Part shown: one piece after another, positions 1-64,000 of the stretch | How the letters are laid out: each line of letters opens with the position of its first letter | How positions within the stretch are numbered: the stretch's first letter is position 1 | Source: an uncultured bacterium | Lineage (GTDB): Bacteria > Fidelibacterota > Marinisomatia > Marinisomatales > JACNKV01 | NCBI GenBank assembly: GCA_964388155.1 | Contig: CAYLYH010000002.1 | Span: 9,887-73,886 of the forward strand | Reading direction: 5' to 3' | Length of the DNA stretch: 64,000 bases | Translations under genes and position numbers: made by a program | The notes under the pieces: model-generated | What the model was told of the DNA's origin: nothing | The model's input: the letters and a program-made list of their open reading frames with translations, nothing else | Database searches by the model: none

Positions 1-736
1 CTTTGGAATTATCCGGCGACCATGATGGATGACTCCCTATGCCTAAATCTATAGGGATACTTCCATCTATATGGCTAATCCACAAATTACCACCTAGTAC
101 TTCATAACAGATTAATAATCTATTTGGAGAAACAACCATATCGATTATTTCTCCTTGTTGAGAAAAAATAATTTGCGGTTCGCTACGCAGGTTATCCACA
201 GAGTATATATTATTGTTCAGGAAATAGTAAAAAGGATCTACACTCTGCGAAGGATTATGAAAATGTTTACTAGACTCAATGTCATAGTATTTTATTCTAT
301 GTTTATCTACAAGAGTCACTAATTGATTATTAGCCCAATCAAATTTTGGTATGCTTCCTATAGTGTAGTCAATAATTGTCATTCTTTTATCACGCCAAAT
401 ATCCCAAACGCTTAGTCGATTTGTTCTTCGCCGGTTATTATATTTTGCACCTAAAGAAAGGATATGTTGACTATCTGGTGACCACTTTTTCCAAAACCCA
501 GAAGAAGGTTCTTCTGTAAGTGTCTTTATCTCTCGGGTGCTTAGCTCAAATATAGTAATACCGGAATAGTTTGCTGACGAAAAAGCAATATATGCTTCAT
601 TAGGAGACCAAGTTGGTTCCAAATAGTAGTCTTGCTCTACCAGTAAATTGGGATGCCCAACAACTTCAACACTCTCTTCGGCTGATAATGAAGTTCCTAC
701 GAACCACATAACTGTTATTATTATTATCTGTATCAT
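1..736 (-). CDS. TolB-like/PD40 (WD40-like) beta-propeller protein, secreted; 3' end runs off the window
   Basis: Not in the supplied ORF track because it is truncated. Translated by hand from ATG at 736: MIQIIIITVMWFVGTSLSAEESVEVVGHPNLLVEQDYYLEPTWSPNEAYIAFSS...WKKWSPDSQHIL...SHPSWSPDNSK. Repeated P-x-WSPD motifs are PD40 repeats, and the N-terminus is hydrophobic. SD-like AAAGAGG lies upstream. I translated only the two ends, which share one frame. Confidence 0.75.
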   Translation of the reverse strand, partial: MIQIIIITVMWFVGTSLSAEESVEVVGHPNLLVEQDYYLEPTWSPNEAYIAFSSANYSGITIFELSTREIKTLTEEPSSGFWKKWSPDSQHILSLGAKYNNRRRTNRLSVWDIWRDKRMTIIDYTIGSIPKFDWANNQLVTLVDKHRIKYYDIESSKHFHNPSQSVDPFYYFLNNNIYSVDNLRSEPQIIFSQQGEIIDMVVSPNRLLICYEVLGGNLWISHIDGSIPIDLGIGSHPSWSPDNSK

Positions 737-783
737 GATAAAAACTATTCCTCTTTAGCATTTATAACAACACATTTTATATT

Positions 784-816
784 ATAAAAAAGCCCCCAAA
801 TTAATCTGGGGGCTTT
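784..816 (-). terminator. Rho-independent terminator of the TBDR/PorV operon
   Basis: On the minus strand AAAGCCCCCA-GATTAATT-TGGGGGCTTT is followed by a T-run, about 25 nt after the stop of 840..2279. Confidence 0.85.
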
Positions 817-839
817 AGTCTTATTCTGAAATATTAAGG

Positions 840-2264
840 TTACTTAACTAACGTTACTCTCTTTGAGAATGAAACTTCAGTTGAGGTTAAACGGTAGATA
901 TATGTCCCTGAAGGAACTGCATTACCGTTATTATCATTTCCGTTCCACGTTACTTGGTGAACACCATTAAAGTGCCAGCCTTCTGCCAATGTTCTAACGG
1001 ATTGACCTAACATATTGAAGATCTCCAATTTGGCATTTCCGGTACGACCAACTTCATAATTAATCGTTGTGGATGGGTTGAACGGATTTGGATAGGCACT
1101 ATGCAACGCGTATCCCCTAGCCACAATAGAAGAGTTTCCTTCTTCATCGATAGCCAGTGATGTTGGGTTGTCATTATGCCAGATTTGAATTACGTTGGTA
1201 GAAAAGTCACCAACATAGATTGTTTTGCCATCAGCTGAATGAGCCAATGAACGTGGATTACAGGTAACACCTGTTGCAGCTAATTCAGAGGCATTATCTT
1301 CAGCTGATACACTTTGGCCAATGCCAAAATCGTCAACTAACTCTCCTGTATTTGGATTGAACCCAGCCCATCTTCCTGCGTAAGGATGAGGACTTGAGAT
1401 GCCTTCAGCAAAATATGAGTACCAACCCGGATCAGTATCACCAGCCCACAGAACACCAAGGTTCCATTGGAGTGTTTCCGCCCACATATTGACGTTTCCG
1501 GTTGTGTCAGTTCCGCCATTATCCCATGTATGTTCTACACCACCATACATCGCAACTGAATCGTAGGCAGTACCTAAGAAGTTTGCTTCCAGTACAGTAA
1601 TACCACCTGAGTTCCAAGTAGAACCTAAAAAGATACGATTAGCATCAGGAGTGACTAAGGTTGATCGATTATAGCTAACACCTGCTGGGGATACTGTGGT
1701 TTGAGTACTAAAACTTGCATCCACTTTAACAACTGGTCTTGATGCGCCACCTACCCAACTTACATAGACATTACCATCTTGGTCCACGGACGGTTGAGTC
1801 AACGAGCTCATGCTTCCTTCTTCGTCGTATGCAACGTCAAAAGAATTCATCATTTCACCGGTTTGATAGTTAAAGCGATAAAGTTTATTTGTGGCATAGA
1901 TGATATTACCATCAATATCAAGAGCCATCCCTTTACCACTGTAGGTTAGTGTATCACCGGCAGCAAATCGTAATGGAGAAAATGCTGTGTGCTCACCATC
2001 AGGAGTAAACACAAAAATCGGACGTGTTTCTACTGTATCGATTGCGCCTGTTCCATCATCGACGAACAAGGTATCGCCTGCAATATGGCCATGCATAGCT
2101 ACCCAAATATTTCCATCAGGGGCTACTACAGTACCATGGATACCATATCCATCGCTTCTGGGCATTTCATAGTCATAGAAGATTCCTTGAAGCTGCCAGT
2201 CATCTGCGAGAGAAAAACCGGACAGTACAAGAACTATCAATGCACTTTTTATCAGTTTATTCAT
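840..2264 (-). CDS. Secreted beta-propeller-like protein with C-terminal T9SS type A / FlgD-Ig sorting domain
   Basis: Signal peptide MNKLIKSALIVLVLSGFSLA. C-terminus AYPNPFNPSTTINY...IFNMLGQSVRTL...WNGNDNNGNAVPSGTYIYRL...KRVTLVK. Start placed at 2264 because AAAGGA precedes it (ORF track starts at 2279). Confidence 0.8.
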   Translation of the reverse strand: MNKLIKSALIVLVLSGFSLADDWQLQGIFYDYEMPRSDGYGIHGTVVAPDGNIWVAMHGHIAGDTLFVDDGTGAIDTVETRPIFVFTPDGEHTAFSPLRFAAGDTLTYSGKGMALDIDGNIIYATNKLYRFNYQTGEMMNSFDVAYDEEGSMSSLTQPSVDQDGNVYVSWVGGASRPVVKVDASFSTQTTVSPAGVSYNRSTLVTPDANRIFLGSTWNSGGITVLEANFLGTAYDSVAMYGGVEHTWDNGGTDTTGNVNMWAETLQWNLGVLWAGDTDPGWYSYFAEGISSPHPYAGRWAGFNPNTGELVDDFGIGQSVSAEDNASELAATGVTCNPRSLAHSADGKTIYVGDFSTNVIQIWHNDNPTSLAIDEEGNSSIVARGYALHSAYPNPFNPSTTINYEVGRTGNAKLEIFNMLGQSVRTLAEGWHFNGVHQVTWNGNDNNGNAVPSGTYIYRLTSTEVSFSKRVTLVK

Positions 2265-2317
2265 GATATTTCCTTTCATGAGTTGATTGGTTTCAGAATA
2301 AGTTTAATTCTAATTAA

Positions 2318-3559
2318 TTATTGTCGACCATAATATGGCGCACCTTCTACCCTTGTGTCTATTTTATGTATGGCTTTGTTTTCACCTTTGTAATTCATAT
2401 ATAAATAGTTTCCTGTACCCCATTCTAATTTAGTGATCGGAGGTGAAATAATCTTAGGATAATAGGGTTCAAGATTTCCATCTATCGATAAAGTCATCAC
2501 GCCGTATCCTTCGTCGGAGCTTAGGAACATATTACCATTAATATCAAACGTTAAACTGGTGATATTGCCTTCCGTTCCGGATTCTCCTGTCCAATCTAAG
2601 ATCAACATGGTTTCTCCCAGCTCACCAGTTTCAGATAATATTTCGTTTCTCCATACTCCAACAGATGGAACAGACGGGTCATCACCAGAATACTTCCCAG
2701 CAACATACACATGGTTATTAAAAACACGCAAAGCAGTAATGTTTGTCTCTTCATAAGGTTTAGCTACACTTACTGACATATTAGACGTAATCAGATATAC
2801 AGCTTGTCCACTTCCGCCAGCAAATAGGTTACCGTTAACGTCAAAATCCATTGCAATAGCTAAACCCGGGAGTACAGCATAGCCTAACCCACCACTAATT
2901 AAATTAATTTGAATTAAGTATGGGTTTCCACCATCCGTAAAATAAATATTTTGATTCGAGCCTAAGATTAAACATTTAGGTACGATTCCTAAATTGTAGG
3001 GTGTTAAATCTAAATATTGATAGATTCTTTCGCCATAAGGAGCTAACAATTTTTCAATACTAATTGATTGCCCGGCACTTAAACCTAATAATAAGTTCTC
3101 TTCAGTGTCAGTTGTTATTCCATAAATACTCTCTTCAAAGCTATCGAATGTCCCGTATTCGACTAATCTTGGGTATAGTTTGTACGGAAAGTATTCACCA
3201 AATAAATATGCACCCTGTACAGCCACTTTAATTGTAATGGAGTCAGCGGTTAAAGAAGGTGGGCTTACCGTTAGCAGTGTATCGTTAGCTTCGAGTATCT
3301 CGCCTAAATAGGAGTTAAAGAACACCATAATATCATCAGAGTTTGCACTAAAATTATCACCATGGATGTAAACAATATCCGCGCCGGCAAATGCACTGTC
3401 AGAAGGAAATACTTGAGTAATAACCGGATCCGGATTTGGTGTATCATTTGGATTCCAAATATCACTAGGATATTGGTTGTCTTGGCACCCCCAAAACCCG
3501 ACAAGGCTTATTGCTACAACTAATATTAATTTAACAAACGTATTATTCATATGACTCAT
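2318..3559 (-). CDS. Lipoprotein with IPT/TIG domain and beta-propeller (NHL/SMP-30-like)
   Basis: Lipobox FWGC. P-x-I-T-x-V-x-P...G-x-x-V-x-I-x-G-x-N-F IPT/TIG pattern. Repeated D-x-x-G-N-L/M blades follow. Confidence 0.7.
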   Translation of the reverse strand: MSHMNNTFVKLILVVAISLVGFWGCQDNQYPSDIWNPNDTPNPDPVITQVFPSDSAFAGADIVYIHGDNFSANSDDIMVFFNSYLGEILEANDTLLTVSPPSLTADSITIKVAVQGAYLFGEYFPYKLYPRLVEYGTFDSFEESIYGITTDTEENLLLGLSAGQSISIEKLLAPYGERIYQYLDLTPYNLGIVPKCLILGSNQNIYFTDGGNPYLIQINLISGGLGYAVLPGLAIAMDFDVNGNLFAGGSGQAVYLITSNMSVSVAKPYEETNITALRVFNNHVYVAGKYSGDDPSVPSVGVWRNEILSETGELGETMLILDWTGESGTEGNITSLTFDINGNMFLSSDEGYGVMTLSIDGNLEPYYPKIISPPITKLEWGTGNYLYMNYKGENKAIHKIDTRVEGAPYYGRQ

Positions 3560-3576
3560 GTTATGACCCTTTTGAG

Positions 3577-4581
3577 CTAAATAGCAATATTTAATGAAAA
3601 CCGTTGGACATTATCAAAGACACCAAAAGGTGTATATGCATAATCAATCTCTAATAGCATGCCTGATATTGTTTTTTGTATCCCTATACCGGCAGTTAAA
3701 CCACGCTGATCGTAATTATACAAGTATCCGCTTCTAAGCACCAACAAATCAAAAAGTGTATATTCTAATCCGAGATTTATCCGTTCGCTATATGAACGTG
3801 GATGAAGTGCATCAATCGAAAGAATCAATGATTGTTGTTTAGCTTCGAAGCCTATCATACTCATTAAATTAACTGAGGCCCCCATGGTAAATGTTAGAGG
3901 AAGCTGAAATCCTTCAGTTTGATACTTTATTTCCTGCGAAAAATTACGAATAGACATACCGAATGAGAAATCATTCCATCCCGTATAATACACGGTTCCA
4001 AAATCAAATGCGATAGCTTCAGCAGTATTTTTAATAACAGAATTTGAAGTATCAGTAGCCGGTATAACATTTCTTCCTAAATATTGGTATGCCTTTTTTA
4101 TATGAAGTCCTACTGAAAATTTATCGGAGAGAGATTTTGCGTAACCCACGCCTATAGCTGTTGCTATTGGATATATTATTTCAGTATCCTTATAGCCTTG
4201 GTCGTTATTCCAGACCATAGTGCCTTGTATATCGCCATAGTCTACATTTTGCAGTGTAAAACCAAAAACTCCGTACCGCCCATTATTTGGGCTATAAGAT
4301 GCCGAAACTGAGGTATGGTGGATATCAGCAATCCATGGATTGTCACTTATCCTGACATCGATTAAGTTATTTTGTGTTGACATACCAGCAGGATTAAAAA
4401 ACAGCGCGGACGAATTTAATGGTAAAGTTGTCACAGCTTCTGCCATTCCGCCTGCACCTGCATCGGATGTTACGCTAAGGAATTGAAAACCTGTTTGCGC
4501 TAATTTTATATCAGCAGCAAAAATGGTCGATATATTAGTTATTCCCAATAATATTGCTAAGATTATGTTAATATTTTTCAC
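3577..4581 (-). CDS. PorV/PorQ-family (UPF0164-like) outer-membrane beta-barrel
   Basis: N-terminal FLSVTSDAGAGGMAEA...ALFFNPAGM motif typical of the PorV/FadL-like family. Amphipathic strands. C-terminal IDYAYTPFGVFDNVQRFSLNIAI. Confidence 0.85.
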   Translation of the reverse strand: MKNINIILAILLGITNISTIFAADIKLAQTGFQFLSVTSDAGAGGMAEAVTTLPLNSSALFFNPAGMSTQNNLIDVRISDNPWIADIHHTSVSASYSPNNGRYGVFGFTLQNVDYGDIQGTMVWNNDQGYKDTEIIYPIATAIGVGYAKSLSDKFSVGLHIKKAYQYLGRNVIPATDTSNSVIKNTAEAIAFDFGTVYYTGWNDFSFGMSIRNFSQEIKYQTEGFQLPLTFTMGASVNLMSMIGFEAKQQSLILSIDALHPRSYSERINLGLEYTLFDLLVLRSGYLYNYDQRGLTAGIGIQKTISGMLLEIDYAYTPFGVFDNVQRFSLNIAI

Positions 4582-4589
4582 TGCGCCAC

Positions 4590-5141
4590 CTAATTATTAA
4601 TGATAGCCATTTTAATAAAACCTTCACTTTCTCGATTAAATGAAATAAAATATGTACCTTGCGCCATCTCATATTCACTTCTTGAGCGAATGACAGAACA
4701 TTCCGCAATTGTTTCCAAATCTAAAATATCAGATGAAGGTATTACAACTAAGCCATCATTTGATTTAAAAAGATAGTCATTAGATTTATTCGTTGCTATG
4801 ATGTAGTTACCATCTGACACTATATCTATCAGTAGATAGCTAACCCCAATCGGCTGACATACTGACCATGCATTTTCATTGCTTTCTGTGATTACAGCCA
4901 TTGAATCCGTAGACAACCAGGATATAGAATCTGCTAACGTTAAGGCTGTCGTATCAGAATATAATATTGAGCTTCTGGCTATCATCGTGGAATCCGAATT
5001 TAATAATGAGCATATTTTTTCATCAACATTACTCATTATAAAACTTTCATTCTGATAATCCTCGAAAAATGTCTCACAACCTGAAAATATAGAAACGATT
5101 AATATTAGCAATATGAACTTCGTTATGTATTTTATTCTCAT
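4590..5141 (-). CDS. Hypothetical lipoprotein
   Basis: Lipobox FSGC after a basic/hydrophobic leader. Tightly packed in the operon. No recognised domain. Confidence 0.65.
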   Translation of the reverse strand: MRIKYITKFILLILIVSIFSGCETFFEDYQNESFIMSNVDEKICSLLNSDSTMIARSSILYSDTTALTLADSISWLSTDSMAVITESNENAWSVCQPIGVSYLLIDIVSDGNYIIATNKSNDYLFKSNDGLVVIPSSDILDLETIAECSVIRSRSEYEMAQGTYFISFNRESEGFIKMAIINN

Positions 5142-5146
5142 TTTAT

Positions 5147-7306
5147 TTACCTAATTACAATAAATTTACGTATAGTACTCTCACCTAATGGTGTTTCAAT
5201 ATGAGCAATATACAATCCACTGGTTACAACTTGTCGTGATGAGGTTATTGAGTTCCATGCTTCATCACCACTGCCATCGTTATGTTGAATTGTTTTGATT
5301 AAATCTCCGCGTTCGGTAAATATACGAATTGTGCATTCTCCTGGAATATTTAAGAACATTAATCTGTCAGGAGCAGAAACTCCGTATTGTATGTCTCGAC
5401 TTGCGATGTTATATGGATTAGGTACTACCCGTACACTATTCAAAACTCCGGGAGGTCGCTTTAAAAAAGCAGCAGAATTCGTTCGTGCATAATAAAGACT
5501 GCTTGTTAAAGGTTTCCCACCACTTATAGAACCATCATCTAATACTTCTAAATAATAGTAATAATCAAATCCTCTGATAGGACTAACATCGCTGAATTCT
5601 GTCATCCCGGGACTTAAGTCCCAGACATTGGCGATTGTTTCATCGATTCCAATAATCTCTCCACTATTAATATCATATTTAAAAACAGTCGTATCGGGTT
5701 TGAATTTCAGTCTAGTAATTCGGTAACCGTCAAATCCAGGATTATCTTCAGCTTCACTAGACCATGTAAGCACAATTTTATCTCCACCTGATGTTATTGT
5801 AAAAGTTGATGGTGGTTTAGGAGGTTCTGGGATATCAAAATTATTAATATAATTATTTCTAGCTCTTTTAAATGTATTAAAAAGTGAATCGACCCCAGTA
5901 AACACCCAACTATTTTTATACCCAATATCACCGGTAGTTTCACGGCTATAGTTTGTCATCATATATTCTTGAGCAGTTGATGTGTTTAATGGATAATCAG
6001 ACGTATGCATACTGTTTTTCCAATTCTGACCAACTTTATAACACATTTCTCGCGAAAGCCCGCTTACTGCTTCAGCCAAAACAATTCGAACAGAGTCTCC
6101 AGGTTCTAGGGTATATGGTCCATAGCCAATCCCTTGAGACGTACCACCCGGATTACTTTCACCACCTGGACTGAACTGATTTGCATTTCCAGCCCCTATT
6201 TGTTTTGCTTGAGTTTCCTCAGGGTGCCCTTGCGTCATATATAGATATTCTTCGGTCATTCTTGAAGAGTTATATTGGTTGCTCCCTGCATCAGTTAGAG
6301 GATCATCTGACAACATGTACCAAGTTGTCGATGGCTGTGAAAGATCGTCAGAGGGGTCTGTAGGACTTATGTCTGCATGGAGCGTTACAATACCAGCAAA
6401 CTGAGCAGCTCCTAAATGTCCTTCACCTGGTTCATTCGGACCACCGATATTATCAAAACCTGCTCCGGAATGATATCCATGCCAGGAAAATGATGCACGC
6501 ATAGGAATACCATCTTCATAGGTTTGATCAAGCTCACCGTCAGGGCTGATAGGAGTCTCTCCAATAACCTCATTCATGGTGTTATGACCCCAGGCAGCAC
6601 TCTGTGGTAGCCAGTTTCCGTCGTAAACCATTCCCTCTCTGCTTAAAGCATATCTATACTGAAAATATGGCGTAAATCCCTCGATTGTTTGTTGTTGCTG
6701 CGTAGAGCAATCCCCATTAAAGCAGCCATTATTTTTAAATACATATTCAATAATGTGATAGTTTTGATGCTCAGGATTGGCAAAAGCATAAATCCTTCTA
6801 GTCATTTCTATTCCCATAGATGTTTGTACTCTATTAACCAGCATTCTATCTGATGATAATGTTTCATCTACTACATCTACTTCATCCATATACTGGAGGT
6901 TTGTTGCGGGATCACCGTCAACAAATACTTGTGGATGATTATATTTCCCATAAAGTGTAAACTCTAAGGGTATCGTCTCATTTTTTGTATCAATAAATCT
7001 TGGCCCAACATGGATAACTTTGTGTTCATACGTTTTGCCTCCAATTGGATCTACAAAGTTTGTAGCTCCCAGCCACATTGCTTTGGCAGCTTGGTTATCC
7101 TGCACCGGATAAAAAGCCGGCCATCTGAGTCCATCTTGCTGATCTGTAATCTGTCCAGTGCGTCCTGTTTCTATTTCACACCCTCCTTCAGAATACCAAT
7201 TTTGCAGATCACCGATGGCAATCCATTTGGTTTGTTCCGCCATCAGTGGCACACTTAATGTAATAAGCATTATGCTTAAATAATATCTCTTCATAATTCT
7301 TCTCAT
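5147..7306 (-). CDS. Uncharacterised secreted protein with FnIII-like domain and variant T9SS/FlgD-type C-terminal domain (TBDR partner 2)
   Basis: Signal peptide. PEPPKPPSTFTITSGGDKIVLTW...FDGYRI FnIII-like segment. C-terminus VRVVPNPY...IRIFTERGDLIKTI...GDEAWN...SGLYIAHI...KFIVIR. Paralog of 10531..12657. Confidence 0.75.
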   Translation of the reverse strand: MRRIMKRYYLSIMLITLSVPLMAEQTKWIAIGDLQNWYSEGGCEIETGRTGQITDQQDGLRWPAFYPVQDNQAAKAMWLGATNFVDPIGGKTYEHKVIHVGPRFIDTKNETIPLEFTLYGKYNHPQVFVDGDPATNLQYMDEVDVVDETLSSDRMLVNRVQTSMGIEMTRRIYAFANPEHQNYHIIEYVFKNNGCFNGDCSTQQQQTIEGFTPYFQYRYALSREGMVYDGNWLPQSAAWGHNTMNEVIGETPISPDGELDQTYEDGIPMRASFSWHGYHSGAGFDNIGGPNEPGEGHLGAAQFAGIVTLHADISPTDPSDDLSQPSTTWYMLSDDPLTDAGSNQYNSSRMTEEYLYMTQGHPEETQAKQIGAGNANQFSPGGESNPGGTSQGIGYGPYTLEPGDSVRIVLAEAVSGLSREMCYKVGQNWKNSMHTSDYPLNTSTAQEYMMTNYSRETTGDIGYKNSWVFTGVDSLFNTFKRARNNYINNFDIPEPPKPPSTFTITSGGDKIVLTWSSEAEDNPGFDGYRITRLKFKPDTTVFKYDINSGEIIGIDETIANVWDLSPGMTEFSDVSPIRGFDYYYYLEVLDDGSISGGKPLTSSLYYARTNSAAFLKRPPGVLNSVRVVPNPYNIASRDIQYGVSAPDRLMFLNIPGECTIRIFTERGDLIKTIQHNDGSGDEAWNSITSSRQVVTSGLYIAHIETPLGESTIRKFIVIR

Positions 7307-7308
7307 CG

Positions 7309-10300
7309 TTAAAAATCGTAGCTGATGTTAATTCCAAAGTATATATCTCTGGGGTTGAGGAACACAAAATGTTCTATATTCGGCATATCTATGTAGGCTT
7401 TATTGTTGATAACCCAATCAAAATAATCTTGGTCAACCTCTGACCATCCTTCAATTTCATCATATTGCACATATGTTTCTGATGTGTTATCATAATAAAT
7501 AGCGACACTACTCGGATCGTCTTCGTACTCAATTGCAGACGACCACTCAATAGGGACAAAATCAATATTTTCCGGTCTTACATCTCCAGGCTGATCTTCT
7601 CCCGAAAAGTAATGATATCCTAAATCACTGACCGTTTTTTCCGGCAAATGAAGTGACTGCATATAATCATCGTAATCATACTTATCTTCAAACCCATATC
7701 CAGAGAAATTTTTTATATTCAAAACATTGTAAATATCACCATAGAATTTTACGTTTATGTTTTTGATTTTTAATGTCTTAGATAATTTAATATCAAAATT
7801 TTTATTATCTTTGTACTGAAAGTTATACTTAATTCCACTTACCTTATTTGGATTATACGTAAACCATCCACCCTTATTCCATCTTGATATTAAATTCAGA
7901 TGCCAATCTCCAAATAAGTAATTATTTACAAGTTTGGGTCCAAAATTTAAAGGTGTATGAAAATCAACCACAGATTTAACTCTTGGGATTGGTCGTGGCT
8001 TAGACTGTTGAGGGCTCCTCAACAAGAAATCCCTCTGTTCAGATGGATTCTCGTGATATTCTTTTACTCCAAAATACCCGGATGTATTCACACGATACTC
8101 AAAGTTTATATTTCCAGTTATCCACTTTCCTCGTAATTTGGACAACTCTAGCTCTATTCCACGAATATCTTCATAACTATTCGCTGTCAGTTGATAATAT
8201 ATTACTTTATCATTCGCACTAAAATAATGTGTGTAATCTTGTTGATCTGATATATCTTTATAGTAAGCTGAAACATGAATAAGGTATTTTTCATCTAGAG
8301 CATGGTCATATCCCAATTCATAAGAGATAGTTTTTGCTAATGGCAGTTCAGGATCCCCGATTGTCTTTACTTCGTTGCTGTTTCCACGGCGTATTCTAAA
8401 AAGTTCCTGTGCAATCGGCAACTGTCTGTAGTGGCCATAGTTAAAATATAATTTAGATACATTCGTGATTGGATGTGAGATAGATAAACGAGGTGAAAAT
8501 GCTAATTCCGGTTTAATACTCTTTTTGTCAAATTGATTATCAATTTCTTCAGAATAATTAGATGAATAAAAATCTTCGTCATAAGTATCAACTTCATACC
8601 ACTTACTATTTGGATTAACATAGTCTATTACTAGTCCTGCCATACCGACGAAACCTTTAAATTCCATTTTATTCTGAGCATAAGTAGATAATCTATATGG
8701 ATTTTTGTCAATAGTAGTCCAGTAGTTGCCATCAGGTAAGAATTCATTTCTAGATCCATATTCCAGATTTAGCTTTGTAGAAATAAATTCAAAACCGGTC
8801 TTGAATTGATTAAATTGATTTAGTTGAGCTAAATAGTCGACTTTCAACGTAAATGTTTTAACACGACTTGTATCTCTTGATGTACTTATAGCACCTCCAA
8901 AATTTAGAGTACCCTCTATACTGGACTCCGGACTTCCCTGAAAACCATAAGGTGCATTATTTGCATACCAACCATTTTCTTCCTCACCAAATATTAATAG
9001 TAATGTACTATCACGCTTTGGGCCGTGCCAAGTATGATACTGTTTATCATCAATTTTTGCCAAAACTTCATAAAAAGTAGCACTATTTATCTGATGGGTA
9101 TATTTCAGAGCATAGGTAGAATTATTAACAGATGTCGGTGACCAATAATCATTGGTAAATATCCTCCATGGCATTGTAAAACCGCTTCGATTAACCTGTG
9201 AGGCTAGTTGATATGTGCTGGACATAATAGTGCCTAAACCACTTCTTGATGAGGTTGTTGCATCCATTGTACCTTGTAAATGAGAAAATGTTAGTTTTTT
9301 ATTCTTGCTTAAATCCGACGTTAGCCTAAAAAATGTTGATGTGTTTTCAACACCAGGAGTAGTAATATGATAAAGATACATGTTTTGTTTCGAAAGAATA
9401 GATGCAAAAAATCTTAGATTTCCAAGCTTGTTACTAATAAAAGGAACCGGACCGCCAAATCCTGCATCAATTGTGTAGTCCGCTTCTGCAATTGCTCCGT
9501 TTTTTCTATGCTGCCATGTAAAAAGTTTTTGAGCACCGGATGCAGTCAAATCATCAGAAGGATCTTCATTTGACAATGTCTGTTCTGACACGCTATTCCA
9601 TCCATCAAATGACGGATATTGCCGCTGGGTATATTTGTCCCATGCACCACTATATGTTCCATCCCAACATACCTCGTCGTCCAAATAAGGACGTAGCCAA
9701 AACGAATTCTCATCATATGGTGATTGTCCAAAATGTTTTTGTCCTGAAGGACTTTGCCTATACATAATTGTCCCAGAGTACTTATCCGGTGAGCCTTCCT
9801 TAGTCACAACGTTTACAACACCTGATCGTACGTTGCTGTATTCAGCGCTAAATCCACCGGTTTGAACACTCACATCTTGGATCGCACTTAAAGGAATTCC
9901 CGTTGTTGGCTCTCCTGTCCTCTCATCATTTAAAACAATTCCATCTACCATGAACATTGTTTCGTTTGTATTACCGCCACGAATAGAGAAACCAGAGACA
10001 CCAGCTTGAAGGCTCAATATTGAAGACACACTGCTTACAGGTAGTTTTGCAATATCTTTAGATGAAATACTTTTTTGGCTTGCAGCCACGTCCACCCGAA
10101 CGACTTTTTGCTGGGCTAAAACAACAACCGTTTCACCTTCTAATGCTTCTGAGTCCATCGTAATATCAATACTGGCAGTAAGGTCAATCTCAACACGAAC
10201 ATCCATCACCATTTTTGTGGCATATCCAATCATCGAAATCTTTAAATTATATGTGCCAGGAGTTACGTTAAGAATGGAGTAATATCCATTTATATTTGAA

Positions 10301-10458
10301 GCTGCACCCATGGATGTTCCACTTATCACCACATTAGCGCCTATAAGAGGCATTCCAGTTTCAGTGTTTGTAATTTTACCCGCTATTTTTCCTGAGACTC
10401 CGGCAAATACCTGTGTTACAGAGAGTGCAAAAACCATTATTATGAAAACTTTTTTCAT
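7309..10458 (-). CDS. TonB-dependent receptor with N-terminal carboxypeptidase-regulatory-like domain (TBDR 2)
   Basis: GKIAGKITNTETGMPLIGANVVI N-domain, TonB-box-like ETVVV, plug IRGGNTNETMFMVDG...GGFSAEYSNVRSGVVNVVTKEG, C-terminal Phe. Start placed at MKKVFII (10458); the ORF extends to 10521. Confidence 0.9.
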   Translation of the reverse strand: MKKVFIIMVFALSVTQVFAGVSGKIAGKITNTETGMPLIGANVVISGTSMGAASNINGYYSILNVTPGTYNLKISMIGYATKMVMDVRVEIDLTASIDITMDSEALEGETVVVLAQQKVVRVDVAASQKSISSKDIAKLPVSSVSSILSLQAGVSGFSIRGGNTNETMFMVDGIVLNDERTGEPTTGIPLSAIQDVSVQTGGFSAEYSNVRSGVVNVVTKEGSPDKYSGTIMYRQSPSGQKHFGQSPYDENSFWLRPYLDDEVCWDGTYSGAWDKYTQRQYPSFDGWNSVSEQTLSNEDPSDDLTASGAQKLFTWQHRKNGAIAEADYTIDAGFGGPVPFISNKLGNLRFFASILSKQNMYLYHITTPGVENTSTFFRLTSDLSKNKKLTFSHLQGTMDATTSSRSGLGTIMSSTYQLASQVNRSGFTMPWRIFTNDYWSPTSVNNSTYALKYTHQINSATFYEVLAKIDDKQYHTWHGPKRDSTLLLIFGEEENGWYANNAPYGFQGSPESSIEGTLNFGGAISTSRDTSRVKTFTLKVDYLAQLNQFNQFKTGFEFISTKLNLEYGSRNEFLPDGNYWTTIDKNPYRLSTYAQNKMEFKGFVGMAGLVIDYVNPNSKWYEVDTYDEDFYSSNYSEEIDNQFDKKSIKPELAFSPRLSISHPITNVSKLYFNYGHYRQLPIAQELFRIRRGNSNEVKTIGDPELPLAKTISYELGYDHALDEKYLIHVSAYYKDISDQQDYTHYFSANDKVIYYQLTANSYEDIRGIELELSKLRGKWITGNINFEYRVNTSGYFGVKEYHENPSEQRDFLLRSPQQSKPRPIPRVKSVVDFHTPLNFGPKLVNNYLFGDWHLNLISRWNKGGWFTYNPNKVSGIKYNFQYKDNKNFDIKLSKTLKIKNINVKFYGDIYNVLNIKNFSGYGFEDKYDYDDYMQSLHLPEKTVSDLGYHYFSGEDQPGDVRPENIDFVPIEWSSAIEYEDDPSSVAIYYDNTSETYVQYDEIEGWSEVDQDYFDWVINNKAYIDMPNIEHFVFLNPRDIYFGINISYDF

Positions 10459-10530
10459 TGAAATGCCCATTATGTTTAAGAATACGAGAACAAAGTTTAC
10501 CTTGATTATTTTTTTTAACAAAATTATTTT

Positions 10531-12657
10531 CTACCGAATCACAATAAATTTAATCATCCCCGTATCTTCATTAGAAAACTTTATTTCTTGGGTTTCGGTG
10601 TCATGCAATTCAGCTGTTACTCGTATATGTGCAATATATATTCCACTTACCAATACTTGTCGGTTCTTTGTGATTAGATTCCAAGTCTCATCGCCACTGC
10701 CATCCCGATGATAAATGGTTTTAATAAGGTCCCCTCTTTCAGTATAAATATTGATATCACACTGTCCGGGGATATCCAAAAACATTATTTTATCACGTTC
10801 AGATGGATATTGTAATCTAGTAGCTGAAAAGTGATAGGGATTTGGAACGACACGCACATCTTTAAAACTACTACCTGCTTGCCGTCTTAAATATGCAGGG
10901 GTGTTAGTCTTTGTAAAATACCTACTACTTTCTAATGGACCTCTAGGATTAAGAATCCCTTCCATATTTAATGAGCCATCGGTGAAAGAAGAGATATAAT
11001 AGTAATACGAAAATCCACGAATTGCTGACATATCTTCAAAATCATGTACATTAGGTGTGGCTTCATAAATCAACTCATAGGTGGTGTCAGGTTTTCCCGT
11101 CGCTCTATATAATCGATATCCGGCAAAGTTACTCTCATTTTGAGAAGGACTCTCTTGCCATGACAGGTAAATCCGATCACCACCTGATTGTACATTAAAC
11201 ATAATTGGTGGCTGCGGGGGTTTCGGAATATTAAATGCTGAATCATAATTTCGTTTTGCCCTACTAAATGTTAGGAGTATTGAATCCTTCCCTGTAAATA
11301 CCCAACTTCGTTTATACTGGTCTTTATCGCTGGTCGTCGTTTCATCTGGAAGAATAAATGGTCCATTGTCGTTTGGATCATCATAAGCTAACTTCCAACG
11401 TTCTCCCACAGATTTACATCGTTCACGGCTAATACCATTTATTCCCTCAGCCTCTACAATTGATATACTTTCACCATGAGCTAAATTAAATGGTCCGTAT
11501 GTAATCATTACATTAGTACCTCCACCATCTGAATGTACCGTATAAGGATCTGGATTAGTTACATAGACTTCATCAAATCTCTCATTTCCACCTTTCCCAA
11601 GAAAGGGATTGCCACTTAACATATCATAAAGGTTAATCATGCTTAACTCGTCCGATGGCCTAAGATCACCAACTCCAGGATATGTATCTCCGGCATGCCA
11701 ACCCAAAAATACAGGCTGCATAGGGTCATCTGCTTTAATTGTACCACTTTGATCAACATGAATTACAACTGTACCCGCATGGTGCGGTGAAGTTAGCCTA
11801 CCTTTTTCTGAAAGATCCGGAGCACCAATATTATCGAAGGTATTTCTCCCGGCCTGTCCTGCCCAAGAGAAGCCGCATCTAAGCCATTCTACTATTGAAT
11901 TTTCTTCAGTAATTGTCTCCAAATAATGCCGTAAGTAATTCTCCCCTCTTTTTGTTACCATTGAATGCTTTCCCCAGGATTGTCCATCTCCAATATTCCA
12001 AGTCCCCTCTCTTCCTCCACTATACCTGGTACCCCATCCAACACGAACTCCGCGCAATGAATCTGACAACTCTATTTCTTGATCCCAATCAGTATTCCCC
12101 GTGTTTGTAAATGTGAATACTTTTATAAAATAGTTATCATGATACTGCTGTGAGAACGCATAAATCTTTCTCTCCATTGTCAAACCCATAGAAGTATTAA
12201 CAATATTGGTTATTAGACGATCAGAAGGCAAACTCAGATCAATTTCGTCAACATCCTTTGAATAAAGAGTCGAAATATCTTTCCCATCAACATAAACCGT
12301 CGGGGATTGAAATTTAGCCGTCTGCTTTAATTCCACAGGAAATAATCCACTGCCTACATAGTCCATTGCAAAATATAATCCATATTTACTCCAGTGATAA
12401 TTTGTTTCGTCCGTAAAATCCTCGCAGGCAACCCACGATCGTTTAATCACCGAATTATCTTGAAAATTATAGTCAGCCGGCCATCGCAATCCTTCGTAAT
12501 ATGAATTATTCCATGCTCGTTCCGATCCATAGGCGGAAAAGTGGCTCTGTAAAGAGCCAACTCTAATATACCGTTTTGATGTTTCATTAACCTGCCCGTT
12601 CAAGGATGAAAGAACGCCTATCAACATTAGTATGTAAAGTCCTTTGTTAAAATTCAA
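10531..12657 (-). CDS. Uncharacterised secreted protein with FnIII-like domain and variant T9SS/FlgD-type C-terminal domain (TBDR partner 1)
   Basis: Signal peptide. PKPPQPP...SGGDRIYLSW...FAGYRLYR. C-terminus VRVVPNPY...INIYTERGDLIKTI...GDETWN...SGIYIAHI...KFIVIR. Overlaps the upstream TBDR stop by 11 nt. Confidence 0.75.
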   Translation of the reverse strand: MNFNKGLYILMLIGVLSSLNGQVNETSKRYIRVGSLQSHFSAYGSERAWNNSYYEGLRWPADYNFQDNSVIKRSWVACEDFTDETNYHWSKYGLYFAMDYVGSGLFPVELKQTAKFQSPTVYVDGKDISTLYSKDVDEIDLSLPSDRLITNIVNTSMGLTMERKIYAFSQQYHDNYFIKVFTFTNTGNTDWDQEIELSDSLRGVRVGWGTRYSGGREGTWNIGDGQSWGKHSMVTKRGENYLRHYLETITEENSIVEWLRCGFSWAGQAGRNTFDNIGAPDLSEKGRLTSPHHAGTVVIHVDQSGTIKADDPMQPVFLGWHAGDTYPGVGDLRPSDELSMINLYDMLSGNPFLGKGGNERFDEVYVTNPDPYTVHSDGGGTNVMITYGPFNLAHGESISIVEAEGINGISRERCKSVGERWKLAYDDPNDNGPFILPDETTTSDKDQYKRSWVFTGKDSILLTFSRAKRNYDSAFNIPKPPQPPIMFNVQSGGDRIYLSWQESPSQNESNFAGYRLYRATGKPDTTYELIYEATPNVHDFEDMSAIRGFSYYYYISSFTDGSLNMEGILNPRGPLESSRYFTKTNTPAYLRRQAGSSFKDVRVVPNPYHFSATRLQYPSERDKIMFLDIPGQCDINIYTERGDLIKTIYHRDGSGDETWNLITKNRQVLVSGIYIAHIRVTAELHDTETQEIKFSNEDTGMIKFIVIR

Positions 12658-15600
12658 TTTGAACTCCTATCGAAATATCTCTTGGATCAAGAAAAGTCAG
12701 ACTTCTAAAGTTAGGCATATCAATATACGCTTTAGTTCTTAGTATTTCTTTATCTCTTCTTGTCGGATTATTCGGGTCAATTGGATTGTATGGAGTATAC
12801 TCAACGTTAGGCAATCGATAATCCCCAAGTCGATCATTGCCGCTCTCAGTTCCTTCTTCCCAAGACAGATGCAAGGATTCAATATAATCTACATAATCAT
12901 AGTAATCAGAAAATCCTGAGTAGCTCAGGAATCTCAGATTTAATACATTGTAGATATCAGCAAATATTTTTACCTTAATGTTTGACACGTTGATTGTTCT
13001 ATCAATTCTTAAGTCTAGACCATACTTATCTTTCCACTGAACATTATCTCTAATTCCGGGTGTATTATCTGGATTATAAGTAGCAAAAGCGCCTGTTTTA
13101 TAGTAACCTATTGTGCTAAATATCCAATTCGATAACGGATAGAATTCACTCAACACTTTTGGTCCAAAATTTACGGGAGTATAAAAACTAAGTTGAGTCC
13201 TGATATATGGCCTGGGGTTTGGTTTCTCCTGATAAATATTAGTTCTTTCGTACTCACTCTGAAGATTAGGGTCTTGAAAATATTTTAACAAACCAAAATA
13301 TCCTGATGTTTTCACCAAATATGTAAAATTCATAAATCCGGAGAACCATTTACCACGTGACTTAGAAAAAGAAAGTTCCAATCCGCGAATATCCTCGTAG
13401 TTATTATTGGACGCTTTCTTATATTGCACAGAATTATCTACATTCTGGTAATAAACCCACCCTGATTGATCGGTAACATCTTTATAATATGCAGTTATAT
13501 TGACTAACAATGAATTATTGAAACTTTTTGAGTATCCAACTTCGTAAGCGATTGTCCTTTCTAATGACATATCCGGGTTTCCCATATGAGTAACAAGACC
13601 GTTGGACTCTCTTTGTAATCTAAACCTATATGCAGAAGCCGGTTCAGAATAGAAATGACCATAGTTAAAATAAAGTTTTGAATCGTCTGTAATGGGATGT
13701 GAAATCCCGAGGCGTGGGCTTGCAGTTATCACAGATTTTGATTTAGTCTTTTCAACTTCCTCTTCAATATCATTGCCTAATCCTTGAGAATAATACTCAT
13801 CATAAACATCTAAAGTATATATGTCAGCGTTGGCGGATGAAATTTCTGCGCGAACACCTATATTTGCAATAAACCCTTCGGTTTCTATTTTGTCTTGTAT
13901 ATATATTGCACCACGATAAGGAGAAATATTATATACCAAACTTCTGTTCCAAGTAGACATAGAAGGATTTACAGTTGACGATTTTACATTATAATTATTT
14001 ATAGTAAAACTTAATCCTGACTTTAGCTGGTGCCGGTTGTTTATTTGGTTTACATAATCCAACCTTCCAAGTATAGTTGAGTTGACTGTTTTATCTCTAC
14101 CAAGATTCATCCACCCTCCAATACTCATTCCATCATAACCTGTCTCTCCATACCCCCAATATCCATAAGGTGCTTCATCTACAAAATAATTTGGAATTAC
14201 TTCGTTGGTTTTACTCGTGTCACGTTCTTCTATTTGATACGTGTTATACTGATTATTCATATACTGAAGAATAAACTCAAAATACTCATTAGGATTAAAC
14301 ATGTGGTTGATCTTCAATCCGAACATTTTACGGGAAATAGTTGTTGGAGAATAATAACCAGGCATGAATATAATACTGTTACCGGAGCTTCCATTGATGA
14401 TATTTGCAACATCATATGTTGACTCCAGTACCGAACCTGTTGGAGTTGTTTTCCATACATAGGGAGATACAGAATGCGTTTCCCCCAATAATGTAGTTAT
14501 GTTTACTTTTGTTTGTTTTGACAAATGTGCGAGAAGTTTAAGACGTGTAGAATAGTCAATATTTCCATCCATTGATAACGGTATAACAAACATGTTTTCT
14601 TTATGATGATGGCTAAGAGAAAATCTAAGATTTTTATTCTGAACTCCAAGAAATACTGGTAACGGGCCACCAATTGTCGCATCAAAATATTGATCAGGTC
14701 TTTTTATTACTCCATTTCTTCTATGTTGAAATTCAAATAATTTTTGTAAACCTTCAGGTGTTAAGTCATTATTTGGGCTATCATCATTCATTAGTATATA
14801 TGATATTTCATTCCAACCCTCAAAAGCAGGATATTGTTTCTTCCTCTGCTCATCCCAACTTCCATTATCAGTACCAGTCCAACAGACATCGTTATCGAGA
14901 TAGGGTCTTAAAAAATACGAATTAGTATCATAAACTGAGGTATCAAAATGTTTTTGGGCAGGTGGACTATAATTCATCATAAACGATCCATGATACTCGG
15001 ATAGGGAAGCATCATCAGTTATTATGTTTATCACTCCGGAACGAATATTTCCATATTCAGCATTAAATCCACCAGTTTGAACTTGTACTTCTTTGACAGT
15101 ACTCAGGCTAACAGATGTATAAGGCTTGTTTGACCTCTCATCATTCAGTAAAAATCCATCCACCATAAATGCAGACTGCGATTCTGAGCTTCCTCTAATT
15201 TCCAACCCTTCAATCCCTGCTTGTAACCCAATAACTTGAGAAATATCCGTTACCGGAAGAAACGCAATGTCATCCGACTCAATATTTAAGTAGCTGCCTG
15301 AAACACCCATATCTACAATGTTTTTGTTAGCTTGAACGACAATTTCATCAAGCGTTAATACTTCGGTAGACATTTTAATATTTCCAACATCTGTAGTTTG
15401 ATTAATATCAACTCTAACATTCCTCATTCTAACGCTTCCGTAACCAATCATAGATAATCGTAAATCATATGTACCGGGGGAAATATTAATTATTACAAAA
15501 GCGCCCTCCGAATCTGCTGAAGACCCCATCGATGAATTAACAATACTAATGTTTGTCCCTGGTAATCTTTCTCCTGTATCTTTATCACTAATCACACCGC

Positions 15601-15700
15601 GAACTTTTCCGGTAGTACCACCATAAATAAAACTAAGCAATAAAAAGACAAAAGATAGCATTTGGAGTCGAATTAATTTTAATTTAATTTGGCTGAACAT
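12647..15700 (-). CDS. TonB-dependent receptor with N-terminal carboxypeptidase-regulatory-like domain (TBDR 1)
   Basis: GKVRGVISDKDTGERLPGTNI N-domain, TonB-box-like DEIVV, plug IRGSSESQSAFMVDG...GGFNAEYGNIRSGVINIIT, C-terminal PRDISIGVQIEF. Confidence 0.9.
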   Translation of the reverse strand: MFSQIKLKLIRLQMLSFVFLLLSFIYGGTTGKVRGVISDKDTGERLPGTNISIVNSSMGSSADSEGAFVIINISPGTYDLRLSMIGYGSVRMRNVRVDINQTTDVGNIKMSTEVLTLDEIVVQANKNIVDMGVSGSYLNIESDDIAFLPVTDISQVIGLQAGIEGLEIRGSSESQSAFMVDGFLLNDERSNKPYTSVSLSTVKEVQVQTGGFNAEYGNIRSGVINIITDDASLSEYHGSFMMNYSPPAQKHFDTSVYDTNSYFLRPYLDNDVCWTGTDNGSWDEQRKKQYPAFEGWNEISYILMNDDSPNNDLTPEGLQKLFEFQHRRNGVIKRPDQYFDATIGGPLPVFLGVQNKNLRFSLSHHHKENMFVIPLSMDGNIDYSTRLKLLAHLSKQTKVNITTLLGETHSVSPYVWKTTPTGSVLESTYDVANIINGSSGNSIIFMPGYYSPTTISRKMFGLKINHMFNPNEYFEFILQYMNNQYNTYQIEERDTSKTNEVIPNYFVDEAPYGYWGYGETGYDGMSIGGWMNLGRDKTVNSTILGRLDYVNQINNRHQLKSGLSFTINNYNVKSSTVNPSMSTWNRSLVYNISPYRGAIYIQDKIETEGFIANIGVRAEISSANADIYTLDVYDEYYSQGLGNDIEEEVEKTKSKSVITASPRLGISHPITDDSKLYFNYGHFYSEPASAYRFRLQRESNGLVTHMGNPDMSLERTIAYEVGYSKSFNNSLLVNITAYYKDVTDQSGWVYYQNVDNSVQYKKASNNNYEDIRGLELSFSKSRGKWFSGFMNFTYLVKTSGYFGLLKYFQDPNLQSEYERTNIYQEKPNPRPYIRTQLSFYTPVNFGPKVLSEFYPLSNWIFSTIGYYKTGAFATYNPDNTPGIRDNVQWKDKYGLDLRIDRTINVSNIKVKIFADIYNVLNLRFLSYSGFSDYYDYVDYIESLHLSWEEGTESGNDRLGDYRLPNVEYTPYNPIDPNNPTRRDKEILRTKAYIDMPNFRSLTFLDPRDISIGVQIEF

Positions 15701-15821
15701 ATTTTATCATCAAATGATGTAGTGAAGTTAATGAGAATTTTACATTCCGAATAAAACATTTTGGTAAATAATGGAATTAATTCAATAAATTCCCACAACA
15801 AAATCACACAATTTTTCACCA

Positions 15822-17234
15822 TTGAATTTCTTAAACATACTTCGACTGTCGCTATCATTGCTTATTCTTTCGGGATGCAGTCAAATTCCGAATATTCATC
15901 AGACGGACGGTAGCCTACTTCTGATCAGGAATATTAATAAAGTGATCGAATCTTCAAAATTGCAGCCGAATCTTGGAATTAAAGTTGTTTCTCTTAATTC
16001 CGGAAAAACTCTTTATTCACTTAATTCCGATCATCTGTTTACACCCGCCAGCAACAATAAACTTTATACGGCAGTTACTTCTCTGAAATTCTTATCACCT
16101 GACTTCCGTTTTTCTACGTCCGTTACCCATAAAAATAAAAATATCGCTATCATCGGAGGAGGAGATCCTGACCTAACCTTGAATCAGCTGGATACACTTG
16201 CCCAAGTCGTCAGTCATGCAACGACTCAAATCGATACGCTTTTTATAGATGATACGTATTTTGATTCCGTTCATTATGGCGAAGGCTGGATGTGGGATGA
16301 AGGGCATTGGTGGTATGTCGCTCCTGTAAGCGCTCTTACAATAAATGATAATTGCATGGATTTTTACATTTCTCCCGGCGATATCGGCAAACCTGTCAAT
16401 TACGAGATTTCACCGAATACCGATTTTATTTTGGTAACAAACAATTCCGTTACCGTTAATGATACCACCGGATTTGAAAAATTCTCCATTGATCGTGATT
16501 GGTTTAATCACACTAATAATTTTATAATTACCGGTTATCTCATGGATACAACCGCCACAGATACATTTTACCGCAATATAGAAAATCCTGCCCTTTATAC
16601 CGGCACCGTCTTCAAAGAAATGCTTGAATCATACGACGTTACCATAAACACAATTGTAAAAGGTGTTATGTACGGCAAAACCCAAATTGGCACTGAAGTC
16701 AATTCTCCTCCGCTGATAGAATCGGTTACAAACCTGATGAAAGAAAGTGATAACCTTACCGCAGAGATGTTGGTAAAAACAATCGGACACGAATCTTCTG
16801 GCAGTCAGGGCAACTGGATAAACGGACTTACCGCTGTAAAAAAGTTTCTCCAAAACGAAATCGGGATTGATACAACGATGTTAAGACTCGCCGACGGCTC
16901 TGGAGTTTCACGATACAATCTTTCCACGCCCAGCCAATTTATCAAATTACTAACTTATGCCTATCTATCACCGGATTTCAGGGATACGTTTATCTCTACA
17001 CTACCGACCGGAGGCTGGGACGGAACTCTGAAGAACCGCCTGAAAACTGAGGTTGGAAAAAGAATTCATGCTAAAACCGGTACCCTCTCCGGGGTAAGCT
17101 GCCTGTCCGGATATGCATTCCCACTGTCGGGTGAACCATTGGCATTTTCAATCATGATAAACGGCTATGTCGGTTCTGCCAAACCTTACCGTAAACTTCA
17201 AGATGATATTTGTAAAATACTCGTCACTCATTAA
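15822..17234 (+). CDS. dacB: D-alanyl-D-alanine carboxypeptidase/endopeptidase, peptidase S13 (PBP4 type), lipoprotein
   Basis: SxxK (PASNNKL), SxN (KESDN), KTG (HAKTGTLSGV) and the DGSGVSRYN motif. Lipobox LSGC. Confidence 0.92.
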   Translation: MNFLNILRLSLSLLILSGCSQIPNIHQTDGSLLLIRNINKVIESSKLQPNLGIKVVSLNSGKTLYSLNSDHLFTPASNNKLYTAVTSLKFLSPDFRFSTSVTHKNKNIAIIGGGDPDLTLNQLDTLAQVVSHATTQIDTLFIDDTYFDSVHYGEGWMWDEGHWWYVAPVSALTINDNCMDFYISPGDIGKPVNYEISPNTDFILVTNNSVTVNDTTGFEKFSIDRDWFNHTNNFIITGYLMDTTATDTFYRNIENPALYTGTVFKEMLESYDVTINTIVKGVMYGKTQIGTEVNSPPLIESVTNLMKESDNLTAEMLVKTIGHESSGSQGNWINGLTAVKKFLQNEIGIDTTMLRLADGSGVSRYNLSTPSQFIKLLTYAYLSPDFRDTFISTLPTGGWDGTLKNRLKTEVGKRIHAKTGTLSGVSCLSGYAFPLSGEPLAFSIMINGYVGSAKPYRKLQDDICKILVTH

Positions 17235-17275
17235 CTCAAATTTTTTCCTCCTAATCATAATCTTAATCCAATAAC

Positions 17276-18205
17276 ATGATAAAACCTCCAAAACTCAAAT
17301 CAAACGCCACCATCGGAATTATAAATCCTTCCTATTGGCTGGATGAAGAAAAGTTTAATCGAACAGCAAAAATATTCACCGACCGCGGATTTAACATTGC
17401 CCGCGGAAAATCAACGTACTTAAAAAGTAATCTATTTGGCGGGACACCGGAAGATCGCGCTCAGGATATTATGGATATGTTTGTAAATCCTGATATTGAT
17501 GCTATCATCTGCGCACGCGGCGGTTACGGTGCTAATCGGGTACTTCCTCTTCTGAATTATGACGTGATCAAAGCCCATCCGAAAATATTCATGGGATACA
17601 GTGACATCACTGCATTTAATACGTCGATTACGCAAAATACTGGATTAGTCACTTTCCACGGGCCAATGTTGGTCACCTTCAGTGATGGATATGTTGAGTA
17701 CGATTTTTCGCATCTGATAAAAACATTATCGGGGAATTCACCTCACATCATATCATCGCCGAATGAACTCCCTGCCAAAATACTTAAATCCGGCATAGCT
17801 GAAGGACCGCTTTGGGGCGGGAATCTTTGCTTACTCCTGAATCGTCTGGGCACATTGGATCAATTGGACACGAATGGAGCAATCCTATTTATCGAAGATA
17901 TCGGGGAAAAGTTATACAGATTCGACCGGATGATGTATCACATGAAAACAGCAGGAATGTTCGAGAACATTAAAGGACTTATAATCGGTGAATTGGTTGC
18001 CATGGAAGACACTAATCCACCGTTCGGAAAAACATCAAATGAAATTGTCATGGATGTTTGCGGAGATCTCGATATCCCGATTGTTACTAACTTCCCGTGC
18101 GGGCATGGTAAATATCAGGCTACTATGCCGATATCAATTCCGGTTGAACTAAACACCAACGGAGAGTTACCAACATTAACACTTATGGAATCACCGGTAA
18201 TCTAG
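17276..18205 (+). CDS. ldcA: LD-carboxypeptidase, peptidase S66 (LdcA/MccF family), no signal peptide
   Basis: ARGGYG, catalytic Ser (GYSDIT), Glu (FIEDIGE) and His (PCGHG). Confidence 0.88.
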   Translation: MIKPPKLKSNATIGIINPSYWLDEEKFNRTAKIFTDRGFNIARGKSTYLKSNLFGGTPEDRAQDIMDMFVNPDIDAIICARGGYGANRVLPLLNYDVIKAHPKIFMGYSDITAFNTSITQNTGLVTFHGPMLVTFSDGYVEYDFSHLIKTLSGNSPHIISSPNELPAKILKSGIAEGPLWGGNLCLLLNRLGTLDQLDTNGAILFIEDIGEKLYRFDRMMYHMKTAGMFENIKGLIIGELVAMEDTNPPFGKTSNEIVMDVCGDLDIPIVTNFPCGHGKYQATMPISIPVELNTNGELPTLTLMESPVI

Positions 18206-18356
18206 TTGAAAGTAATAAGTATAAAGTTCAAAGTAAATTGCGTGAATGGTGAACGATTACACCAACCCATCACAAGTAACCAATTTACCCCCGAAAAAAT
18301 ACGGGGTCATCACTACGTTACGACAATAACCTATTTACAACTCACAAGGAGATATA

Positions 18357-18992
18357 ATGCTTAACTACATTTGGTTTGGATTGATGGCCATCGCATTGAT
18401 CGTCGGTGCCATCAACGGAACATTAACCGACGTTACTCAAGCCGCAATTGGATCTGCAAAGACAGCCGTTGATATTGCGTTAGGTCTAATCGGTATTATG
18501 GCGCTTTGGCTTGGCATTATGAAAATTGCCGAAGAAGGTGGTTTAATAAAAATACTTGCGCGAGCTATTCGACCTTTGGCAAGATTTCTTTTTCCGGAAG
18601 TACCGGATGGTCATCCTGCTATCGGCGCTATAATGATGAATGTTACTGCCAACTGGCTCGGTCTGGGAAATGCCGCCACTCCGCTAGGGTTAAAAGCTAT
18701 GGAGCAGCTGCAGTCACTAAATCCTACCAAAGATACTGCTACAAATTCACAAATCACATTTCTGGCAATAAACACTGCCAGTATCACATTTATTCCGATG
18801 ACGATCATCGCTATCCGTTCTGAGTTGGGTTCTGCCAATCCATTTGAGATTATCAGTACCGGTATATTTGCTTCAACGATGGCGTGTATTGCAGCTATTA
18901 CTGCATCGAAATTATTACAGCGATTACCCGGGAATAAAAAAAGCGACCCGATGTTACAAAATTTTGATGCAAAGGAGGTTAACAATGGATAA
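18357..18992 (+). CDS. spmA: SpmA family membrane protein (nucleoside-recognition Gate domain)
   Basis: MLNYIW...LGLIGIMALWLGIMKIAEEGGL...LFPEVP...ANWLGLGNAATPLGLKAMEQLQ...FLAINT, the canonical SpmA signature. AAGGAG SD upstream. Confidence 0.9.
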   Translation: MLNYIWFGLMAIALIVGAINGTLTDVTQAAIGSAKTAVDIALGLIGIMALWLGIMKIAEEGGLIKILARAIRPLARFLFPEVPDGHPAIGAIMMNVTANWLGLGNAATPLGLKAMEQLQSLNPTKDTATNSQITFLAINTASITFIPMTIIAIRSELGSANPFEIISTGIFASTMACIAAITASKLLQRLPGNKKSDPMLQNFDAKEVNNG

Positions 18993-19530
18993 TCTGTTTA
19001 CATCCATAATGCAATCTATTTCCAATGGTGCTGTACCATTTATTCTGTTCGTTGTTATCACAATTGGGATGATCAAAAAGGTCAAAGTTTATGAAGTTTT
19101 TGTCGATGGCGCAAAAGAGGGTTTTGACGTTGCCATTCGCATTATACCCTATCTCGTAGCTATTTTGGTCGCCATCGGGATGTTTCGCGCTTCCGGTGCA
19201 ATGGAATGGTTCGTCAAATTGATTTCCCCTGCAACAAATTTGATTGGCATGCCGGCTGAGACGCTTCCGGTTGCTCTGATGCGTCCCCTTTCCGGCAGTG
19301 GTTCTCTGGGCATTGTAACAGAACTTATCAATCAACATGGACCTGATTCCTTTATTGGCCGTCTATCTTCCACCTTCTTTGGTAGCACAGAAACAACATT
19401 CTATGTTCTTGCTGTCTATTTCGGTGCAGCCGGGATTCGTAAATCCCGCCACGCAGTTGCAGCAGGTTTGATTGGTGATGTGGTCGGCATTTTATCAGCA
19501 GTATTTATTTGTAGAGTTTTGTTCTTGTAA
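18985..19530 (+). CDS. spmB: SpmB family membrane protein
   Basis: KVKVYEVFVDGAKEGF...IIPYLVAILVAIGMFRASGA...LMRPLSGSGS...STETTFYVLAVYFG. Start at ATG 18985 after AAGGAGG and overlapping the spmA stop; the ORF-track start at 18844 is too far upstream. Confidence 0.9.
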   Translation: MDNLFTSIMQSISNGAVPFILFVVITIGMIKKVKVYEVFVDGAKEGFDVAIRIIPYLVAILVAIGMFRASGAMEWFVKLISPATNLIGMPAETLPVALMRPLSGSGSLGIVTELINQHGPDSFIGRLSSTFFGSTETTFYVLAVYFGAAGIRKSRHAVAAGLIGDVVGILSAVFICRVLFL

Positions 19531-19551
19531 TTTTGAACTCCCGTTTATTAA

Positions 19552-28743: not shown

Positions 28744-28830
28744 TGAGTTTCCACGTTGCAACAAACTTTGATACATGATCGAACAGATTGTCTGAAATAC
28801 TTAAAATAACTGAAAATACTGGTATAATAC

Positions 28831-29700
28831 ATGTTGCTGAATAGAAATAATATTAACGGAACGATATTAAAATCCATACCAGCCCTGTGCTTGATTCTTG
28901 CTTGTGCTTTTGGGCAAGAGATCACCTTAATGTCTTACAATATCCGTTATGACAACTCAAATGATGGCGAGAATATTTGGAAGAATCGAAAAGAAACATT
29001 GGTAAACCAAATTCAATTCCACGAACCGGATGTCATGGGAACTCAAGAAGGATTGGAACATCAAATCAGGTTTTTGGATGAACAATTAAAATCATACACG
29101 TATGTGGGTATTGCCAGAGCAGATGTGAAGGAAAATGGCAAAGGTGAATATTCAGCTATATTCTATAATACAAAGAAATTCACCGAATTAGAGAATGGTA
29201 CATTTTGGTTGTCCGAAACACCGGAAAAACCATCTCGTGGCTGGGATGCTTCCTTAAATCGCATTTGCACATACATATTGCTAAAAAGCAAATCCACAGG
29301 AGAAACATTTTGGGTATTTAATACGCACTTTGATCATAAAGGAAAATTAGCACGGGAAAATTCAGCAAAATTAATCTTGGGAAATATTAATGAAATTAAT
29401 CACCAAAACTTTCCTGCATTTTTAATGGGTGACTTTAACCTGAAGCCGGAAGAAATGCCCATTCAACATATTCGAAAAGAATTTTATGATTCACGGGATT
29501 TAACCCAAGAACCGCCTTTTGGTCCGGTGGGAACGTTTAACGGATTTAATATCAATAGACCAATTACAAATAGGATTGACTATATTTTTGTGAGTGATAA
29601 AAACATTCAGGTGAAAAAATATGGTGTATTAGCCAATGTGAAAGATCTGAAATATCCGTCGGATCATTTTCCGGTCATAATTAAAGTAGAAATAAGGTAG
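28831..29700 (+). CDS. Endonuclease/exonuclease/phosphatase (EEP) family protein, probably exported
   Basis: LMSYNIRYD, GTQEG, NTHFDH, MGDFN, RIDYIF, SDHFPV. Signal-like leader ending CAFG. Confidence 0.9.
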   Translation: MLLNRNNINGTILKSIPALCLILACAFGQEITLMSYNIRYDNSNDGENIWKNRKETLVNQIQFHEPDVMGTQEGLEHQIRFLDEQLKSYTYVGIARADVKENGKGEYSAIFYNTKKFTELENGTFWLSETPEKPSRGWDASLNRICTYILLKSKSTGETFWVFNTHFDHKGKLARENSAKLILGNINEINHQNFPAFLMGDFNLKPEEMPIQHIRKEFYDSRDLTQEPPFGPVGTFNGFNINRPITNRIDYIFVSDKNIQVKKYGVLANVKDLKYPSDHFPVIIKVEIR

Positions 29701-29706
29701 AAAAAC

Positions 29707-35347
<5,641 letters not shown>

Positions 35348-35354
35348 TTAGGAA

Positions 35355-36191
35355 TTGAATAAATTAATGAACTTTACATTAAAACGAACCTTATTTCTTC
35401 TTCTTTTCATCTCAAGTTGTAAAGACCAAATCGACATTAAATCTGAAACAGCATTAAAATATTACGGCTATTATTGGGTTGAATCTGGTAGCTATGGCAG
35501 TCATATAAACGAATGTTCGGACTATACGAATCTCAACTGGGTGGAAAGAATAGACGATGTACAAGTTTGTGCAGAATTAAACATGCAAAGTATTCTTCAA
35601 GTAAGATGGCAATTTTTTATAGGTGGAGAATGCCAGAGCGGTGAAGGAGTAAATCCTTTGCGATCTGATTACCAGCACCAGTGGAATATTTTAGCAGAAA
35701 CGATTGAACCATTCATTGATCATATATCTGCATTTTATATGATTGACGAGCCGTATTGGAACTGCGTCAATGAAAGTGATCTCAACACAGCTATTGAAAT
35801 AGTAAAAGACACTTATCCAAAAATTCCCGTAATGGTTGTTTTTGCATATCCGTCTATGAATGAATCATTAACAATTCCTGAAAATGCTGATTGGATCGGG
35901 TTTGATCATTATGAATTAATAGAGATTGTGGAAGAGGATTTATCGATGTTGAAGAATGCGATGCACAGTCACCAAAAGATATTTTTGGTCCCGCAAAGTT
36001 TTCTAAATGCTTCCATAAATTCAGATGAAGTGTTAGCACGTTTGAACAACGTTTATTATGATTTAGCTATGAGCGATACAACAATAATTGGAATGTTGAA
36101 TTTTGGTCTTTGGACACATGAAGATCCATCTAATATTCAAAAAACACTTGAGACTCAAATTGAAATTGGAAATAATATAATCGGCGAATAA
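35355..36191 (+). CDS. Hypothetical lipoprotein, probable glycoside-hydrolase-like TIM barrel
   Basis: Lipobox ISSC. AFYMIDEPYW, DWIGFDHY and FLVPQSF patterns resemble GH-like (beta/alpha)8 barrels. Start TTG 35355 or ATG 35367. Confidence 0.55.
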   Translation: MNKLMNFTLKRTLFLLLFISSCKDQIDIKSETALKYYGYYWVESGSYGSHINECSDYTNLNWVERIDDVQVCAELNMQSILQVRWQFFIGGECQSGEGVNPLRSDYQHQWNILAETIEPFIDHISAFYMIDEPYWNCVNESDLNTAIEIVKDTYPKIPVMVVFAYPSMNESLTIPENADWIGFDHYELIEIVEEDLSMLKNAMHSHQKIFLVPQSFLNASINSDEVLARLNNVYYDLAMSDTTIIGMLNFGLWTHEDPSNIQKTLETQIEIGNNIIGE

Positions 36192-36198
36192 GTTAATT

Positions 36199-39021
36199 TT
36201 AATACGCGTCTTCAACTTCTTCAATTATTTTATCATAAGTTATTCTTGCGCGATCGAATGCTTGTTTAGCATCTTGGATTTCTTCCGGACTGATTTGGTC
36301 TTTTTTCATATGCCAGCATTGATCCACTGAAGCACGGCACCATTCAGCGCTTTCTTTTACCCGAATGGGCTTATCCTCAATCATCACAAAAAATGGATTT
36401 GTATGGAGTGCTTGGTAAATGCGTAAAGCCACCCAACTTGATTGCTCTAACTTGGTGTTAAAATAAATATTTGTCCACTGCCCGTTGGCTGTTATTGTTT
36501 GTTTCTCAACAGCAATACCATTTACGATCAGCTCAACTTCTATATCCTGTAAATTTTCTAATCGGGCTCGTTCAACATGCCAATAGGGTTTTGTACTGTA
36601 ACTGCTGGTGGAAATACTTGCACCAATTTGGCTTTGTTCTTCGGGTAACAATGCTGACACCTTCGCCGAAATTGTTAAATCATCTCTTTTGGATAAATGA
36701 ATTTCACTTTCTGTATCGCCTAATTCTTGATCGTTAATTATAAAATCAATCACATGGGAACGCCCATCGGACACATACCCATTTCCATCCAAAATTCCAT
36801 TCATGTATTTTTCGTAAGTGAGTTCTCCGTCAATTTTAATATAGCTGCGGGCATCTCCAACCCGTTCATCATAAATGCAGGGGAAGTCCGTTTCACCGCT
36901 CAATCTGGGGCGAAAACCACAATTCAGTGTATGATACCACATATTCAACTCCCAAGGAAATGGTGTGTCACCAACGGAATAAAAATCAACCACGCCTTCT
37001 GTGACTGTGACGATATATTCATTGGCACCAATGTCATCCATTCTGGGTAAAACATAGTTTGGCAGATTTTCAGTAGCTTTAATAGGATCTAATCCCCAGC
37101 CCGAATGGGCGTATCCTGTGATAGCATTTTGACTTTTTGCCCATTTCAAGATTGGCAAATTCCAAGTGGGCCATTCATCAATAATTGTCGTGCCGGGATA
37201 ATCATCTTCATTAAGTCCAAGAAGAACAATATGCCCGGCGTGAGACGATGGAAATCCGGAAATTTCTACATTATAGCGCATGATGTGGTTATGGTCTGCA
37301 GCAGGATGGTCACGTCCGGAAAAGTGCTCTTTTTGAACATACCAGTTCGGTCCCCAGTTAAGCACGTTGGTTACCCGCAGATCTTCACCCAATTGCAGAC
37401 GCCATATTTCTTCCGGCGAAACACCTTCTTCAGGATTGGTGTAAAAAGCACATCCTGCGGCATGGATGTGAGAGTCTGAACTATAATAATCCATTTTTTG
37501 CATATCTACCCATCGATCCAATTGAAAGGATGTATGAATTGAATCTGATTGTTGTGACACAATCAATGATTTCGTTTTAGAGATATATTCAGGTCCCCGC
37601 GTATAAGTAATATTGTATTTGCCTGGCGGTAACATAACGTGTTCTCCATCACCACGGTATATTTGAGATTGAAAGTAGAAATCCGGGTAGTCGTCTAAAC
37701 GTGAAAGTCGGCGGGATGGGAGTGGGTACAATCCTTCCAGGTTTTCTGGATAATATTCATACTCTCGTTCAGCATGGAGACGATAATCGTCAGATCGCAA
37801 AATATCGTGATATTCGGTTTCTTCGTGGCGTTCGATGCCATCGGTTATGGTAAATGAAGCCAGAGTAGGTGAACCATCATCATCCTTCACATGAAATACA
37901 ACAGGGATAGCCGGTTGTGCATGAGCGTTGAGCCTAACCCGTGCAGGATCCAAATTCCCCGAGCCCCATAATAATTGCACATTTGCAGTACCGCCACCTT
38001 CAAAATATTCAATTGTAATAGCGTAGGATTTGCCTTTGGTCAAACTCACATCAGCCGTACGCAGACGCGGACCATGCAACCCCCAATTCGCCACAATCAA
38101 TTCATCATCAAGATATAATCTTGTTCCGTCATTACTTTTTACACCAATTTGATATTTTGCTGTTTTTGTTGGTGTAAGAAAACTGGTCCATCGCACGGAA
38201 AATTTTTCTGTTTCTATCTTATCAGATGGGGTACCGGCTCCCCAATCGAAATTGATTGTTTCATCCAACCGCGTCAAAGATGGCTCCCCGGAAAAATCTT
38301 TGTTTTGGAAATATTCACCTCTCAAACCAATGGCATCACTTTCTAAAGACGGCTTTAGAAAAATGGAATCAATGACGGTTATATTTTCATAATAATCTCC
38401 AATATAGAAATCAATATCTGCTTTTATGTAGCCTTCGTTCTTACAATAAACCTGTAAAATGACATACTCAACAGTATCCCCGGAAAGATTTGGTTTGAGT
38501 GGTGCGTTCCGGTAAAAATAAAGTTCTAGAAACCGTTCTTCCAACTCTGTTTGTGTGTAAAAATCATCAGGATGCATTTTTTCTTCAGTTGTAGAAATAT
38601 CAAATAATGGTTCCGAATTAGGACTACGCACTTCTAATCTTCCTGTAAATTTGGCTTTATTAAGAATCTTCACCAAATAGTTTGCCCAACCACTTTGAAC
38701 CAAAGGCTGGAAAGGTTTTCCTTGAGTTACGGACACTTTATGGTTTTCATTAATAGAAACCATAGCCAAAGCATATGGATCTAATATAGATTGAAGAAGT
38801 GAATCAGAATGCTGGGATAAATTATTTAGTTGGGTAATGACTTCATAAGGGAGTGGAGACCCCAAATATTCCATAGTTTCTATAATATTTGTGGAATGAT
38901 CAATAGAAATAATATTTTTTCCGTTGATGATAGGTAAAGTGCTGATTTTTGGTGGGGTGGAATTACATGATTGAAAGACCAAACAATAATTAATAAGAAT
39001 GAAAAGAATGATCTTTTTCAT
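36199..39021 (-). CDS. CehA/McbA-family metallohydrolase lipoprotein with internal PA14 domain
   Basis: Lipobox FQSC. PA14 (GLRGEYFQN...INFDWGAG...FSVRWT...SNDGTRLYLD...IEYFEGGG). PHP-like DSHIH, GYAHSGWG, SGETDFPC. Confidence 0.75.
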   Translation of the reverse strand: MKKIILFILINYCLVFQSCNSTPPKISTLPIINGKNIISIDHSTNIIETMEYLGSPLPYEVITQLNNLSQHSDSLLQSILDPYALAMVSINENHKVSVTQGKPFQPLVQSGWANYLVKILNKAKFTGRLEVRSPNSEPLFDISTTEEKMHPDDFYTQTELEERFLELYFYRNAPLKPNLSGDTVEYVILQVYCKNEGYIKADIDFYIGDYYENITVIDSIFLKPSLESDAIGLRGEYFQNKDFSGEPSLTRLDETINFDWGAGTPSDKIETEKFSVRWTSFLTPTKTAKYQIGVKSNDGTRLYLDDELIVANWGLHGPRLRTADVSLTKGKSYAITIEYFEGGGTANVQLLWGSGNLDPARVRLNAHAQPAIPVVFHVKDDDGSPTLASFTITDGIERHEETEYHDILRSDDYRLHAEREYEYYPENLEGLYPLPSRRLSRLDDYPDFYFQSQIYRGDGEHVMLPPGKYNITYTRGPEYISKTKSLIVSQQSDSIHTSFQLDRWVDMQKMDYYSSDSHIHAAGCAFYTNPEEGVSPEEIWRLQLGEDLRVTNVLNWGPNWYVQKEHFSGRDHPAADHNHIMRYNVEISGFPSSHAGHIVLLGLNEDDYPGTTIIDEWPTWNLPILKWAKSQNAITGYAHSGWGLDPIKATENLPNYVLPRMDDIGANEYIVTVTEGVVDFYSVGDTPFPWELNMWYHTLNCGFRPRLSGETDFPCIYDERVGDARSYIKIDGELTYEKYMNGILDGNGYVSDGRSHVIDFIINDQELGDTESEIHLSKRDDLTISAKVSALLPEEQSQIGASISTSSYSTKPYWHVERARLENLQDIEVELIVNGIAVEKQTITANGQWTNIYFNTKLEQSSWVALRIYQALHTNPFFVMIEDKPIRVKESAEWCRASVDQCWHMKKDQISPEEIQDAKQAFDRARITYDKIIEEVEDAY

Positions 39022-39027
39022 CCTACA

Positions 39028-40245
39028 TTACTCCAACTCATAAATATGAACATCGAATGGTTCATAATCTTCTGTTAAAATACCGTCTTTAATTAGAATT
39101 GTTCTATCCTCTTTAAGTATTTTCGCTTGTTCGAAATTTCTCAAATTCCCCAAGGTAATTCGTACCGGATTTTTATCTGAATTGACTGTGATCAAATAAT
39201 ATTTTTCATCACTATTCTTTGCCAGAATCTCCACACCGGTATCGATGGAATACCGTAATTCGTGATATGTTTTTTCAATGTCCAAATCAATAGAATGGGA
39301 TGACAAAATATATTGCATTTCAGCTAATTCTTTGGTGACACGATTCAAATCCTCCATGAATTGCGAAGGTTGGGGAGAATAAGGCATTCCCCAATAGTTG
39401 ATACCGTTAGCGCCATGAACAATGGCATTGAAAGCCATAAAACGGGATTGTTTATAAGTCGGATATAATACCATGTCCGAATTTATTTCTTGCTCTTTTT
39501 TTAGCATTTCCCATGCGAATCCTTGAAGCACCATAAACAAAGGTTTTGAATGATTAGTAACACGGTGCATTTTTTCTGCATATTCTCCAACCTGACTAAT
39601 GTACGGATTCAGCAAATCGCCTTGAAGTCCATCCGGATACAACGCGTAGGTAGGCGTTATACCATTGGGAATAACAGGATAAACATCACAAGCCACAATA
39701 TCCGTTGATTCATTATATTTCTGTAAAGTTGAAATAAGATTGACAGGACCGTGATTGGTGTAAATCAGATGATTCGTATCTTCCTGCTTGATTAAATTAT
39801 ATGTCTCAATCATTATTTCAGGTCGAATTCGAAGGTCTGGAGAATTCCATGTGAATGCCGGTTCATCAGCAATTTCCCAACAGAGTAAAGATGGGTGAGA
39901 TTTATAGGTTTGAATCAACTCTGAAATTCGTTCTTTACCTTTTACATTTGATGCTAATCCTGTTGAAATACGGGTATAAAGATTATTTTGATGCGCCACA
40001 TCAAGCTCTTTTTGATTTGCTGAAACGTGAATATAATTATATCCGTTTTTCGCTAATTCTTTGAATGGATGGTCACTTTTTGGAAGATGATAGGATCCAA
40101 TGATAAATGTACGTTTGCCATTGATAACCAACATGCCATCATTGTCCCAAGTAAATTTGAGATTGGGTCTACTATGGCTTTCACATCCCCAGAATAAAAA
40201 CAGAGCGATAGTGAAGAAAAATATTTGTCTTGAATATTTTTCCAT
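39028..40245 (-). CDS. Hypothetical lipoprotein, probable glycoside-hydrolase-like TIM barrel
   Basis: Lipobox FWGC. LLCWEIADEP, DIVACDVYP, FMVLQGF, AIVHGANGINYW. Confidence 0.6.
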   Translation of the reverse strand: MEKYSRQIFFFTIALFLFWGCESHSRPNLKFTWDNDGMLVINGKRTFIIGSYHLPKSDHPFKELAKNGYNYIHVSANQKELDVAHQNNLYTRISTGLASNVKGKERISELIQTYKSHPSLLCWEIADEPAFTWNSPDLRIRPEIMIETYNLIKQEDTNHLIYTNHGPVNLISTLQKYNESTDIVACDVYPVIPNGITPTYALYPDGLQGDLLNPYISQVGEYAEKMHRVTNHSKPLFMVLQGFAWEMLKKEQEINSDMVLYPTYKQSRFMAFNAIVHGANGINYWGMPYSPQPSQFMEDLNRVTKELAEMQYILSSHSIDLDIEKTYHELRYSIDTGVEILAKNSDEKYYLITVNSDKNPVRITLGNLRNFEQAKILKEDRTILIKDGILTEDYEPFDVHIYELE

Positions 40246-40249
40246 ATAA

Positions 40250-41305
40250 TTATTTAATCATTTTAGGGTTTATCACCACATGTTTTACCATTTTTCGATT
40301 CCATGTATAAACGATGTGGATCAAGTTATCTTCAGTTTGGATTATGGCAGGATATGAATATTCTTCTTCATCTGTTGTTTCCGGATTAGTCACTTTTTCC
40401 AGTTGAATGACTTCTTTCCAAGTTTTTCCATCTTTGGATACGGCTACAGATAATGGGACACGATCTCCCCAGTTTTTATTGGTGGGATTATAAACCAATA
40501 AATGCCTTCCGTCTTTTAATGTTAATCCATCAATACCGGAGTTAGGATTTGGAAGAGTGGTCGCTTTCATTTCACTCCAAGTGTAACCATTATCTTTTGA
40601 CCAAGATTCAGAAATAACTTCATTTTTGGTTCGATTTAATAATTGAATTGTTTTATTTGGATGAACCAAAATGGTGGGTTGAATTGCACCAAACTCAACA
40701 CCGTCATTCAAATCTCCGGAAGATTTCCATGTTTTTCCATTATCAATAGATCGCTCTATTTGAATTTTCCAACCATCGTGTTCGGTGCTTGTCCCGGATA
40801 ATATATCACCATTTGATAATTGGATTGGTTTGTTTTTTATAGGACCATAAATCCCGTCGGGCAATTGAATTGGGTTAGACCAGGTTAATCCATGATTCTT
40901 GGATGTAACAAACATTCCCCACCATTCTCTTGGGTTGGGACCTACTTTGTAAAACAGAGTTAAAGGTGAATCTTTGGGTTGGAATAAAACGGGGTTCCAG
41001 CATGGGAAACGTGATCCATCATCTTGAATGCCATTTACAACTTCGACGGGAGTTGACCAATTTTTATTACTTTTTCTCGATACCCAGATCCCTACATCTT
41101 TATTTTTTTCTCTGGTACCACCAAACCATGCTGCGATTAGATTGTTTCCAGATGATACAATAGTAGATGCATGGCATTCCGGCGTAAGAGCATCTTCCAT
41201 TTCATAAATAAATTCTTGTGATACAATTAATCGGTTTGTTACTTCTTTATTACTACAGGATGATAAAAAGAAAATACCGAATAAAACACTTATGATGATT
41301 TTCAT
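40250..41305 (-). CDS. BNR/Asp-box sialidase-like beta-propeller lipoprotein (BNR_2)
   Basis: Asp-boxes SKNHGLTW, SIDNGKTW, SKDNGYTW, SKDGKTW. CHASTI, NPNSGID, YSYPAI. ATG 41305 overlaps the upstream TGA. Lipobox LSSC. Confidence 0.85.
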   Translation of the reverse strand: MKIIISVLFGIFFLSSCSNKEVTNRLIVSQEFIYEMEDALTPECHASTIVSSGNNLIAAWFGGTREKNKDVGIWVSRKSNKNWSTPVEVVNGIQDDGSRFPCWNPVLFQPKDSPLTLFYKVGPNPREWWGMFVTSKNHGLTWSNPIQLPDGIYGPIKNKPIQLSNGDILSGTSTEHDGWKIQIERSIDNGKTWKSSGDLNDGVEFGAIQPTILVHPNKTIQLLNRTKNEVISESWSKDNGYTWSEMKATTLPNPNSGIDGLTLKDGRHLLVYNPTNKNWGDRVPLSVAVSKDGKTWKEVIQLEKVTNPETTDEEEYSYPAIIQTEDNLIHIVYTWNRKMVKHVVINPKMIK

Positions 41306-44300
41306 TTGACTTTTCCTTCTGTTATTTCCTCGATGCAATCCAGCATTTCATTTCTGAATTTGACCATATTTAATTCGTTGCTCACCAAATCGAAGTTTTC
41401 GCGTGATACACCTAATTTCATGGCTTGATATCCCGGGTCAACCAAATCAATTAAACCGGATTCTAATAATTGATTAATTTTTTCTTGTAATCCGCTATTC
41501 AAATTTTGGTTTTCAGCAGCGATATTTTTTAGGGCAGAAAGAATTCGATAATCTTCAATACCTTCTCTCACTGCTTCCCAACGTCGGCTGGTAACCGGTT
41601 TTGTCCTGCCGGGATATACAAGGTTATATTCAAACTTGATACGTCCCCATGGATTTTCGCTATTCGCATTGTAGCACCAATATCCAATTCCCGATGCACC
41701 GGAGCGAAGTGCCATCAATGCAGCAGTGCGAAATTCGTACATCAAATTGATATTCTTTATATTGGGTCCGATTGGCCTAGATGAAGTATAAGTACAATTA
41801 TATGACCATAAATGATCTCCGACATTTTGCATTACATCCATTTCCGGGGAATCTTCAGAAAGCCAATCAAAGGGCGGAACCCAAACATCAATAACGGTTC
41901 CCATCGCGTTGAACATTGGCAACTCACCACCACCGTCTTGATAGAGCATAATATCAGGATGATTTTCATGAACTATTTCACCAAATTGCACTAATTTATT
42001 AACGGCATTCCAACCGTGACCGCCCGGCTCATCGATGGGGTAAATAGCAAATTGATTAGTATCGTATCCTGAATTTTTCAGATGCCTTTTCAAAGATTTC
42101 ATATACTTTGAAAGATCTTTTTTGTATTTGGCAGAACCGAATTCTCCCTTAATGGCAGGGAATCCACCAATCAGTAAAAACACATTGTGCTCTTTAAATT
42201 GATTCGTGATTTTATCCAGTTCGGAAAAATCAAAATTTTTAATCTTATCATATCGGTTATAAGTAATTTTACCGTGTGGAATCCGAAATACATTGTTTCC
42301 ATGAGCAAGCAAATCACTTATTTCAGGTCCTATAGAAGGAGACCATGTACATAACCTGAAGTCTTCCGGAGGGCTCATGGTAAAGAGAAAAACCTCCATC
42401 ATAATCTCTACATGCGTTTCCGGTGGTGAAGCTGCCTGCGGAGCTGAAGATGCATTGACCACACCATCACCGTTCAGAGCCTGTAATATAAGATCGATTT
42501 TATATTTACCTGGAGAATTTTCGGTCACGATGTCTAACCATACTTCCCGGGCAGTAAGAGAGGGAATCGTTACAATATTTGATTCATCCAATTCCGGCAT
42601 TGCATCCCAAGATTCTTCTCCGATGGATGTGATCGTATTCACGGACCGTAATAAAGTAACAGAAATCCCATCTTTTGTATTTTCGGTATGCACGCGTACA
42701 TTCAATAATTGATCGGTAATATTAAACAACATAAGCGATACAGGTTCATGTTCATTCAAAACGGTTCGACGGTTTATTTCCACAGGATTAACAACCCTTT
42801 CCGGCAATTGCAGATGAACATCTTTACTCTGCCAGTGAGTCCCCTCAAAAGCAATCAAACTTGTTCCGTCCCCAAGTTGAGTAGCTTTTTCACATACTGT
42901 ACTAATTTGAAACGCACGTTTAGCCTTCCGGTTAAGAGATGATGTTTGTTCAAATATTTTCTGATGAGCTGATGCTGAATTACCCGGGACACTATTTTGG
43001 AGAATCTGTATTTTGTCAAATTGTGACTGAAGCAACAGAGCTTTATGCCGCAAGGCGTTTGCGGTAAGCGGAATGTTTTTTTCGCATTCATCGGCCGTTG
43101 AAGCTAGTATGCCAATGGCTTGCTGAATTAACGACCTATCGTTATGAAAGGGTATAACCGCAATTTCTTTTGAATCTGAAAATAGGATTTTTTCATTTCC
43201 ATCGATCAACTCCCATGTAAAGCTATAATCACCGGGCTGTGCGATTTCAATTGGAAGAAGAAGTTGTCCCTTTTTTCCAATGATAGTTGATGTTGCTGTA
43301 TATTGCGTCCCGTTAGGACCTATACAAATTCCGTTGGCAGATAGTGACGTTGTAGTCGGATATGGATTTATAACATTAAAAATAACCGGTTCCCCAACAA
43401 AAAGTCTATCCCACTCTAGATTTTGCGGAACCATGCGTAATTGATTGGATTGTTTTAGTCCAAACCAAGAGCCTGTATTACGAATATCCCCACGGTAGGA
43501 ACTCCAATGTCTGATTGTTTTATTGGACGCAGGTGTTCCAAAGCAATAAGCCATTCCTGCTTCTCCACCTGTTAGGGCGAATTCCAGATCATCAACACTG
43601 CCTGAAATATTTCCAAAGGCAGGAGTATTATTAATGGAACGTGAAGGTAGTTGATGGTCAAAGATAATTTTTCCATCATTGCTGAAAGCTAAAATATGCC
43701 CACGCTGTGTTGATAAAATAAATTCCATTTCTCCGTCGTTATTAATATCAAGGATTGCGCCGGGCGCCAGCGTACGTCCCTGCATATCGATCTTCCATAT
43801 AACAGACCCTTTCTCATCAAATCGATAAATCACGCCTTTTTGTGTAATTGCAAAAATATCTGCACGCCCATTCAAGTTAAAATCACCAATAGAGATAGAC
43901 GATGCGATAGGGGAATTTGTCGGATAATCCCAAATCGGATTTCCATTCTTATCTAGACAATAAACAACACCATCAGCAGATGCGACGATAATATAGGTTT
44001 TACCATCCGATGCTGAAAACATGACTGGCGATGAGGTTGACCACGATGAAGATGCTTCTCCGATTTTATAATTCCACAATGTAGCTGTTTTATGATTCAT
44101 TGCTGTGACAACGCCGTCATTCGTAGAAAACACAATCTCCATTAAACCATCATTGTTAAGATCACCAACTGAAGGGCTCACCGGCGTTGCATCCAAAGTT
44201 GTATGATGATTCACGTTCCCTGTTAAAGCATCAAGAATCCATATAACTCCGCTTTGGTCTCCTTGGATAACTTCAATCTTTCCGTCATTGTTTAGATCAG

Positions 44301-44688
44301 AGAGAACATTCGCACACCACTCTACCCCGGCGTTTAGTTTTGTTTTCCACATTAGCTCTCCTGTACCGTTCAGACAGTGGAGATATCCACTTTTGTCCCC
44401 AACAAAAATAAGTACGGATTTGTTTTCTTGAATCAGTACTGAAGGATAAGTCATCAATCTTCCATCTGTTCTCCATTGCCATAATTCTTTTCCTTGTTTT
44501 CCTAACACGACTAACTCTTCATGACCGGCAATGATGGTTTCATCGTACCCATCATTATTAATGTCAGCAGCGATAGGAGCGCTTTCTAAAAAGACTTTTT
44601 GATTGGTTTCCCATTTAAGTGGAAGTTCAAGTTGTTGGGAAAAAGTTAATTGAAAAAAGGCTAGGGATAAAAAGATTTGGTTTTTCAT
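41302..44688 (-). CDS. PQQ-like/FG-GAP beta-propeller fused to a C-terminal GH123/DUF4091-like domain
   Basis: D-x-N-x-D-G Ca-binding repeats (DINNDG, DLNNDG, DFNLNG). C-terminal YPIDEPGG and VTSRRWEAVREGIEDYRIL, the latter a DUF4091-type motif. Confidence 0.7.
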   Translation of the reverse strand: MKNQIFLSLAFFQLTFSQQLELPLKWETNQKVFLESAPIAADINNDGYDETIIAGHEELVVLGKQGKELWQWRTDGRLMTYPSVLIQENKSVLIFVGDKSGYLHCLNGTGELMWKTKLNAGVEWCANVLSDLNNDGKIEVIQGDQSGVIWILDALTGNVNHHTTLDATPVSPSVGDLNNDGLMEIVFSTNDGVVTAMNHKTATLWNYKIGEASSSWSTSSPVMFSASDGKTYIIVASADGVVYCLDKNGNPIWDYPTNSPIASSISIGDFNLNGRADIFAITQKGVIYRFDEKGSVIWKIDMQGRTLAPGAILDINNDGEMEFILSTQRGHILAFSNDGKIIFDHQLPSRSINNTPAFGNISGSVDDLEFALTGGEAGMAYCFGTPASNKTIRHWSSYRGDIRNTGSWFGLKQSNQLRMVPQNLEWDRLFVGEPVIFNVINPYPTTTSLSANGICIGPNGTQYTATSTIIGKKGQLLLPIEIAQPGDYSFTWELIDGNEKILFSDSKEIAVIPFHNDRSLIQQAIGILASTADECEKNIPLTANALRHKALLLQSQFDKIQILQNSVPGNSASAHQKIFEQTSSLNRKAKRAFQISTVCEKATQLGDGTSLIAFEGTHWQSKDVHLQLPERVVNPVEINRRTVLNEHEPVSLMLFNITDQLLNVRVHTENTKDGISVTLLRSVNTITSIGEESWDAMPELDESNIVTIPSLTAREVWLDIVTENSPGKYKIDLILQALNGDGVVNASSAPQAASPPETHVEIMMEVFLFTMSPPEDFRLCTWSPSIGPEISDLLAHGNNVFRIPHGKITYNRYDKIKNFDFSELDKITNQFKEHNVFLLIGGFPAIKGEFGSAKYKKDLSKYMKSLKRHLKNSGYDTNQFAIYPIDEPGGHGWNAVNKLVQFGEIVHENHPDIMLYQDGGGELPMFNAMGTVIDVWVPPFDWLSEDSPEMDVMQNVGDHLWSYNCTYTSSRPIGPNIKNINLMYEFRTAALMALRSGASGIGYWCYNANSENPWGRIKFEYNLVYPGRTKPVTSRRWEAVREGIEDYRILSALKNIAAENQNLNSGLQEKINQLLESGLIDLVDPGYQAMKLGVSRENFDLVSNELNMVKFRNEMLDCIEEITEGKVK

Positions 44689-44755
44689 AGTTATTCTAAG
44701 TTAGTTGTATGAAAAATGGGACTTCGCTATCAAAACGTATGGCTTCATATATATA

Positions 44756-45916
44756 TTATCTGTTTCGTATCCACTCCTCGGTGAATTTAGCATGCATGAT
44801 CGTTTTGCCGATTGAATTTCGATGGGTGTAGGTCACATGAATCACACCATCCACTGTTTGGATCACAGAGGGATATCCATAAGATTCATTAGGTGACTTA
44901 CCGATATAGCGCTCCCATTTCCACGTTTGACCTTCATCATCGGATAAAGCCGCAGCAAAACTTCGACGATTATCCTCCGTATCGTTATAAAGCATCAACC
45001 AATGTCCGTTTTTAAGGACGATCACTTCAAGACTTGAACCCGGATTCAGGATATCAGTATCTTCAGCAAAAGACCATGTATCGCCATTGTCAGTTGAGAC
45101 ACTTTTCATTGCTCGATACGGCAGACTTCCGGAGTCACGTAAGTAGGCAACCAGCGTACCGTCTGACTTACGAACGATGGTTGGTTGTATCGGACCTAAC
45201 CCCACAATCGGAGAACTCGCACTCCAGGATTTGCCGACATCATCACTAATCGCCACTAAGGATACATTAAATCCGTCAGAGTACAGAGGGAGTAAAATAC
45301 GTCCGCTGGATAATACGGTGGGATGTATTCTAGTCATCCATCCTTTTTGGCGTTTTTCTTTATCTTCAGAAGCCTCAATAATCATCTGGCTGTACGGCAG
45401 AGCATATTCCGCCCACATTGGTTCATCCACATTTTTCTTGAAAGCGTGTTTAATGGCATTATGAAATCTTTCCCCAGGCGTCAGTACAATGATATCTTGC
45501 CAATTCCAAATTGGAGAACCGTCTTTTTGATAATCGGTTGACGTTTTATATCTGAGGATGGAGTTTTCCCAACCGTTGGCGCGTACTGCAATCCAAAACA
45601 ACCATAATTGCTCATTTTCGTCGATAAACAGAACCGGATTACAGTCCGGCAAATTAGGTGTGTCCGCCATAACAAACACCGAACTCCATACCGTTTCTCC
45701 TTTTTTTAATCTAGCTCCTTGAACCTGCACATCATTCGCAGTTCGTTCACCCGATCCATAGAACCAGCAAGCCAGCAAATCGCCGTTTGGCTGTTCAATA
45801 ATACTGCTGCCGTGCGCATGCTTTTCCTGAAAAGGGAATATTGGTTGTTGAACGATCTGTGACAATAGTGGCGTTATAGTTACTAATGCCATAAGAATTC
45901 GATATGATTTATTCAT
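44756..45916 (-). CDS. BNR/Asp-box sialidase-like beta-propeller protein (BNR_2)
   Basis: HAHGSSI, DCNPVLF, Asp-boxes SDDVGKSW, STDNGDTW, SDDEGQTW, and YGYPSV. Confidence 0.85.
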   Translation of the reverse strand: MNKSYRILMALVTITPLLSQIVQQPIFPFQEKHAHGSSIIEQPNGDLLACWFYGSGERTANDVQVQGARLKKGETVWSSVFVMADTPNLPDCNPVLFIDENEQLWLFWIAVRANGWENSILRYKTSTDYQKDGSPIWNWQDIIVLTPGERFHNAIKHAFKKNVDEPMWAEYALPYSQMIIEASEDKEKRQKGWMTRIHPTVLSSGRILLPLYSDGFNVSLVAISDDVGKSWSASSPIVGLGPIQPTIVRKSDGTLVAYLRDSGSLPYRAMKSVSTDNGDTWSFAEDTDILNPGSSLEVIVLKNGHWLMLYNDTEDNRRSFAAALSDDEGQTWKWERYIGKSPNESYGYPSVIQTVDGVIHVTYTHRNSIGKTIMHAKFTEEWIRNR

Positions 45917-45937
45917 AATATCCTCATACGGTTTTGA

Positions 45938-48292
45938 TTATTCGGCAATAAACCCATGATAAAGCCCCATATAATACGGAAGTAAGAACACGGTTCCTGT
46001 TGATAGATTTTGTCCGTTACCGCCTGTGGTCAAATCCCAAGGATCGTGATTCCAATGGTTCACATGGCTTTCATCCACCGGAAATACTTTCCCATTTACA
46101 CGGTATCCTTTTCTTGAATTATCTTCGCGGTCAAATGTACGGTTCCAATGATGAAGTTTTTGCAGATCGATTCGATGATTATTGGAATGTCGCCAATCAA
46201 ATCTATCCAATGGAAAGCGAATCAATGTTTCAACAGACTCTTCCAGCCATTCTTCATGAGGTTCAAGGTCATATGTCCCCCAAGCATCGGTGAAATCTTG
46301 CCCGGAGGTGGCTGCCCTAAAGGCAAAATTAAAGAACGGATTCAATTCCGGTACTTCTAACATCCAATTCATATACATCGAAAACGAGTAGCGGGATTTT
46401 AATTCGGAGTCAGTCTCGTACTTGATTAAATGATAATAATTCATGAACGCCATTTCATCATCAGAATGGTTCCCTGTCCCTACACCGCGATTAAATTTCA
46501 TATCCGTCATATTTTGGGCGTAGCCATGTTCTTCGATTAGCATATCCGATATTTCACGATATCTTTTATCACCGGTCATGTGATAGGTAATCGCCAAATA
46601 GGATAACATACTTAGGGAATTTAATCCGCGCTCCACAAACCAGTTTTTGTCATGATTCAACTCATAGGGGTTAAACCGAGCCCAGCGGGTTGGTCTTCCG
46701 TCATGGTCAACCAGTTGAAAATCATGATCGATTAAATGATCCGTAAGCTTTTTCACATGAGACCGAACTCGCGATTTTTCTTCTTCGGTATCAGCAACCA
46801 GATCATAATACAGCCCGTAAAGAAAATAATGCCCGTCCAACTCATCGGAGCTGGTATCAGTTTTGTAATACCACTTCCCTGTTTTGTTTTTTGGCCATCT
46901 ATTTTCATAAACTTTCCATAGCTTATCATTGTTTTTTTTATTTCGGATATCGTCCTCAACCCGACCGATGTTAGGGTCATGACCGCTGGTGGGTAAGATG
47001 GTTCTGGCTACAAATCCCGGTGGCGGTGATATCAGCGCATCCTGTGTCACATCACCAAGAAATTTCAATGCGTCAAATGCTTTCTTTGCCCGTGCTTTTG
47101 CTTTAGGATCTTTTGTAGCTGCATAGGCAAAACATTCTCCTGCGCCGTACATCCCCGTCCATAATCCGTCATTATCACTATCATGTTGAATCCATTCAGA
47201 TTTGTCCCCGGAGATAGGAATTGTTACATCCAATACGTATTCGTACGGTGTACGACGGTGATAACGGTCTATTTCATCTTCATACCATTTTGCTTTTTCA
47301 GCCAGTGTCATTGTTTTATGGTATATGTTACCGATACCATCAGACGTGGCAATCCATGCACTCCCATCGGATGAAACGGCAATGTCAATCACTTCATCAT
47401 TTGGCAACCATCGTTTCCCCTGACGATATTCCCAGATTTCCCCGTCAAAATGGATGGCACCTTTATACGTACCAAACCATACATCACCATCAATACCTGC
47501 TGCCATTTTAGTAAAATCATTATAGGGTAAACCGTCTTTCCCCTCAAAGAGTGTCCAAACGTCGTCAAGAACTCCAGTTCCCTGCGGACTCGCAAACCAT
47601 AATCGATCTTTGGTATCAACCATCACACTACGACAATCATTAACTGCCCAGCTTCTGACACCGTCATCCGGTATAATTCGCACCCATTCCTTATTACTTT
47701 TACTGTGTTTGTAAATTCCGTTTTCAGTCGCAATAAAAATATTATTCTTTTTTGCTACGGCAATTTGACGGATCTCTTTGGCTGGGATGTCAAATCTCAT
47801 AACAGATTTTTTCCACCCGCTAGAAGTTGGTTTGATGGCATAAAGCTGTTCAACGCCGCTTAAGAGTATCCGTTTATCGAATGCCATATCACCACCCGTC
47901 ACAGGGACTTTCATTTTTTTCGGTAGAGTTAATTTATCGATGATTTTTCCTGTATGATCCAGAATGAAAATTTTACCACCCCGGGCTATTGAGGTGGATT
48001 CTGCTGAATAGACTGCAAGTTTATTCCCTTTGACAGCAAGATACCATATTTTCTTTCCTTCTAACTCCGGAACAGGAGTCCACTTATCTTCAGAAAACAC
48101 AGATAATCCGTTTTCGGTTCCGACATAGATGTTTCCATTTCTTGTGTTAGCTATGGTATTAATGTGGTTACTTGATAGCCCATCTTCAACTGTGTGAAAT
48201 GTCCGCAATTCCTGAGCAAACTCTTTAATGTGGATTTCTTCAGCTAATCCTGCAGTTATTGAAAGCAGTAATATTAATCCTATCTGGCGCAT
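45938..48292 (-). CDS. Uncharacterised secreted protein: Reg_prop-type beta-propeller plus helical C-terminal domain (DTSSDE family)
   Basis: DGLSSNHI / DGLPYND / WLPNDEV propeller repeats, then DSDNDGLWTGMY, KTDTSSDELDGH, FLLPYYMGLYHGFI. Paralog of 51380..53644. Confidence 0.7.
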   Translation of the reverse strand: MRQIGLILLLSITAGLAEEIHIKEFAQELRTFHTVEDGLSSNHINTIANTRNGNIYVGTENGLSVFSEDKWTPVPELEGKKIWYLAVKGNKLAVYSAESTSIARGGKIFILDHTGKIIDKLTLPKKMKVPVTGGDMAFDKRILLSGVEQLYAIKPTSSGWKKSVMRFDIPAKEIRQIAVAKKNNIFIATENGIYKHSKSNKEWVRIIPDDGVRSWAVNDCRSVMVDTKDRLWFASPQGTGVLDDVWTLFEGKDGLPYNDFTKMAAGIDGDVWFGTYKGAIHFDGEIWEYRQGKRWLPNDEVIDIAVSSDGSAWIATSDGIGNIYHKTMTLAEKAKWYEDEIDRYHRRTPYEYVLDVTIPISGDKSEWIQHDSDNDGLWTGMYGAGECFAYAATKDPKAKARAKKAFDALKFLGDVTQDALISPPPGFVARTILPTSGHDPNIGRVEDDIRNKKNNDKLWKVYENRWPKNKTGKWYYKTDTSSDELDGHYFLYGLYYDLVADTEEEKSRVRSHVKKLTDHLIDHDFQLVDHDGRPTRWARFNPYELNHDKNWFVERGLNSLSMLSYLAITYHMTGDKRYREISDMLIEEHGYAQNMTDMKFNRGVGTGNHSDDEMAFMNYYHLIKYETDSELKSRYSFSMYMNWMLEVPELNPFFNFAFRAATSGQDFTDAWGTYDLEPHEEWLEESVETLIRFPLDRFDWRHSNNHRIDLQKLHHWNRTFDREDNSRKGYRVNGKVFPVDESHVNHWNHDPWDLTTGGNGQNLSTGTVFLLPYYMGLYHGFIAE

Positions 48293-48339
48293 TTCTTCTC
48301 CTTGAGTGTTATTTTGTTCAAATTTAAGTCTTTCTTAAC

Positions 48340-51300
48340 CTAATCTTTAACCACGATTTTTATTGTTTGAATTGCAAATGGATTAAAATTTAATCGAATC
48401 TCATTTTGGCATATTGGTATATTAGTTATTGGTTCTTCCATTAAATTAGTCAATTCTGCAGATTGTATATCTACTCCAAATTTAAGACTTGCTTCTGCGT
48501 TTTTACCTTCGGATTCATACATCCTGACAACAATACTTTCATTTTCTTCAGATCTTTTTACCGCATCTACAATGATGTTATTCTTATCCGGCTTTACAAA
48601 AGCCCAGTTTGACGGAATGCTTCCATCATGTGGTTTTTCCAGATGATAACTTAACGGAACGTTCAATTCGTATCCGGCATGCACGACATTTCCGTCAATA
48701 TGATTCCCATAATGCGGATACAAGGCATAAGTAAATTTATGTTCTGCCCGATCGGCGGTTGGATCCGGCCATGACGAACTTCTAAGCAGGTTGATATCTA
48801 AAATATTTCCCTCGACAAAATGGCCATATTTACAATCGTTCAACAAAGCAACCCCATAATCCGGCTGAGACAGATCGATCCATTTATGAGCAGATATTTC
48901 AAACTGTCTCAGTTCCCAATCGGTATTATTATGGTTCGGGCGCTTAACATAGCCGTACTGAATTTCGGCTGTGGATTCATTCGTATGAATATCCACAGGA
49001 AAAGCAGTTCGAAGCATTTTTCCGTTTTCCTGCCAATCCACTTGAGTAATAAATTCAATCTTTCTGCTCCCTGCGGTTAAAATGATATCCTGATCAAGTA
49101 CGGATTCTCCAAATTTCTTAGTCTGCCGCATAATTGCTTTAGGTCCGTCAACAAATACTGATGATTCCACCAATTCAAACCGACCCATAACTCGGTGCCT
49201 ATAATCGGTGGAAAAATCCCAGGCATCGCCGTCATCATCACCATAAACTGTGAGGTCATTCCCGTTTTTTCCGGAATATAAAACTTCCCTGCCATACTTC
49301 TTATCAAAGATCGAAGCAATTTTACCATTTTGATGAAACACAACTTTTAAAATATCATTTTCAAGCAAGTTGTCTTTGGCAAGTATGTTCGGGATACTCC
49401 GCTCATCGCTGATGTTTTCAGTAACGGCATGCCCCATAGATGGGACTGAAACCAGCTGCCACTTCTCATTTATTTTCAGCCATTCCCGGCGATCCCATGA
49501 AAGTGTATTGTGCACCACAACTGGATTACGATACTCCTTTGTGTTAATTTTATCATTAACAGATGCTGTGGATAATACCGTTAAAATTTTGGTTTCATTC
49601 ATTAGTACTTTATAACGTTCCAGCGATTCATCATAGACACGTTTGATAGATGATCCGGGAATGATATCATGGAATTGATATAGCAACACCTCTTTCCAAA
49701 TTAGTTCGTATTTTTCCGCAGGATAATCAGACTTGGAAATGATTTGTGCAAGAGCCGATTTAAACTCCGCATCTCTAAGGGAAAATTCCATTTTTCGATT
49801 AAAACGTTTATTTCTTGCTTGAGTTGTGTATGTCCCCTGGTGAAACCCTAAATACAACTCTCCCACCCAAGTGTGATACAAATGAGCATTTCTTTCTAAA
49901 CGCTCAAAGAATTTTTCTACAAATTCCTGTTTTACCGGTGCCATCCCATTTAGGTTCTTTGATCGCTTCAACCTTTCTAAATGATCGGTTCCGGGTCCAC
50001 CACCACCGTCTCCGATCCCGAACAGCATTAAGAAATTATTTGATACATCTTTATCCTGATACTCACGTTCGCCTTTCAATATTGCTCTTGGAGCAGCCGG
50101 GCCGTTGTATGTCGCTTCGGGCGGCATATGCACTAATACTTTTGACCCGTCAATTCCCTGCCAATGAAATGTTTCATGCGGATATTTTACATATTTATCC
50201 CATGATAATTTGGTAGTAACAAAGTAGTCTATTCCGGATTTTTTCATAATTTGTGGTAAAGCTCCGGAATATCCAAATACATCCGGTAAAAATAGATTGG
50301 TCGGTACTTGTCCGAATTCGTCCTGGAAATATTTCTTTCCGTATAAAAATTGTCGCACCAATGACTCTCCGCTTGGAACATTTGTATCTGCCTCCACCCA
50401 CATTCCACCTAATATTTCCCACCGTTTGTCAGCCACCGCTTTTTTTATTCCAGAGTACAATTTCGGGTAGTGGATTTTCATCCATTGATAAAGCTGTGGT
50501 TGACTGGCGCCGAACAAATATTCTGGATATTCAGCCATCATAGCCAGCACGTGTGAAAAAGTTCGAGCTCCCTTTCTAACTGTTTCGCGAATGGGCCATA
50601 ACCATGCCAAATCTATATGGGCATGCCCTAAAGCGCTCACACGAAGCGGATAATCCCCATTTTCCTTGGATAGCTCTACTTGTAAATGTTGCTGGGCTCG
50701 ATCAACTGCCTCTTTGGTAAAATCAACCAGTTCAGCCATAGTCTTATGCATCGAATTGAGAATTTGTCTATAACGGGCAGAGTCTTGTGGTAAGTTTTGC
50801 CATAAATCATAGAGGACTTCGTAATCATAATATAATGCTTCGATATTCCTGTGATGTATCGCAATATAGGCTTCCTTCAATTCGCCACTGTTTTTCAAAT
50901 TCCCAAAGAGATCGTTATTCCCGACATCAGCCCAAATATCGATAGCATCACCTCCGGCTGCATTCGTTATAAACGGGACTACCTTTTTTACGGCTTTTCC
51001 TTCATAAGGATTTCCGAATTGAGTCGCAGTAGTTGTCAAACACAACTTAGGTATGCCGTTCCCATCTACCACATTGGCTTCTCCATTTAGGTCGATTACC
51101 AGTGATATGGTTTTCCCTTTTACAGATTTTGGGACCGTTCCGCAGAACCGCATCCAGGCACAGTCAAATAAATCTCCCCACCTATCCCCCTTTTGCAACT
51201 TTATTTTCTCTCCGGACATTCGCTCAAGATATGAAACCGGTTCTTTGGTTTTCCAGGCTGTCAAATCTAAGTCGACTACATGAGTAAATATATTCTCTTG

Positions 51301-51366
51301 GATTCGTCCAAGAATTTTATCCAGACGATCTAAAACAGGTTGCGTGGTTTGAAGATTCATCTTCAT
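48340..51366 (-). CDS. GH38 alpha-mannosidase (bacterial/cytosolic Man2C1-AMS1 type)
   Basis: Zn ligands LGHAHIDLAWLW, nucleophile FLPDVFGYS, GIGDGGGGP, ELYLGFHQGTYTTQ, QFHDIIPGSSI. No signal peptide. Confidence 0.93.
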   Translation of the reverse strand: MKMNLQTTQPVLDRLDKILGRIQENIFTHVVDLDLTAWKTKEPVSYLERMSGEKIKLQKGDRWGDLFDCAWMRFCGTVPKSVKGKTISLVIDLNGEANVVDGNGIPKLCLTTTATQFGNPYEGKAVKKVVPFITNAAGGDAIDIWADVGNNDLFGNLKNSGELKEAYIAIHHRNIEALYYDYEVLYDLWQNLPQDSARYRQILNSMHKTMAELVDFTKEAVDRAQQHLQVELSKENGDYPLRVSALGHAHIDLAWLWPIRETVRKGARTFSHVLAMMAEYPEYLFGASQPQLYQWMKIHYPKLYSGIKKAVADKRWEILGGMWVEADTNVPSGESLVRQFLYGKKYFQDEFGQVPTNLFLPDVFGYSGALPQIMKKSGIDYFVTTKLSWDKYVKYPHETFHWQGIDGSKVLVHMPPEATYNGPAAPRAILKGEREYQDKDVSNNFLMLFGIGDGGGGPGTDHLERLKRSKNLNGMAPVKQEFVEKFFERLERNAHLYHTWVGELYLGFHQGTYTTQARNKRFNRKMEFSLRDAEFKSALAQIISKSDYPAEKYELIWKEVLLYQFHDIIPGSSIKRVYDESLERYKVLMNETKILTVLSTASVNDKINTKEYRNPVVVHNTLSWDRREWLKINEKWQLVSVPSMGHAVTENISDERSIPNILAKDNLLENDILKVVFHQNGKIASIFDKKYGREVLYSGKNGNDLTVYGDDDGDAWDFSTDYRHRVMGRFELVESSVFVDGPKAIMRQTKKFGESVLDQDIILTAGSRKIEFITQVDWQENGKMLRTAFPVDIHTNESTAEIQYGYVKRPNHNNTDWELRQFEISAHKWIDLSQPDYGVALLNDCKYGHFVEGNILDINLLRSSSWPDPTADRAEHKFTYALYPHYGNHIDGNVVHAGYELNVPLSYHLEKPHDGSIPSNWAFVKPDKNNIIVDAVKRSEENESIVVRMYESEGKNAEASLKFGVDIQSAELTNLMEEPITNIPICQNEIRLNFNPFAIQTIKIVVKD

Positions 51367-51379
51367 AGGGCTTTCTAAT

Positions 51380-53644
51380 CTATTCTCCTATGTATCCATA
51401 GTACCGACCCATCCAATAAGGAAGTAGCCAAAATACGCCACTGCTTTCTACTTTGCCATAGTGTCCTTGATCAGCTATCCATGGATTATCATCCCAGCGA
51501 ACAACTCCTCGTTCAGATGGCGGTAGTAATCGTGCTGTCTGTATTTCTTCTATTTCAGGATAACGGGTAAATCTGACATCTTCACGTCCGGAATTATTCA
51601 CTCTCCAATGGATCAAATCCAGGGGAGCATCTTGTAAAAAATGAATAGATTGGTCAAGATTAGGATTTTCATCGGTACACATTCCATAGATAAAATTAAA
51701 AAATGAACTTTGATCATTTTCGACGGCATGATACCATCGATCCAGACTTTCCCGGTAGATATTTTTTAAGTACGGATCATCTTCTTTCAGCAGCAGGCAA
51801 GGATAAGCCAAAGCTAACAATTCATCATCTATGTGCGTTCGCCAAGACGGATTCAGCGATTTAGCTGTCTTTGTATTTTCTGCATAACCGTGTTCATGAA
51901 TCAATTTAAGGTATTCATCCTGATAACGTTCTTCACCTGAGACATAATATGCCAGTTTTAAGAATGAGAGAATTTCAACGGAGTTAATACCGCGGTCTGC
52001 CTTCCAATCCGGGTCATCATTCAATTTCTCCGGAGACCAAACAGCCCACCGAGTATGTGTCCCGTCAATATCTTTTAGTACAAATCCACTATCAATGATA
52101 TAGTCGACAATTTTGCGGATGTGCTCACGAATATCCGTTTTTTCTTCATCGTTTGCTACTAAATCATAATATAGAAAATAGCCGTACATATGCCCGGTAA
52201 TTTCATCACTGCTGGTATCGCCTTTCCACCACCATTTACCGTTTTGGGATTTACGCCACAATGTTGCCCTGGTCCGCTTTGCCCTTGGATCTCCGACTCT
52301 TTCCGAAGCCCAATCCTGATCGGTTATCCGTCTGTTTTTTTCTTCGATGTTTTTCCACGTAGACGGAATGACCGACCGGGCTACAAATCCATTCGTACTG
52401 GTGACAGTTTGCAGAAATTTCATTGCTGCATAGGCTTTATCGGCATTTTCCTTCGCTTCGGGGTCACCGGTATCCGCATAACGATAGGATTCCATTGCCA
52501 AATACATCCCGGTATATTGTCCGTCATTGTCATTTTCTAACGGCTGCCAAGATGATAAGTCACCCGGCTCAGACAGAAGACATTTTTCTACCAAATAAGG
52601 TTCACGAACATGCCTGGAGTAACATTTATCAAGAATCTCATCGGACTTTTCTTTTAGCGTCATCAAATTCTGCTTTATGATGCTAATCCCCTTGTCGGTA
52701 GCAATTAAGGCATTTCCCTCATCATCAAATATTATATCATTTACTTTATCGTCAAGCAACCAGCGTTTACTACGTCGCACAGACCATGATCCATTATAAA
52801 ACCGCGCTACACCTTTATCTGTCCCTACCCATATTTTTCCATCAGGACTACTTTCCACCACATTCACTGAAGCCGATGGTAATCCTTTTCTAGGCGTGTA
52901 ATGGTTGATTCTTTTACCTTCAGAGTGAACCGTGATGCCGCCCAATCCGCCAATCCAAAATTTATTATTTCCAACATACGCCATATCACGAATATCTGCG
53001 CTGAGAAGTTCTTTCTTATCCTGAATTAGAGCGTAACTTGCTCCATTATAGCGATATAAACCTATCCCGGTTGCAATCCATAATTTATTGTTATATTGTT
53101 TTACCGAGCGGATATTTTTAGAAATCGGAAGTTCGGTAAACGACCATTCTTCATTAGAACATTTCCACTGACCGTCGGGTCCATAAGCATGAATGACCCC
53201 GTTAAGTTCCGCAATTGCAGCGATTGGGGAATGAATATTCTCAACTTTGGTTAACTCTTTTTGGCTTAGTTCGTAAATTCCATTCCATGACCCAATTAGC
53301 AGTGTTCCTTTTGAAGATATAAAAAGATCAAAAACCGGACCTTTATTAGCAGACTCAAATAGGTTTGTCCAAATATTTTTCTCGAAATCATGCTGGTAAA
53401 AACCGGTTTTTGTCCCGCAAAAATATTGATTATTGAATTCCATTATAGTTAATACACATTCACCGTCATTTGAAATAGTATGTGGTTCATGCCATTCTTG
53501 TGTAAAAGGAATATCATAAACAGGAACATTCTCGGAAACTTCCTTAGTGCTGCAGCCTAGCAGAGTAAGCATTGAAGCAAGTAACATAAAAACAGTTATT
53601 TTACGTATTATCTCGACACCACGCTGAAAAAGAATAATAATCAT
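51380..53644 (-). CDS. Uncharacterised lipoprotein: beta-propeller plus helical C-terminal domain (DTSSDE family)
   Basis: Lipobox LLGC. KGLPSASV / WLLDDKV repeats. ENDNDGQYTGMY, KGDTSSDEITGH, WLLPYWMGRYYGYI. Exact start uncertain. Confidence 0.7.
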   Translation of the reverse strand: MIIILFQRGVEIIRKITVFMLLASMLTLLGCSTKEVSENVPVYDIPFTQEWHEPHTISNDGECVLTIMEFNNQYFCGTKTGFYQHDFEKNIWTNLFESANKGPVFDLFISSKGTLLIGSWNGIYELSQKELTKVENIHSPIAAIAELNGVIHAYGPDGQWKCSNEEWSFTELPISKNIRSVKQYNNKLWIATGIGLYRYNGASYALIQDKKELLSADIRDMAYVGNNKFWIGGLGGITVHSEGKRINHYTPRKGLPSASVNVVESSPDGKIWVGTDKGVARFYNGSWSVRRSKRWLLDDKVNDIIFDDEGNALIATDKGISIIKQNLMTLKEKSDEILDKCYSRHVREPYLVEKCLLSEPGDLSSWQPLENDNDGQYTGMYLAMESYRYADTGDPEAKENADKAYAAMKFLQTVTSTNGFVARSVIPSTWKNIEEKNRRITDQDWASERVGDPRAKRTRATLWRKSQNGKWWWKGDTSSDEITGHMYGYFLYYDLVANDEEKTDIREHIRKIVDYIIDSGFVLKDIDGTHTRWAVWSPEKLNDDPDWKADRGINSVEILSFLKLAYYVSGEERYQDEYLKLIHEHGYAENTKTAKSLNPSWRTHIDDELLALAYPCLLLKEDDPYLKNIYRESLDRWYHAVENDQSSFFNFIYGMCTDENPNLDQSIHFLQDAPLDLIHWRVNNSGREDVRFTRYPEIEEIQTARLLPPSERGVVRWDDNPWIADQGHYGKVESSGVFWLLPYWMGRYYGYIGE

Positions 53645-53664
53645 TGCTTTAATTTAACTAAACT

Positions 53665-54672
53665 ATGGAAATTATAAGATATAATATTTCACTTTCTACT
53701 AAAAATAACGGCTTTCTAATTAAAAGCAGAAATAAAGATAACAATTTGAGCACCACTTTCCATCTCCCGTCCGGGGTGTGGCCTGTCATGCTGACTCCAT
53801 TCGATCAGAATAAAAAGATCGACTGGGACGTATTGCCTTCTTTAGTCGAACACTATATTAAATCCGGAGCAGATGGACTCTTTGCTGTCTGCGGCTCAAG
53901 TGAAATGTTTGAACTATCATGGTCCGAACGTCTAATGCTGACAGAACACATTATCAAGATTGTCGATAAGAGATTACCGGTGATTGTTAGCGGCATTTTT
54001 GGGGATAATATTATTCAGCAATCTGAACACGTACATGAAATGTACGGAGTTGGTGCGAATGCAATCATATTACTGGTTAATCAGCTTGCAGGGGAAAAAG
54101 ATTCTGAGGATATCTGGATACAAAATGCCGAAGAATTATTATCCAAAACAGATGATATACCGTTAGGATTGTATGAATGCCCTTCTCCGTATCATCGACT
54201 GATTTCACCTGAATTACTAAAATGGACAAGTAGTACAAACCGATTTTATTGGATAAAAGAAACTTCTGAAAATATCGACAGTCTCAGAAATAAAATTCAT
54301 ACTGTTTCCGATTCTCGATTTCACATCTTTAATGCCGATTCCAGAATTCAGCTTGATGCTCTCCTTACCGGCGCCAAGGGTTATTGTGGAATAGCAACAA
54401 ATTATTACTCTGATCTTATAAATTGGTTAAATAACAATCACGCATCTAAACAAAAACTGGCAAAAGGTATCCAACAGTTTATGAATAAAACGCACGCAGT
54501 TATTAATCATAAATACTTATCTTCTGCAAAATATTATGCGAAAATATCCGGCGTTCCGATCAGAACAACATGCCGCTCCACGAATGAAATACTCACACAA
54601 TCAGATATTGAGCAACTAGATAATTTGAAAAACCAACACGAACATTGGCAACAAATATTAAACTTAAACTAA
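53665..54672 (+). CDS. Dihydrodipicolinate-synthase/N-acetylneuraminate-lyase (class I aldolase) family protein
   Basis: GVWPVMLTPF, DGLFAVCGSSEMFELS, Tyr in LYECPSPY, Schiff-base Lys in WIKETS. True start may be TTG 53746. Confidence 0.85.
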   Translation: MEIIRYNISLSTKNNGFLIKSRNKDNNLSTTFHLPSGVWPVMLTPFDQNKKIDWDVLPSLVEHYIKSGADGLFAVCGSSEMFELSWSERLMLTEHIIKIVDKRLPVIVSGIFGDNIIQQSEHVHEMYGVGANAIILLVNQLAGEKDSEDIWIQNAEELLSKTDDIPLGLYECPSPYHRLISPELLKWTSSTNRFYWIKETSENIDSLRNKIHTVSDSRFHIFNADSRIQLDALLTGAKGYCGIATNYYSDLINWLNNNHASKQKLAKGIQQFMNKTHAVINHKYLSSAKYYAKISGVPIRTTCRSTNEILTQSDIEQLDNLKNQHEHWQQILNLN

Positions 54673-54682
54673 GGAGAAACTA

Positions 54683-56233
54683 ATGGCACTTCACTGGATT
54701 GATTTAACCGTATTGATAGGATATTTGGCTCTTGTAGCCGGTATGGGAGTTTACTTCTCAAGGAAAAATGTCAGCACCGAGGAATATTTTGTAGGTGGTC
54801 GATCATTTTCCGGTTGGGTAATCGGATTAAGTTTAGTAGGAACCTCAATTAGCTCGATAACGTTTCTCTCCTTCCCCGCTGATGCATTCAAAACCACCTG
54901 GATTCGGTTTATTACAACATGGTCTATGCCTTTAGGCTTGCTTATAGCTGCATACGTATTTTTACCGTTTTTCCGACGTCGTCGAATCACTTCAGCTTAT
55001 GAGTATCTTGAGGAGCGTTTCGGTCCATCCGTCAGAGTCTACGGAGGAATTACATTTATCATCTCTCAATTGGTTAGAGTAAGTCTGATCCTCTATCTTG
55101 TCTCATTGCTCATGCATGAAATGACCGGGCTTTCACCTATCGTTAGCGTACTTATCAGCGGAGTATTTGTTGCGCTTTATACTATCATCGGAGGAATCAA
55201 GGCTGTGATTTGGACTGATGTCATACAAACGGTTGTGCTGGTCTTAGGTGGCTTATTAACGCTTGGTGTAATCGTCTATCACCTCCCGGGCGGATTGGGA
55301 CAAATTTTCTCTGTAGCCTTTGCTGATGGAAAATTGTCTTTATCAGAATTAACAGATGAGAATGTGTTCAGACCTATTGAATGGAATTTTTCTATCACCA
55401 AAAAAACAGGTACAATGCTTTTTTTAGTAGGACTTACAAATTGGTTGACTGAGTATAGTGCTAATCAAAATACTGTTCAACGCTATGCCGCAGCTAAAAG
55501 TACTTATGAAGCTCGAAAGGCTATGCTTGTATGCGTTTTGTCCAGCTTGCCAATCTGGGCGTTTTATATGTTTATCGGAACATCCCTTTATGTATTCTTC
55601 CAAGTCTTTCCTACAACTGAAGCCGCACAAATGCTTTCCGGAGAGCTAAAAGCTGAACAGATATTTCCTTACTTTATCATGAATTATCTTCCCCCCGGAC
55701 TTACAGGACTTGTTATTGCAGCCGCAATGGCCGCCGCAATGTCCTCTCTGGATTCAAGTATTAACGCTATTTCCACCGTCGGTATTGTTGATATCTATCG
55801 TCGACACTTAGTAAAAGATAAGGACGATAATCACTATTTAAGAATTGCCTGGCTTATTGCCGGAGGAGCTGCTGTATTTATGATCGGCGGTGCTATCATT
55901 CTAACAATGTCAAAAACAAAAACTTTGCAAGATACGGCTACAATATTAGCATCGATCACCAGTGGAGGCCTACTGGGATTGTATCTTGTCGGATTCTTTA
56001 CCCGGAAAGGAAGCGCCCGCTCAGTTTGGATAGGTCTGATCGTTACCTTTTTCTTCTCCCTGTGGACAATCTTAGCTAGCCGTGGATTAGTCCCCGATTG
56101 GCTGTCGGTTCCCTTCGATTTATACTACACAGGATTAATCGGAAATATCATCATGTTCGCTTTGGCTGTCGTTGCCGCTATCATGCTGTCTGATCGCCGA
56201 AAAATACTTAAGAATTTGACGATTTGGGATTAG
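54683..56233 (+). CDS. Sodium:solute symporter, sialic-acid (SiaT-like) clade by motif resemblance
   Basis: YFVGGRSFSGWVIGLSLVGTSISSITFLSFPADAF, SAYEYLEERFG, NQNTVQRYAAAKS, AAAMSSLDSSIN. Substrate not established. Confidence 0.88.
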   Translation: MALHWIDLTVLIGYLALVAGMGVYFSRKNVSTEEYFVGGRSFSGWVIGLSLVGTSISSITFLSFPADAFKTTWIRFITTWSMPLGLLIAAYVFLPFFRRRRITSAYEYLEERFGPSVRVYGGITFIISQLVRVSLILYLVSLLMHEMTGLSPIVSVLISGVFVALYTIIGGIKAVIWTDVIQTVVLVLGGLLTLGVIVYHLPGGLGQIFSVAFADGKLSLSELTDENVFRPIEWNFSITKKTGTMLFLVGLTNWLTEYSANQNTVQRYAAAKSTYEARKAMLVCVLSSLPIWAFYMFIGTSLYVFFQVFPTTEAAQMLSGELKAEQIFPYFIMNYLPPGLTGLVIAAAMAAAMSSLDSSINAISTVGIVDIYRRHLVKDKDDNHYLRIAWLIAGGAAVFMIGGAIILTMSKTKTLQDTATILASITSGGLLGLYLVGFFTRKGSARSVWIGLIVTFFFSLWTILASRGLVPDWLSVPFDLYYTGLIGNIIMFALAVVAAIMLSDRRKILKNLTIWD

Positions 56234-56240
56234 TAAGCAT

Positions 56241-58142
56241 ATGCTAGAAAAACAACAAGTCGAATCAATACTAAGGAATATCCGTAGTGTTAAAATTTCC
56301 GTATATGGCGATTTTTGTCTGGATGCTTACTGGTTCATGGATCCGCGCGGCTCAGAAATATCAGTGGAAACTGGTTTAATGGCAGAAGCAGTCACCAGAC
56401 AAAAATATTCTCTGGGCGGTGCCGGTAATATCGTTGCCAATTTAGCTGCACTAAATCCGGCGGAAATTCAATCGATCGGTGTAATCGGGGATGATATATT
56501 CGGTCGCGAGCTTTTGCAGATATTGCAGAGATTAGGTGTAAAAACTTCTGGACTGACCATACAAAAGGATGACTTTGACACTGTTGTCTTCAGTAAACGA
56601 TATTTGCGAGGAGAAGAACAACCCCGTATTGACTTTGGTTTTTTCAATCAACGTTCTAAAGAAACAGATACAATTCTACTTAATTCATTTAAATTGGCAC
56701 TAGAATCTTCGGATGTGCTTATCCTAAATCAGCAAGTCCCCGGAAGCATTACAAATCCTCATTTCATTGATAAACTTAACCAACTAATTGCTGAATATCC
56801 CGACAAACTTGTATTGCTGGACTCTCGTCACTACTCCGATAATTTCAGCAACGTTTTTCTAAAAATAAATCAAGTTGAAGCTGCAATTCTGAACAACAGA
56901 AATGCCAATCCGGATGATACGTTTTCTTCAGCAGACTTAAAAGTTTTTGCTTCTGAACTCCACAAAATTTACCACAGACCCATATTTATCAGTCGTGGAG
57001 AGCACGGTCTGATTGGAACGGATAACAACGTTGAGTTTGAGGTATCAGGAATTCAGCTTGTAAATCAAGTGGATCCAGTCGGAGCTGGAGATACGATGCT
57101 CAGTGCCCTTGCATGTTGTCTGGGAGCAGGAGAATCCTCAGCTACTGCCGCAGAATTTGCAAATTATGCTTCGGCGGTAACAGTTCAGAAGTTGTTTCAA
57201 ACAGGGACTGCCTCCGGTGAAGAAATTCTGGATTTAGTTAATGAAGCTACATTCATTTATAATCCGGAATTGGCCGAAATCCCAGGCAAAGCCGAATATT
57301 TAACCGGTTCGCAAATTGAAATCTGTGTAGACACTAGGGACCTCCCCAGCGGTAATATTACACATGCTGTCTTTGATCACGACGGAACAATCAGTGTACT
57401 CAGAGAAGGTTGGGAAACAATCATGGAGCCCATGATGGTTAAGGCTATTCTTGGAGATGAGTATCATTCCGCAAATATATCATTCCGCAGTAAAGTAGCT
57501 GCCCGTGTCCGTAGTTTTATCGATAATACTACTGGAATCCAAACCATTCTCCAAATGGATGGTTTAGTTGATATCATCAAAGAATTTGGTTTTGTACCAA
57601 AAAATAAAATTCTTGATAAATTCGAATACAAAGCAATTTACAACGATGCTCTAATGAAGTCCGTAAATGAAAGAATTACAAAATTGAAAAATGGGCAAAT
57701 GACTCCCGTAGATTTTTCAGTACCGGGCAGTATTACATTCCTAAAAGATTTGCGCGAGCGCGGAATAACGCTATATCTCGCCAGCGGAACCGATGTGGAC
57801 GACGTCATTAATGAAGCGGAAATTATGGGGTATGCAGATCTGTTTAACGGCGGGATCTATGGAGCAGTCGGTGATGTAAGTAAATACTCCAAGAAAAAAG
57901 TTCTGCAGGAGATCATGGCAAAAAACAAATTGAATGGCCCTGAGCTAATCACATTTGGAGACGGTCCTGTAGAAATACGTGAGTGTGTGAAAAATAAAGG
58001 AATTGCCGTTGGAATTGCCAGTGATGAAAAACATCCGGGACAACTTGAAAAAAACAAACGTTGCCGATTGATAAAAGCCGGTGCAAAATTGATTGCCAGA
58101 GATTTTCTAGAATCAGAAATATTAATAAATTTATTAACATAA
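56241..58142 (+). CDS. HldE/RfaE-type PfkB sugar kinase fused to a HAD-superfamily phosphatase
   Basis: Kinase: [42 protein letters not shown]: motif I VFDHDGT, motif II LASGT, motif IV FGDGPVE. No adenylyltransferase domain. Confidence 0.85.
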
Positions 58143-58152
58143 GAGGTATAAA

Positions 58153-59100
58153 ATGAGAATTATTGTAACCGGCGGTGCCGGAATGATTGGCAGTAATATC
58201 GTCAAAGGATTGAACAAACAGGGATATGAAAATATTATTGTCGTTGATAATCTCACAGATGGAAAGAAATTCCATAATATTGCAGATTGTCAAATATCGG
58301 ATTATATCGACAAAGATGCTTTTATAAAATTAATCGTCGATGAGAATGAACTTGGTGAGATTAAAGCAGTTTTTCACGAAGGTGCCTGTTCCGTTACGAC
58401 AGAATGGAACGGTAAATACATGCTGAATAATAATTTTACCTACTCCAAGGAACTCTTGCACTACTGTCTGTGGCGAAATATCCCATTTTATTATGCTTCA
58501 TCGGCGGCAACATACGGAAATAGCACCACTTTTAAAGAGGAACCGAAATTTGAACTCCCGATCAATGTCTACGGATATTCCAAATACCTCTTCGATCAGT
58601 ATATTCGACACCGTGAAACCAATTTCGAAAGCCAGGTAGTTGGGTTTCGATACTTTAACGTGTACGGTCCGCGTGAGCAGCATAAAGGTAGTATGGCTAG
58701 TGTCGCTTTTCATTTAAATAATCAAATCGAAAAAGGCGAGAATCCAAAACTTTTTACCGGTAGTGACGGATATGCAGATGGAGAGCAGCGTCGGGATTTT
58801 ATTTACGTGGGAGATACCGTTGACGTAAATCTCTGGATGCTTGAACATCCTGAAGTATCAGGGATCTTTAATATCGGTACAGGGAGAAGCCAAACCTTCA
58901 ATGAGGTCGCTCAGGCAGTCACCGATTTTCACGGAAAAGGGCAAATTGAGTACATTCCCTTCCCTGATCATTTAAAAGACAGTTATCAAAGTTTCACCGA
59001 AGCTGATATTTCTAAATTACGGAAAGCAGGATACGATAAGCCATTCAAATCCGTGCAAGATGGCGTCGCCGAATATATGAATTGGCTGCACAGATCGTAA
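58153..59100 (+). CDS. hldD: ADP-L-glycero-D-manno-heptose 6-epimerase
   Basis: [76 protein letters not shown]. Confidence 0.93.
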
Positions 59101-59132
59101 TTCTTAACTCCAAGCCAGTAAAGGTGATTTCT

Positions 59133-61673
59133 ATGAATAGCAAAACTCTTCACATATTTCTTCTTTCTTTTATACTAATTGTAGCTTCTTGTTACACTCC
59201 AATCGGCCAACCTACTGAGCAATGGAAAGACACGATTGATGGGAAAGTTGAAGTTATTCTGAACCAAATGACGTTGGAAGAAAAAATCGATCTCTTGGGG
59301 GGAGAAGGATTTAAAACCTCTAAAAACGAACGTCTTGGCATTCCTGAATTAGTTATGACCGACGGTCCGCTCGGTCCAAACTCAAACGGACTTTCAACCA
59401 ATTATTCATCAATGATTAATCTTGCTGCTAGTTTTGACACTCATTTGATGCGAAGGGTTGCCATTAATATCGGACAGGAGACCAGAATCAAAGACCGCAA
59501 TATGCTTTTGGGACCTTGCTTGAATATCGCTCGAGCACCTCATGCAGGACGAACATTTGAAGGTTTTGGCGAAGACCCATATCTTGTTTCAAGAATGGCT
59601 GTAGAATTTGTAAAAGGCGTTGAGAGCCAGGGTGTGGCAACGTGTACTAAACATTTTGTGGCCAATAATCAAGAATGGAACCGCTTTGATGTGGATGCCC
59701 GCATTAGTGAGCGAGCTTTACACGAAATATATTTCCCGGCGTTCAGAGCCGCTGTCATCGAAGCAGATGGATCAACAATCATGGCAGCCTATAACCAAAT
59801 TCTAGGAGATTATAGTACGGAGAGTCACTATACGCTTACTGATATTCTGAAAAATGAGTGGGGATTCACCGGGGTGGCAGTATCAGACTGGGGTGGCGCA
59901 CGAACAACGGTAAAAATGGCTAATTCCGGTCTTGATCTGGAAATGCCGACAGGAATTCATTACAATGAAAAATTAATTAAAGCTATCAAAGACGGATCAG
60001 TCACTCAAAATACAGTTGATGACAAAGTACGTCGAATTTTACGAGTTATGATGAAAAAGGGATTATTCAACCAACCTAAAAATTTATTTGCAGAGGATAC
60101 ATCTAATACTCCGGAACGCCGTGCACTGGCATTAGAAACCGCTCAAAAAAGTATTGTCCTGCTTAGGAATGGAGGTGATTTTCTTCCACTAGATGCAGCA
60201 AAGATCAAATCGATCGCTATTATCGGGCCCAATGGCAACGTAGCTCAAATGCACGGCGGAGGAAGCGGAAGTTTGACGGGTCATTATGGTATATCACCTT
60301 TGGAAGGAATAAGTAACAAAGTCGGAGATTCCATCTCTGTTAAGTTTGCTCGCGGTGTTGTTGAAGAGAGCAAAGACCTGCCAATTGCTGGTGCGGAACA
60401 TTATTTTCTCCAGGACGGAAGTCCCGGAATCTATGCTGAGTATTTTAATAATCGAGAGCAGAAAGGCGAGCCGGTATATACCTGCATAGAAACTGACATC
60501 GATTTTGATTGGGGGTTCGGTGGAGACAAAGGTGGTCCCGGCTCTCCGAAGCCAGGTGTCGTTAATCTGGAAAAATGGTCGGCTCGCTGGACCGGTAAGT
60601 TCGCCTCTCCCGGTGATGGTTGGTATGAATTTGGACTCAGATCTGATAACGGTGTTCGTATGTATATCGACGGGAAAAAGGTTCTGGATTACTGGGTAGA
60701 TTCCAAACCCGGACAATTTAAAATCATCCGGTATAAATTCGAAGCTGATAAACTCTATGATCTACAGGTGGATTTCTATGAGAATATCGGTAGTTGCCGT
60801 TGCCGCTTAGGATTTGCTCCGTTTGATTACGGTAACAAATTGGATGAAGCTGTCGAAGTCGCCACAAAGGCTGACATTACTATTCTCTGCCTTGGGTTAA
60901 ATATGTTCATGGAGGGGGAAGCCGTTGATCGGGATGAACTGGATTTACCAGTAGATCAATTAGCCCTATTGGATGCTATTACGGCTGTTAATCAAAATAC
61001 AATTGTGGTGTTAAACAACGCCACGCCGATCCTGATGAACGATTGGCTGGATAAAGTTCCGGCTGTTGTAGATGCCCTGTATCCGGGACAGGAAGGCGGG
61101 AATGCATTGGCTGATATACTTTTCGGGGATGTAAATCCTTCCGGACGACTTCCATTGACTTTTCCGCAAAAATGGGAAGACACACCGGTTAAAGATACAT
61201 ATCCGGGTGTAAAGGCTTTTGCCGAATACAAAGAAGGAATTTTTGTCGGATACCGGCATTATGATAAATACAACATAGAGCCGGAATTCCCATTCGGTCA
61301 CGGACTGTCTTACACTACATTTGAGTATAGCAATATAGAAATTGATAATATTCGTACAAACCCCGGTGGTCAAATGTATATCGTTTCAGTAACTGTAGAA
61401 AACACTGGTGAAGTATTCGGCGAAGAAGTTGTCCAACTGTATATCAAGGATGTCAAGTCAAGTGTGGAACGTGAGTCTAAGGCGTTGAAAGGATTTAAAC
61501 GAATTGCTTTGATACCGGGCGAGTCCAAAACCGTTTCGCTGGAAATAAAGTCCGATGATTTGAGCTTTTTCCATCCTGAAAAAAAGAAATGGATTGTTGA
61601 GCCGGGAGAATTTGAAGTAATGATAGGCAGCTCCTCACGGGATATTCGTCTTACGGAAATAGTCACTTACTAA
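59133..61673 (+). CDS. GH3 beta-glucosidase-family lipoprotein with inserted PA14 domain and C-terminal FnIII
   Basis: Lipobox VASC. GRTFEGFGEDP, KHFVANNQE, nucleophile VSDWG, PA14 insert (EYFNN...DFDWG...SDNGVRMYIDG), FPFGHGLSYTTFEY. Start ATG 59133; the ORF extends to 59082. Confidence 0.92.
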   Translation: MNSKTLHIFLLSFILIVASCYTPIGQPTEQWKDTIDGKVEVILNQMTLEEKIDLLGGEGFKTSKNERLGIPELVMTDGPLGPNSNGLSTNYSSMINLAASFDTHLMRRVAINIGQETRIKDRNMLLGPCLNIARAPHAGRTFEGFGEDPYLVSRMAVEFVKGVESQGVATCTKHFVANNQEWNRFDVDARISERALHEIYFPAFRAAVIEADGSTIMAAYNQILGDYSTESHYTLTDILKNEWGFTGVAVSDWGGARTTVKMANSGLDLEMPTGIHYNEKLIKAIKDGSVTQNTVDDKVRRILRVMMKKGLFNQPKNLFAEDTSNTPERRALALETAQKSIVLLRNGGDFLPLDAAKIKSIAIIGPNGNVAQMHGGGSGSLTGHYGISPLEGISNKVGDSISVKFARGVVEESKDLPIAGAEHYFLQDGSPGIYAEYFNNREQKGEPVYTCIETDIDFDWGFGGDKGGPGSPKPGVVNLEKWSARWTGKFASPGDGWYEFGLRSDNGVRMYIDGKKVLDYWVDSKPGQFKIIRYKFEADKLYDLQVDFYENIGSCRCRLGFAPFDYGNKLDEAVEVATKADITILCLGLNMFMEGEAVDRDELDLPVDQLALLDAITAVNQNTIVVLNNATPILMNDWLDKVPAVVDALYPGQEGGNALADILFGDVNPSGRLPLTFPQKWEDTPVKDTYPGVKAFAEYKEGIFVGYRHYDKYNIEPEFPFGHGLSYTTFEYSNIEIDNIRTNPGGQMYIVSVTVENTGEVFGEEVVQLYIKDVKSSVERESKALKGFKRIALIPGESKTVSLEIKSDDLSFFHPEKKKWIVEPGEFEVMIGSSSRDIRLTEIVTY

Positions 61674-61703
61674 AATTCGATTGATGGAAAATATTTAACT
61701 ACT

Positions 61704-63812
61704 ATGATGTTCTCTTATCAATTTATTCTTGGCGGAGTAGTTTTTGCAGTAGGCATGATTATTGCATACCGACAGGGATATTTCAGTTTCGCCGAAAATG
61801 GTTTACGGAACTTGCTGTTTGTCATGGTTCCGCTACTGTTCTATTTTGTACTTCAGGGATATTTGCAATTCGGGAGTTTCTCTTCCTCTCCTTCATCTTC
61901 TTTCAGCGGAACAATCACAGGAAAACGGATGATGGGTGCTCCCGTTGATTATGGGATTATGATATTTTATTTCATGATAATCCTTACAATCGGAACTTAT
62001 TTCGGAAGAAGACAAAAAACCGTCAAAGACTTCTTTTTCGGCGGACAACGATTCTCATGGTGGCTGATCACATTCAGTTTAATTGCGACCACCGTTGGTT
62101 CCTATAGCTTCGTAAAATACAGCAGGGTCGCTTTTTCCTATGGATTAGGCAGCAGCCAAACTTACCTTAACGACTGGATATGGCTACCACTTTTGCTTTT
62201 CGGCTGGCTTCCGATTCTATATTTTTCAAGGATAACTTCGATCCCCGAATATTTTGAACGCCGGTTTGACCGCACGATCAGAAAATGGGTAACAGCATTT
62301 GTCCTGATATATCTGATCGGCTATGTTGGAGTAAATTTGTTCACAATGGGAAAAGTTCTTAATATTCTTTTAGGTTGGCCCATTCTTACCGCAGCAATTG
62401 TCGTAGCGACAATCTCTGCTATTTATGTTACTGCCGGCGGACAAACCAGCGTGATTATGACCGATTTGTTTCAGGGTTTAATGCTCTTGGCAACCGGAGT
62501 GATGATCCTGTTTCTCGGCATTCATTATCTCGGCGGACTAGATTCCTTTTGGCAAAACCTTCCCCGTCCGCATAAATTGGCTTTCCCTAACTTTAACGAA
62601 GACCCAGCCTTCCCTTCCGTCGGTATATTCTGGCAGGACGGCATTGCCAATACGGCTATGTTCTATTTTCTTAATCAGGGAGTGCTTATGCGCTTTATGT
62701 CTACAAAGTCTCTCAATGATGGGCGGAAGGCTATTTTTACAGTGGTATTGGTATTGATGCCGATTGCTGCTTGTGTAGTAGCTTCCGGAGGATGGGTAGC
62801 AAAAGCACTTGTTCATGCTGGTGTCCTACCGGGGAATATCCGCGCGGACGAAGCCTTTTTTATCGCTTCTGATTTTCTGAGTCGACCGGGCATATTTGGG
62901 TTAATCTTAGCCACGATGACAGCTGCCCTAATGTCTACCGTGGATACCTTGATTACGGCTGTGGCTGCCATTGTCGTCAATGATATTTACAAACCGCTGT
63001 TCAGACCCAATGCAAATGAAAAGCAGTTACTGAAAATGGCAAGAATCAGTTCCGTTTCAGTCACATTATTAGGAATATCACTCGTTCCGGTCTTCATGTC
63101 TTTTAAGACAATCTATGCCGCTCACGGAGCATTCACTGCCGCCGTAACTCCCCCTTTGGTAATTGCACTACTCTTTAGTGTATTTTGGAAACGATTTACA
63201 CAAAAGGCTGCACTATATACACTTGTTGGCGGAATGGGAGCTATCGTCTTTTCTCTTTTTGTCCCAGAAGTGATTATCCCGTTTGCTCATGGAGTTCCAA
63301 TGCAGGAAACCGGAGATGGACTTTTCGACGGAATGAAACAGTTTAAGTTCATGCGAGCTTTTTACGGACTGTCTGCCAGTGCAATAATCGGTTTTACCGT
63401 CACACTATTTACAAAACCAGAATCTTTTAAACGACAACGAGGATTGGTTTGGGGAACAGTTAAAGATGCCATTATAAATTACAAAGGCTCTCCTGGTAAG
63501 GAATCTGGCACCAAAACAAGTTTAGCGTTACCTCTAATCGCCAATCGCCCTGCGAAGATTACAGGAACAGGGAATCTCCCTCTTGTTAATATCTCCCGTA
63601 CGTTGGCTGAAACACTGGAAGCTATTCTCGGTGATTTACTTTACATTAGTGATAGACGATGGTGGCTGGGCGGATTACATTCTACGCATGCCGTGGTCGG
63701 GAGTGTATTAAATAATTCTGAAAAAATAATTGAATTAGACAGAGAGACAAGTCAACTGGTTATCCTTAAAAATAGACTCACTCAAGAAGTGTTGGTGGAG
63801 AGACTATATTAA
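61704..63812 (+). CDS. Sodium:solute symporter with extra N-terminal two-TM segment and soluble C-terminal domain
   Basis: The SSS core starts near DYGIMIFYF (FFFGGQRFSW, EYFERRF, GGQTSVIMTDLFQG, ALMSTVDTLIT). About 80 extra N-terminal aa and about 110 extra C-terminal aa (GDLLYISDRRWWLGGLHSTHA). Confidence 0.85.
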   Translation: MMFSYQFILGGVVFAVGMIIAYRQGYFSFAENGLRNLLFVMVPLLFYFVLQGYLQFGSFSSSPSSSFSGTITGKRMMGAPVDYGIMIFYFMIILTIGTYFGRRQKTVKDFFFGGQRFSWWLITFSLIATTVGSYSFVKYSRVAFSYGLGSSQTYLNDWIWLPLLLFGWLPILYFSRITSIPEYFERRFDRTIRKWVTAFVLIYLIGYVGVNLFTMGKVLNILLGWPILTAAIVVATISAIYVTAGGQTSVIMTDLFQGLMLLATGVMILFLGIHYLGGLDSFWQNLPRPHKLAFPNFNEDPAFPSVGIFWQDGIANTAMFYFLNQGVLMRFMSTKSLNDGRKAIFTVVLVLMPIAACVVASGGWVAKALVHAGVLPGNIRADEAFFIASDFLSRPGIFGLILATMTAALMSTVDTLITAVAAIVVNDIYKPLFRPNANEKQLLKMARISSVSVTLLGISLVPVFMSFKTIYAAHGAFTAAVTPPLVIALLFSVFWKRFTQKAALYTLVGGMGAIVFSLFVPEVIIPFAHGVPMQETGDGLFDGMKQFKFMRAFYGLSASAIIGFTVTLFTKPESFKRQRGLVWGTVKDAIINYKGSPGKESGTKTSLALPLIANRPAKITGTGNLPLVNISRTLAETLEAILGDLLYISDRRWWLGGLHSTHAVVGSVLNNSEKIIELDRETSQLVILKNRLTQEVLVERLY

Positions 63813-63920
63813 TTCCTCACCGCCATAACCCGTACTTAAAGACCACTTAAGAATTAAGATTTGGATTTGTTTTTAGGTCTCCCTTACTCCTTACTCCTTT
63901 TCTCCGTTTTGCGTATTCGC

Positions 63921-64000
63921 TTACTTTACTTTGATATCCAGCTCATCCAAAAGCATGATTAGGCTGTCCGGATAGTCAGTAATAATACCGTTCACACCTA
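63921..64000 (-). CDS. C-terminal end of a glycerophosphodiester phosphodiesterase (GDPD); 5' part outside the window
   Basis: Hand translation of the minus strand gives GVNGIITDYPDSLIMLLDELDIKVK*. GVxGIITDYPD is the classic GDPD C-terminal motif. Confidence 0.75.
   Translation of the reverse strand, partial: GVNGIITDYPDSLIMLLDELDIKVK

Follow-up and report, generated by a model that had tools for sequence, protein, structure and literature searches.

Three proteins of 278, 405, and 1128 aa (P0001, P0002, and P0003) are encoded in one glycan-degradation locus of the window (the whole stretch of 64,000 nucleotides that was analysed); all are TIM-barrel glycosidase-like, and the translations of all three carry signal or lipoprotein leaders. 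Our best explanation, to which we give even chances as a whole, is that they are exported TIM-barrel glycosidases of two lineages. For the two smaller proteins we infer, mechanism and substrate alike, that a GH42/GH164-type barrel lineage may have adopted a substrate-assisted mechanism for cleaving beta-linked 2-acetamido sugars, a tentative reading held with rather less than even confidence. Fold, lineage, and residue conservation were observed for all three proteins.

Locus and gene order

The locus consists of two convergent operons, as judged from the ORFs of the window and Pfam (Table 1). The three reading frames singled out by an earlier, sequence-only reading of this DNA were all present, and their translations contained the strings it had quoted. 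The true start of P0001 is probably the ATG at 35367; the database copy of this protein (P0004) has 274 aa. The sialidase-fold protein encoded between the 1128-aa and 405-aa genes has NanC and BT1020 as distant matches. No match to PF00728 (GH20) was obtained at E<=0.01 for any of the three proteins, and the only GH20 of the genome was found on another contig, C37 (genome profile search). The three proteins would be candidates for the enzymatic trimming of marine glycans that are sialylated or contain HexNAc.

Table 1 Genes, motifs, and operons of the locus, with positions in the window. Residue numbers are those of the respective protein.
Feature	Position	Strand	Basis or remark
Plus-strand operon, in order: SSF transporter, GH2, 278-aa protein		+	
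GH2 LacZ-type beta-galactosidase gene	31337..35347	+	Pfam; 7 nt upstream of 278-aa gene
278-aa lipoprotein (P0001) gene; compact GH42/GH-A-like (beta/alpha)8 barrel	35355..36191	+	ORF and AlphaFold model
P0001 Asp131-Glu132-Pro133, strand-4 end	35745..35753	+	Strand 124-131 in model
P0001 strand-6 D-x(4)-D-x-Y (Asp179, Asp184, Tyr186)	35889..35912	+	
P0001 strand-7 end, Gln214 at GH-A nucleophile position	35988..36002	+	hhalign register with 405-aa family
Minus-strand operon, in order: propeller protein, GH38, propeller protein, BNR_2, 1128-aa protein, BNR_2, 405-aa protein, PA14-metallohydrolase		-	
405-aa lipoprotein (P0002) gene; GH42/GH164-like barrel and C-terminal beta-sandwich	39028..40245	-	ORF and AlphaFold model
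P0002 strand-7 end, Leu240-Gln241, Phe243, Trp245	39511..39531	-	Without carboxylate at GH42 nucleophile Glu position; strand 236-241 in model
P0002 strand-6 motif (Asp182, Asp187, Tyr189, Pro190)	39676..39702	-	Common to GH42
P0002 Asp127-Glu128-Pro129, strand-4 end	39859..39867	-	Opposite Asn-Glu acid/base of GH158; strand 120-127 in model
Sialidase-fold (BNR_2) gene, between 1128-aa and 405-aa genes	40250..41338	-	BNR_2, E 4.5e-84
1128-aa secreted protein (P0003) gene	41302..44688	-	Signal peptide, beta-propeller, GH123-type module
P0003 Tyr963, Gly1000, Trp1004, Tyr1025, Arg1036 (DUF4091 region)	41575..41808	-	Aligned to 8k2j, 8k2f
P0003 Asp886-Glu887-Pro888	42025..42033	-	Aligned with catalytic Asp-Glu of 8k2j; invariant in A3
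P0003 N-terminal FG-GAP/PQQ-like beta-propeller, ~residues 30-400	43489..44601	-	Pfam and PDB matches
Second sialidase-fold (BNR_2) gene, upstream of 1128-aa gene	44756..45916	-	

The 1128-aa protein and GH123

Judged by its profile matches, P0003 is a new member of the known, enlarged GH123 family to which an N-terminal beta-propeller has been fused. Its C-terminal half matched GH123_cat (DUF4091, PF13320) at 51.6 bits, where the cut-off is 23.1, and at 54.8 bits when the genome was searched; its propeller region matched the Pfam models FG-GAP_3, PQQ_2, and Beta-prop_CGLA and, in the PDB, designed propellers. In the profile alignment with 8k2j (E 1.7e-10), one of the solved beta-N-acetylgalactosaminidases of the GH123 group, D-E-P stands opposite D-E-P, and alignment extends to three further blocks (Tyr, Gly...Trp, Tyr-Pro-Gly...Arg); the sequence-only reading had named Asp-Glu as the catalytic pair of GH123, and the Asp-Glu of P0003 does align with that pair. 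D-E-P and the five DUF4091-region residues of Table 1 are invariant in the P0003 family (26 homologues); the conserved residues of GH123 are Y392, G427, W431, Y466, and R478 in NgaLy (PMC11087588). Asp695 and Trp717, likewise invariant in the family, may by their spacing correspond to D95 and W115 of NgaLy, conserved residues of the N-terminal beta-sandwich that in GH123 docks on DUF4091. The Asp-Glu pair of GH123 performs substrate-assisted catalysis (PMC11087588).

P0003 is most likely a retaining beta-N-acetylgalactosaminidase or hexosaminidase, an assignment of which we are fairly confident. Asp886 would polarise the 2-acetamido group of the substrate itself, which would attack C1, Glu887 would be the acid/base, and the added propeller may serve as a binding or second module. 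Many P0003 homologues have an extra ChbG/YdjC deacetylase domain (P0003 itself has none), which suggests N-acetylated substrates. A characterised precedent for the pairing of a sialidase with GH123 is SiaBb3 (PMC12856340). Taken alone, P0003 is an ordinary addition to GH123.

Two small families with a clan GH-A fold

P0001 and P0002 are placed by profile comparison in two distantly related families, unnamed as judged by Pfam and NCBIfam models; hhalign joined the families with 90.7% probability, and each of the three motifs fell opposite its counterpart. In Pfam and NCBIfam, no model scored above its cut-off for P0001 (the GH42 and GH2_C models were also unmatched) or for P0002 (GH2_C, 19.8 bits vs 21), so that the word unclassified, which the sequence-only reading had applied to all three proteins, suits these two and has to be given up for P0003. 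The treatment of the three as one group likewise falls, profile comparison of the 1128-aa family with the two small families giving probabilities of 27% and 2%, which are not significant.

Both small proteins were modelled by AlphaFold as confident (beta/alpha)8 barrels (pLDDT 88.9 for P0001, 86.6 for P0002), and the structural search agreed with the TIM fold on which the sequence-only reading had relied. The best structural matches, all of clan GH-A, were GH164 (Z 18.8), GH42 (Z 18.6), GH2, GH35, and GH5 for P0001 (Z 17-19), and GH164 (Z 27.0), GH42 (Z 25.1), and GH140 (Z 23.9) for P0002. As had been predicted, D-E-P follows a beta-strand: it ends strand 4 in all three proteins (two AlphaFold models, in both of which Asp is the final residue of the strand; P0003 by alignment to solved GH123-group enzymes).

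The Asn-Glu of strand 4 in clan GH-A was not found in P0001 or P0002; the Glu is kept, and the residue before it is Asp. In P0001 the putative acid/base is Glu132, and the clan GH-A Asn position would be taken by Asp131. The family alignment (A1) shows no variation at Glu132 and Pro133 and at least 90% conservation of Asp131, and a further 21 genomic homologues all have D-E-P. Homologues of P0001 were also found in a SusC/SusD locus. For P0002, conservation was scored over ~130-140 representatives less than 50% identical to each other: Glu128 is 100% and Asp127 96% conserved (129 representatives), D-E-P is invariant in the alignment of the close family, and the strings flanking strand 4 correspond by eye to those of canonical GH42, to which strands 5-8 were also aligned. 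Polar and aromatic residues that form a ring on strands 2, 4, 5, 6, 7, and 8 are conserved as well (>100 divergent representatives).

On strand 6 both proteins have the D-x(4)-D-x-Y that the sequence-only reading had noticed (residues 179-186 and 182-189), but canonical GH42 carries the identical strand-6 motif, which takes away its value as a hexosaminidase feature. Asp184 is nearly invariant across the P0001 family; Asp187 is 94% conserved in P0002 relatives and covaries with Asp127, being replaced (by Asn or Ala) only in five representatives, all with Asn at position 127.

On strand 7 the nucleophile Glu of clan GH-A is absent from P0001 (Gln214) and from P0002, where the GH42 nucleophile aligns at Leu240/Gln241 and Gln241 is 99% conserved. 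By alignment, Asp-Glu together with a carboxylate-free strand 7 is near-invariant in the P0002 superfamily (~130-140 representatives). In the P0001 family the strand-7 position is Gln in the clade of P0001 itself, whereas among distant relatives one clade has Asp and one locus has Glu, so that the loss of the carboxylate is not family-wide. Of the two descriptions that had been offered, hexosaminidase-like or GH-A-like, each fits in part: the fold is GH-A-like and the strand-4 pair hexosaminidase-like, with no strand-7 nucleophile.

Clustered at 50% identity, relatives of P0002 number at least 5,100 (5,109 representatives, E<=1e-3), and multidomain relatives often carry CBM9 or CBM4_9 modules. 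The NCBI names of relatives of the small proteins are 'hypothetical' or 'sugar-binding protein' only. Near P0002 homologues we found BNR_2 (10 of 42 loci), a DHDPS-type aldolase (8 of 42), SSF (6 of 42), and GFO/IDH/MocA (5 of 42), and in three loci a PfkB-HAD kinase directly adjoins the homologue; these neighbourhoods point to catabolism of ulosonic-acid or sialic-acid type and to a heptose-type kinase, not to hexosamine genes.

Proposed mechanism and alternatives

A conserved retaining mechanism with two glutamates is the textbook feature of clan GH-A, and the loss of the second catalytic acid in the P0001 and P0002 families makes a different way of working probable. The strand-4 Glu, the putative acid/base, is kept, the Asn before it has become Asp, and strand 7 of both proteins offers no carboxylate as nucleophile; a substrate-assisted mechanism would be the most economical reading. 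The fuller claim is that the P0002 superfamily and the P0001 family form a GH42-derived lineage in which the enzymic nucleophile was abandoned, Asn-Glu became Asp-Glu, and neighbouring-group catalysis took over, giving one or two new GH families; we regard this as doubtful enough to be offered as a possibility. We know of no earlier clan GH-A lineage with neighbouring-group (substrate-assisted) catalysis, and this one would, if the claim is true, be the first. A large branch, widespread in the environment, with the GH-A fold and acid/base but without the strand-7 carboxylate would show a glycosidase scaffold changing its mechanism, and thousands of proteins now called 'hypothetical' or 'sugar-binding' would receive a name, among them those of Bacteroidota, Planctomycetota, Verrucomicrobiota, Armatimonadota, and marine groups.

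Points counted against the best explanation are the neighbourhoods of the P0002 homologues, the Asp or Glu at strand 7 in relatives of P0001, and the presence of a GH20 elsewhere in the genome; also counted is Asp187 on strand 6, which could be a relocated catalytic carboxylate.

Such a relocation, in which the second carboxylate of P0001 and P0002 would have left strand 7 and would now sit on strand 6 (Asp184/Asp187) and classical double displacement or inversion would act on sugars other than 2-acetamido sugars, is the strongest of the alternatives, if itself unlikely. Its candidate substrates would be sugars of ulosonic-acid, heptose, or mannose type in the glycan attacked by the neighbouring sialidase-fold enzymes. 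The conservation of Asp187 and its loss only alongside Asn127, the near-invariance of Asp184, the enriched neighbours of the P0002 homologues (BNR_2, DHDPS-type aldolase, SSF, GFO/IDH/MocA, PfkB-HAD kinase), and the top structural match of P0002, which is a GH164 beta-mannosidase, all speak for it. Canonical GH42, however, has the strand-6 D-x-Y motif and yet uses the strand-7 Glu, so a strand-6 Asp need not be catalytic; the change from Asn to Asp beside the acid/base is left without a reason, and to our knowledge a move of the carboxylate from strand 7 to strand 6 has no precedent in clan GH-A, which is counted against this alternative.

That P0001 and P0002 are not glycoside hydrolases at all, and serve in carbohydrate binding or in transglycosylation, lyase, or esterase chemistry, appears improbable. 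The missing canonical nucleophile, the uninformative names of the relatives, and the lack of a Pfam or NCBIfam assignment would agree with it, but a Glu128 that is fully conserved at the exact acid/base position, within a conserved polar and aromatic ring, is typical of an active site, CBM fusions as in the relatives are usual for catalytic modules, and the genes sit inside glycosidase operons.

Coincidence or convergence of D-E-P in all three proteins, with no common origin, has just as little to commend it: the bare count is not significant (5 occurrences vs 2.9 expected in the 20,720 residues of the window ORFs) and the GH123-like family has no significant profile similarity to the small ones, but its conservation and its placement where strand 4 ends are significant, the motif being homologous between P0001 and P0002 and invariant at that place in all three, and convergence on one catalytic device would itself favour a mechanistic reading.

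Comparison with known families

The GH42 beta-galactosidases and the GH164 beta-mannosidase give the best structural matches of P0001 and P0002, with the acid/base Glu at the same site; P0002 has their plan of barrel and C-terminal beta-sandwich and shares with GH42 the strand-6 D-x(4)-D-x-Y-P and a strand-8 motif. Unlike in GH42, Asp stands in place of the Asn that precedes the acid/base, the strand-7 Glu is replaced by Leu-Gln (P0002) or Pro-Gln (P0001), the Pfam GH42 scores are under the cut-off, and P0001 is a bare barrel of ~245 residues.

GH158 has the canonical Asn-Glu and a Glu nucleophile. The GH158 endo-beta-1,3-glucanase (9ORO, 6PAL) is the closest solved profile relative of the P0002 family (E 3.4e-10), but the alignment covers strands 2-6 only and ends before strand 7, with D-E opposite N-E. 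Membership of P0002 in GH158 was considered and rejected: full-length similarity with both catalytic Glu was not found, and Asp replaces Asn.

GH20, GH18, and GH85 (clan GH-K) are substrate-assisted hexosaminidases built on a TIM barrel; their strand 4 ends in an Asp-Glu or Asn-x-Glu pair, and they have no enzymic nucleophile. P0001 and P0002 resemble them in the Asp-Glu pair at that place and differ in that their fold neighbours are of clan GH-A. The TIM-barrel sialidase GH156 has a catalytic Asp on strand 1, a His near strand 4, and an Arg/Arg/Asn carboxylate triad (PMC6811678); nothing evidently equivalent to these motifs was seen in the conserved residues of P0002, and GH156 was not among the best 50 structural matches.

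P0003 resembles the enlarged GH123 (NgaDssm 8K2J, NgaCa 8K2F, NgaLy, BvGH123, CpNga123) in passing the Pfam cut-off and in its aligned Asp-Glu-Pro and signature residues, and the mechanism to be expected of it is substrate-assisted, as in those enzymes. It differs from known GH123 enzymes in its low identity to them, with a match over only ~200 residues, and in the beta-propeller of ~370 residues that precedes the GH123 module, a layout kept in >100 homologues.

Open frames, motif and export signals

The sequence-only reading had picked out three unclassified proteins with a D-E-P motif (P0001, P0002 and P0003) as possible hexosaminidase-like or GH-A-like enzymes; the observation was confirmed, and the interpretation was borne out in part only. 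The peptide strings quoted for them are present in the translations of all three open frames, which are real, and export signals were found in each (a lipobox in P0001 and P0002, a type I signal in P0003). The database copy of P0001 has 274 aa, which makes the ATG at 35367 the probable start codon of the gene. As a bare tripeptide D-E-P is unremarkable (5 observed vs. 2.9 expected in the ORFs of the window, 20,720 residues); its meaning comes from placement and conservation. It is invariant in the family alignments of P0002 and of P0003, and in that of P0001 Glu and Pro never vary, with Asp conserved to at least 90%. The predicted location after a beta-strand holds in the AlphaFold models of P0001 and P0002, where Asp ends barrel strand 4 and Glu follows.

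Coordinates of the D-E-P proteins and of neighboring genes in the window
Feature	Position	Strand	Remarks
P0001, lipoprotein, 278 aa	35355..36191	+	D-E-P at residues 131-133
PA14 + CehA/McbA-family metallohydrolase, 940 aa	36199-39021	-	NF038032, 240 bits; directly downstream of the P0002 gene
P0002, lipoprotein, 405 aa	39028..40245	-	D-E-P at residues 127-129
P0003, secreted protein, 1128 aa	41302..44688	-	D-E-P at residues 886-888
Reg_prop paralogue 1, ~750-780 aa	45938-48292	-	Reg_prop repeats; weak PorZ and F510_1955 glycosylhydrolase matches only
Reg_prop paralogue 2, ~750-780 aa	51380-53644	-	As paralogue 1
PfkB-HAD 'heptose-type' kinase	56241-58142		

Assignment of P0003 to GH123

Pfam places an FG-GAP/PQQ-like beta-propeller at the N-terminus of P0003 and GH123_cat (DUF4091) at its C-terminus (51.6 bits vs. 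a cut-off of 23.1), so that 'unclassified' does not apply to this protein; it does apply to P0001 and P0002, for which no Pfam or NCBIfam model scored above its cut-off (P0002 on GH2_C, 19.8 bits vs. 21). Compared with solved structures, the C-terminal part matched the beta-N-acetylgalactosaminidases 8k2j (E 1.7e-10) and 8k2f; in the alignment with 8k2j, D-E-P lies opposite D-E-P, and the blocks Tyr, Gly...Trp and Tyr-Pro-Gly...Arg line up as well. Nine conserved residues have been defined for the enlarged GH123 family, whose Asp-Glu pair serves substrate-assisted catalysis (PMC11087588). Seven are aligned and invariant in P0003 (Asp886, Glu887, Tyr963, Gly1000, Trp1004, Tyr1025, Arg1036); Asp695 and Trp717 are candidates for the remaining two, fitting on spacing only. 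The propeller-GH123 architecture is shared by more than 100 homologues; they come from phyla including Bacteroidota, Verrucomicrobiota and Planctomycetota, and many have an added C-terminal ChbG/YdjC deacetylase domain. Given the GH123_cat match, the 8k2j alignment, the conserved residues and the recurring architecture, P0003 is therefore classified, on sequence, as a new member of GH123, and the analogy drawn with that family was right in its case. Family membership gives good support to the prediction that the enzyme cleaves beta-GalNAc or HexNAc linkages by substrate-assisted hydrolysis with retention.

About one third of the listed P0003 relatives (e.g., P0151, P0152, P0154) are ~1,440-1,456 aa long with the extra C-terminal ChbG/YdjC domain (PF04794); P0003 itself is not such a propeller-GH123-deacetylase fusion. 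Homology of P0003 to the P0001 and P0002 families was rejected, the profile similarity not being significant. The substrate-assisted enzymes of GH185 and GH163 (DUF4838; PMC10570127) belong to another Pfam family, with no match here. PF26410, which appears in precomputed annotations of some homologues, gave no match in a Pfam library searched without that model.

Fold and family relations of P0001 and P0002

Both small proteins were modeled confidently (pLDDT 88.9 for P0001, 86.6 for P0002), P0001 as a bare (beta/alpha)8 barrel and P0002 as a barrel with a C-terminal beta-sandwich. Their leading structural matches are all in clan GH-A (P0002: GH164, Z 27.0; GH42, Z 25.1; GH140, Z 23.9; P0001: GH164, GH42, GH2, GH35 and GH5, Z 17-19), in agreement with the GH-A-like alternative of the sequence-only reading. 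In profile comparison the two families match each other (90.7% probability, E 1.3e-6), with D-E-P, the D-x-Y motifs and the Gln-containing ends of strand 7 in register. The P0002 profile finds GH158 over strands 2-6 (E 3.4e-10), D-E of P0002 standing opposite the canonical N-E. Alignment of the P0002 family with a canonical GH42, taken from a related genome, brought strands 5, 6, 7 and 8 into register and placed the nucleophile Glu of GH42 opposite Leu240, adjoining Gln241. The D-x(4)-D-x-Y pattern is indeed common to P0001 and P0002 but is not distinctive, the same pattern being present in canonical GH42. The scaffold of both proteins is thus GH42-like, with Asn-Glu changed to Asp-Glu and no carboxylate on strand 7; the two stand for unnamed families of this type whose catalytic set is non-canonical.

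Bacteroidota homologues of P0001 are 512-520 aa long and carry an N-terminal extra domain of ~260 residues with no Pfam match (Maribellus, L006:9200-12345; Polaribacter, L009:9227-10765).

Conservation of the putative catalytic signature

A search with the P0002 profile (1.84 billion representatives) returned 5,109 proteins with E<=1e-3, 277 of them with E<=1e-30, named only 'hypothetical' or 'sugar-binding protein'; many are 700-1,200 aa long with CBM9 or CBM4_9 modules. Among the best 150 of the 5,109 representatives, mutually <50% identical, the strand-4 pair is conserved (Glu128, 100%; Asp127, 96%), as are Asn164 (91%), Asp187 (94%), Tyr189 (99%), Gln241 (99%) and Trp245 (94%). In this sample Asp127 and Asp187 covary: Asn127 occurs only together with Asn or Ala at 187, in five representatives that keep Gln241 (P0277, P0295, P0289, P0306, P0353). 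Together, Asp127 and Asp187 may be in contact with a single substrate group or with a cation. The P0001 family is much rarer (26 matches in 5.8 billion clusters; 21 genomic loci); D-E-P is invariant in its genomic homologues, and the strand-7 position varies: the clade of P0001 has Gln, a clade further away has Asp, and one locus has Glu.

A weak hhalign alignment (15%) pairs Glu221 with the LacZ-type nucleophile of the GH2 in the window; as a displaced nucleophile it was rejected, since the superfamily of P0002 has Asp, Lys and Ala at this position as well. The TIM-barrel sialidase family GH156, with catalytic Asp14/His134 and a carboxylate triad (PMC6811678), was likewise set aside as an unlikely relative of P0002, among whose conserved residues these have no evident counterpart; it is absent among the 50 best structural matches listed.

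Gene neighborhood and distribution

P0001 is the last gene of a plus-strand operon with an SSF transporter and a GH2. P0002 and P0003 belong to a convergent, eight-gene minus-strand operon, together with a GH38, two propeller proteins, two sialidase-fold BNR_2 proteins and the PA14-CehA/McbA metallohydrolase; further downstream are a DHDPS/NanA-like aldolase, SSF transporters, the PfkB-HAD kinase, an epimerase and a GH3. Around 42 metagenomic loci with P0002 homologues, BNR_2 (10), DHDPS-type aldolase (8), SSF (6), aldose epimerase (6), GFO/IDH/MocA (5), GDPD (5), PfkB-HAD kinase (4) and P0003-like genes (3) were found, and the Reg_prop paralogues recur at six of the 42. Kinase homologues directly adjoin P0002 homologues at three metagenomic loci (L048, L052, L067) and lie within ~7 kb at a fourth, which hints at a functional link between the P0002 barrel family and the sugar of this kinase. 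For five pairs of a P0002 and a P0003 homologue the reported longest contigs are identical in size, which suggests that the two members of each pair sit on shared contigs. None of the window genes recurs next to the 21 genomic homologues of P0001; in Maribellus such homologues form a tandem pair within a SusC/SusD locus that also encodes a SASA esterase, a GH78 and an unassigned 445-aa protein.

The pairing of P0002 with the metallohydrolase is kept at the three closest metagenomic loci (L024-L026). From its listed TTG start (41338), a BNR_2 gene overlaps the 3' end of the P0003 gene by 37 nt (41302-41338); the true start is probably further downstream.

Of 30 related genomes, drawn from the genus and the order, a single one, from the genus itself, yielded the P0002 family, and GH123_cat was not found in any, which makes these genes accessory in the lineage. 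Annotation places the closest homologues in Bacteroidota and other phyla, a distribution that fits accessory genes, possibly acquired laterally.

Proposed mechanism and comparison with known systems

Retention of the acid/base, Asn replaced by Asp, and loss of the strand-7 carboxylate would be the outcome expected of a switch to anchimeric assistance in P0001 and P0002; the assisting group would be a 2-acetamido group. On this reading both are candidate hexosaminidases. A credible alternative is that the catalytic carboxylate has moved to strand 6 (Asp184 in P0001, Asp187 in P0002), with other sugars as substrates, because the neighborhood has an ulosonic-acid flavor. The literature yielded nothing relevant on a clan GH-A family without a nucleophile, or on a heptosidase or Kdo hydrolase with a fold of the P0001/P0002 type. 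Anchimeric assistance by the 2-acetamido group, the reading we infer for P0001 and P0002, would give them the arrangement of GH20, GH123 and GH18, in which an acid/base and an Asp act with such assistance; in GH85 an Asn variant of the substrate-assisted arrangement also works.

Follow-up and report, generated by a model that had tools for sequence, protein, structure and literature searches.

The 64,000 nt stretch of DNA analysed here (the window), from a marine member of the Marinimicrobia (SAR406-type), appears to contain a horizontally assembled, accessory glycan-catabolic island with a module whose most likely substrates are glycero-manno-heptose and, alongside it, a 2-keto-3-deoxy (ulosonic) acid, a best explanation to which we assign, as a whole, a probability of about 0.45. 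The minus strand of the island encodes two exported BNR_2 proteins, a GH123-like protein, a PA14 protein and two Reg_prop propeller proteins, as well as a cytoplasmic Ams1-like GH38 enzyme. The plus strand contains an operon of six genes with gaps of ~7–30 nt, encoding a NanA/DapA-family aldolase, a SiaT-like symporter, a kinase-HAD fusion (KinHAD), HldD, a GH3 protein and an SSF symporter. Inspection of the N-termini predicted a cytoplasmic location for GH38, KinHAD, HldD and the aldolase, with the remaining hydrolases being exported. A nagB gene, within the window, and a GntR/UTRA regulator are located upstream.

The original prediction had read this region as a system for degradation and salvage of lipopolysaccharide (LPS) cores, and profile searches recovered the gene families on which it was built, including the EEP (endonuclease/exonuclease/phosphatase) and GH2 proteins. 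The exception was the GDPD gene predicted at the edge, as the sole GDPD-like gene located (C2:73807–74799) lies almost wholly past the window end. The island edge is formed on the plus strand by the EEP family protein (28831–29700; PF03372, E 1.6e-17), of which an 85% identical ortholog adjoins GH38 in L102-type Marinimicrobia, followed by an SSF sodium:solute symporter (29707–31335; PF00474, E 4.5e-42), a lipoprotein resembling GH2 LacZ-type beta-galactosidases that also carries CHB_HEX_C and PA14 domains (31337–35347; Glyco_hydro_2_C, E 2.6e-103, further GH2 domains and a lipoprotein-type N-terminus) and a 278 aa lipoprotein with an N-terminal Cys lipobox, no Pfam match and no assigned family (35355–36191). 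The first two minus-strand genes encode a 940 aa exported protein with a signal-type N-terminus and PA14 as sole recognised domain (36199–39021; Pfam E 1e-26), and a 405 aa lipoprotein with a GH2 TIM-barrel match below threshold (39028–40245; PF02836, 19.8 bits versus a cut-off of 21).

By its sequence, the fourth gene of the operon (58153–59100, plus strand) encodes a genuine HldD, the ADP-glycero-manno-heptose 6-epimerase, of the gammaproteobacterial type. It scored above both equivalog cut-offs (NF008360, 515.4 versus 452 bits; TIGR02197, 448 versus 274.6 bits) and is 64% identical to E. coli K-12 HldD, with S116, Y140, K144, K178 and D210 all kept in the alignment. The gene is present as a single copy in the genome, and its closest relatives outside the Marinimicrobia are from Gammaproteobacteria (67–70% identity). 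HldD acts on C6 of heptose, and a hexose is not a substrate.

The preceding gene (56241–58142, plus strand) encodes KinHAD, in which PfkB and HAD matches delineate an HldA-like PfkB kinase (residues ~1–345) fused to a large-capped HAD phosphotransferase domain (residues ~370–633). The kinase domain falls far below the HldA equivalog cut-off (TIGR02198, 122–124 versus 345 bits), while the canonical HldA of the same genome, at C25, scores 355 bits. The top seven Foldseek matches of the kinase fold were all to B. cenocepacia HldA (E 8e-20 to 6e-18), with ribokinase at 1e-15. Both domains have invariant catalytic motifs, with the kinase GG, NxxE and GAGD motifs present (alignment A1). The HAD domain matches PF00702/HAD_2 alone and carries an insert of ~125 residues separating motifs I and II. 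It lacks a characterised relative, with none found in NCBIfam or PDB. It does not qualify as GmhB (a cap-less HAD-IIIA enzyme, TIGR00213), given its large cap and the lack of a TIGR00213 match. The genome also holds canonical HldA, HldC, GmhA and a GmhB-like protein (at C21), dispersed among housekeeping genes. The D-arabinose pathway (FucI/FGGY) was not found in this genome, a point against the catabolic reading, and a search for transcript data also came back empty.

The housekeeping heptose pathway of the order lacks HldD. Among its 31 genomes, HldA was detected in 27, GT9 and GmhB-like proteins in 30 each and HldC nearly everywhere, with HldD present in just three, each time inside this cluster, and one of these three loci (G025) is a relic in decay that adjoins GH38 and SiaT-like fragments. 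At the level of the phylum (401 genomes), KinHAD was present in seven genomes, and HldD or an HldD-like protein was found in all seven, at ≤4 kb distance in six, versus 27 of the 394 other genomes (Fisher p = 1.7e-8, with genomes treated as unrelated and phylogeny uncorrected; there are ~4 independent lineages). The co-location of aldolase, KinHAD and HldD exceeds chance: this core was found again in several Marinimicrobia lineages, and the aldolase-KinHAD-HldD(-HldC) combination, with either GH38 or Reg_prop plus BNR_2, was kept where KinHAD is 57–59% and the aldolase 45% identical. Two further independent arrangements join HldC, HldD(-like) and GmhA-like proteins to KinHAD, SiaT-like, aldolase and GH38 genes. 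The operon of G134 has the order SiaT-like, aldolase, HldC, HldD, split kinase, split HAD (KinHAD being represented by two separate genes), GH38 and GmhA-like, and the cluster of G093 the order HldC-like, HldD-like, AGE, GSU2086, GmhA-like and KinHAD.

The predicted co-occurrence of the kinase-HAD gene and hldD was thus found within the Marinimicrobia and did not extend to other phyla, where none of 80 KinHAD loci had hldD within 10 kb and where true HldD is absent from 9 of the 15 KinHAD genomes. In these phyla KinHAD is usually accompanied by an AGE-family epimerase and a member of the GSU2086 family, with a GmhA-like gene next to KinHAD in 10 of the 80 loci. The heptose part of the LPS-core hypothesis nevertheless has real comparative support at the sequence level, because HldD is otherwise missing from the order and because HldC and GmhA-like genes join KinHAD elsewhere, and the prediction that kinase-HAD and HldD belong to a catabolic cluster handling glycero-manno-heptose gained in strength from both patterns. 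This support does not extend to the direction of the module (catabolic or salvage, as against biosynthetic), to the LPS core as source, or to the putative activities of GH38 on heptosides, of the BNR proteins in Kdo hydrolysis and of the aldolase in Kdo cleavage, all of which are more tentative.

The aldolase gene (53665–54672, plus strand) encodes a class I (Schiff-base) enzyme of the DapA/NanA family (Pfam DHDPS, 105 bits), and its true start probably lies downstream of 53665. Its scores are far under the equivalog cut-offs (NCBIfam dapA, 81.7 versus 206 bits; nanA, TIGR00683, 25.7 versus 382 bits), and while the Schiff-base K165 and Y137 are kept, S, R and I are found in place of NanA residues D191, E192 and S208, with CGSSEMF at the position of the NanA GSTGE motif. 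The sub-cut-off scores and the replaced Neu5Ac-binding residues rule out both DapA and canonical NanA. The adjacent symporter (54683–56233, plus strand) has Proteus mirabilis SiaT as best PDB match (5NV9, E 6.7e-72; 246 bits, with the next best at 173). Of the SiaT residues compared, it keeps R135, the Arg that binds the substrate carboxylate, S60 and T63, with T58, Q82 and F78 changed to S, T and R. Next to KinHAD, or to the split-kinase form of it, KSB1, Calditrichaceae, Flavilitoribacter and G134 have orthologs with ~62–66% identity, and in Calditrichaceae and Flavilitoribacter DHDPS and SiaT-like genes together adjoin KinHAD. The symporter probably carries a carboxylated (ulosonic) sugar, and the pair plausibly serves an ulosonic acid other than Neu5Ac.

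The GH38 protein (48340–51366, minus strand) is an Ams1/MAN2C1-like member of the alpha-mannosidase family without signal peptide, and contains all four GH38 Pfam domains (N, middle, C and C2; E 1e-87, 3.5e-27, 3e-57 and 3e-18). With 545 bits to Ams1 in PDB it is strongly similar to true alpha-mannosidases, and is a candidate alpha-heptosidase or alpha-mannosidase. It adjoins the module in G001, in the G025 relic and in L102/L108/G249, with another GH38 subfamily within the G134 operon. The two BNR_2 (sialidase-fold) proteins, a lipoprotein (paralog 1, 40250–41338; Pfam 282.5 bits) and an exported protein (paralog 2, 44756–45916; 165 bits), are also encoded on the minus strand, and match PDB sialidases weakly (E 1e-4 to 1e-6), with paralog 1 also weakly matching BT1020. 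In an alignment of four sequences, three Arg, one Tyr, one Glu and one Asp were invariant across both paralog types, as judged from sequence positions alone. Paralog 2 is the one conserved with the module, as its orthologs are found in G001 (81%), beside aldolase-KinHAD-HldD in L105/L106 (66%) and beside KinHAD in Flavilitoribacter (42%).

Two proteins with a 'DTSSDE' motif had been proposed as heptosidases, but these are Reg_prop double beta-propellers with no match to any known glycosidase fold, and are similar to the sensor domain that hybrid two-component systems (HTCS) of Bacteroides have in the periplasm (4A2L, 3V9F). Both genes are on the minus strand, with one encoding an exported, HTCS-sensor-like protein without the kinase part (45938–48292; Pfam Reg_prop) that has orthologs in G001 (78%) and L105 (66%), and the other a 31% identical lipoprotein paralog (51380–53644; Pfam, and PDB 4A2L/3V9F HTCS sensor at E 1e-16), which has a 41% ortholog in Dyadobacter, encoded by a gene overlapping the stop of KinHAD. 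The GH123-type catalytic domain is fused to an FG-GAP/PQQ-like beta-propeller (41302–44688, minus strand; GH123_cat, 51.6 bits versus a cut-off of 23.1; FG-GAP_3). The last two operon genes, on the plus strand, encode a GH3 plus PA14 lipoprotein of the beta-glucosidase/beta-xylosidase type (59082–61673; Pfam and NCBIfam) and the SSF sodium:solute symporter (61704–63812; PF00474, E 5.6e-48), with 83% and 85% orthologs in G001, respectively. The predicted conservation of heptose genes with hydrolases applied to GH38 and BNR_2 paralog 2, but not to the GH2, GH123-like, PA14 and weak GH2-like proteins, which showed no conservation with the heptose module elsewhere, and GH3 was found again with it in G001 and L106 only. 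GH2, GH3 and GH123-like proteins are peripheral to the module; these are beta-specific families with no obvious task on LPS cores. The combination expected of an LPS-core locus, with heptose genes, hydrolases and genes for ulosonic-acid uptake and cleavage together, was observed within the Marinimicrobia.

In the pathway that we propose, an external glycan would be attacked by the exported BNR_2 (two), Reg_prop (two), GH3, GH2 and GH123-like hydrolases or binding proteins, the pieces would be imported by the symporters, and cytoplasmic processing would involve GH38, the NanA-family aldolase, KinHAD and HldD, plus HldC and GmhA of the housekeeping set, which have their genes elsewhere. The HldA-like domain may phosphorylate the anomeric O1 of heptose, after which the capped HAD domain, being beta-phosphoglucomutase- or phosphatase-like, could shift or remove phosphate between O1 and O7. 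GmhA would link heptose-7-P to sedoheptulose-7-P, and HldC and HldD would interconvert ADP-L,D-heptose and ADP-D,D-heptose, making foreign L,D-heptose usable in a cell with an LPS pathway that lacks HldD. The acid sugar would be taken up by the SiaT-like importer and cleaved by the aldolase. LPS/LOS inner cores (Hep-Kdo) are the glycans in which heptose and an ulosonic acid are known to be combined, making envelope debris of other Gram-negatives the most likely substrate.

The proposal may be extended to a first catabolic or salvage route for the LPS inner core, with exported sialidase-fold Kdo-ases freeing fragments, the SiaT-like carrier importing Kdo or Hep-Kdo, GH38 as the first alpha-heptosidase, the NanA-family enzyme as Kdo aldolase (EC 4.1.2.23) and KinHAD uniting an anomeric heptokinase and a beta-phosphoheptomutase in one protein. 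HldC and HldD would then run 'backwards', from L,D- to D,D-heptose, with GmhA leading into the pentose phosphate pathway or to reuse in the cell's own LPS. Taken jointly, these assignments are doubtful.

The same genes could instead form a biosynthetic variant, with KinHAD as a fused, non-orthologous substitute for HldA and GmhB that works with GmhA, HldC and HldD to supply ADP-L,D-heptose to LPS of the cell itself or to another surface glycan, and is merely carried along with catabolic genes. The enzyme types (kinase, HAD, HldC, HldD and GmhA-like) are indeed those of known biosynthesis, and such a role is possible in G134, G093 and G098, because the KinHAD-type kinase is the sole HldA-like kinase in these genomes, with canonical HldA not found. 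In the order of the window, however, the canonical pathway is already present, which would make KinHAD redundant. The AGE-GSU2086-KinHAD trio lies beside housekeeping genes (e.g. thrS, infC and pheS) in many Planctomycetota loci, but KinHAD and GmhA-like genes of Bacteroidota and KSB1 are surrounded by genes for sugar utilisation, and neither a nucleotidyltransferase nor HldD is close by. Similarly, a second GT9 gene is present in G000 and G001 and absent from G002 and G003, but this additional GT9 type, of 371 aa, is also present in genomes that lack HldD. As the genes share an operon with the importer and aldolase, and with a glycosidase, and as the decay of the module in G025 is expected for a dispensable trait, we consider the biosynthetic variant unlikely.

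Degradation of an ordinary sialo/manno-glycan (N-glycan-like, algal or EPS) is likewise improbable, despite BNR_2, GH2, GH3, GH123-like, GH38, SiaT-like and NanA-like proteins making up a classic complex-glycan set. The sialidase-like, beta-galactosidase, beta-hexosaminidase-like and alpha-mannosidase enzymes would strip the glycan, the importer and lyase would handle a nonulosonic acid (KDN or a bacterial sialic-acid analogue), and KinHAD would phosphorylate a manno-configured product, in line with the upstream nagB and GntR/UTRA regulator and the AGE-family (GlcNAc/mannose) 2-epimerase and YdjC-type deacetylase genes often adjoining KinHAD. This would make HldD a passenger, in spite of its specificity for heptose C6, and leaves the joining of HldD, HldC(-like) and GmhA-like genes to KinHAD, aldolase and GH38 in three arrangements unexplained, next to the lack of Neu5Ac-binding residues in the aldolase. 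Finally, the single-copy state of hldD and its absence near KinHAD in all 80 loci of other phyla would fit chance placement of a housekeeping hldD and an unrelated kinase beside glycosidase genes, without a functional tie. This initial reading of hldD is contradicted by the phyletic pattern, as 28 of the 31 genomes lack HldD despite HldA, GmhB-like and GT9, and KinHAD and HldD are together in 7/7 genomes, in an adjacency surviving deep divergence and rearranged flanks, making chance a very remote prospect.

Nearly all Gram-negative bacteria make heptose and Kdo, and LPS cores represent a very large organic carbon pool in sea, soil and gut. If true, combined heptose and ulosonic-acid salvage would close a gap in our picture of how carbon from bacterial necromass is cycled, add new activities for GH38, a HAD subfamily and a NanA-like aldolase, represent recruitment of biosynthetic HldC, HldD and GmhA into catabolism, and provide tools to make or label heptose phosphates and ADP-heptose (innate-immune agonists). 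To our knowledge, the gene for Kdo aldolase is still unassigned. In the literature we did not find a description of any pathway for the salvage or catabolism of heptose, and according to a 2026 paper no heptose salvage pathway has been defined to date (PMC13417296). The recurring pairing of importer and aldolase with heptose enzymes may therefore represent the first route by which heptose is consumed or recycled. The KinHAD cassette is also present in cultured Dyadobacter, Flavilitoribacter and Cerina strains, which opens the idea to bench testing.

The locus can be compared with several known systems. Like sialic acid catabolic clusters (GH33, SiaT or NanT, NanA, and NanK/NanE or AGE plus kinase), it combines exported sialidase-fold proteins with adjacent SiaT-like and NanA-family Schiff-base aldolase genes and has nagB in the window, but the Neu5Ac-binding residues are missing from the aldolase, the matches of the BNR proteins to known sialidases are weak, and heptose enzymes replace the ManNAc enzymes, with no NanK or NanE in the window. 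In the KdoH1/KdoH2 Kdo hydrolases found in Francisella, Helicobacter and Legionella, the sialidase-like KdoH2 removes the outer Kdo from LPS of the same cell (PMC3573668). This provides a precedent for a sialidase fold acting on an LPS ulosonic acid as proposed for BNR_2, although KdoH remodels own LPS and requires a membrane partner. We know of no catabolic Kdo-ase that has been described, nor of a GH38 enzyme shown to cleave heptosides. With cytosolic GH38 enzymes (yeast Ams1, human MAN2C1, Streptococcus GH38 and E. coli MngB), the window enzyme shares the full domain set, the cytoplasmic site, the similarity to Ams1 and a role after oligosaccharide import, but it is tied to heptose-nucleotide genes, as is the different subfamily of G134. 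Compared to the AGE/GSU2086-partnered KinHAD loci, the window locus lacks GSU2086 and has a horizontally acquired HldD and the SiaT-like/aldolase pair instead. Finally, it shares true HldD and an HldA-nearest kinase with the biosynthesis of ADP-L-glycero-beta-D-manno-heptose (GmhA, HldA/HldE, GmhB, HldC and HldD), with related loci adding HldC and GmhA-like proteins to give five enzyme types, but the kinase scores 122 versus 345 bits and has as fusion partner a large-capped HAD that is no relative of the cap-less GmhB, and the canonical set is encoded separately. The genes share an operon with importer, aldolase and glycosidases rather than with waa genes, and the core operon thereby combines importer and aldolase with enzyme types (HldA-like and HldD) that are known from LPS heptose synthesis only.

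The region at 36199–63812 consists of two arms, one on each strand. On the minus strand, in order from 36199, the gene products are a PA14 protein, a weakly GH2-TIM-like lipoprotein, a BNR_2 protein (362 aa), a fusion of an FG-GAP propeller with a GH123_cat domain, a second BNR_2 protein (386 aa), a Reg_prop protein (784 aa), a GH38 protein (1008 aa) and another Reg_prop protein (754 aa). The plus-strand operon, which extends to 63812 with intergenic gaps of only approximately 7–30 nt, begins with the gene of a DHDPS-family aldolase and continues with those of an SSF symporter, an HldA-like PfkB kinase fused to a large-capped HAD domain (KinHAD, 56241–58142), HldD (58153–59100), a GH3+PA14 protein and a second SSF symporter. 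Genes for an EEP protein, a further SSF symporter and a LacZ-type GH2 enzyme are located immediately upstream of the region. Judged by their N-termini, the GH38 protein, aldolase, KinHAD and HldD are cytoplasmic; signal or lipoprotein leaders mark all remaining hydrolases and the two Reg_prop proteins as exported. The original prediction, which read this region as an LPS-core (heptose/Kdo) degradation and salvage system, named the gene families correctly except on two points: the 'DTSSDE' proteins turn out to be double beta-propellers that resemble the sensor part of hybrid two-component systems from Bacteroides, and the only GDPD-like gene found, placed there at the edge of the island, lies almost entirely past the window end. 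The source genome (2.3 Mb, 93.5% complete), in which the window occupies C2:9887–73886, has Candidatus Marinimicrobia MAGs as its closest named relatives, and a search of DNA runs traced the operon to marine or seawater metagenomes.

The surroundings of the island contain further envelope-related genes. Two TonB-dependent receptors (7309–10521 and 12647–15700) are each followed by a protein of approximately 710 aa without Pfam match (5147–7306 and 10531–12657), and these two may belong to an unrecognised family of SusD-like partners. Between these receptors and the glycan island, 15822–22982 encodes a DacB-type D-Ala-D-Ala carboxypeptidase, two LdcA-type LD-carboxypeptidases, an amino-acid permease and nagB, a set that would fit the use of peptidoglycan fragments. 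Past the window end, the island runs on to the dcw cell-division cluster with a GDPD-motif lipoprotein, an acetyltransferase-like gene (50% identity to a counterpart adjoining the module in comparison locus L105), a fourth SSF symporter and a YdjC-like lipoprotein (36% identity to a member of a Dyadobacter operon) at C2:73807–80511 of the same contig. Together, and as context only, the DacB, LdcA and nagB genes and the GDPD lipoprotein would be in keeping with a diet of envelope debris from bacteria. A second island of the genome (contig C23, approximately 6.7–38 kb) encodes another GH38 protein (27% identical), a PhoPQ-related protein, a GH2-like gene and a DUF3748/PD40 protein with 58% identity to one encoded in the Dyadobacter KinHAD operon.

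By score (NF008360, 515 bits against a cut-off of 452), identity (64% to E. coli K-12 HldD) and retention of the catalytic residues S116, Y140, K144, K178 and D210, the window protein is classified as a genuine HldD. Its closest relatives outside the Marinimicrobia are gammaproteobacterial (67–70%; Motiliproteus, Celerinatantimonas and Halopseudomonas), which points to horizontal acquisition from Gammaproteobacteria into Marinimicrobia. The kinase domain of KinHAD reached 122 bits against the HldA cut-off of 345, with the HldA-specific N-terminal motifs present. In a whole-protein fold search with the AlphaFold model (pLDDT 82), which is dominated by the kinase domain, the best seven PDB neighbours were all B. 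cenocepacia HldA (E 8e-20 to 6e-18, versus 1e-15 for ribokinase). In the HAD domain the DxDGT, SGTD, K and GDGxxE motifs are all intact, and the cap is an insert of approximately 125 residues; sequence searches of this domain gave nothing significant in PDB or NCBIfam, and GmhB was rejected as its identity by score and by residues.

Of the NanA residues, the aldolase has retained the Schiff-base Lys and the Tyr but lacks the Neu5Ac-binding D191, E192 and S208; scores and residues led us to reject an identity as NanA. The adjoining symporter is clearly SiaT-like (5NV9, 246 bits), with R135, S60 and T63 of SiaT conserved and Q82 and F78 changed, all positions with assigned roles in the SiaT structure. 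The GH38 protein is strongly Ams1/MAN2C1-like (545 bits) and looks like a true mannosidase. Both BNR proteins are distant from solved sialidases, with three Arg, one Tyr, one Glu and one Asp invariant. The Reg_prop proteins (45938–48292 and 51380–53644) are similar to the periplasmic sensor of the Bacteroides hybrid systems (4A2L, 3V9F) without the kinase or regulator part; their role may be glycan binding, or they may form a new family of hydrolases. In Dyadobacter (locus L092, 11926–14172), an ortholog with 41% identity overlaps the KinHAD stop codon, followed by a YdjC-like protein, a further Reg_prop-like protein and a DUF3748/PD40 protein.

Since hldD is a single-copy gene, and the canonical HldA (355 bits, C25), HldC (C5), GmhA (C24) and a GmhB-like protein (C21) are dispersed over other contigs among housekeeping genes, hldD was initially expected to be a housekeeping gene placed beside the glycosidases by chance. 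This was rejected, as hldD travels with KinHAD and is missing from 28 of the 31 genomes of the order, which have HldA, GmhB-like and GT9 genes. The profile of the order (HldA 27/31, GT9 heptosyltransferases 30/31, GmhB-like 30/31, but HldD 3/31) indicates that its members build heptose-containing LPS without HldD, presumably with D-glycero-D-manno-heptose (D,D-heptose) or by means of an unrecognised epimerase, and HldD is an accessory gene travelling with this cluster. Besides the window genome, HldD is carried by a congener (G001), which retains the aldolase, SiaT-like, KinHAD, HldD, GH3 and SSF genes plus BNR_2 (386-aa type), Reg_prop and GH38, and by G025 from another family of the order. 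The latter has a decaying copy of the module (contig C9; L100 2241–3759 and 13592–14315), in which the SiaT-like gene (76–82% identical) is frameshifted, hldD is reduced to its C-terminal half (76%) and GH38 to a fragment, and KinHAD is absent. A second GT9 heptosyltransferase-like gene (371 aa) is present in the window genome (C54:8443–9090) and its congener (C45:9577–10224), the genus members with KinHAD and HldD, and absent from G002 and G003; the link is weak, as the 371-aa type also occurs in other families without HldD.

Among 401 genomes of the phylum, full-length KinHAD was found in seven and HldD in 34. All seven KinHAD genomes have an HldD or HldD-like gene, within 4 kb in six of them (Fisher p = 1.7e-8, uncorrected for phylogeny, with approximately four independent lineages). 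Abundant, more distant Marinimicrobia contigs encode KinHAD (57–59% identity to the window protein), aldolase (45%) and HldD (75%) in two arrangements, either with GH38 divergent from aldolase-KinHAD-HldD and an HldC gene convergent downstream, or with Reg_prop and BNR_2 upstream. The predicted co-occurrence of the kinase-HAD/HldD pair with hydrolases is conserved in Marinimicrobia. The genome G134 (C175; L127 1–8844) has a co-directional cluster of eight genes, encoding a SiaT-like symporter (66%), aldolase, HldC, HldD (57% to E. coli), a standalone kinase (366 aa; 34% identity to the KinHAD kinase and 25% to HldA), an adjacent standalone HAD protein (309 aa; 31% to the HAD part of KinHAD), a cytoplasmic GH38 from another subfamily and, last, a GmhA-like SIS protein. 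This kinase and HAD are a Rosetta-stone pair for the window fusion, and the existence of fused and split forms indicates that the two activities work together. A cluster in G093 combines HldC-like, a different HldD-like SDR (34%), AGE, GSU2086, GmhA-like and KinHAD genes. The KinHAD family is linked with enzymes acting on heptose phosphates and heptose nucleotides, and in Marinimicrobia this set is also linked with GH38 and the putative ulosonic-acid uptake and cleavage pair; these recurring clusters support the original prediction in part, by lending comparative evidence to its heptose link.

Within 10 kb of KinHAD, hldD was found in none of the best 80 loci of other phyla (Planctomycetota, Bacteroidota, Calditrichota and KSB1), making the KinHAD-HldD pairing specific to Marinimicrobia; before the profile of the order was drawn up, this had looked consistent with a chance placement of hldD. 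At these 80 loci, KinHAD is preceded by an AGE-family epimerase in 52 and by GSU2086, a family with a deoxyhypusine-synthase/ornithine-cyclodeaminase-like Rossmann fold, in 57 (for example L014 2007–4331, L010 7669–9995 and L122 7164–9509), and a GmhA-like gene adjoins it in ten. GSU2086 is absent from the window genome and the Marinimicrobia loci with HldD. Beside KinHAD the two are almost complementary, with both (HldD-like in this case) only in G093, and they may fill the same epimerase step. An aldolase and/or SiaT-like gene accompanies KinHAD in Calditrichaceae, KSB1 and Flavilitoribacter. At one Calditrichaceae locus (L038 2308–11155), FucI and an FGGY kinase are encoded immediately before the aldolase, SiaT-like, GATase and KinHAD genes, with no FucA nearby; FucI is an L-fucose/D-arabinose isomerase, and D-arabinose is the expected product of Kdo aldol cleavage.

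The known chemistry of these families allows a coherent route to be inferred. The HldA-type kinase would place phosphate on the anomeric O1 of the heptose, and the capped HAD, of the beta-phosphoglucomutase/phosphatase kind, would shift phosphate between O1 and O7 or cleave it off. GmhA would interconvert heptose-7-P and sedoheptulose-7-P, and the reversible HldC and HldD would connect beta-heptose-1-P, ADP-L,D-heptose and ADP-D,D-heptose. For D,D-heptose the kinase, HAD and GmhA would suffice, which is the set of the Bacteroidota and KSB1 loci; L-glycero-D-manno-heptose (L,D-heptose) would also require HldC and HldD, matching the set in Marinimicrobia, where the cell's own pathway is without HldD. 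The product could enter the pentose phosphate pathway or be reused for LPS. Glycero-manno-heptose and ulosonic acid occur together essentially in LPS/LOS inner cores, and LPS-derived material therefore ranks first as candidate heptose source.

Our preferred, tentative reading, at a probability of roughly 0.45, is that the island serves catabolism or salvage of heptose (plus ulosonic acid) from external bacterial glycans. Against it stand the mannosidase-like GH38, the beta-specific GH2, GH3 and GH123-like enzymes, which are poorly conserved with the module, the lack of D-arabinose genes (FucI/FGGY homologs) in the window genome, and a search of RNA runs that found none containing the operon. 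The island could instead perform ordinary degradation of sialo/manno-glycans with a non-heptose role for KinHAD, to which the mannosidase-like GH38 is congenial; this is unlikely, and would have to accommodate the ties of KinHAD to heptose enzymes in several lineages. We consider it similarly improbable that the KinHAD-type set is a biosynthetic variant: G134, G093 and G098 are without canonical HldA, so that the set could simply be biosynthetic there; the window genome has both. Chance co-location, the early expectation for hldD, has very little probability left.

Full-text literature searches gave no description of a heptosidase, a heptose catabolic or salvage pathway, heptose in Marinimicrobia or LPS-degrading PULs. 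For sialidase-like Kdo hydrolases, the only known role is to remodel the LPS of the cell itself (PMC3573668). The locus is a catabolic glycan island of a known kind, and its candidate heptose-processing module is both new and recurrent.

What the first reader, a model, noticed from the sequence alone, without database searches (positions are those of the whole stretch)
45938..53644. Paralogous DTSSDE proteins bracket GH38: candidate new (alpha/alpha)-barrel glycosidase family
Seen: two diverged paralogs flank the alpha-mannosidase and conserve acidic motifs in order: D-N-D-G-x-(W/Y)-T-G-M-Y, D-T-S-S-D-E-x-x-G-H, T-R-W-A, R-G-x-N-S, D-D-E, (D/N)-P-W and L-L-P-Y-(Y/W)-M-G-x-Y-x-G. One has a signal peptide and the other a lipobox. 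Inference: conserved carboxylates in a helical domain fit an (alpha/alpha)6 glycosidase, phosphorylase or epimerase fold. They may work upstream of cytoplasmic GH38 on manno-configured linkages.
Basis: partly seen in the sequence, partly recalled or inferred. Interest (0 to 1): 0.68.

Follow-up and report, generated by a model that had tools for sequence, protein, structure and literature searches.

The report
Unclassified propeller-plus-barrel sugar enzymes
Two exported proteins flanking an alpha-mannosidase gene belong to a very large, unnamed and unstudied family that joins a sensor-type beta-propeller to a six-hairpin helical barrel; it is most likely a new glycoside hydrolase family, and its steadiest partner is a sialidase-like enzyme.

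Summary
Genes 45938-48292(-) (A, 784 aa, Sec signal) and 51380-53644(-) (B, 754 aa, lipobox-like LLGC) are homologous (32% identity, E 8e-98). They share all seven listed motifs and flank a GH38 gene inside an eight-gene minus-strand operon.

Only the C-terminal ~430-460 residues are the new domain. That domain has no match in Pfam, NCBIfam or PDB sequences.

AlphaFold models of both (pLDDT 86.6 and 83.7) are (alpha/alpha)6 barrels. Their remote neighbours are GH76, AGE-type epimerases, GH146 and GH9 (TM 0.3-0.5). hhalign gives only 12-31% probability to GH127/146 and AGE.

The family is large: 1,635 clusters at 50% identity, at least 595 species and many phyla. It is always exported and is patchy within its phylum (17/301 genomes). 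A and B belong to separate old subfamilies.

Family genes lie in operons with, or are fused to, GH5, GH20, GH29/28/30, GH2-like, GH43-like and BNR_2 enzymes. The A type is tightly coupled to the downstream sialidase-fold gene. GH38 linkage recurs in two phyla but is not obligatory.

Most likely this is a new glycoside hydrolase family. Its substrate is unknown.

The parts
45938..48292 (-). Paralog A (784 aa), A-type subfamily: Sec signal, Reg_prop propeller and C-terminal (alpha/alpha)6 domain
   Evidence: ORF; Pfam Reg_prop only; orthologs at 60-89% identity across phyla
48242..48292 (-). A signal peptide MRQIGLILLLSITAGLA
   Evidence: Read from the translation; all 15 aligned homologs (9 A-type, 6 B-type) also start with hydrophobic leaders
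47318..48241 (-). A propeller domain (about residues 18-325), Reg_prop repeats
   Evidence: PF07494 8e-15; PDB 4a2l/3v9f hybrid two-component sensor propellers
45941..47317 (-). A C-terminal domain (residues 326-784, P0121): predicted (alpha/alpha)6 barrel of an unclassified family
   Evidence: AF2 pLDDT 86.6, pTM 0.90; Foldseek GH76/CE/GH146/GH9, TM 0.29-0.51; no Pfam or PDB sequence hit
47165..47176 (-). A DNDG motif (D373 N374 D375 G376) at the N-cap of barrel helix 1; 98-100% conserved in the family
   Evidence: helix boundaries
46841..46858 (-). A DTSSDE motif (479-484) at the N-cap of barrel helix 3; S481 and E484 invariant, D483 in 118/119; best candidates for catalytic carboxylates
   Evidence: helix boundaries
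46163..46174 (-). A R707-x-D709 motif in the long loop before the last helix; R in 118/119, D in 117/119
51380..53644 (-). Paralog B (754 aa), B-type subfamily: lipoprotein-type leader, Reg_prop propeller and C-terminal (alpha/alpha)6 domain
   Evidence: ORF; orthologs at 60-67% identity in Planctomycetota, KSB1, Armatimonadota and Hydrogenedentota
53552..53644 (-). B leader ending in LLG-C31 (lipobox-like)
   Evidence: Read from the translation
51383..52669 (-). B C-terminal domain (residues 326-754, P0122): predicted (alpha/alpha)6 barrel
   Evidence: AF2 pLDDT 83.7, pTM 0.86; Foldseek finds the same neighbours as for A
52202..52219 (-). B DTSSDE motif (476-481)
52520..52531 (-). B DNDG motif (372-375)
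48340..51366 (-). GH38 alpha-mannosidase (1008 aa, no signal peptide) between B and A, in the same operon
   Evidence: Four GH38 Pfam domains, E 1e-87 to 3e-18; gaps of 13 and 47 bp
44756..45916 (-). BNR_2 sialidase-fold protein (BNR2a), 21 bp downstream of A; conserved partner of the A type
   Evidence: Pfam; synteny in L005-L009 and L021/22/24; identical phyletic pattern in 41 relatives; fusion protein P0385; reverse look-up L140
36199..44688 (-). Rest of the same-strand gene string: GH123-like + FG-GAP/PQQ propeller (41302-44688), second BNR_2 (40250-41338), clan GH-A-like TIM barrel (39028-40245), PA14 protein (36199-39021)
   Evidence: Pfam; gaps of 67, -37, 4 and 6 bp

Best explanation
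A and B are exported two-domain carbohydrate-active enzymes of a large, undescribed family.

Domain roles:
- An N-terminal Reg_prop beta-propeller is the same module that hybrid two-component sensors use to bind oligosaccharides. It most likely holds the glycan chain (inferred).
- A C-terminal (alpha/alpha)6 barrel is the catalytic domain (fold predicted; catalysis inferred).

Active site. The near-invariant polar residues sit at the N-terminal caps of every second barrel helix, or in the long loops that precede those helices. Those helices are parallel to each other, so the residues lie on one face of the barrel, where six-hairpin glycosidases have their active site. I propose hydrolysis of a glycosidic bond, with D483/E484 (SSDE) as the most likely acid/base or nucleophile pair. 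D373/N374/D375, R430, K477, H488, R707/D709, E741 and Y773 would shape a conserved -1 subsite.

Pathway. The A type acts together with the adjacent GH33-like sialidase-fold enzyme on the same extracellular or periplasmic glycan. One enzyme would expose the linkage that the other cleaves. B is a probable lipoprotein of another subfamily and would take a different linkage. In this genome the fragments are then imported and finished by cytoplasmic GH38 and the other enzymes of the operon.

Substrate. It is not known. An alpha-manno-configured linkage in a glycan that also carries an acidic sugar is my leading guess.

Odds:
- Carbohydrate-active enzyme with a six-hairpin catalytic domain: about 0.8.
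- Hydrolase rather than lyase or epimerase: about 0.55 overall.
- Manno-configured substrate: about 0.25.
For: Fold:
- Two independent AF2 models are confident: pLDDT 86.6/pTM 0.90 and 83.7/0.86.
- Each has 12 alternating helices, with short odd-to-even and long even-to-odd connections.
- Foldseek finds only six-hairpin enzymes (GH76, CE/AGE, GH146, GH9, GH88, PL27) for both models.

Conservation:
- 25 residues are at least 95% conserved over 119 representatives that share only 32-62% identity. These include D48 N49 D50, S156 S157 D158 E159, H163, R382, D384 and Y448. E416 (95%) and D286 (91%) are just below.
- The C-domain is far more conserved than the propeller: 60-78% against 33-44% between phyla.

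Export: leaders are present in all 17 aligned members (A, B and 15 homologs).

Operon context:
- GH5 overlapping the stop codon, in L001, L014 and L031.
- A GH29-GH28-GH30-family operon, L085.
- A GH2-like gene upstream, L088.
- GH20 plus sulfatase, L002.
- A GH3-family-BNR_2 operon with a divergent TonB receptor and SSF transporter, L008 and L140.

Fusion proteins: GH20+propeller+domain (P0255), BNR_2+propeller+domain (P0385), family+GH43-like (P0169).

Partner:
- A BNR2a ortholog lies directly downstream in 8 loci of two phyla.
- It is present in exactly the same 4 of 41 relatives as the A type.
- BNR2a keeps the sialidase Tyr nucleophile and two of the three Arg.

Manno link:
- GH38 is adjacent in this genome, as a remnant in sister species G001, and divergently transcribed in L021/L022/L024.
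- A BNR2a homolog lies next to GH99.
- The best Foldseek E-values are to GH76 alpha-1,6-mannanases.
Against: - No activity or ligand data exist for any member.
- Structural similarity to every solved enzyme is only at fold level (TM 0.29-0.51, E 1e-4 to 1e-2). No residue-level superposition could be made, so the catalytic assignment is topological inference.
- The conserved set also contains His, Tyr, Arg and Lys, as in toroid-type lyases.
- About half of the annotated neighbourhoods examined (L086, L087, L090, L091, L093) contain no CAZyme gene.
- GH38 is absent from two of the four relatives that have A plus BNR2a.
- The aldolase and kinase genes of the divergent operon co-occur with A only within this genus.
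- The C-terminal 70-residue loop that carries R707/D709/E741 is modelled with low confidence (pLDDT 35-75).
Confidence: 0.55

Rival explanations
1. The barrel is a polysaccharide lyase or an unsaturated-uronide hydrolase (PL5/8/15/17/27- or GH88/105-like chemistry). It would act on a uronic- or ulosonic-acid-containing glycan, with Tyr773/His488 as base/acid and Arg/Lys neutralising the carboxylate.
For: - Y448, H163, R105, R382 and K152 are 96-99% conserved.
- PL27 (5noa) and GH88 (4q88, 1vd5) are among the Foldseek hits for A.
- The partner BNR2a has a carboxylate-binding Arg pair.
- GH28 and an oligogalacturonate-lyase-like gene occur in two neighbourhoods.
Against: - Lyase and GH88 hits rank below GH76, CE, GH146 and GH9, and are absent from the top 50 for B.
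- Invariant adjacent carboxylates (D158/E159, D48/D50, D384, E416) are more typical of hydrolases.
- Most linked enzymes (GH5, GH20, GH29, GH30, GH38, GH3, GH2) act on neutral or amino sugars.
Confidence: 0.12
2. The barrel is an AGE/cellobiose-2-epimerase-like isomerase or epimerase. It would act on free or reducing-end sugars outside the cytoplasm.
For: The highest TM-scores are to cellobiose 2-epimerases, glucose 2-epimerase, mannose isomerase and YihS (TM 0.38-0.52). One His is near-invariant (H163).
Against: - hhalign to an AGE profile gives only 15% over 66 columns of a generic hairpin. AGE against GH127 gives 93%.
- There is no PF07221 hit.
- The AGE mechanism needs two catalytic His, and only one is conserved.
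- The proteins are exported and carry a glycan-binding-type propeller. Known AGE enzymes are cytoplasmic (established knowledge).
Confidence: 0.07
3. The proteins are non-catalytic. They would be surface or periplasmic glycan-binding or sensing proteins, as the database names 'regulator' and 'ligand-binding sensor domain-containing protein' suggest.
For: - The propeller is homologous to hybrid two-component sensor domains.
- Many family genes stand alone, away from CAZyme genes.
- B is a probable lipoprotein, like surface glycan-binding proteins.
Against: - No transmembrane, histidine-kinase, receiver or DNA-binding domain is detected in any member scanned.
- The barrel, not the propeller, is the slowly evolving part.
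- It carries some 20 near-invariant polar residues, including several carboxylates. That is unusual for a mere binding module.
- Fusions to GH20, BNR_2 and GH43-like catalytic modules exist.
Confidence: 0.1
4. The family acts on bacterial cell-envelope debris rather than on eukaryotic glycans. The A type would be an alpha-heptosidase or similar enzyme that works with a Kdo-hydrolase-like BNR_2 on LPS inner core. Alternatively it would be a muropeptide- or peptidoglycan-active enzyme.
For: - In this window the divergent operon encodes a DHDPS-type aldolase, SSF transporters, an HldA/E-like kinase-HAD fusion and an HldD-like epimerase.
- In L008 and L140 the A-BNR2a pair lies near AmiA-like amidase and GH3/beta-lactamase-domain genes.
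- Heptose is manno-configured, and the fold neighbours act on manno sugars.
- The term 'heptosidase' does not occur in the searched literature.
Against: - The kinase-HAD and aldolase genes co-occur with A only in G000 and G001. They are missing from G009 and G037, which keep A plus BNR2a.
- No such genes are near the Hydrogenedentota or other loci.
- Nothing ties the B type to these genes.
Confidence: 0.08

Closest known systems
GH76 endo-alpha-1,6-mannanases (e.g. BT3792 4c1s, Salegentibacter GH76A 6shd, Bacillus circulans Aman6 4d4a)
   Same: Both are (alpha/alpha)6 barrels. GH76 gives the best Foldseek E-values for both paralogs (1.7e-4 and 4.1e-4). GH76 enzymes are secreted or surface enzymes that feed alpha-mannosidases in mannan and N-glycan loci.
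   Different: TM is only 0.29-0.37, with rmsd 12-13 A. The GH76 Pfam model does not match. This domain is about 100 residues larger, with two long loop insertions and an N-terminal propeller. Equivalence to the catalytic Asp-Asp pair was not shown.
AGE superfamily (cellobiose 2-epimerase 4z4l/7d5g, glucose 2-epimerase 8h1l, mannose isomerase 5x32, YihS 2zbl)
   Same: These give the highest TM-scores (0.38-0.52). They share the repeated hairpin with a 'TGD..Y' helix motif.
   Different: hhalign probability is 15%. There is no PF07221 hit. Only one conserved His is present. AGE enzymes are cytoplasmic single-domain proteins, whereas this family is exported and fused to a propeller.
GH127/GH146 beta-L-arabinofuranosidases (8qf8, 6yqh, 5opj)
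   Same: Both have a six-hairpin catalytic domain. GH127 gives the only sequence-level signal: a sub-threshold Pfam PF07944 hit (15.6 bits; 4 of 37 members). hhalign probability is 31%, E 5e-4, against 0.1-0.2% for reversed controls.
   Different: The hit is below the curated cut-off (24.9 bits). The GH127 against GH146-like control gives 100%. No Cys is among the residues conserved in at least 85% of the family, so the Cys nucleophile and Zn-Cys3 site are absent.
BT1020 of the Bacteroides thetaiotaomicron RG-II locus (GH143 sialidase-like propeller fused to a GH142 (alpha/alpha)6 barrel; recalled from Ndeh et al. 2017, not retrieved here)
   Same: The logic is the same: a sialidase-fold enzyme for an ulosonic acid is coupled, in one chain, to a six-hairpin glycosidase that removes the neighbouring sugar. 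Here the same coupling appears as a conserved gene pair and as the fusion P0385.
   Different: No sequence or fold match to GH142/GH143 was seen in the top Foldseek hits. The propeller fused here is Reg_prop type. This resemblance is a lead from memory, not a test.
Periplasmic sensor domains of Bacteroides hybrid two-component systems (4a2l, 3v9f, 3ott)
   Same: The N-terminal ~300 residues match the Reg_prop propeller repeats (profile E 1e-48).
   Different: There is one propeller instead of two. Y_Y_Y, transmembrane, kinase, receiver and AraC domains are absent, and the C-terminus is a barrel enzyme-like domain.
PgSGL4 'Group 4' of the beta-1,2-glucanase (SGL) clan (PMC12102758)
   Same: The described architecture is an N-terminal beta-propeller plus an (alpha/alpha)6 barrel. 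It is secreted and no substrate was found.
   Different: Group 4 is a small group (20 homologs) related to GH144, with a six-bladed propeller and C-terminal CBMs. GH144/GH162 structures are not among the Foldseek hits here, and no GH144 Pfam match exists. A direct comparison was not possible.

Membership tests
Six-hairpin (alpha/alpha)6 glycosidase-like fold | Twelve alternating antiparallel helices forming a barrel, with long loops on the catalytic face | tested here: met
   AF2 models of A and B have helices at 5-20, 50-68, 71-89, 157-174, 178-197, 224-248, 251-272, 284-300, 304-324, 327-337, 357-367 and 442-454. Odd-to-even links are short and even-to-odd loops are long. All Foldseek hits are six-hairpin proteins. 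This is a prediction, not an experimental structure.
Six-hairpin (alpha/alpha)6 glycosidase-like fold | Conserved catalytic carboxylates lining a pocket on that face | tested here: inconclusive
   Near-invariant D48/D50, D158/E159, D384 and E416 map to N-caps of odd helices or to the loops before them. No coordinates were available to measure distances or a pocket.
GH76 | Match to the family profile (PF03663) | tested here: not met
   No hit at E<=1 for 37 members. The six-frame search of the own genome found nothing.
GH76 | Close structural superposition including the catalytic Asp-Asp pair | tested here: inconclusive
   Best E-values are 1.7e-4 and 4.1e-4, but TM is 0.29-0.37 and rmsd 12-13 A. 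No residue-level alignment was returned.
GH127/GH146 | Match to PF07944 above the curated cut-off | tested here: not met
   15.6 bits against a cut-off of 24.9; only 4 of 37 members give any hit. hhalign gives 31% and 12.5%, against 100% for the control.
GH127/GH146 | Cys nucleophile and Zn-binding Cys3-Glu site | tested here: not met
   No Cys is among the positions conserved in at least 85% of 119 representatives.
AGE / cellobiose 2-epimerase superfamily | Match to PF07221 or a profile-profile relation | tested here: not met
   No Pfam hit. hhalign gives 15% over 66 columns, while AGE against GH127 gives 93%.
AGE / cellobiose 2-epimerase superfamily | Pair of catalytic His residues | tested here: inconclusive
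   Only H163 is near-invariant (115/119). H264 and H284 are 75% and 62% conserved. No superposition was available.
Hybrid two-component system sensors | Reg_prop propeller repeats | tested here: met
   PF07494 in 34 of 37 members; PDB 4a2l, E 1e-48 with the profile.
Hybrid two-component system sensors | Y_Y_Y, HisKA/HATPase, receiver and AraC output domains | tested here: not met
   None is detected in A, B or any of 37 members. The database names 'regulator' and 'streptogramin lyase' derive from the propeller alone.
GH33 sialidases (for the partner BNR2a, 44756-45916) | Arg triad, Tyr nucleophile with Glu, Asp acid/base, Asp-boxes | tested here: inconclusive
   In the phmmer alignment to 1eur, the equivalents of R276, R342 and Y370 are kept. 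The E260 position reads Q, and the N-terminal RIP Arg is not aligned. BNR_2 Pfam E is 2.5e-48.

The most novel reading that the evidence does not exclude
The propeller-plus-barrel proteins would found a new CAZy glycoside hydrolase family, one of the largest still unrecognised: 1,635 clusters at 50% identity, at least 595 species and about ten phyla.

The A subfamily would be the obligate partner of a non-canonical GH33-like enzyme. Together they would dismantle a widespread acidic, manno-configured glycan for which no glycosidases are known. One candidate is the heptose-Kdo inner core of LPS in bacterial necromass, which would make A the first 'heptosidase'. Another is a functional replacement for GH76/GH125 in phyla that lack them.
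Probability: 0.1. Interest if true: 0.85.

Novelty: new variant of a known kind. Interest (0 to 1): 0.6.

Why it matters
- If activity is shown, these proteins define a new glycoside hydrolase (or lyase) family. It is present in thousands of uncultured Planctomycetota, Verrucomicrobiota, Acidobacteriota, Hydrogenedentota, KSB1, Calditrichota, Armatimonadota and Marinimicrobia. These groups are held responsible for much polysaccharide turnover in soil, sediment and the deep ocean.
- Today the proteins are annotated as 'hypothetical', 'regulator' or 'streptogramin lyase'. They are therefore invisible to CAZyme-based predictions of glycan degradation.
- The pairing with a sialidase-fold enzyme gives a concrete two-enzyme system to test.
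- A sensor-type propeller reused as the substrate-binding module of an enzyme would be an unusual domain combination.

Tried and rejected
- **Sequence routes to a known family.** All of these failed for the C-domain: Pfam at E<=1 on 37 members, NCBIfam, and phmmer and profile hmmsearch against PDB.
- **GH76 profile comparison.** I tried to fetch GH76 sequences for a profile-profile test. PF03663 is absent from 21 relatives, from 301 genomes of the phylum and from 15 family-bearing genomes of other phyla. The comparison could not be made.
- **Unbiased clustering of neighbours.** In 82 loci the high-GC genomes produced mostly antisense ORFs of the family gene itself. Real recurrent neighbours were few: BNR2a 8 loci, SSF 8, TonB receptor 5, GH3-like 4, GH84-like 4, GH5-like 3. 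The rest were kinases and ABC components that look incidental.
- **Ca2+-binding Dx[DN]xDG loop (PMC3123361).** The motif reads DSDNDG in A, but the first Asp is present in only 49 of 119 representatives and B has Glu. I dropped this as a family feature.
- **LPS-core salvage reading.** Phyletic profiles weakened it. The kinase-HAD and aldolase genes are only in G000 and G001.
- **Literature.** Searches for Reg_prop/six-hairpin combinations, PGAP names, heptosidase and new GH families found no description of this family.
- **Recent tandem duplication.** Rejected. A and B lie in separate deep clades, and B's nearest relatives (66% identity) are in other phyla.

Full report
**What is there**

The minus strand carries a tight string of eight genes:

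| Gene | Coordinates | Gap to next gene below |
|---|---|---|
| B | 51380-53644 | 13 bp |
| GH38 | 48340-51366 | 47 bp |
| A | 45938-48292 | 21 bp |
| BNR_2 protein (BNR2a) | 44756-45916 | 67 bp |
| GH123-like/FG-GAP protein | 41302-44688 | -37 bp (overlap) |
| second BNR_2 | 40250-41338 | 4 bp |
| clan-GH-A-like TIM barrel | 39028-40245 | 6 bp |
| PA14 protein | 36199-39021 | - |

The string is divergent from an operon on the plus strand. That operon encodes an aldolase, an SSF transporter, a kinase/HAD fusion, an HldD-like epimerase, a GH3 enzyme and a second SSF transporter.

A and B align end to end (32% identity, E 8e-98). A has a Sec-type leader and B a leader ending LLG-C31.

**Two domains, not one**

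Residues 1-325 of both proteins are a Reg_prop beta-propeller. Pfam PF07494 matches. The closest solved proteins are the periplasmic sensor domains of Bacteroides hybrid two-component systems (4a2l, 3v9f; E 1e-48 with a family profile). None of the signalling domains of those sensors is present.

The conserved acidic motifs all lie in the C-terminal 430-460 residues. That part has no match in any of the following:
- Pfam at E<=1 for 37 members, apart from a sub-threshold GH127 hit of 15.6 bits against a cut-off of 24.9;
- NCBIfam;
- PDB sequences, even with a profile HMM.

**Fold**

I predicted the C-domains of A and B separately, from alignments of 37 and 38 homologs.

| Model | pLDDT | pTM |
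|---|---|---|
| A C-domain | 86.6 | 0.90 |
| B C-domain | 83.7 | 0.86 |

Both models are all-helical, with twelve alternating helices. Foldseek against the PDB returned only six-hairpin proteins for both:
- GH76 alpha-1,6-mannanases gave the best E-values (1.7e-4 and 4.1e-4; TM 0.29-0.37).
- Cellobiose/glucose 2-epimerases and mannose isomerases gave the best TM-scores (0.38-0.52).
- GH146, GH9, GH88 and PL27 followed.

This is fold-level similarity only.

I made profile-profile tests with sequences fetched from 15 family-bearing genomes.

| Comparison | hhalign probability |
|---|---|
| Family vs GH127 | 31% |
| Family vs GH146-like | 12.5% |
| Family vs AGE | 15% |
| GH127 vs GH146-like (control) | 100% |
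| AGE vs GH127 / GH146-like (control) | 93% / 85% |
| Reversed profiles (control) | 0.1-0.7% |

The domain is thus further from these families than they are from each other. GH76 sequences could not be obtained. The family is absent from 301 genomes of this phylum and from 15 other family-bearing genomes.

**Conserved residues and where they sit**

Over 119 representatives sharing 32-62% identity, these residues are conserved in at least 95% (C-domain numbering; add 325 for A): D48, N49, D50, G51, T54, R105, K152, S156, S157, D158, E159, H163, T210, Y266, R382, D384 and Y448. E416 is at 95% and D286 at 91%. No Cys is among the conserved positions.

In both models the motifs cap the N-termini of helices 1, 3, 5, 7, 9 and 11, or lie in the long loops before them. 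The odd-to-even connections are 2-3 residues long. Consecutive helices in an alpha/alpha barrel are antiparallel, so all these positions lie on one face. That is the arrangement of six-hairpin glycosidase active sites. This is inference from topology. I had no coordinates to measure a pocket.

The DSDNDG of A resembles a Dx[DN]xDG Ca2+ loop (PMC3123361), but the first Asp is not conserved in the family.

**Size and spread of the family**

- Phyla: Marinimicrobia/Fidelibacterota, KSB1, Calditrichota, Hydrogenedentota, Planctomycetota, Verrucomicrobiota, Acidobacteriota and Armatimonadota.
- Names given by sources are 'hypothetical', 'regulator', 'ligand-binding sensor domain-containing protein' and 'streptogramin lyase'. 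All of these derive from the propeller.
- All 17 aligned members (A, B and 15 homologs) have leaders. The barrel is 60-78% identical between phyla, against 33-44% for the propeller.
- Within the window's own phylum the family is patchy: 17 of 301 genomes and 10 of 104 genera. It is usually a single A-type copy. Only this genome and one other hold an A plus a B-like copy.
- In a tree, A and B fall in separate clades (27 representatives with support 0.956; 13 with support 0.999). Most other representatives are equidistant from both. The pair is not a local duplication.

**Context**

About half of the annotated neighbourhoods link the gene to glycosidases:
- a GH5-like gene overlapping the stop codon, in L001, L014 and L031;
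- a GH29-GH28-GH30-family operon, L085;
- a 943-aa GH2-like gene upstream, L088;
- GH20 and a sulfatase, L002;
- GH31/YdjC nearby, L092.

The other half (L086, L087, L090, L091, L093) sit among unrelated genes.

Natural fusions join the propeller-barrel unit to three kinds of enzyme: a GH20 hexosaminidase (P0255, 1,650 aa), a BNR_2 sialidase-fold domain (P0385) and a GH43-like domain (P0169).

**The partner**

The strongest link is between the A type and BNR2a.
- Orthologs of BNR2a (57-68% identity) lie directly downstream of the A-type gene in five Marinimicrobia loci and three Hydrogenedentota loci.
- Among 41 relatives, the A type and BNR2a occur in exactly the same four genomes. By hypergeometric chance this is about 1 in 100,000, uncorrected for phylogeny.
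- The BNR_2 domain fused in P0385 aligns over its full length with BNR2a (E 3e-19).
- A reverse look-up from a BNR2a homolog found a 787-aa Reg_prop protein immediately upstream, with a divergent TonB receptor and SSF transporter (L140).
- BNR2a keeps the equivalents of the sialidase nucleophile Tyr and two of the three Arg. It lacks the RIP Arg and has Gln at the Glu260 position of the Micromonospora enzyme.

**GH38**

The bracket arrangement is specific to this genome. The link to GH38 nevertheless recurs:
- the sister species has BNR2a-A followed by a GH38 remnant;
- three Hydrogenedentota loci have a divergent GH38 next to A-BNR2a.

Two relatives with A plus BNR2a have no GH38. One BNR2a homolog lies beside a GH99 endo-alpha-mannosidase-family gene. 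This gives modest support to a manno-configured substrate.

The heptose/Kdo-type genes of the divergent operon follow A only within this genus. That weakens an LPS-core reading.

**Verdict**

These are exported enzymes of an unclassified six-hairpin family fused to a sensor-type propeller. They are most likely glycoside hydrolases. The A type works with a GH33-like enzyme. The substrate and the chemistry (hydrolase, lyase or epimerase) remain open.

I found no description of the family in the searched literature. The nearest published analogue in architecture is PgSGL4 'Group 4' (PMC12102758), whose relation to this family I could not test.

Noticed in passing
window 44756-45916 (-): The BNR_2 protein downstream of A keeps the sialidase Tyr nucleophile and two Arg. 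It has Gln at the Glu260-equivalent position and no RIP Arg. It belongs to a family of more than 4,800 clusters annotated exo-alpha-sialidase, 63-70% identical across phyla.
   Followed up: partly
L008:12547-19451 and L140:8142-15137: In Marinimicrobia relatives the A-BNR2a pair lies next to an AmiA-like (PF07313) amidase, NagZ-like GH3 genes and a GH3/beta-lactamase-domain fusion. This looks like muropeptide catabolism. A TonB receptor and an SSF transporter are divergently transcribed.
   Followed up: no
G001 contig C35 (sister species): The syntenic locus has BNR2a-A, then only a 216-aa GH38 remnant (residues 805-1004), no B copy, and an aldolase ortholog with an in-frame TAA. The locus is decaying or differently assembled in the sister species. 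The BNR2a ortholog of G009 has an in-frame TGA.
   Followed up: no
window 53644-53665: The annotated starts of B and of the divergent DHDPS-type aldolase are only 20 bp apart. Either the promoters lie inside coding sequence or one start is further downstream.
   Followed up: no
window 41302-41338: The GH123-like gene and the second BNR_2 gene overlap by 37 nt as called from the longest ORFs. The downstream start may be later.
   Followed up: no
L141:4741-8173: In a Sedimentisphaerales contig a BNR2a homolog sits in a row with a second BNR_2 gene, a GH99-family gene and a GFO/IDH/MocA oxidoreductase. No propeller-barrel gene lies within 7 kb.
   Followed up: no
L086:10273-11346 and L087:10300-11361: B-type genes in two Armatimonadota-like genomes are followed by a conserved 353-357-aa protein (77% identical) with no Pfam match.
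   Followed up: no
L088:1-7927: An A-type gene is preceded by a 1,014-aa PQQ/ACSF4-type propeller protein and a 943-aa GH2-like protein. This is the same kind of set as the GH123-like/FG-GAP and GH-A-like genes of the window, which hints at a recurring larger module.
   Followed up: no

What the first reader, a model, noticed from the sequence alone, without database searches (positions are those of the whole stretch)
56241..58142. Heptokinase-like domain fused to a non-GmhB HAD phosphatase instead of the adenylyltransferase
Seen: an RfaE-domain-I-like kinase (with EISVETG where HldE has RISPEAP) joined to a DHDGT-type HAD that lacks the GmhB Zn-binding Cys motif, directly upstream of hldD. 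Known: canonical HldE is kinase + adenylyltransferase and GmhB is separate. Inference: one polypeptide converts heptose-7P via the 1,7-bisphosphate to heptose-1P, or runs a salvage or catabolic equivalent. gmhA and hldC are not in the window.
Basis: partly seen in the sequence, partly recalled or inferred. Interest (0 to 1): 0.7.

Follow-up and report, generated by a model that had tools for sequence, protein, structure and literature searches.

The report
Heptose-type kinase fused to capped phosphatase
A real, widespread but unstudied two-part enzyme (a relative of the LPS heptose kinase joined to a phosphatase- or mutase-type domain) sits with a heptose epimerase gene in a sugar-uptake operon, and probably recycles or breaks down seven-carbon sugars, for which no pathway is known.

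Summary
ORF 56241-58142 (+) encodes an intact 633-aa protein. Its N-terminal half is a PfkB kinase whose nearest characterised relative, by sequence and by fold, is HldA/HldE domain I. Its C-terminal half is a C1-capped class-I HAD domain with a beta-phosphoglucomutase-like fold, not GmhB. A true hldD follows 10 nt downstream.

The fusion does not replace missing LPS enzymes: this genome already has canonical HldA, GmhB, HldC, a GmhA-like isomerase just under the curated cut-off, and two heptosyltransferases.

The fusion belongs to a large uncharacterised family found in at least 500 species genomes, mostly Planctomycetota and Bacteroidota. Outside Marinimicrobia it is not next to hldD. Its usual partners are a GSU2086-family protein (which lies between hldE and gmhA in Geobacter), an AGE-family isomerase/epimerase and often a GmhA-like isomerase.

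In three Marinimicrobia lineages the kinase/HAD lies one to three genes from a true hldD; a fourth lineage has only a divergent look-alike. One lineage carries the kinase and HAD as separate adjacent genes. Relatives without the fusion lack hldD.

Best reading (about 45%): an accessory heptose salvage or catabolic module inside a glycan-degradation operon. Substrate and regiochemistry are untested.

The parts
56241..58142 (+). Kinase-HAD fusion gene (633 aa), called FUS in this report
   Evidence: Intact ORF. It has PfkB and HAD domains. Homologues of 53-72% identity occur in hundreds of genomes. AF2 model: pLDDT 87, pTM 0.79.
56274..57230 (+). HldA-like PfkB kinase domain (residues 12-330)
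   Evidence: Scores 122 bits on TIGR02198, below the 345 cut-off. Foldseek's top hit is HldA. It shares these invariants with HldA/HldE: GD..D.Y, GGA, RxD, NxxE and GAGD (nt 57081-57092). It forms its own clade with 99/99 support.
56355..56375 (+). Lid motif EISVETG, which aligns to RISPEAP of HldA/HldE
   Evidence: E39 is invariant in 35 fusion proteins. Arg is invariant in the 10 canonical HldA/HldE sequences aligned.
57363..58100 (+). C1-capped class-I HAD domain (residues 375-620)
   Evidence: Motif I is DHDGT (nt 57375-57389), motif II is LASGT, followed by K551 and GDGPVE. A helical cap of about 125 residues lies between motifs I and II. Foldseek's top hit is beta-phosphoglucomutase 6hdj (E 8e-9). 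No GmhB-family hit was found.
58153..59100 (+). hldD, ADP-glycero-manno-heptose 6-epimerase
   Evidence: It passes both NCBIfam equivalog cut-offs. It is 64% identical to E. coli RfaD. It is the only hldD in the genome. True hldD is absent from 11 of the 13 relatives tested (intact in G164, a remnant in G063).
53665..54672 (+). DapA/NanA-family class-I aldolase-like gene, first gene of the operon
   Evidence: Pfam DHDPS, E 4e-30, with no equivalog hit. Orthologues lie directly upstream of the fusion in L018 (overlapping its start) and L044, and upstream of hldD in G068.
54683..56233 (+). Sodium:solute symporter SSS1
   Evidence: Pfam SSF. Orthologues of 62-66% identity occur in KSB1 (L069), Calditrichaceae (L044) and G068 (L103): one ORF upstream of the fusion in L069 and L044, and three genes upstream of the unfused kinase in L103.
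59082..61673 (+). GH3 glycosidase with PA14 insert. The true start is probably Met18, near nt 59133.
   Evidence: Pfam GH3 N and C domains, PA14 and Fn3-like. Syntenic in the same-genus genome G164.
61704..63812 (+). Second SSS symporter, last gene of the co-directional run
   Evidence: Pfam SSF. Syntenic in G164.
48340..51366 (-). GH38 alpha-mannosidase-family glycosidase on the opposite (minus) strand, upstream of the operon
   Evidence: All four GH38 domains are present. GH38 genes also lie beside the fusion or kinase in L018, L021, L080 and G068.
51380..53644 (-). Unclassified 754-aa protein of the 'c7' family (its paralogue is at 45938-48292)
   Evidence: Only weak Reg_prop hits. The same family flanks the fusion in Dyadobacter and Cerina together with YdjC and DUF3748.

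Best explanation
FUS is one member of a large, uncharacterised family of two-domain sugar-phosphate enzymes.

Shown:
- The N-terminal domain is a PfkB kinase. Its nearest characterised relative is the anomeric heptose kinase HldA/HldE-I.
- The C-terminal domain is a C1-capped class-I HAD phosphotransferase.
- In this genome the protein is not the LPS heptose kinase/phosphatase, because canonical copies exist elsewhere.
- It is an accessory gene, rare in its phylum.
- It lies in a tightly spaced operon: NanA-like aldolase, Na+ symporter, FUS, hldD, GH3, second symporter. GH38, BNR, GH2 and GH123-like glycosidase genes lie nearby.

Inferred mechanism:
1. Glycero-manno-heptose is released from foreign glycans, such as LPS cores, and imported.
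2. The kinase domain phosphorylates the beta-anomeric O-1 of the heptose or of its 7-phosphate.
3. The HAD domain either removes the 7-phosphate (GmhB-like logic) or acts as a beta-phosphoheptomutase between the 1- and 7-phosphates.
4. The housekeeping HldC makes ADP-heptose.
5. The adjacent HldD interconverts ADP-L,D- and ADP-D,D-heptose.
6. Foreign heptose is then either reused for the cell's own LPS or passed through GmhA to sedoheptulose 7-phosphate.
For: Kinase identity:
- rfaE_dom_I is the best family hit (E 2e-35, against 4e-17 for ribokinase).
- HldA is the top solved structure.
- HldA-type motifs are conserved.

HAD identity:
- Capped class-I fold, closest to beta-PGM and sugar phosphatases.

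Not needed for LPS here:
- Canonical HldA, GmhB, HldC and two GT9 genes are present, plus a GmhA-like isomerase under its cut-off.

Accessory gene:
- Full-length fusion found in 2 of 150 other Marinimicrobia genomes, plus one unfused kinase; absent from the two same-genus genomes G095 and G165.

Link to heptose:
- Among 15 genomes of the order, 14 have HldA, HldC, GmhA, GmhB and GT9 matches. True HldD occurs only in G000 and G164, the two with the FUS operon, plus a 180-aa remnant in G063.
- L018 has DHDPS-FUS-x-x-hldD with hldC nearby.
- G019 has the operon HldC-like, HldD-like, AGE, GSU2086, GmhA-like, FUS, with no other HldA, GmhA or GmhB found.
- G068 has SSS1, DHDPS-like, HldD, an unfused kinase, an unfused HAD, GH38 and GmhA-like.
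- GSU2086, the neighbour in 58 of 80 loci, lies between hldE and gmhA in Geobacter.
- All six FUS or kinase+HAD genomes tested that lack GSU2086 have a true HldD. No tested carrier lacks both.

Catabolic context:
- Symporters, GH38, GH3, GH2, BNR_2 and GH123-like genes surround the operon.
- Similar contexts occur in other phyla.
Against: - There is no biochemical evidence for any step.
- The invariant Glu replacing the lid Arg of RISPEAP shows the substrate site differs from HldA.
- The kinase falls far below the equivalog cut-off (122 vs 345) and forms a separate clade.
- In 52 Planctomycetota loci the gene lies among housekeeping genes with AGE and GSU2086, not in obvious catabolic loci.
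- An AGE-family partner acts on unphosphorylated sugars and has no place in the known heptose pathway.
- The surrounding window also fits degradation of sialylated or fucosylated mannose glycans, so the substrate could be a manno-hexose.
- HldD may have been retained from an ancestral hldC-hldD pair (remnant in G063) and not recruited.
- HldD requires ADP-heptose, yet no nucleotidyltransferase is in this operon.
Confidence: 0.45

Rival explanations
1. Alternative biosynthetic route. FUS is a fused HldA+GmhB analogue that makes beta-D,D-heptose 1-phosphate from the 7-phosphate for ADP-heptose. It would serve LPS or a second heptose-containing glycan, and its position in a catabolic operon would be incidental.
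For: In G019 the FUS operon also carries HldC-like, HldD-like and GmhA-like genes. No other HldA, GmhA or GmhB is found there, although two GT9 genes exist. Bacteroidota MAGs G157 and G160 have FUS plus GmhA-like but no separate HldA. The kinase is closest to HldA.
Against: Ten of the 14 genomes searched, plus this genome itself, also have canonical HldA or HldE, so it would be redundant there. Cerina litoralis has FUS and GmhA-like but no HldC. Symporters and glycosidases are co-operonic. The lid Arg is replaced by Glu.
Confidence: 0.2
2. A different manno-configured substrate. FUS acts on a hexose or amino sugar released in sialo-, fuco- or manno-glycan catabolism, for example mannose or ManNAc from a NanA-like cleavage. 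The heptose-type neighbours are paralogues recruited for that sugar.
For: The window holds BNR_2 sialidase-fold proteins, GH2, a GH123-like protein, GH38, GH3, a NanA-like aldolase and SiaT-like symporters. The frequent partners are AGE-family epimerase (52 of 80 loci), ROK kinase, DHDPS and FucI/FGGY. These resemble the Bacteroides-type nanL/nanE(AGE)/rokA logic (my own knowledge). Glu in place of the lid Arg fits a substrate without a distal phosphate.
Against: The adjacent HldD is 64% identical to E. coli RfaD and passes the equivalog cut-offs. The GmhA-like and GSU2086 partners point to C7 phosphates. No NanK, NanE or NagA logic requires a kinase-phosphatase pair.
Confidence: 0.2
3. Mechanistic variant of the best explanation. 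The HAD domain is a beta-phosphoheptomutase, not a phosphatase. The kinase makes beta-heptose 1-phosphate from free heptose, or makes the 1,7-bisphosphate that primes the mutase. The mutase then equilibrates the 1- and 7-phosphates without loss of phosphate.
For: The ten best structural matches of the HAD domain are beta-phosphoglucomutases (E 8e-9 to 6e-8). A mutase would avoid a futile kinase/phosphatase cycle. The lid Arg-to-Glu change fits a substrate without a 7-phosphate. With GmhA this gives a complete route to sedoheptulose 7-phosphate. Earlier notes of this scan raised the same idea; these are not independent evidence.
Against: Capped phosphatases (AlnB, YniC, HDHD1A) score almost as well. 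Sequence identity to beta-PGM is only 14-17%. No mutase-specific residues were tested.
Confidence: 0.12
4. The fusion is an assembly or gene-calling artefact, or a decaying gene.
For: None found.
Against: The same 630-640-aa architecture occurs in hundreds of genomes from several phyla, with 71% mean column identity. The AF2 model is confident. The operon is syntenic in G164.
Confidence: 0.01

Closest known systems
HldA / HldE domain I with GmhB, in the ADP-L-glycero-beta-D-manno-heptose pathway (GmhA, HldE or HldA+HldC, GmhB, HldD)
   Same: PfkB fold. HldA is the best sequence family and the best solved structure. Conserved motifs: GDxxLDxY, GGA, RxD, NxxE and GAGD. A kinase is followed by an Asp-nucleophile HAD enzyme. 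It is genomically linked to hldD, GmhA-like and, in some genomes, HldC-like genes.
   Different: It scores 122 bits against a 345 cut-off and forms a separate clade. The lid Arg of RISPEAP is Glu. The partner domain is a C1-capped class-I HAD rather than the capless, zinc-loop GmhB, and it is fused to the kinase in place of the adenylyltransferase. It sits in transport and glycosidase operons and coexists with the canonical enzymes.
Beta-phosphoglucomutase (PgmB) and related C1-capped HAD sugar phosphatases (AlnB, YniC, HDHD1A)
   Same: Best structural matches of the HAD half (target TM 0.72-0.74). It has the DxD motif I and a helical cap inserted directly after motif I.
   Different: Only 14-17% identity. 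The cap is larger (about 125 residues). No family model matches above its cut-off. It is fused to a kinase.
The uncharacterised GSU2086-containing heptose-type cassette (Geobacter gmhA-GSU2086-hldE; PfkB::HAD + GSU2086 +/- GmhA-like in many phyla)
   Same: FUS is an orthologue (53-60% identity) of the PfkB::HAD member of that cassette.
   Different: This genome has no GSU2086-family gene at all. It has no adjacent GmhA-like or AGE gene. A proteobacterial-type HldD occupies the neighbouring slot.
Bacteroides-type sialic-acid utilisation cluster (NanA-family lyase, AGE-family epimerase, ROK kinase, transporter); comparison from my own knowledge
   Same: A NanA-family aldolase and a SiaT-like symporter lie upstream. 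AGE and ROK genes are frequent partners in other phyla. Sialidase-fold genes are nearby.
   Different: None of these genes reaches an equivalog score. No known sialic-acid route uses an HldA-like kinase, a HAD domain or HldD.

Membership tests
HldA / HldE domain I (TIGR02198, heptose-7-phosphate kinase) | PfkB fold with catalytic GAGD Asp and NxxE motif | tested here: met
   Pfam PfkB, E 1e-27. GAGD at residues 281-284 and N210..E213 are invariant and shared with HldA.
HldA / HldE domain I (TIGR02198, heptose-7-phosphate kinase) | Score above the curated equivalog cut-off | tested here: not met
   122.2 bits against 345. The genome's own HldA scores 355.
HldA / HldE domain I (TIGR02198, heptose-7-phosphate kinase) | Lid motif (D/E)RISPEAP with conserved Arg | tested here: not met
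   The motif reads EISVETG. Glu39 is invariant in 35 family members, and Arg is invariant in the 10 canonical sequences aligned.
HldA / HldE domain I (TIGR02198, heptose-7-phosphate kinase) | Falls inside the HldA/HldE clade | tested here: not met
   The FUS kinases plus the unfused G068 kinase form their own clade (99/99), apart from the HldA/HldE clade.
HldA / HldE domain I (TIGR02198, heptose-7-phosphate kinase) | [quoted passage not shown] | not testable with these tools
   Requires an enzyme assay.
GmhB (HAD-IIIA heptose-1,7-bisphosphate phosphatase) | HAD core with DxDGT nucleophile motif | tested here: met
   FDHDGT at residues 378-383. D379 and D381 are invariant.
GmhB (HAD-IIIA heptose-1,7-bisphosphate phosphatase) | Capless (C0) architecture and a match to the TIGR01656/TIGR00213 models | tested here: not met
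   A helical C1 cap of about 125 residues lies between motifs I and II. No GmhB model hit was found, even at E 10. The genome's real GmhB-type gene is on contig C21.
GmhB (HAD-IIIA heptose-1,7-bisphosphate phosphatase) | Cys/His zinc-binding loop (present in many GmhB proteins; my own knowledge) | tested here: not met
   Only Cys362, Cys582 and Cys608 are present, with no CxH...CxC cluster.
Beta-phosphoglucomutase-like class-I (C1-capped) HAD | Rossmannoid core with a helical cap inserted after motif I | tested here: met
   Foldseek's top 10 hits are beta-PGM structures (E 8e-9 to 6e-8, target TM about 0.72).
Beta-phosphoglucomutase-like class-I (C1-capped) HAD | Mutase activity through a bisphosphate intermediate | not testable with these tools
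   Fold alone does not separate mutases from phosphatases. AlnB and YniC score nearly as well.
HldD (neighbour gene 58153-59100) | Above the equivalog cut-offs and close to a characterised enzyme | tested here: met
   NF008360 515 > 452 and TIGR02197 448 > 274.6. 64% identical to E. coli RfaD.
PfkB::HAD + GSU2086 (+AGE, +/-GmhA-like) cassette | A GSU2086-family gene next to the fusion | tested here: not met
   Present in 58 of 80 loci elsewhere, but there is no GSU2086-family match anywhere in this genome.

The most novel reading that the evidence does not exclude
The operon and its neighbours form a utilisation locus for the inner core of foreign lipopolysaccharide (Kdo plus L-glycero-D-manno-heptose).

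- Sialidase-fold proteins and the NanA-like aldolase would deal with Kdo.
- GH38 and the 'c7' proteins would act as heptosidases.
- FUS (anomeric heptose kinase plus beta-phosphoheptomutase or phosphatase), HldC, HldD and GmhA would run the ADP-heptose pathway 'backwards'. They would epimerise L,D- to D,D-heptose and deliver it to the cell's own LPS or to sedoheptulose 7-phosphate.

This would be the first described heptose salvage or catabolic pathway. HldD and the GSU2086 family would be alternative solutions for the C-6 epimerisation.
Probability: 0.22. Interest if true: 0.85.

Novelty: new variant of a known kind. Interest (0 to 1): 0.6.

Why it matters
Glycero-manno-heptoses are signature sugars of Gram-negative envelopes, and ADP-heptose is an innate-immune signal. 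I found no paper describing a route for their salvage or catabolism, nor any characterising this fusion family.

The family is very conserved and occurs in at least 500 species genomes. It recurs in sugar-uptake operons of Planctomycetota, Bacteroidota and marine candidate phyla. Knowing its substrate would fill in a widespread and unannotated piece of carbohydrate metabolism.

The Marinimicrobia variant described here is especially informative. It pairs the fusion with a bona fide HldD, where other lineages have the unknown GSU2086 protein. This ties the module to C-6 epimerisation of heptose. It also gives a concrete hypothesis for the function of GSU2086.

Tried and rejected
1. FUS as a stand-in for missing HldA/GmhB. 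Rejected for this genome: canonical HldA, GmhB-type phosphatase, HldC and two GT9 genes exist, plus a GmhA-like isomerase under its cut-off.
2. A general FUS-hldD association. Rejected outside Marinimicrobia: tblastn with the window's HldD hits only one of the 80 loci, L018, itself Marinimicrobia.
3. HAD as a GmhB- or KdsC-type domain. Rejected: there is only a weak hit to AQ2171 (E 0.008-0.36), no GmhB model hit, and the fold is capped.
4. Reading the HldA structure paper to learn which residues bind the 7-phosphate. The paper is not held. The role assigned to the lid Arg therefore rests on analogy with other PfkB enzymes, from my own knowledge.
5. Names or structures for the GSU2086 family. 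All 120 listed homologues are 'hypothetical'. The only PDB hits are weak, to ArgZ-type proteins and an uncharacterised protein.
6. Terminator and promoter scan of 53000-64000. It found no more sites than in shuffled sequence, so the operon call rests on the 7-30 nt gaps.
7. Literature searches for the fusion, heptose catabolism or salvage, and LPS-core degradation. Nothing relevant was found.
8. Placing the FUS clade as sister to HldA. Not resolved, because the three outgroup PfkB sequences sit on very long branches.
Full report
**What is in the sequence.** ORF 56241-58142 (+) encodes an intact 633-aa protein. Pfam finds a PfkB kinase domain (residues 50-317, E 1e-27) and a HAD hydrolase domain (residues 375-579). 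The best NCBIfam model is rfaE_dom_I (TIGR02198, E 2e-35). It scores only 122 bits against a cut-off of 345; ribokinase follows at E 4e-17.

- EISVETG at residues 39-45
- GAGD at residues 281-284
- DHDGT at residues 379-383
- LASGT and GDGPVE further along the HAD domain

The HAD half has only three scattered cysteines, so it has no GmhB-type zinc loop.

The operon has short gaps:
- 10 nt between the DHDPS-like gene and SSS1
- 7 nt between SSS1 and FUS
- 10 nt between FUS and hldD
- an overlap or short gap between hldD and GH3
- 30 nt between GH3 and the second SSS gene

hldD passes both curated cut-offs. It is 64% identical to E. coli RfaD and is the only hldD in the genome.

**The two domains.** An AlphaFold2 model of the whole protein (pLDDT 87) matches B. 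cenocepacia HldA best (E 3e-24, target TM 0.85). Ribokinases follow at about 1e-18.

I aligned 35 family members with 10 canonical HldA/HldE kinases.
- Shared invariants: GDxxLDxY, S41/E43 of the lid, GGA, T114, R129-x-D131, D194, N210..E213, GAGD and N308.
- Family-specific changes: Glu39 where HldA has the Arg of RISPEAP, K119 for Arg, E126 for Gln, G133 for Glu, and Q164 for Asp.

In a tree, the fusion kinases form their own clade (99/99), apart from HldA/HldE.

The HAD half was modelled alone (pLDDT 88). It has a helical cap of about 125 residues after motif I. Its best structural matches are beta-phosphoglucomutases (E 8e-9, target TM 0.73), followed closely by capped sugar phosphatases. 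No GmhB-family model matches it. The HAD chemistry (phosphatase or mutase) remains open.

**It is not a replacement for missing LPS enzymes.** It carries:
- a canonical HldA with ERISQEAPVPV (355 > 345 bits)
- a stand-alone HldC (206 > 181.5 bits)
- a GmhA-like isomerase (182 bits, under the 209.45 cut-off)
- a GmhB-type phosphatase (112 > 84 bits)
- two GT9 heptosyltransferases

**Distribution.** Full-length homologues of 53-72% identity are abundant. Of the best 80 loci, 52 are Planctomycetota and 18 are Bacteroidota, including cultured Dyadobacter and Cerina litoralis. The rest are Calditrichaceae, KSB1, Marinimicrobia and unclassified MAGs.

Mean column identity across phyla is 71-77%. Within Marinimicrobia the gene is rare. 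The full-length fusion is in 2 of 150 other genomes, plus one unfused kinase. It is absent from same-genus genomes G095 and G165.

**Neighbourhoods.** I called ORFs in the 80 loci and clustered them, then repeated the survey with tblastn.
- A GSU2086-family protein is present in 58 of 80 loci, usually directly upstream on the same strand.
- An AGE-family epimerase/isomerase is present in 52 of 80.
- A GmhA-like SIS isomerase is present in 10 of 80.
- In Bacteroidota there are also ROK kinase, DegT aminotransferase, Gfo/Idh/MocA, PhoPQ-related, YdjC and DUF3748 genes. The 750-aa 'c7' family that flanks GH38 in this window is there too.
- hldD is next to the fusion in only one of the 80 loci, L018, also Marinimicrobia.

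The GSU2086 family takes its name from the G. sulfurreducens gene between hldE (GSU2085) and gmhA (GSU2087) (PMC5585712). This is an independent link between the commonest partner and heptose genes.

**Marinimicrobia show the heptose link most clearly.**
- L018 has DHDPS overlapping FUS, then two small ORFs, then hldD (525 bits), with hldC nearby.
- G164, of the same genus, has the whole syntenic operon.
- G019 has one co-directional run: HldC-like, HldD-like, AGE, GSU2086, GmhA-like, FUS, and a glycoside-3-dehydrogenase-like gene. A search with concatenated canonical proteins found no other HldA, GmhA or GmhB in that 95%-complete genome, although two GT9 genes exist.
- G068 has SSS1, DHDPS-like, HldD (400 > 274.6 bits), an unfused HldA-like kinase (366 aa) and an unfused HAD (309 aa). 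These are followed by GH38, GmhA-like, FucI-like, DUF3748, MFS and BNR_2 genes. This split version confirms that the two domains work together. It also shows that they belong with hldD and gmhA-like genes inside a catabolic locus.

**hldD tracks the fusion.** I searched 15 genomes of the order.
- Fourteen have HldA, HldC, GmhA, GmhB and GT9 matches.
- True HldD is found only in G000 and G164, plus a 180-aa remnant next to hldC in G063.

Most relatives therefore appear to build LPS without C-6 epimerisation. The epimerase persists only where the fusion operon is present.

A GSU2086-family gene is absent genome-wide from G000, G164, G161, G068 and two Dyadobacter genomes. All six of these have a true HldD. 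It is present in carriers without a true HldD, such as G151 and Cerina. No tested carrier lacks both. The sample is small and partly non-independent.

**Most other carriers have both systems.** Planctomycetota (G151, G152, G158, G159), Dyadobacter, a Calditrichaceae MAG, G156 and L018 all carry canonical HldE/HldA in addition to FUS, most with GmhA and GmhB alongside. FUS is therefore a second, paralogous system and not a universal substitute.

**Context in the window.** Upstream lie GH2, an SSS symporter, a GH123-like protein, two BNR_2 sialidase-fold proteins, two 'c7' proteins and GH38. Downstream lie GH3 and another symporter.

SSS1 has orthologues of 62-66% identity in KSB1, Calditrichaceae and G068: one ORF upstream of the fusion in the first two, and three genes upstream of the unfused kinase in G068. 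The setting is uptake and degradation, not envelope synthesis.

**Interpretation.** The best-supported reading is an accessory heptose-handling module, for salvage and/or catabolism.
1. The kinase domain phosphorylates the anomeric position of a glycero-manno-heptose or its 7-phosphate.
2. The HAD domain removes or relocates the second phosphate.
3. HldC and HldD equilibrate the ADP-L,D and ADP-D,D forms.
4. GmhA provides the exit to sedoheptulose 7-phosphate.

The domain identities, distribution, synteny and co-occurrence are shown. The substrate, regiochemistry and direction are inferred.

The main rivals are:
- a purely biosynthetic alternative route, best supported in G019
- a different manno-configured substrate from sialo-, fuco- or manno-glycan breakdown

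The Glu-for-Arg change in the lid and the AGE partner argue that the chemistry is not identical to HldA/GmhB.

**Literature and earlier notes.** I found no paper on this fusion, or on heptose salvage or catabolism. Earlier notes of this scan describe the same PfkB::HAD + GSU2086 cassette in other phyla and reach similar readings. They are AI notes and do not count as independent evidence.

What this window adds is the HldD-bearing, GSU2086-free variant and the order-level co-occurrence of hldD with the fusion.

Noticed in passing
window 45938-48292 and 51380-53644 (both on the minus strand): Two paralogous proteins of about 750-780 aa with only weak Reg_prop hits flank GH38. The same family ('c7') lies directly beside the fusion in Dyadobacter and Cerina, together with YdjC and DUF3748 genes. 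It is a candidate new glycosidase family that travels with the module.
   Followed up: partly
G063:C9:71059-72047 (L118:5003-6132): A 180-aa C-terminal remnant of hldD (76% identical to the window's HldD) lies next to hldC in a relative that lacks the fusion. True hldD is missing from 11 of the 13 relatives tested (intact in G164, this remnant in G063), although 12 of the 13 have HldA, HldC, GmhA, GmhB and GT9 matches (G047 has none).
   Followed up: partly
own genome C3:2389-3267 and C3:3467-3634 (L011, L006): A third PfkB kinase, whose best model is also rfaE_dom_I (97.6 bits), lies next to a 205-aa SIS-domain gene with a weak GmhA match. In the tree it sits on a long branch outside both the HldA and FUS clades.
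   Followed up: no
L102 (G019:C40) 7065-9410, compared with Planctomycetota loci: The AGE and GSU2086 proteins of a Marinimicrobia genome are 72-75% and 63-65% identical to Planctomycetota orthologues. This is unusually high across phyla and suggests lateral spread of the cassette or very strong constraint.
   Followed up: no
own genome C46:10290-13070 (L104) and L102:12081-13460: In this genome, the AGE-family gene that elsewhere partners the fusion lies on another contig. It sits beside a glycoside-3-dehydrogenase-like gene (BT_2158 family, below cut-off). The same dehydrogenase type follows the fusion in G019.
   Followed up: no
L044:2308-5924 and L103:9059-10768: FucI-family isomerases (with an FGGY kinase in L044) lie in the same loci as the DHDPS-like aldolase and SSS1. 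This fits either L-fucose use or D-arabinose from Kdo cleavage.
   Followed up: no
window 59082-59133: The listed TTG start of the GH3 gene overlaps hldD by 19 nt. A Met followed by a signal-peptide-like stretch (MNSKTLHIFLLSF) begins at about nt 59133 and is the more likely start.
   Followed up: no
window 40250-41338 and 44756-45916 (minus strand); 41302-44688: Two BNR_2 sialidase-fold proteins and a large beta-propeller protein with a GH123-like catalytic domain lie upstream, with GH2 (31337-35347) and a further SSS symporter (29707-31335). The locus is a multi-enzyme glycan-degradation island.
   Followed up: partly
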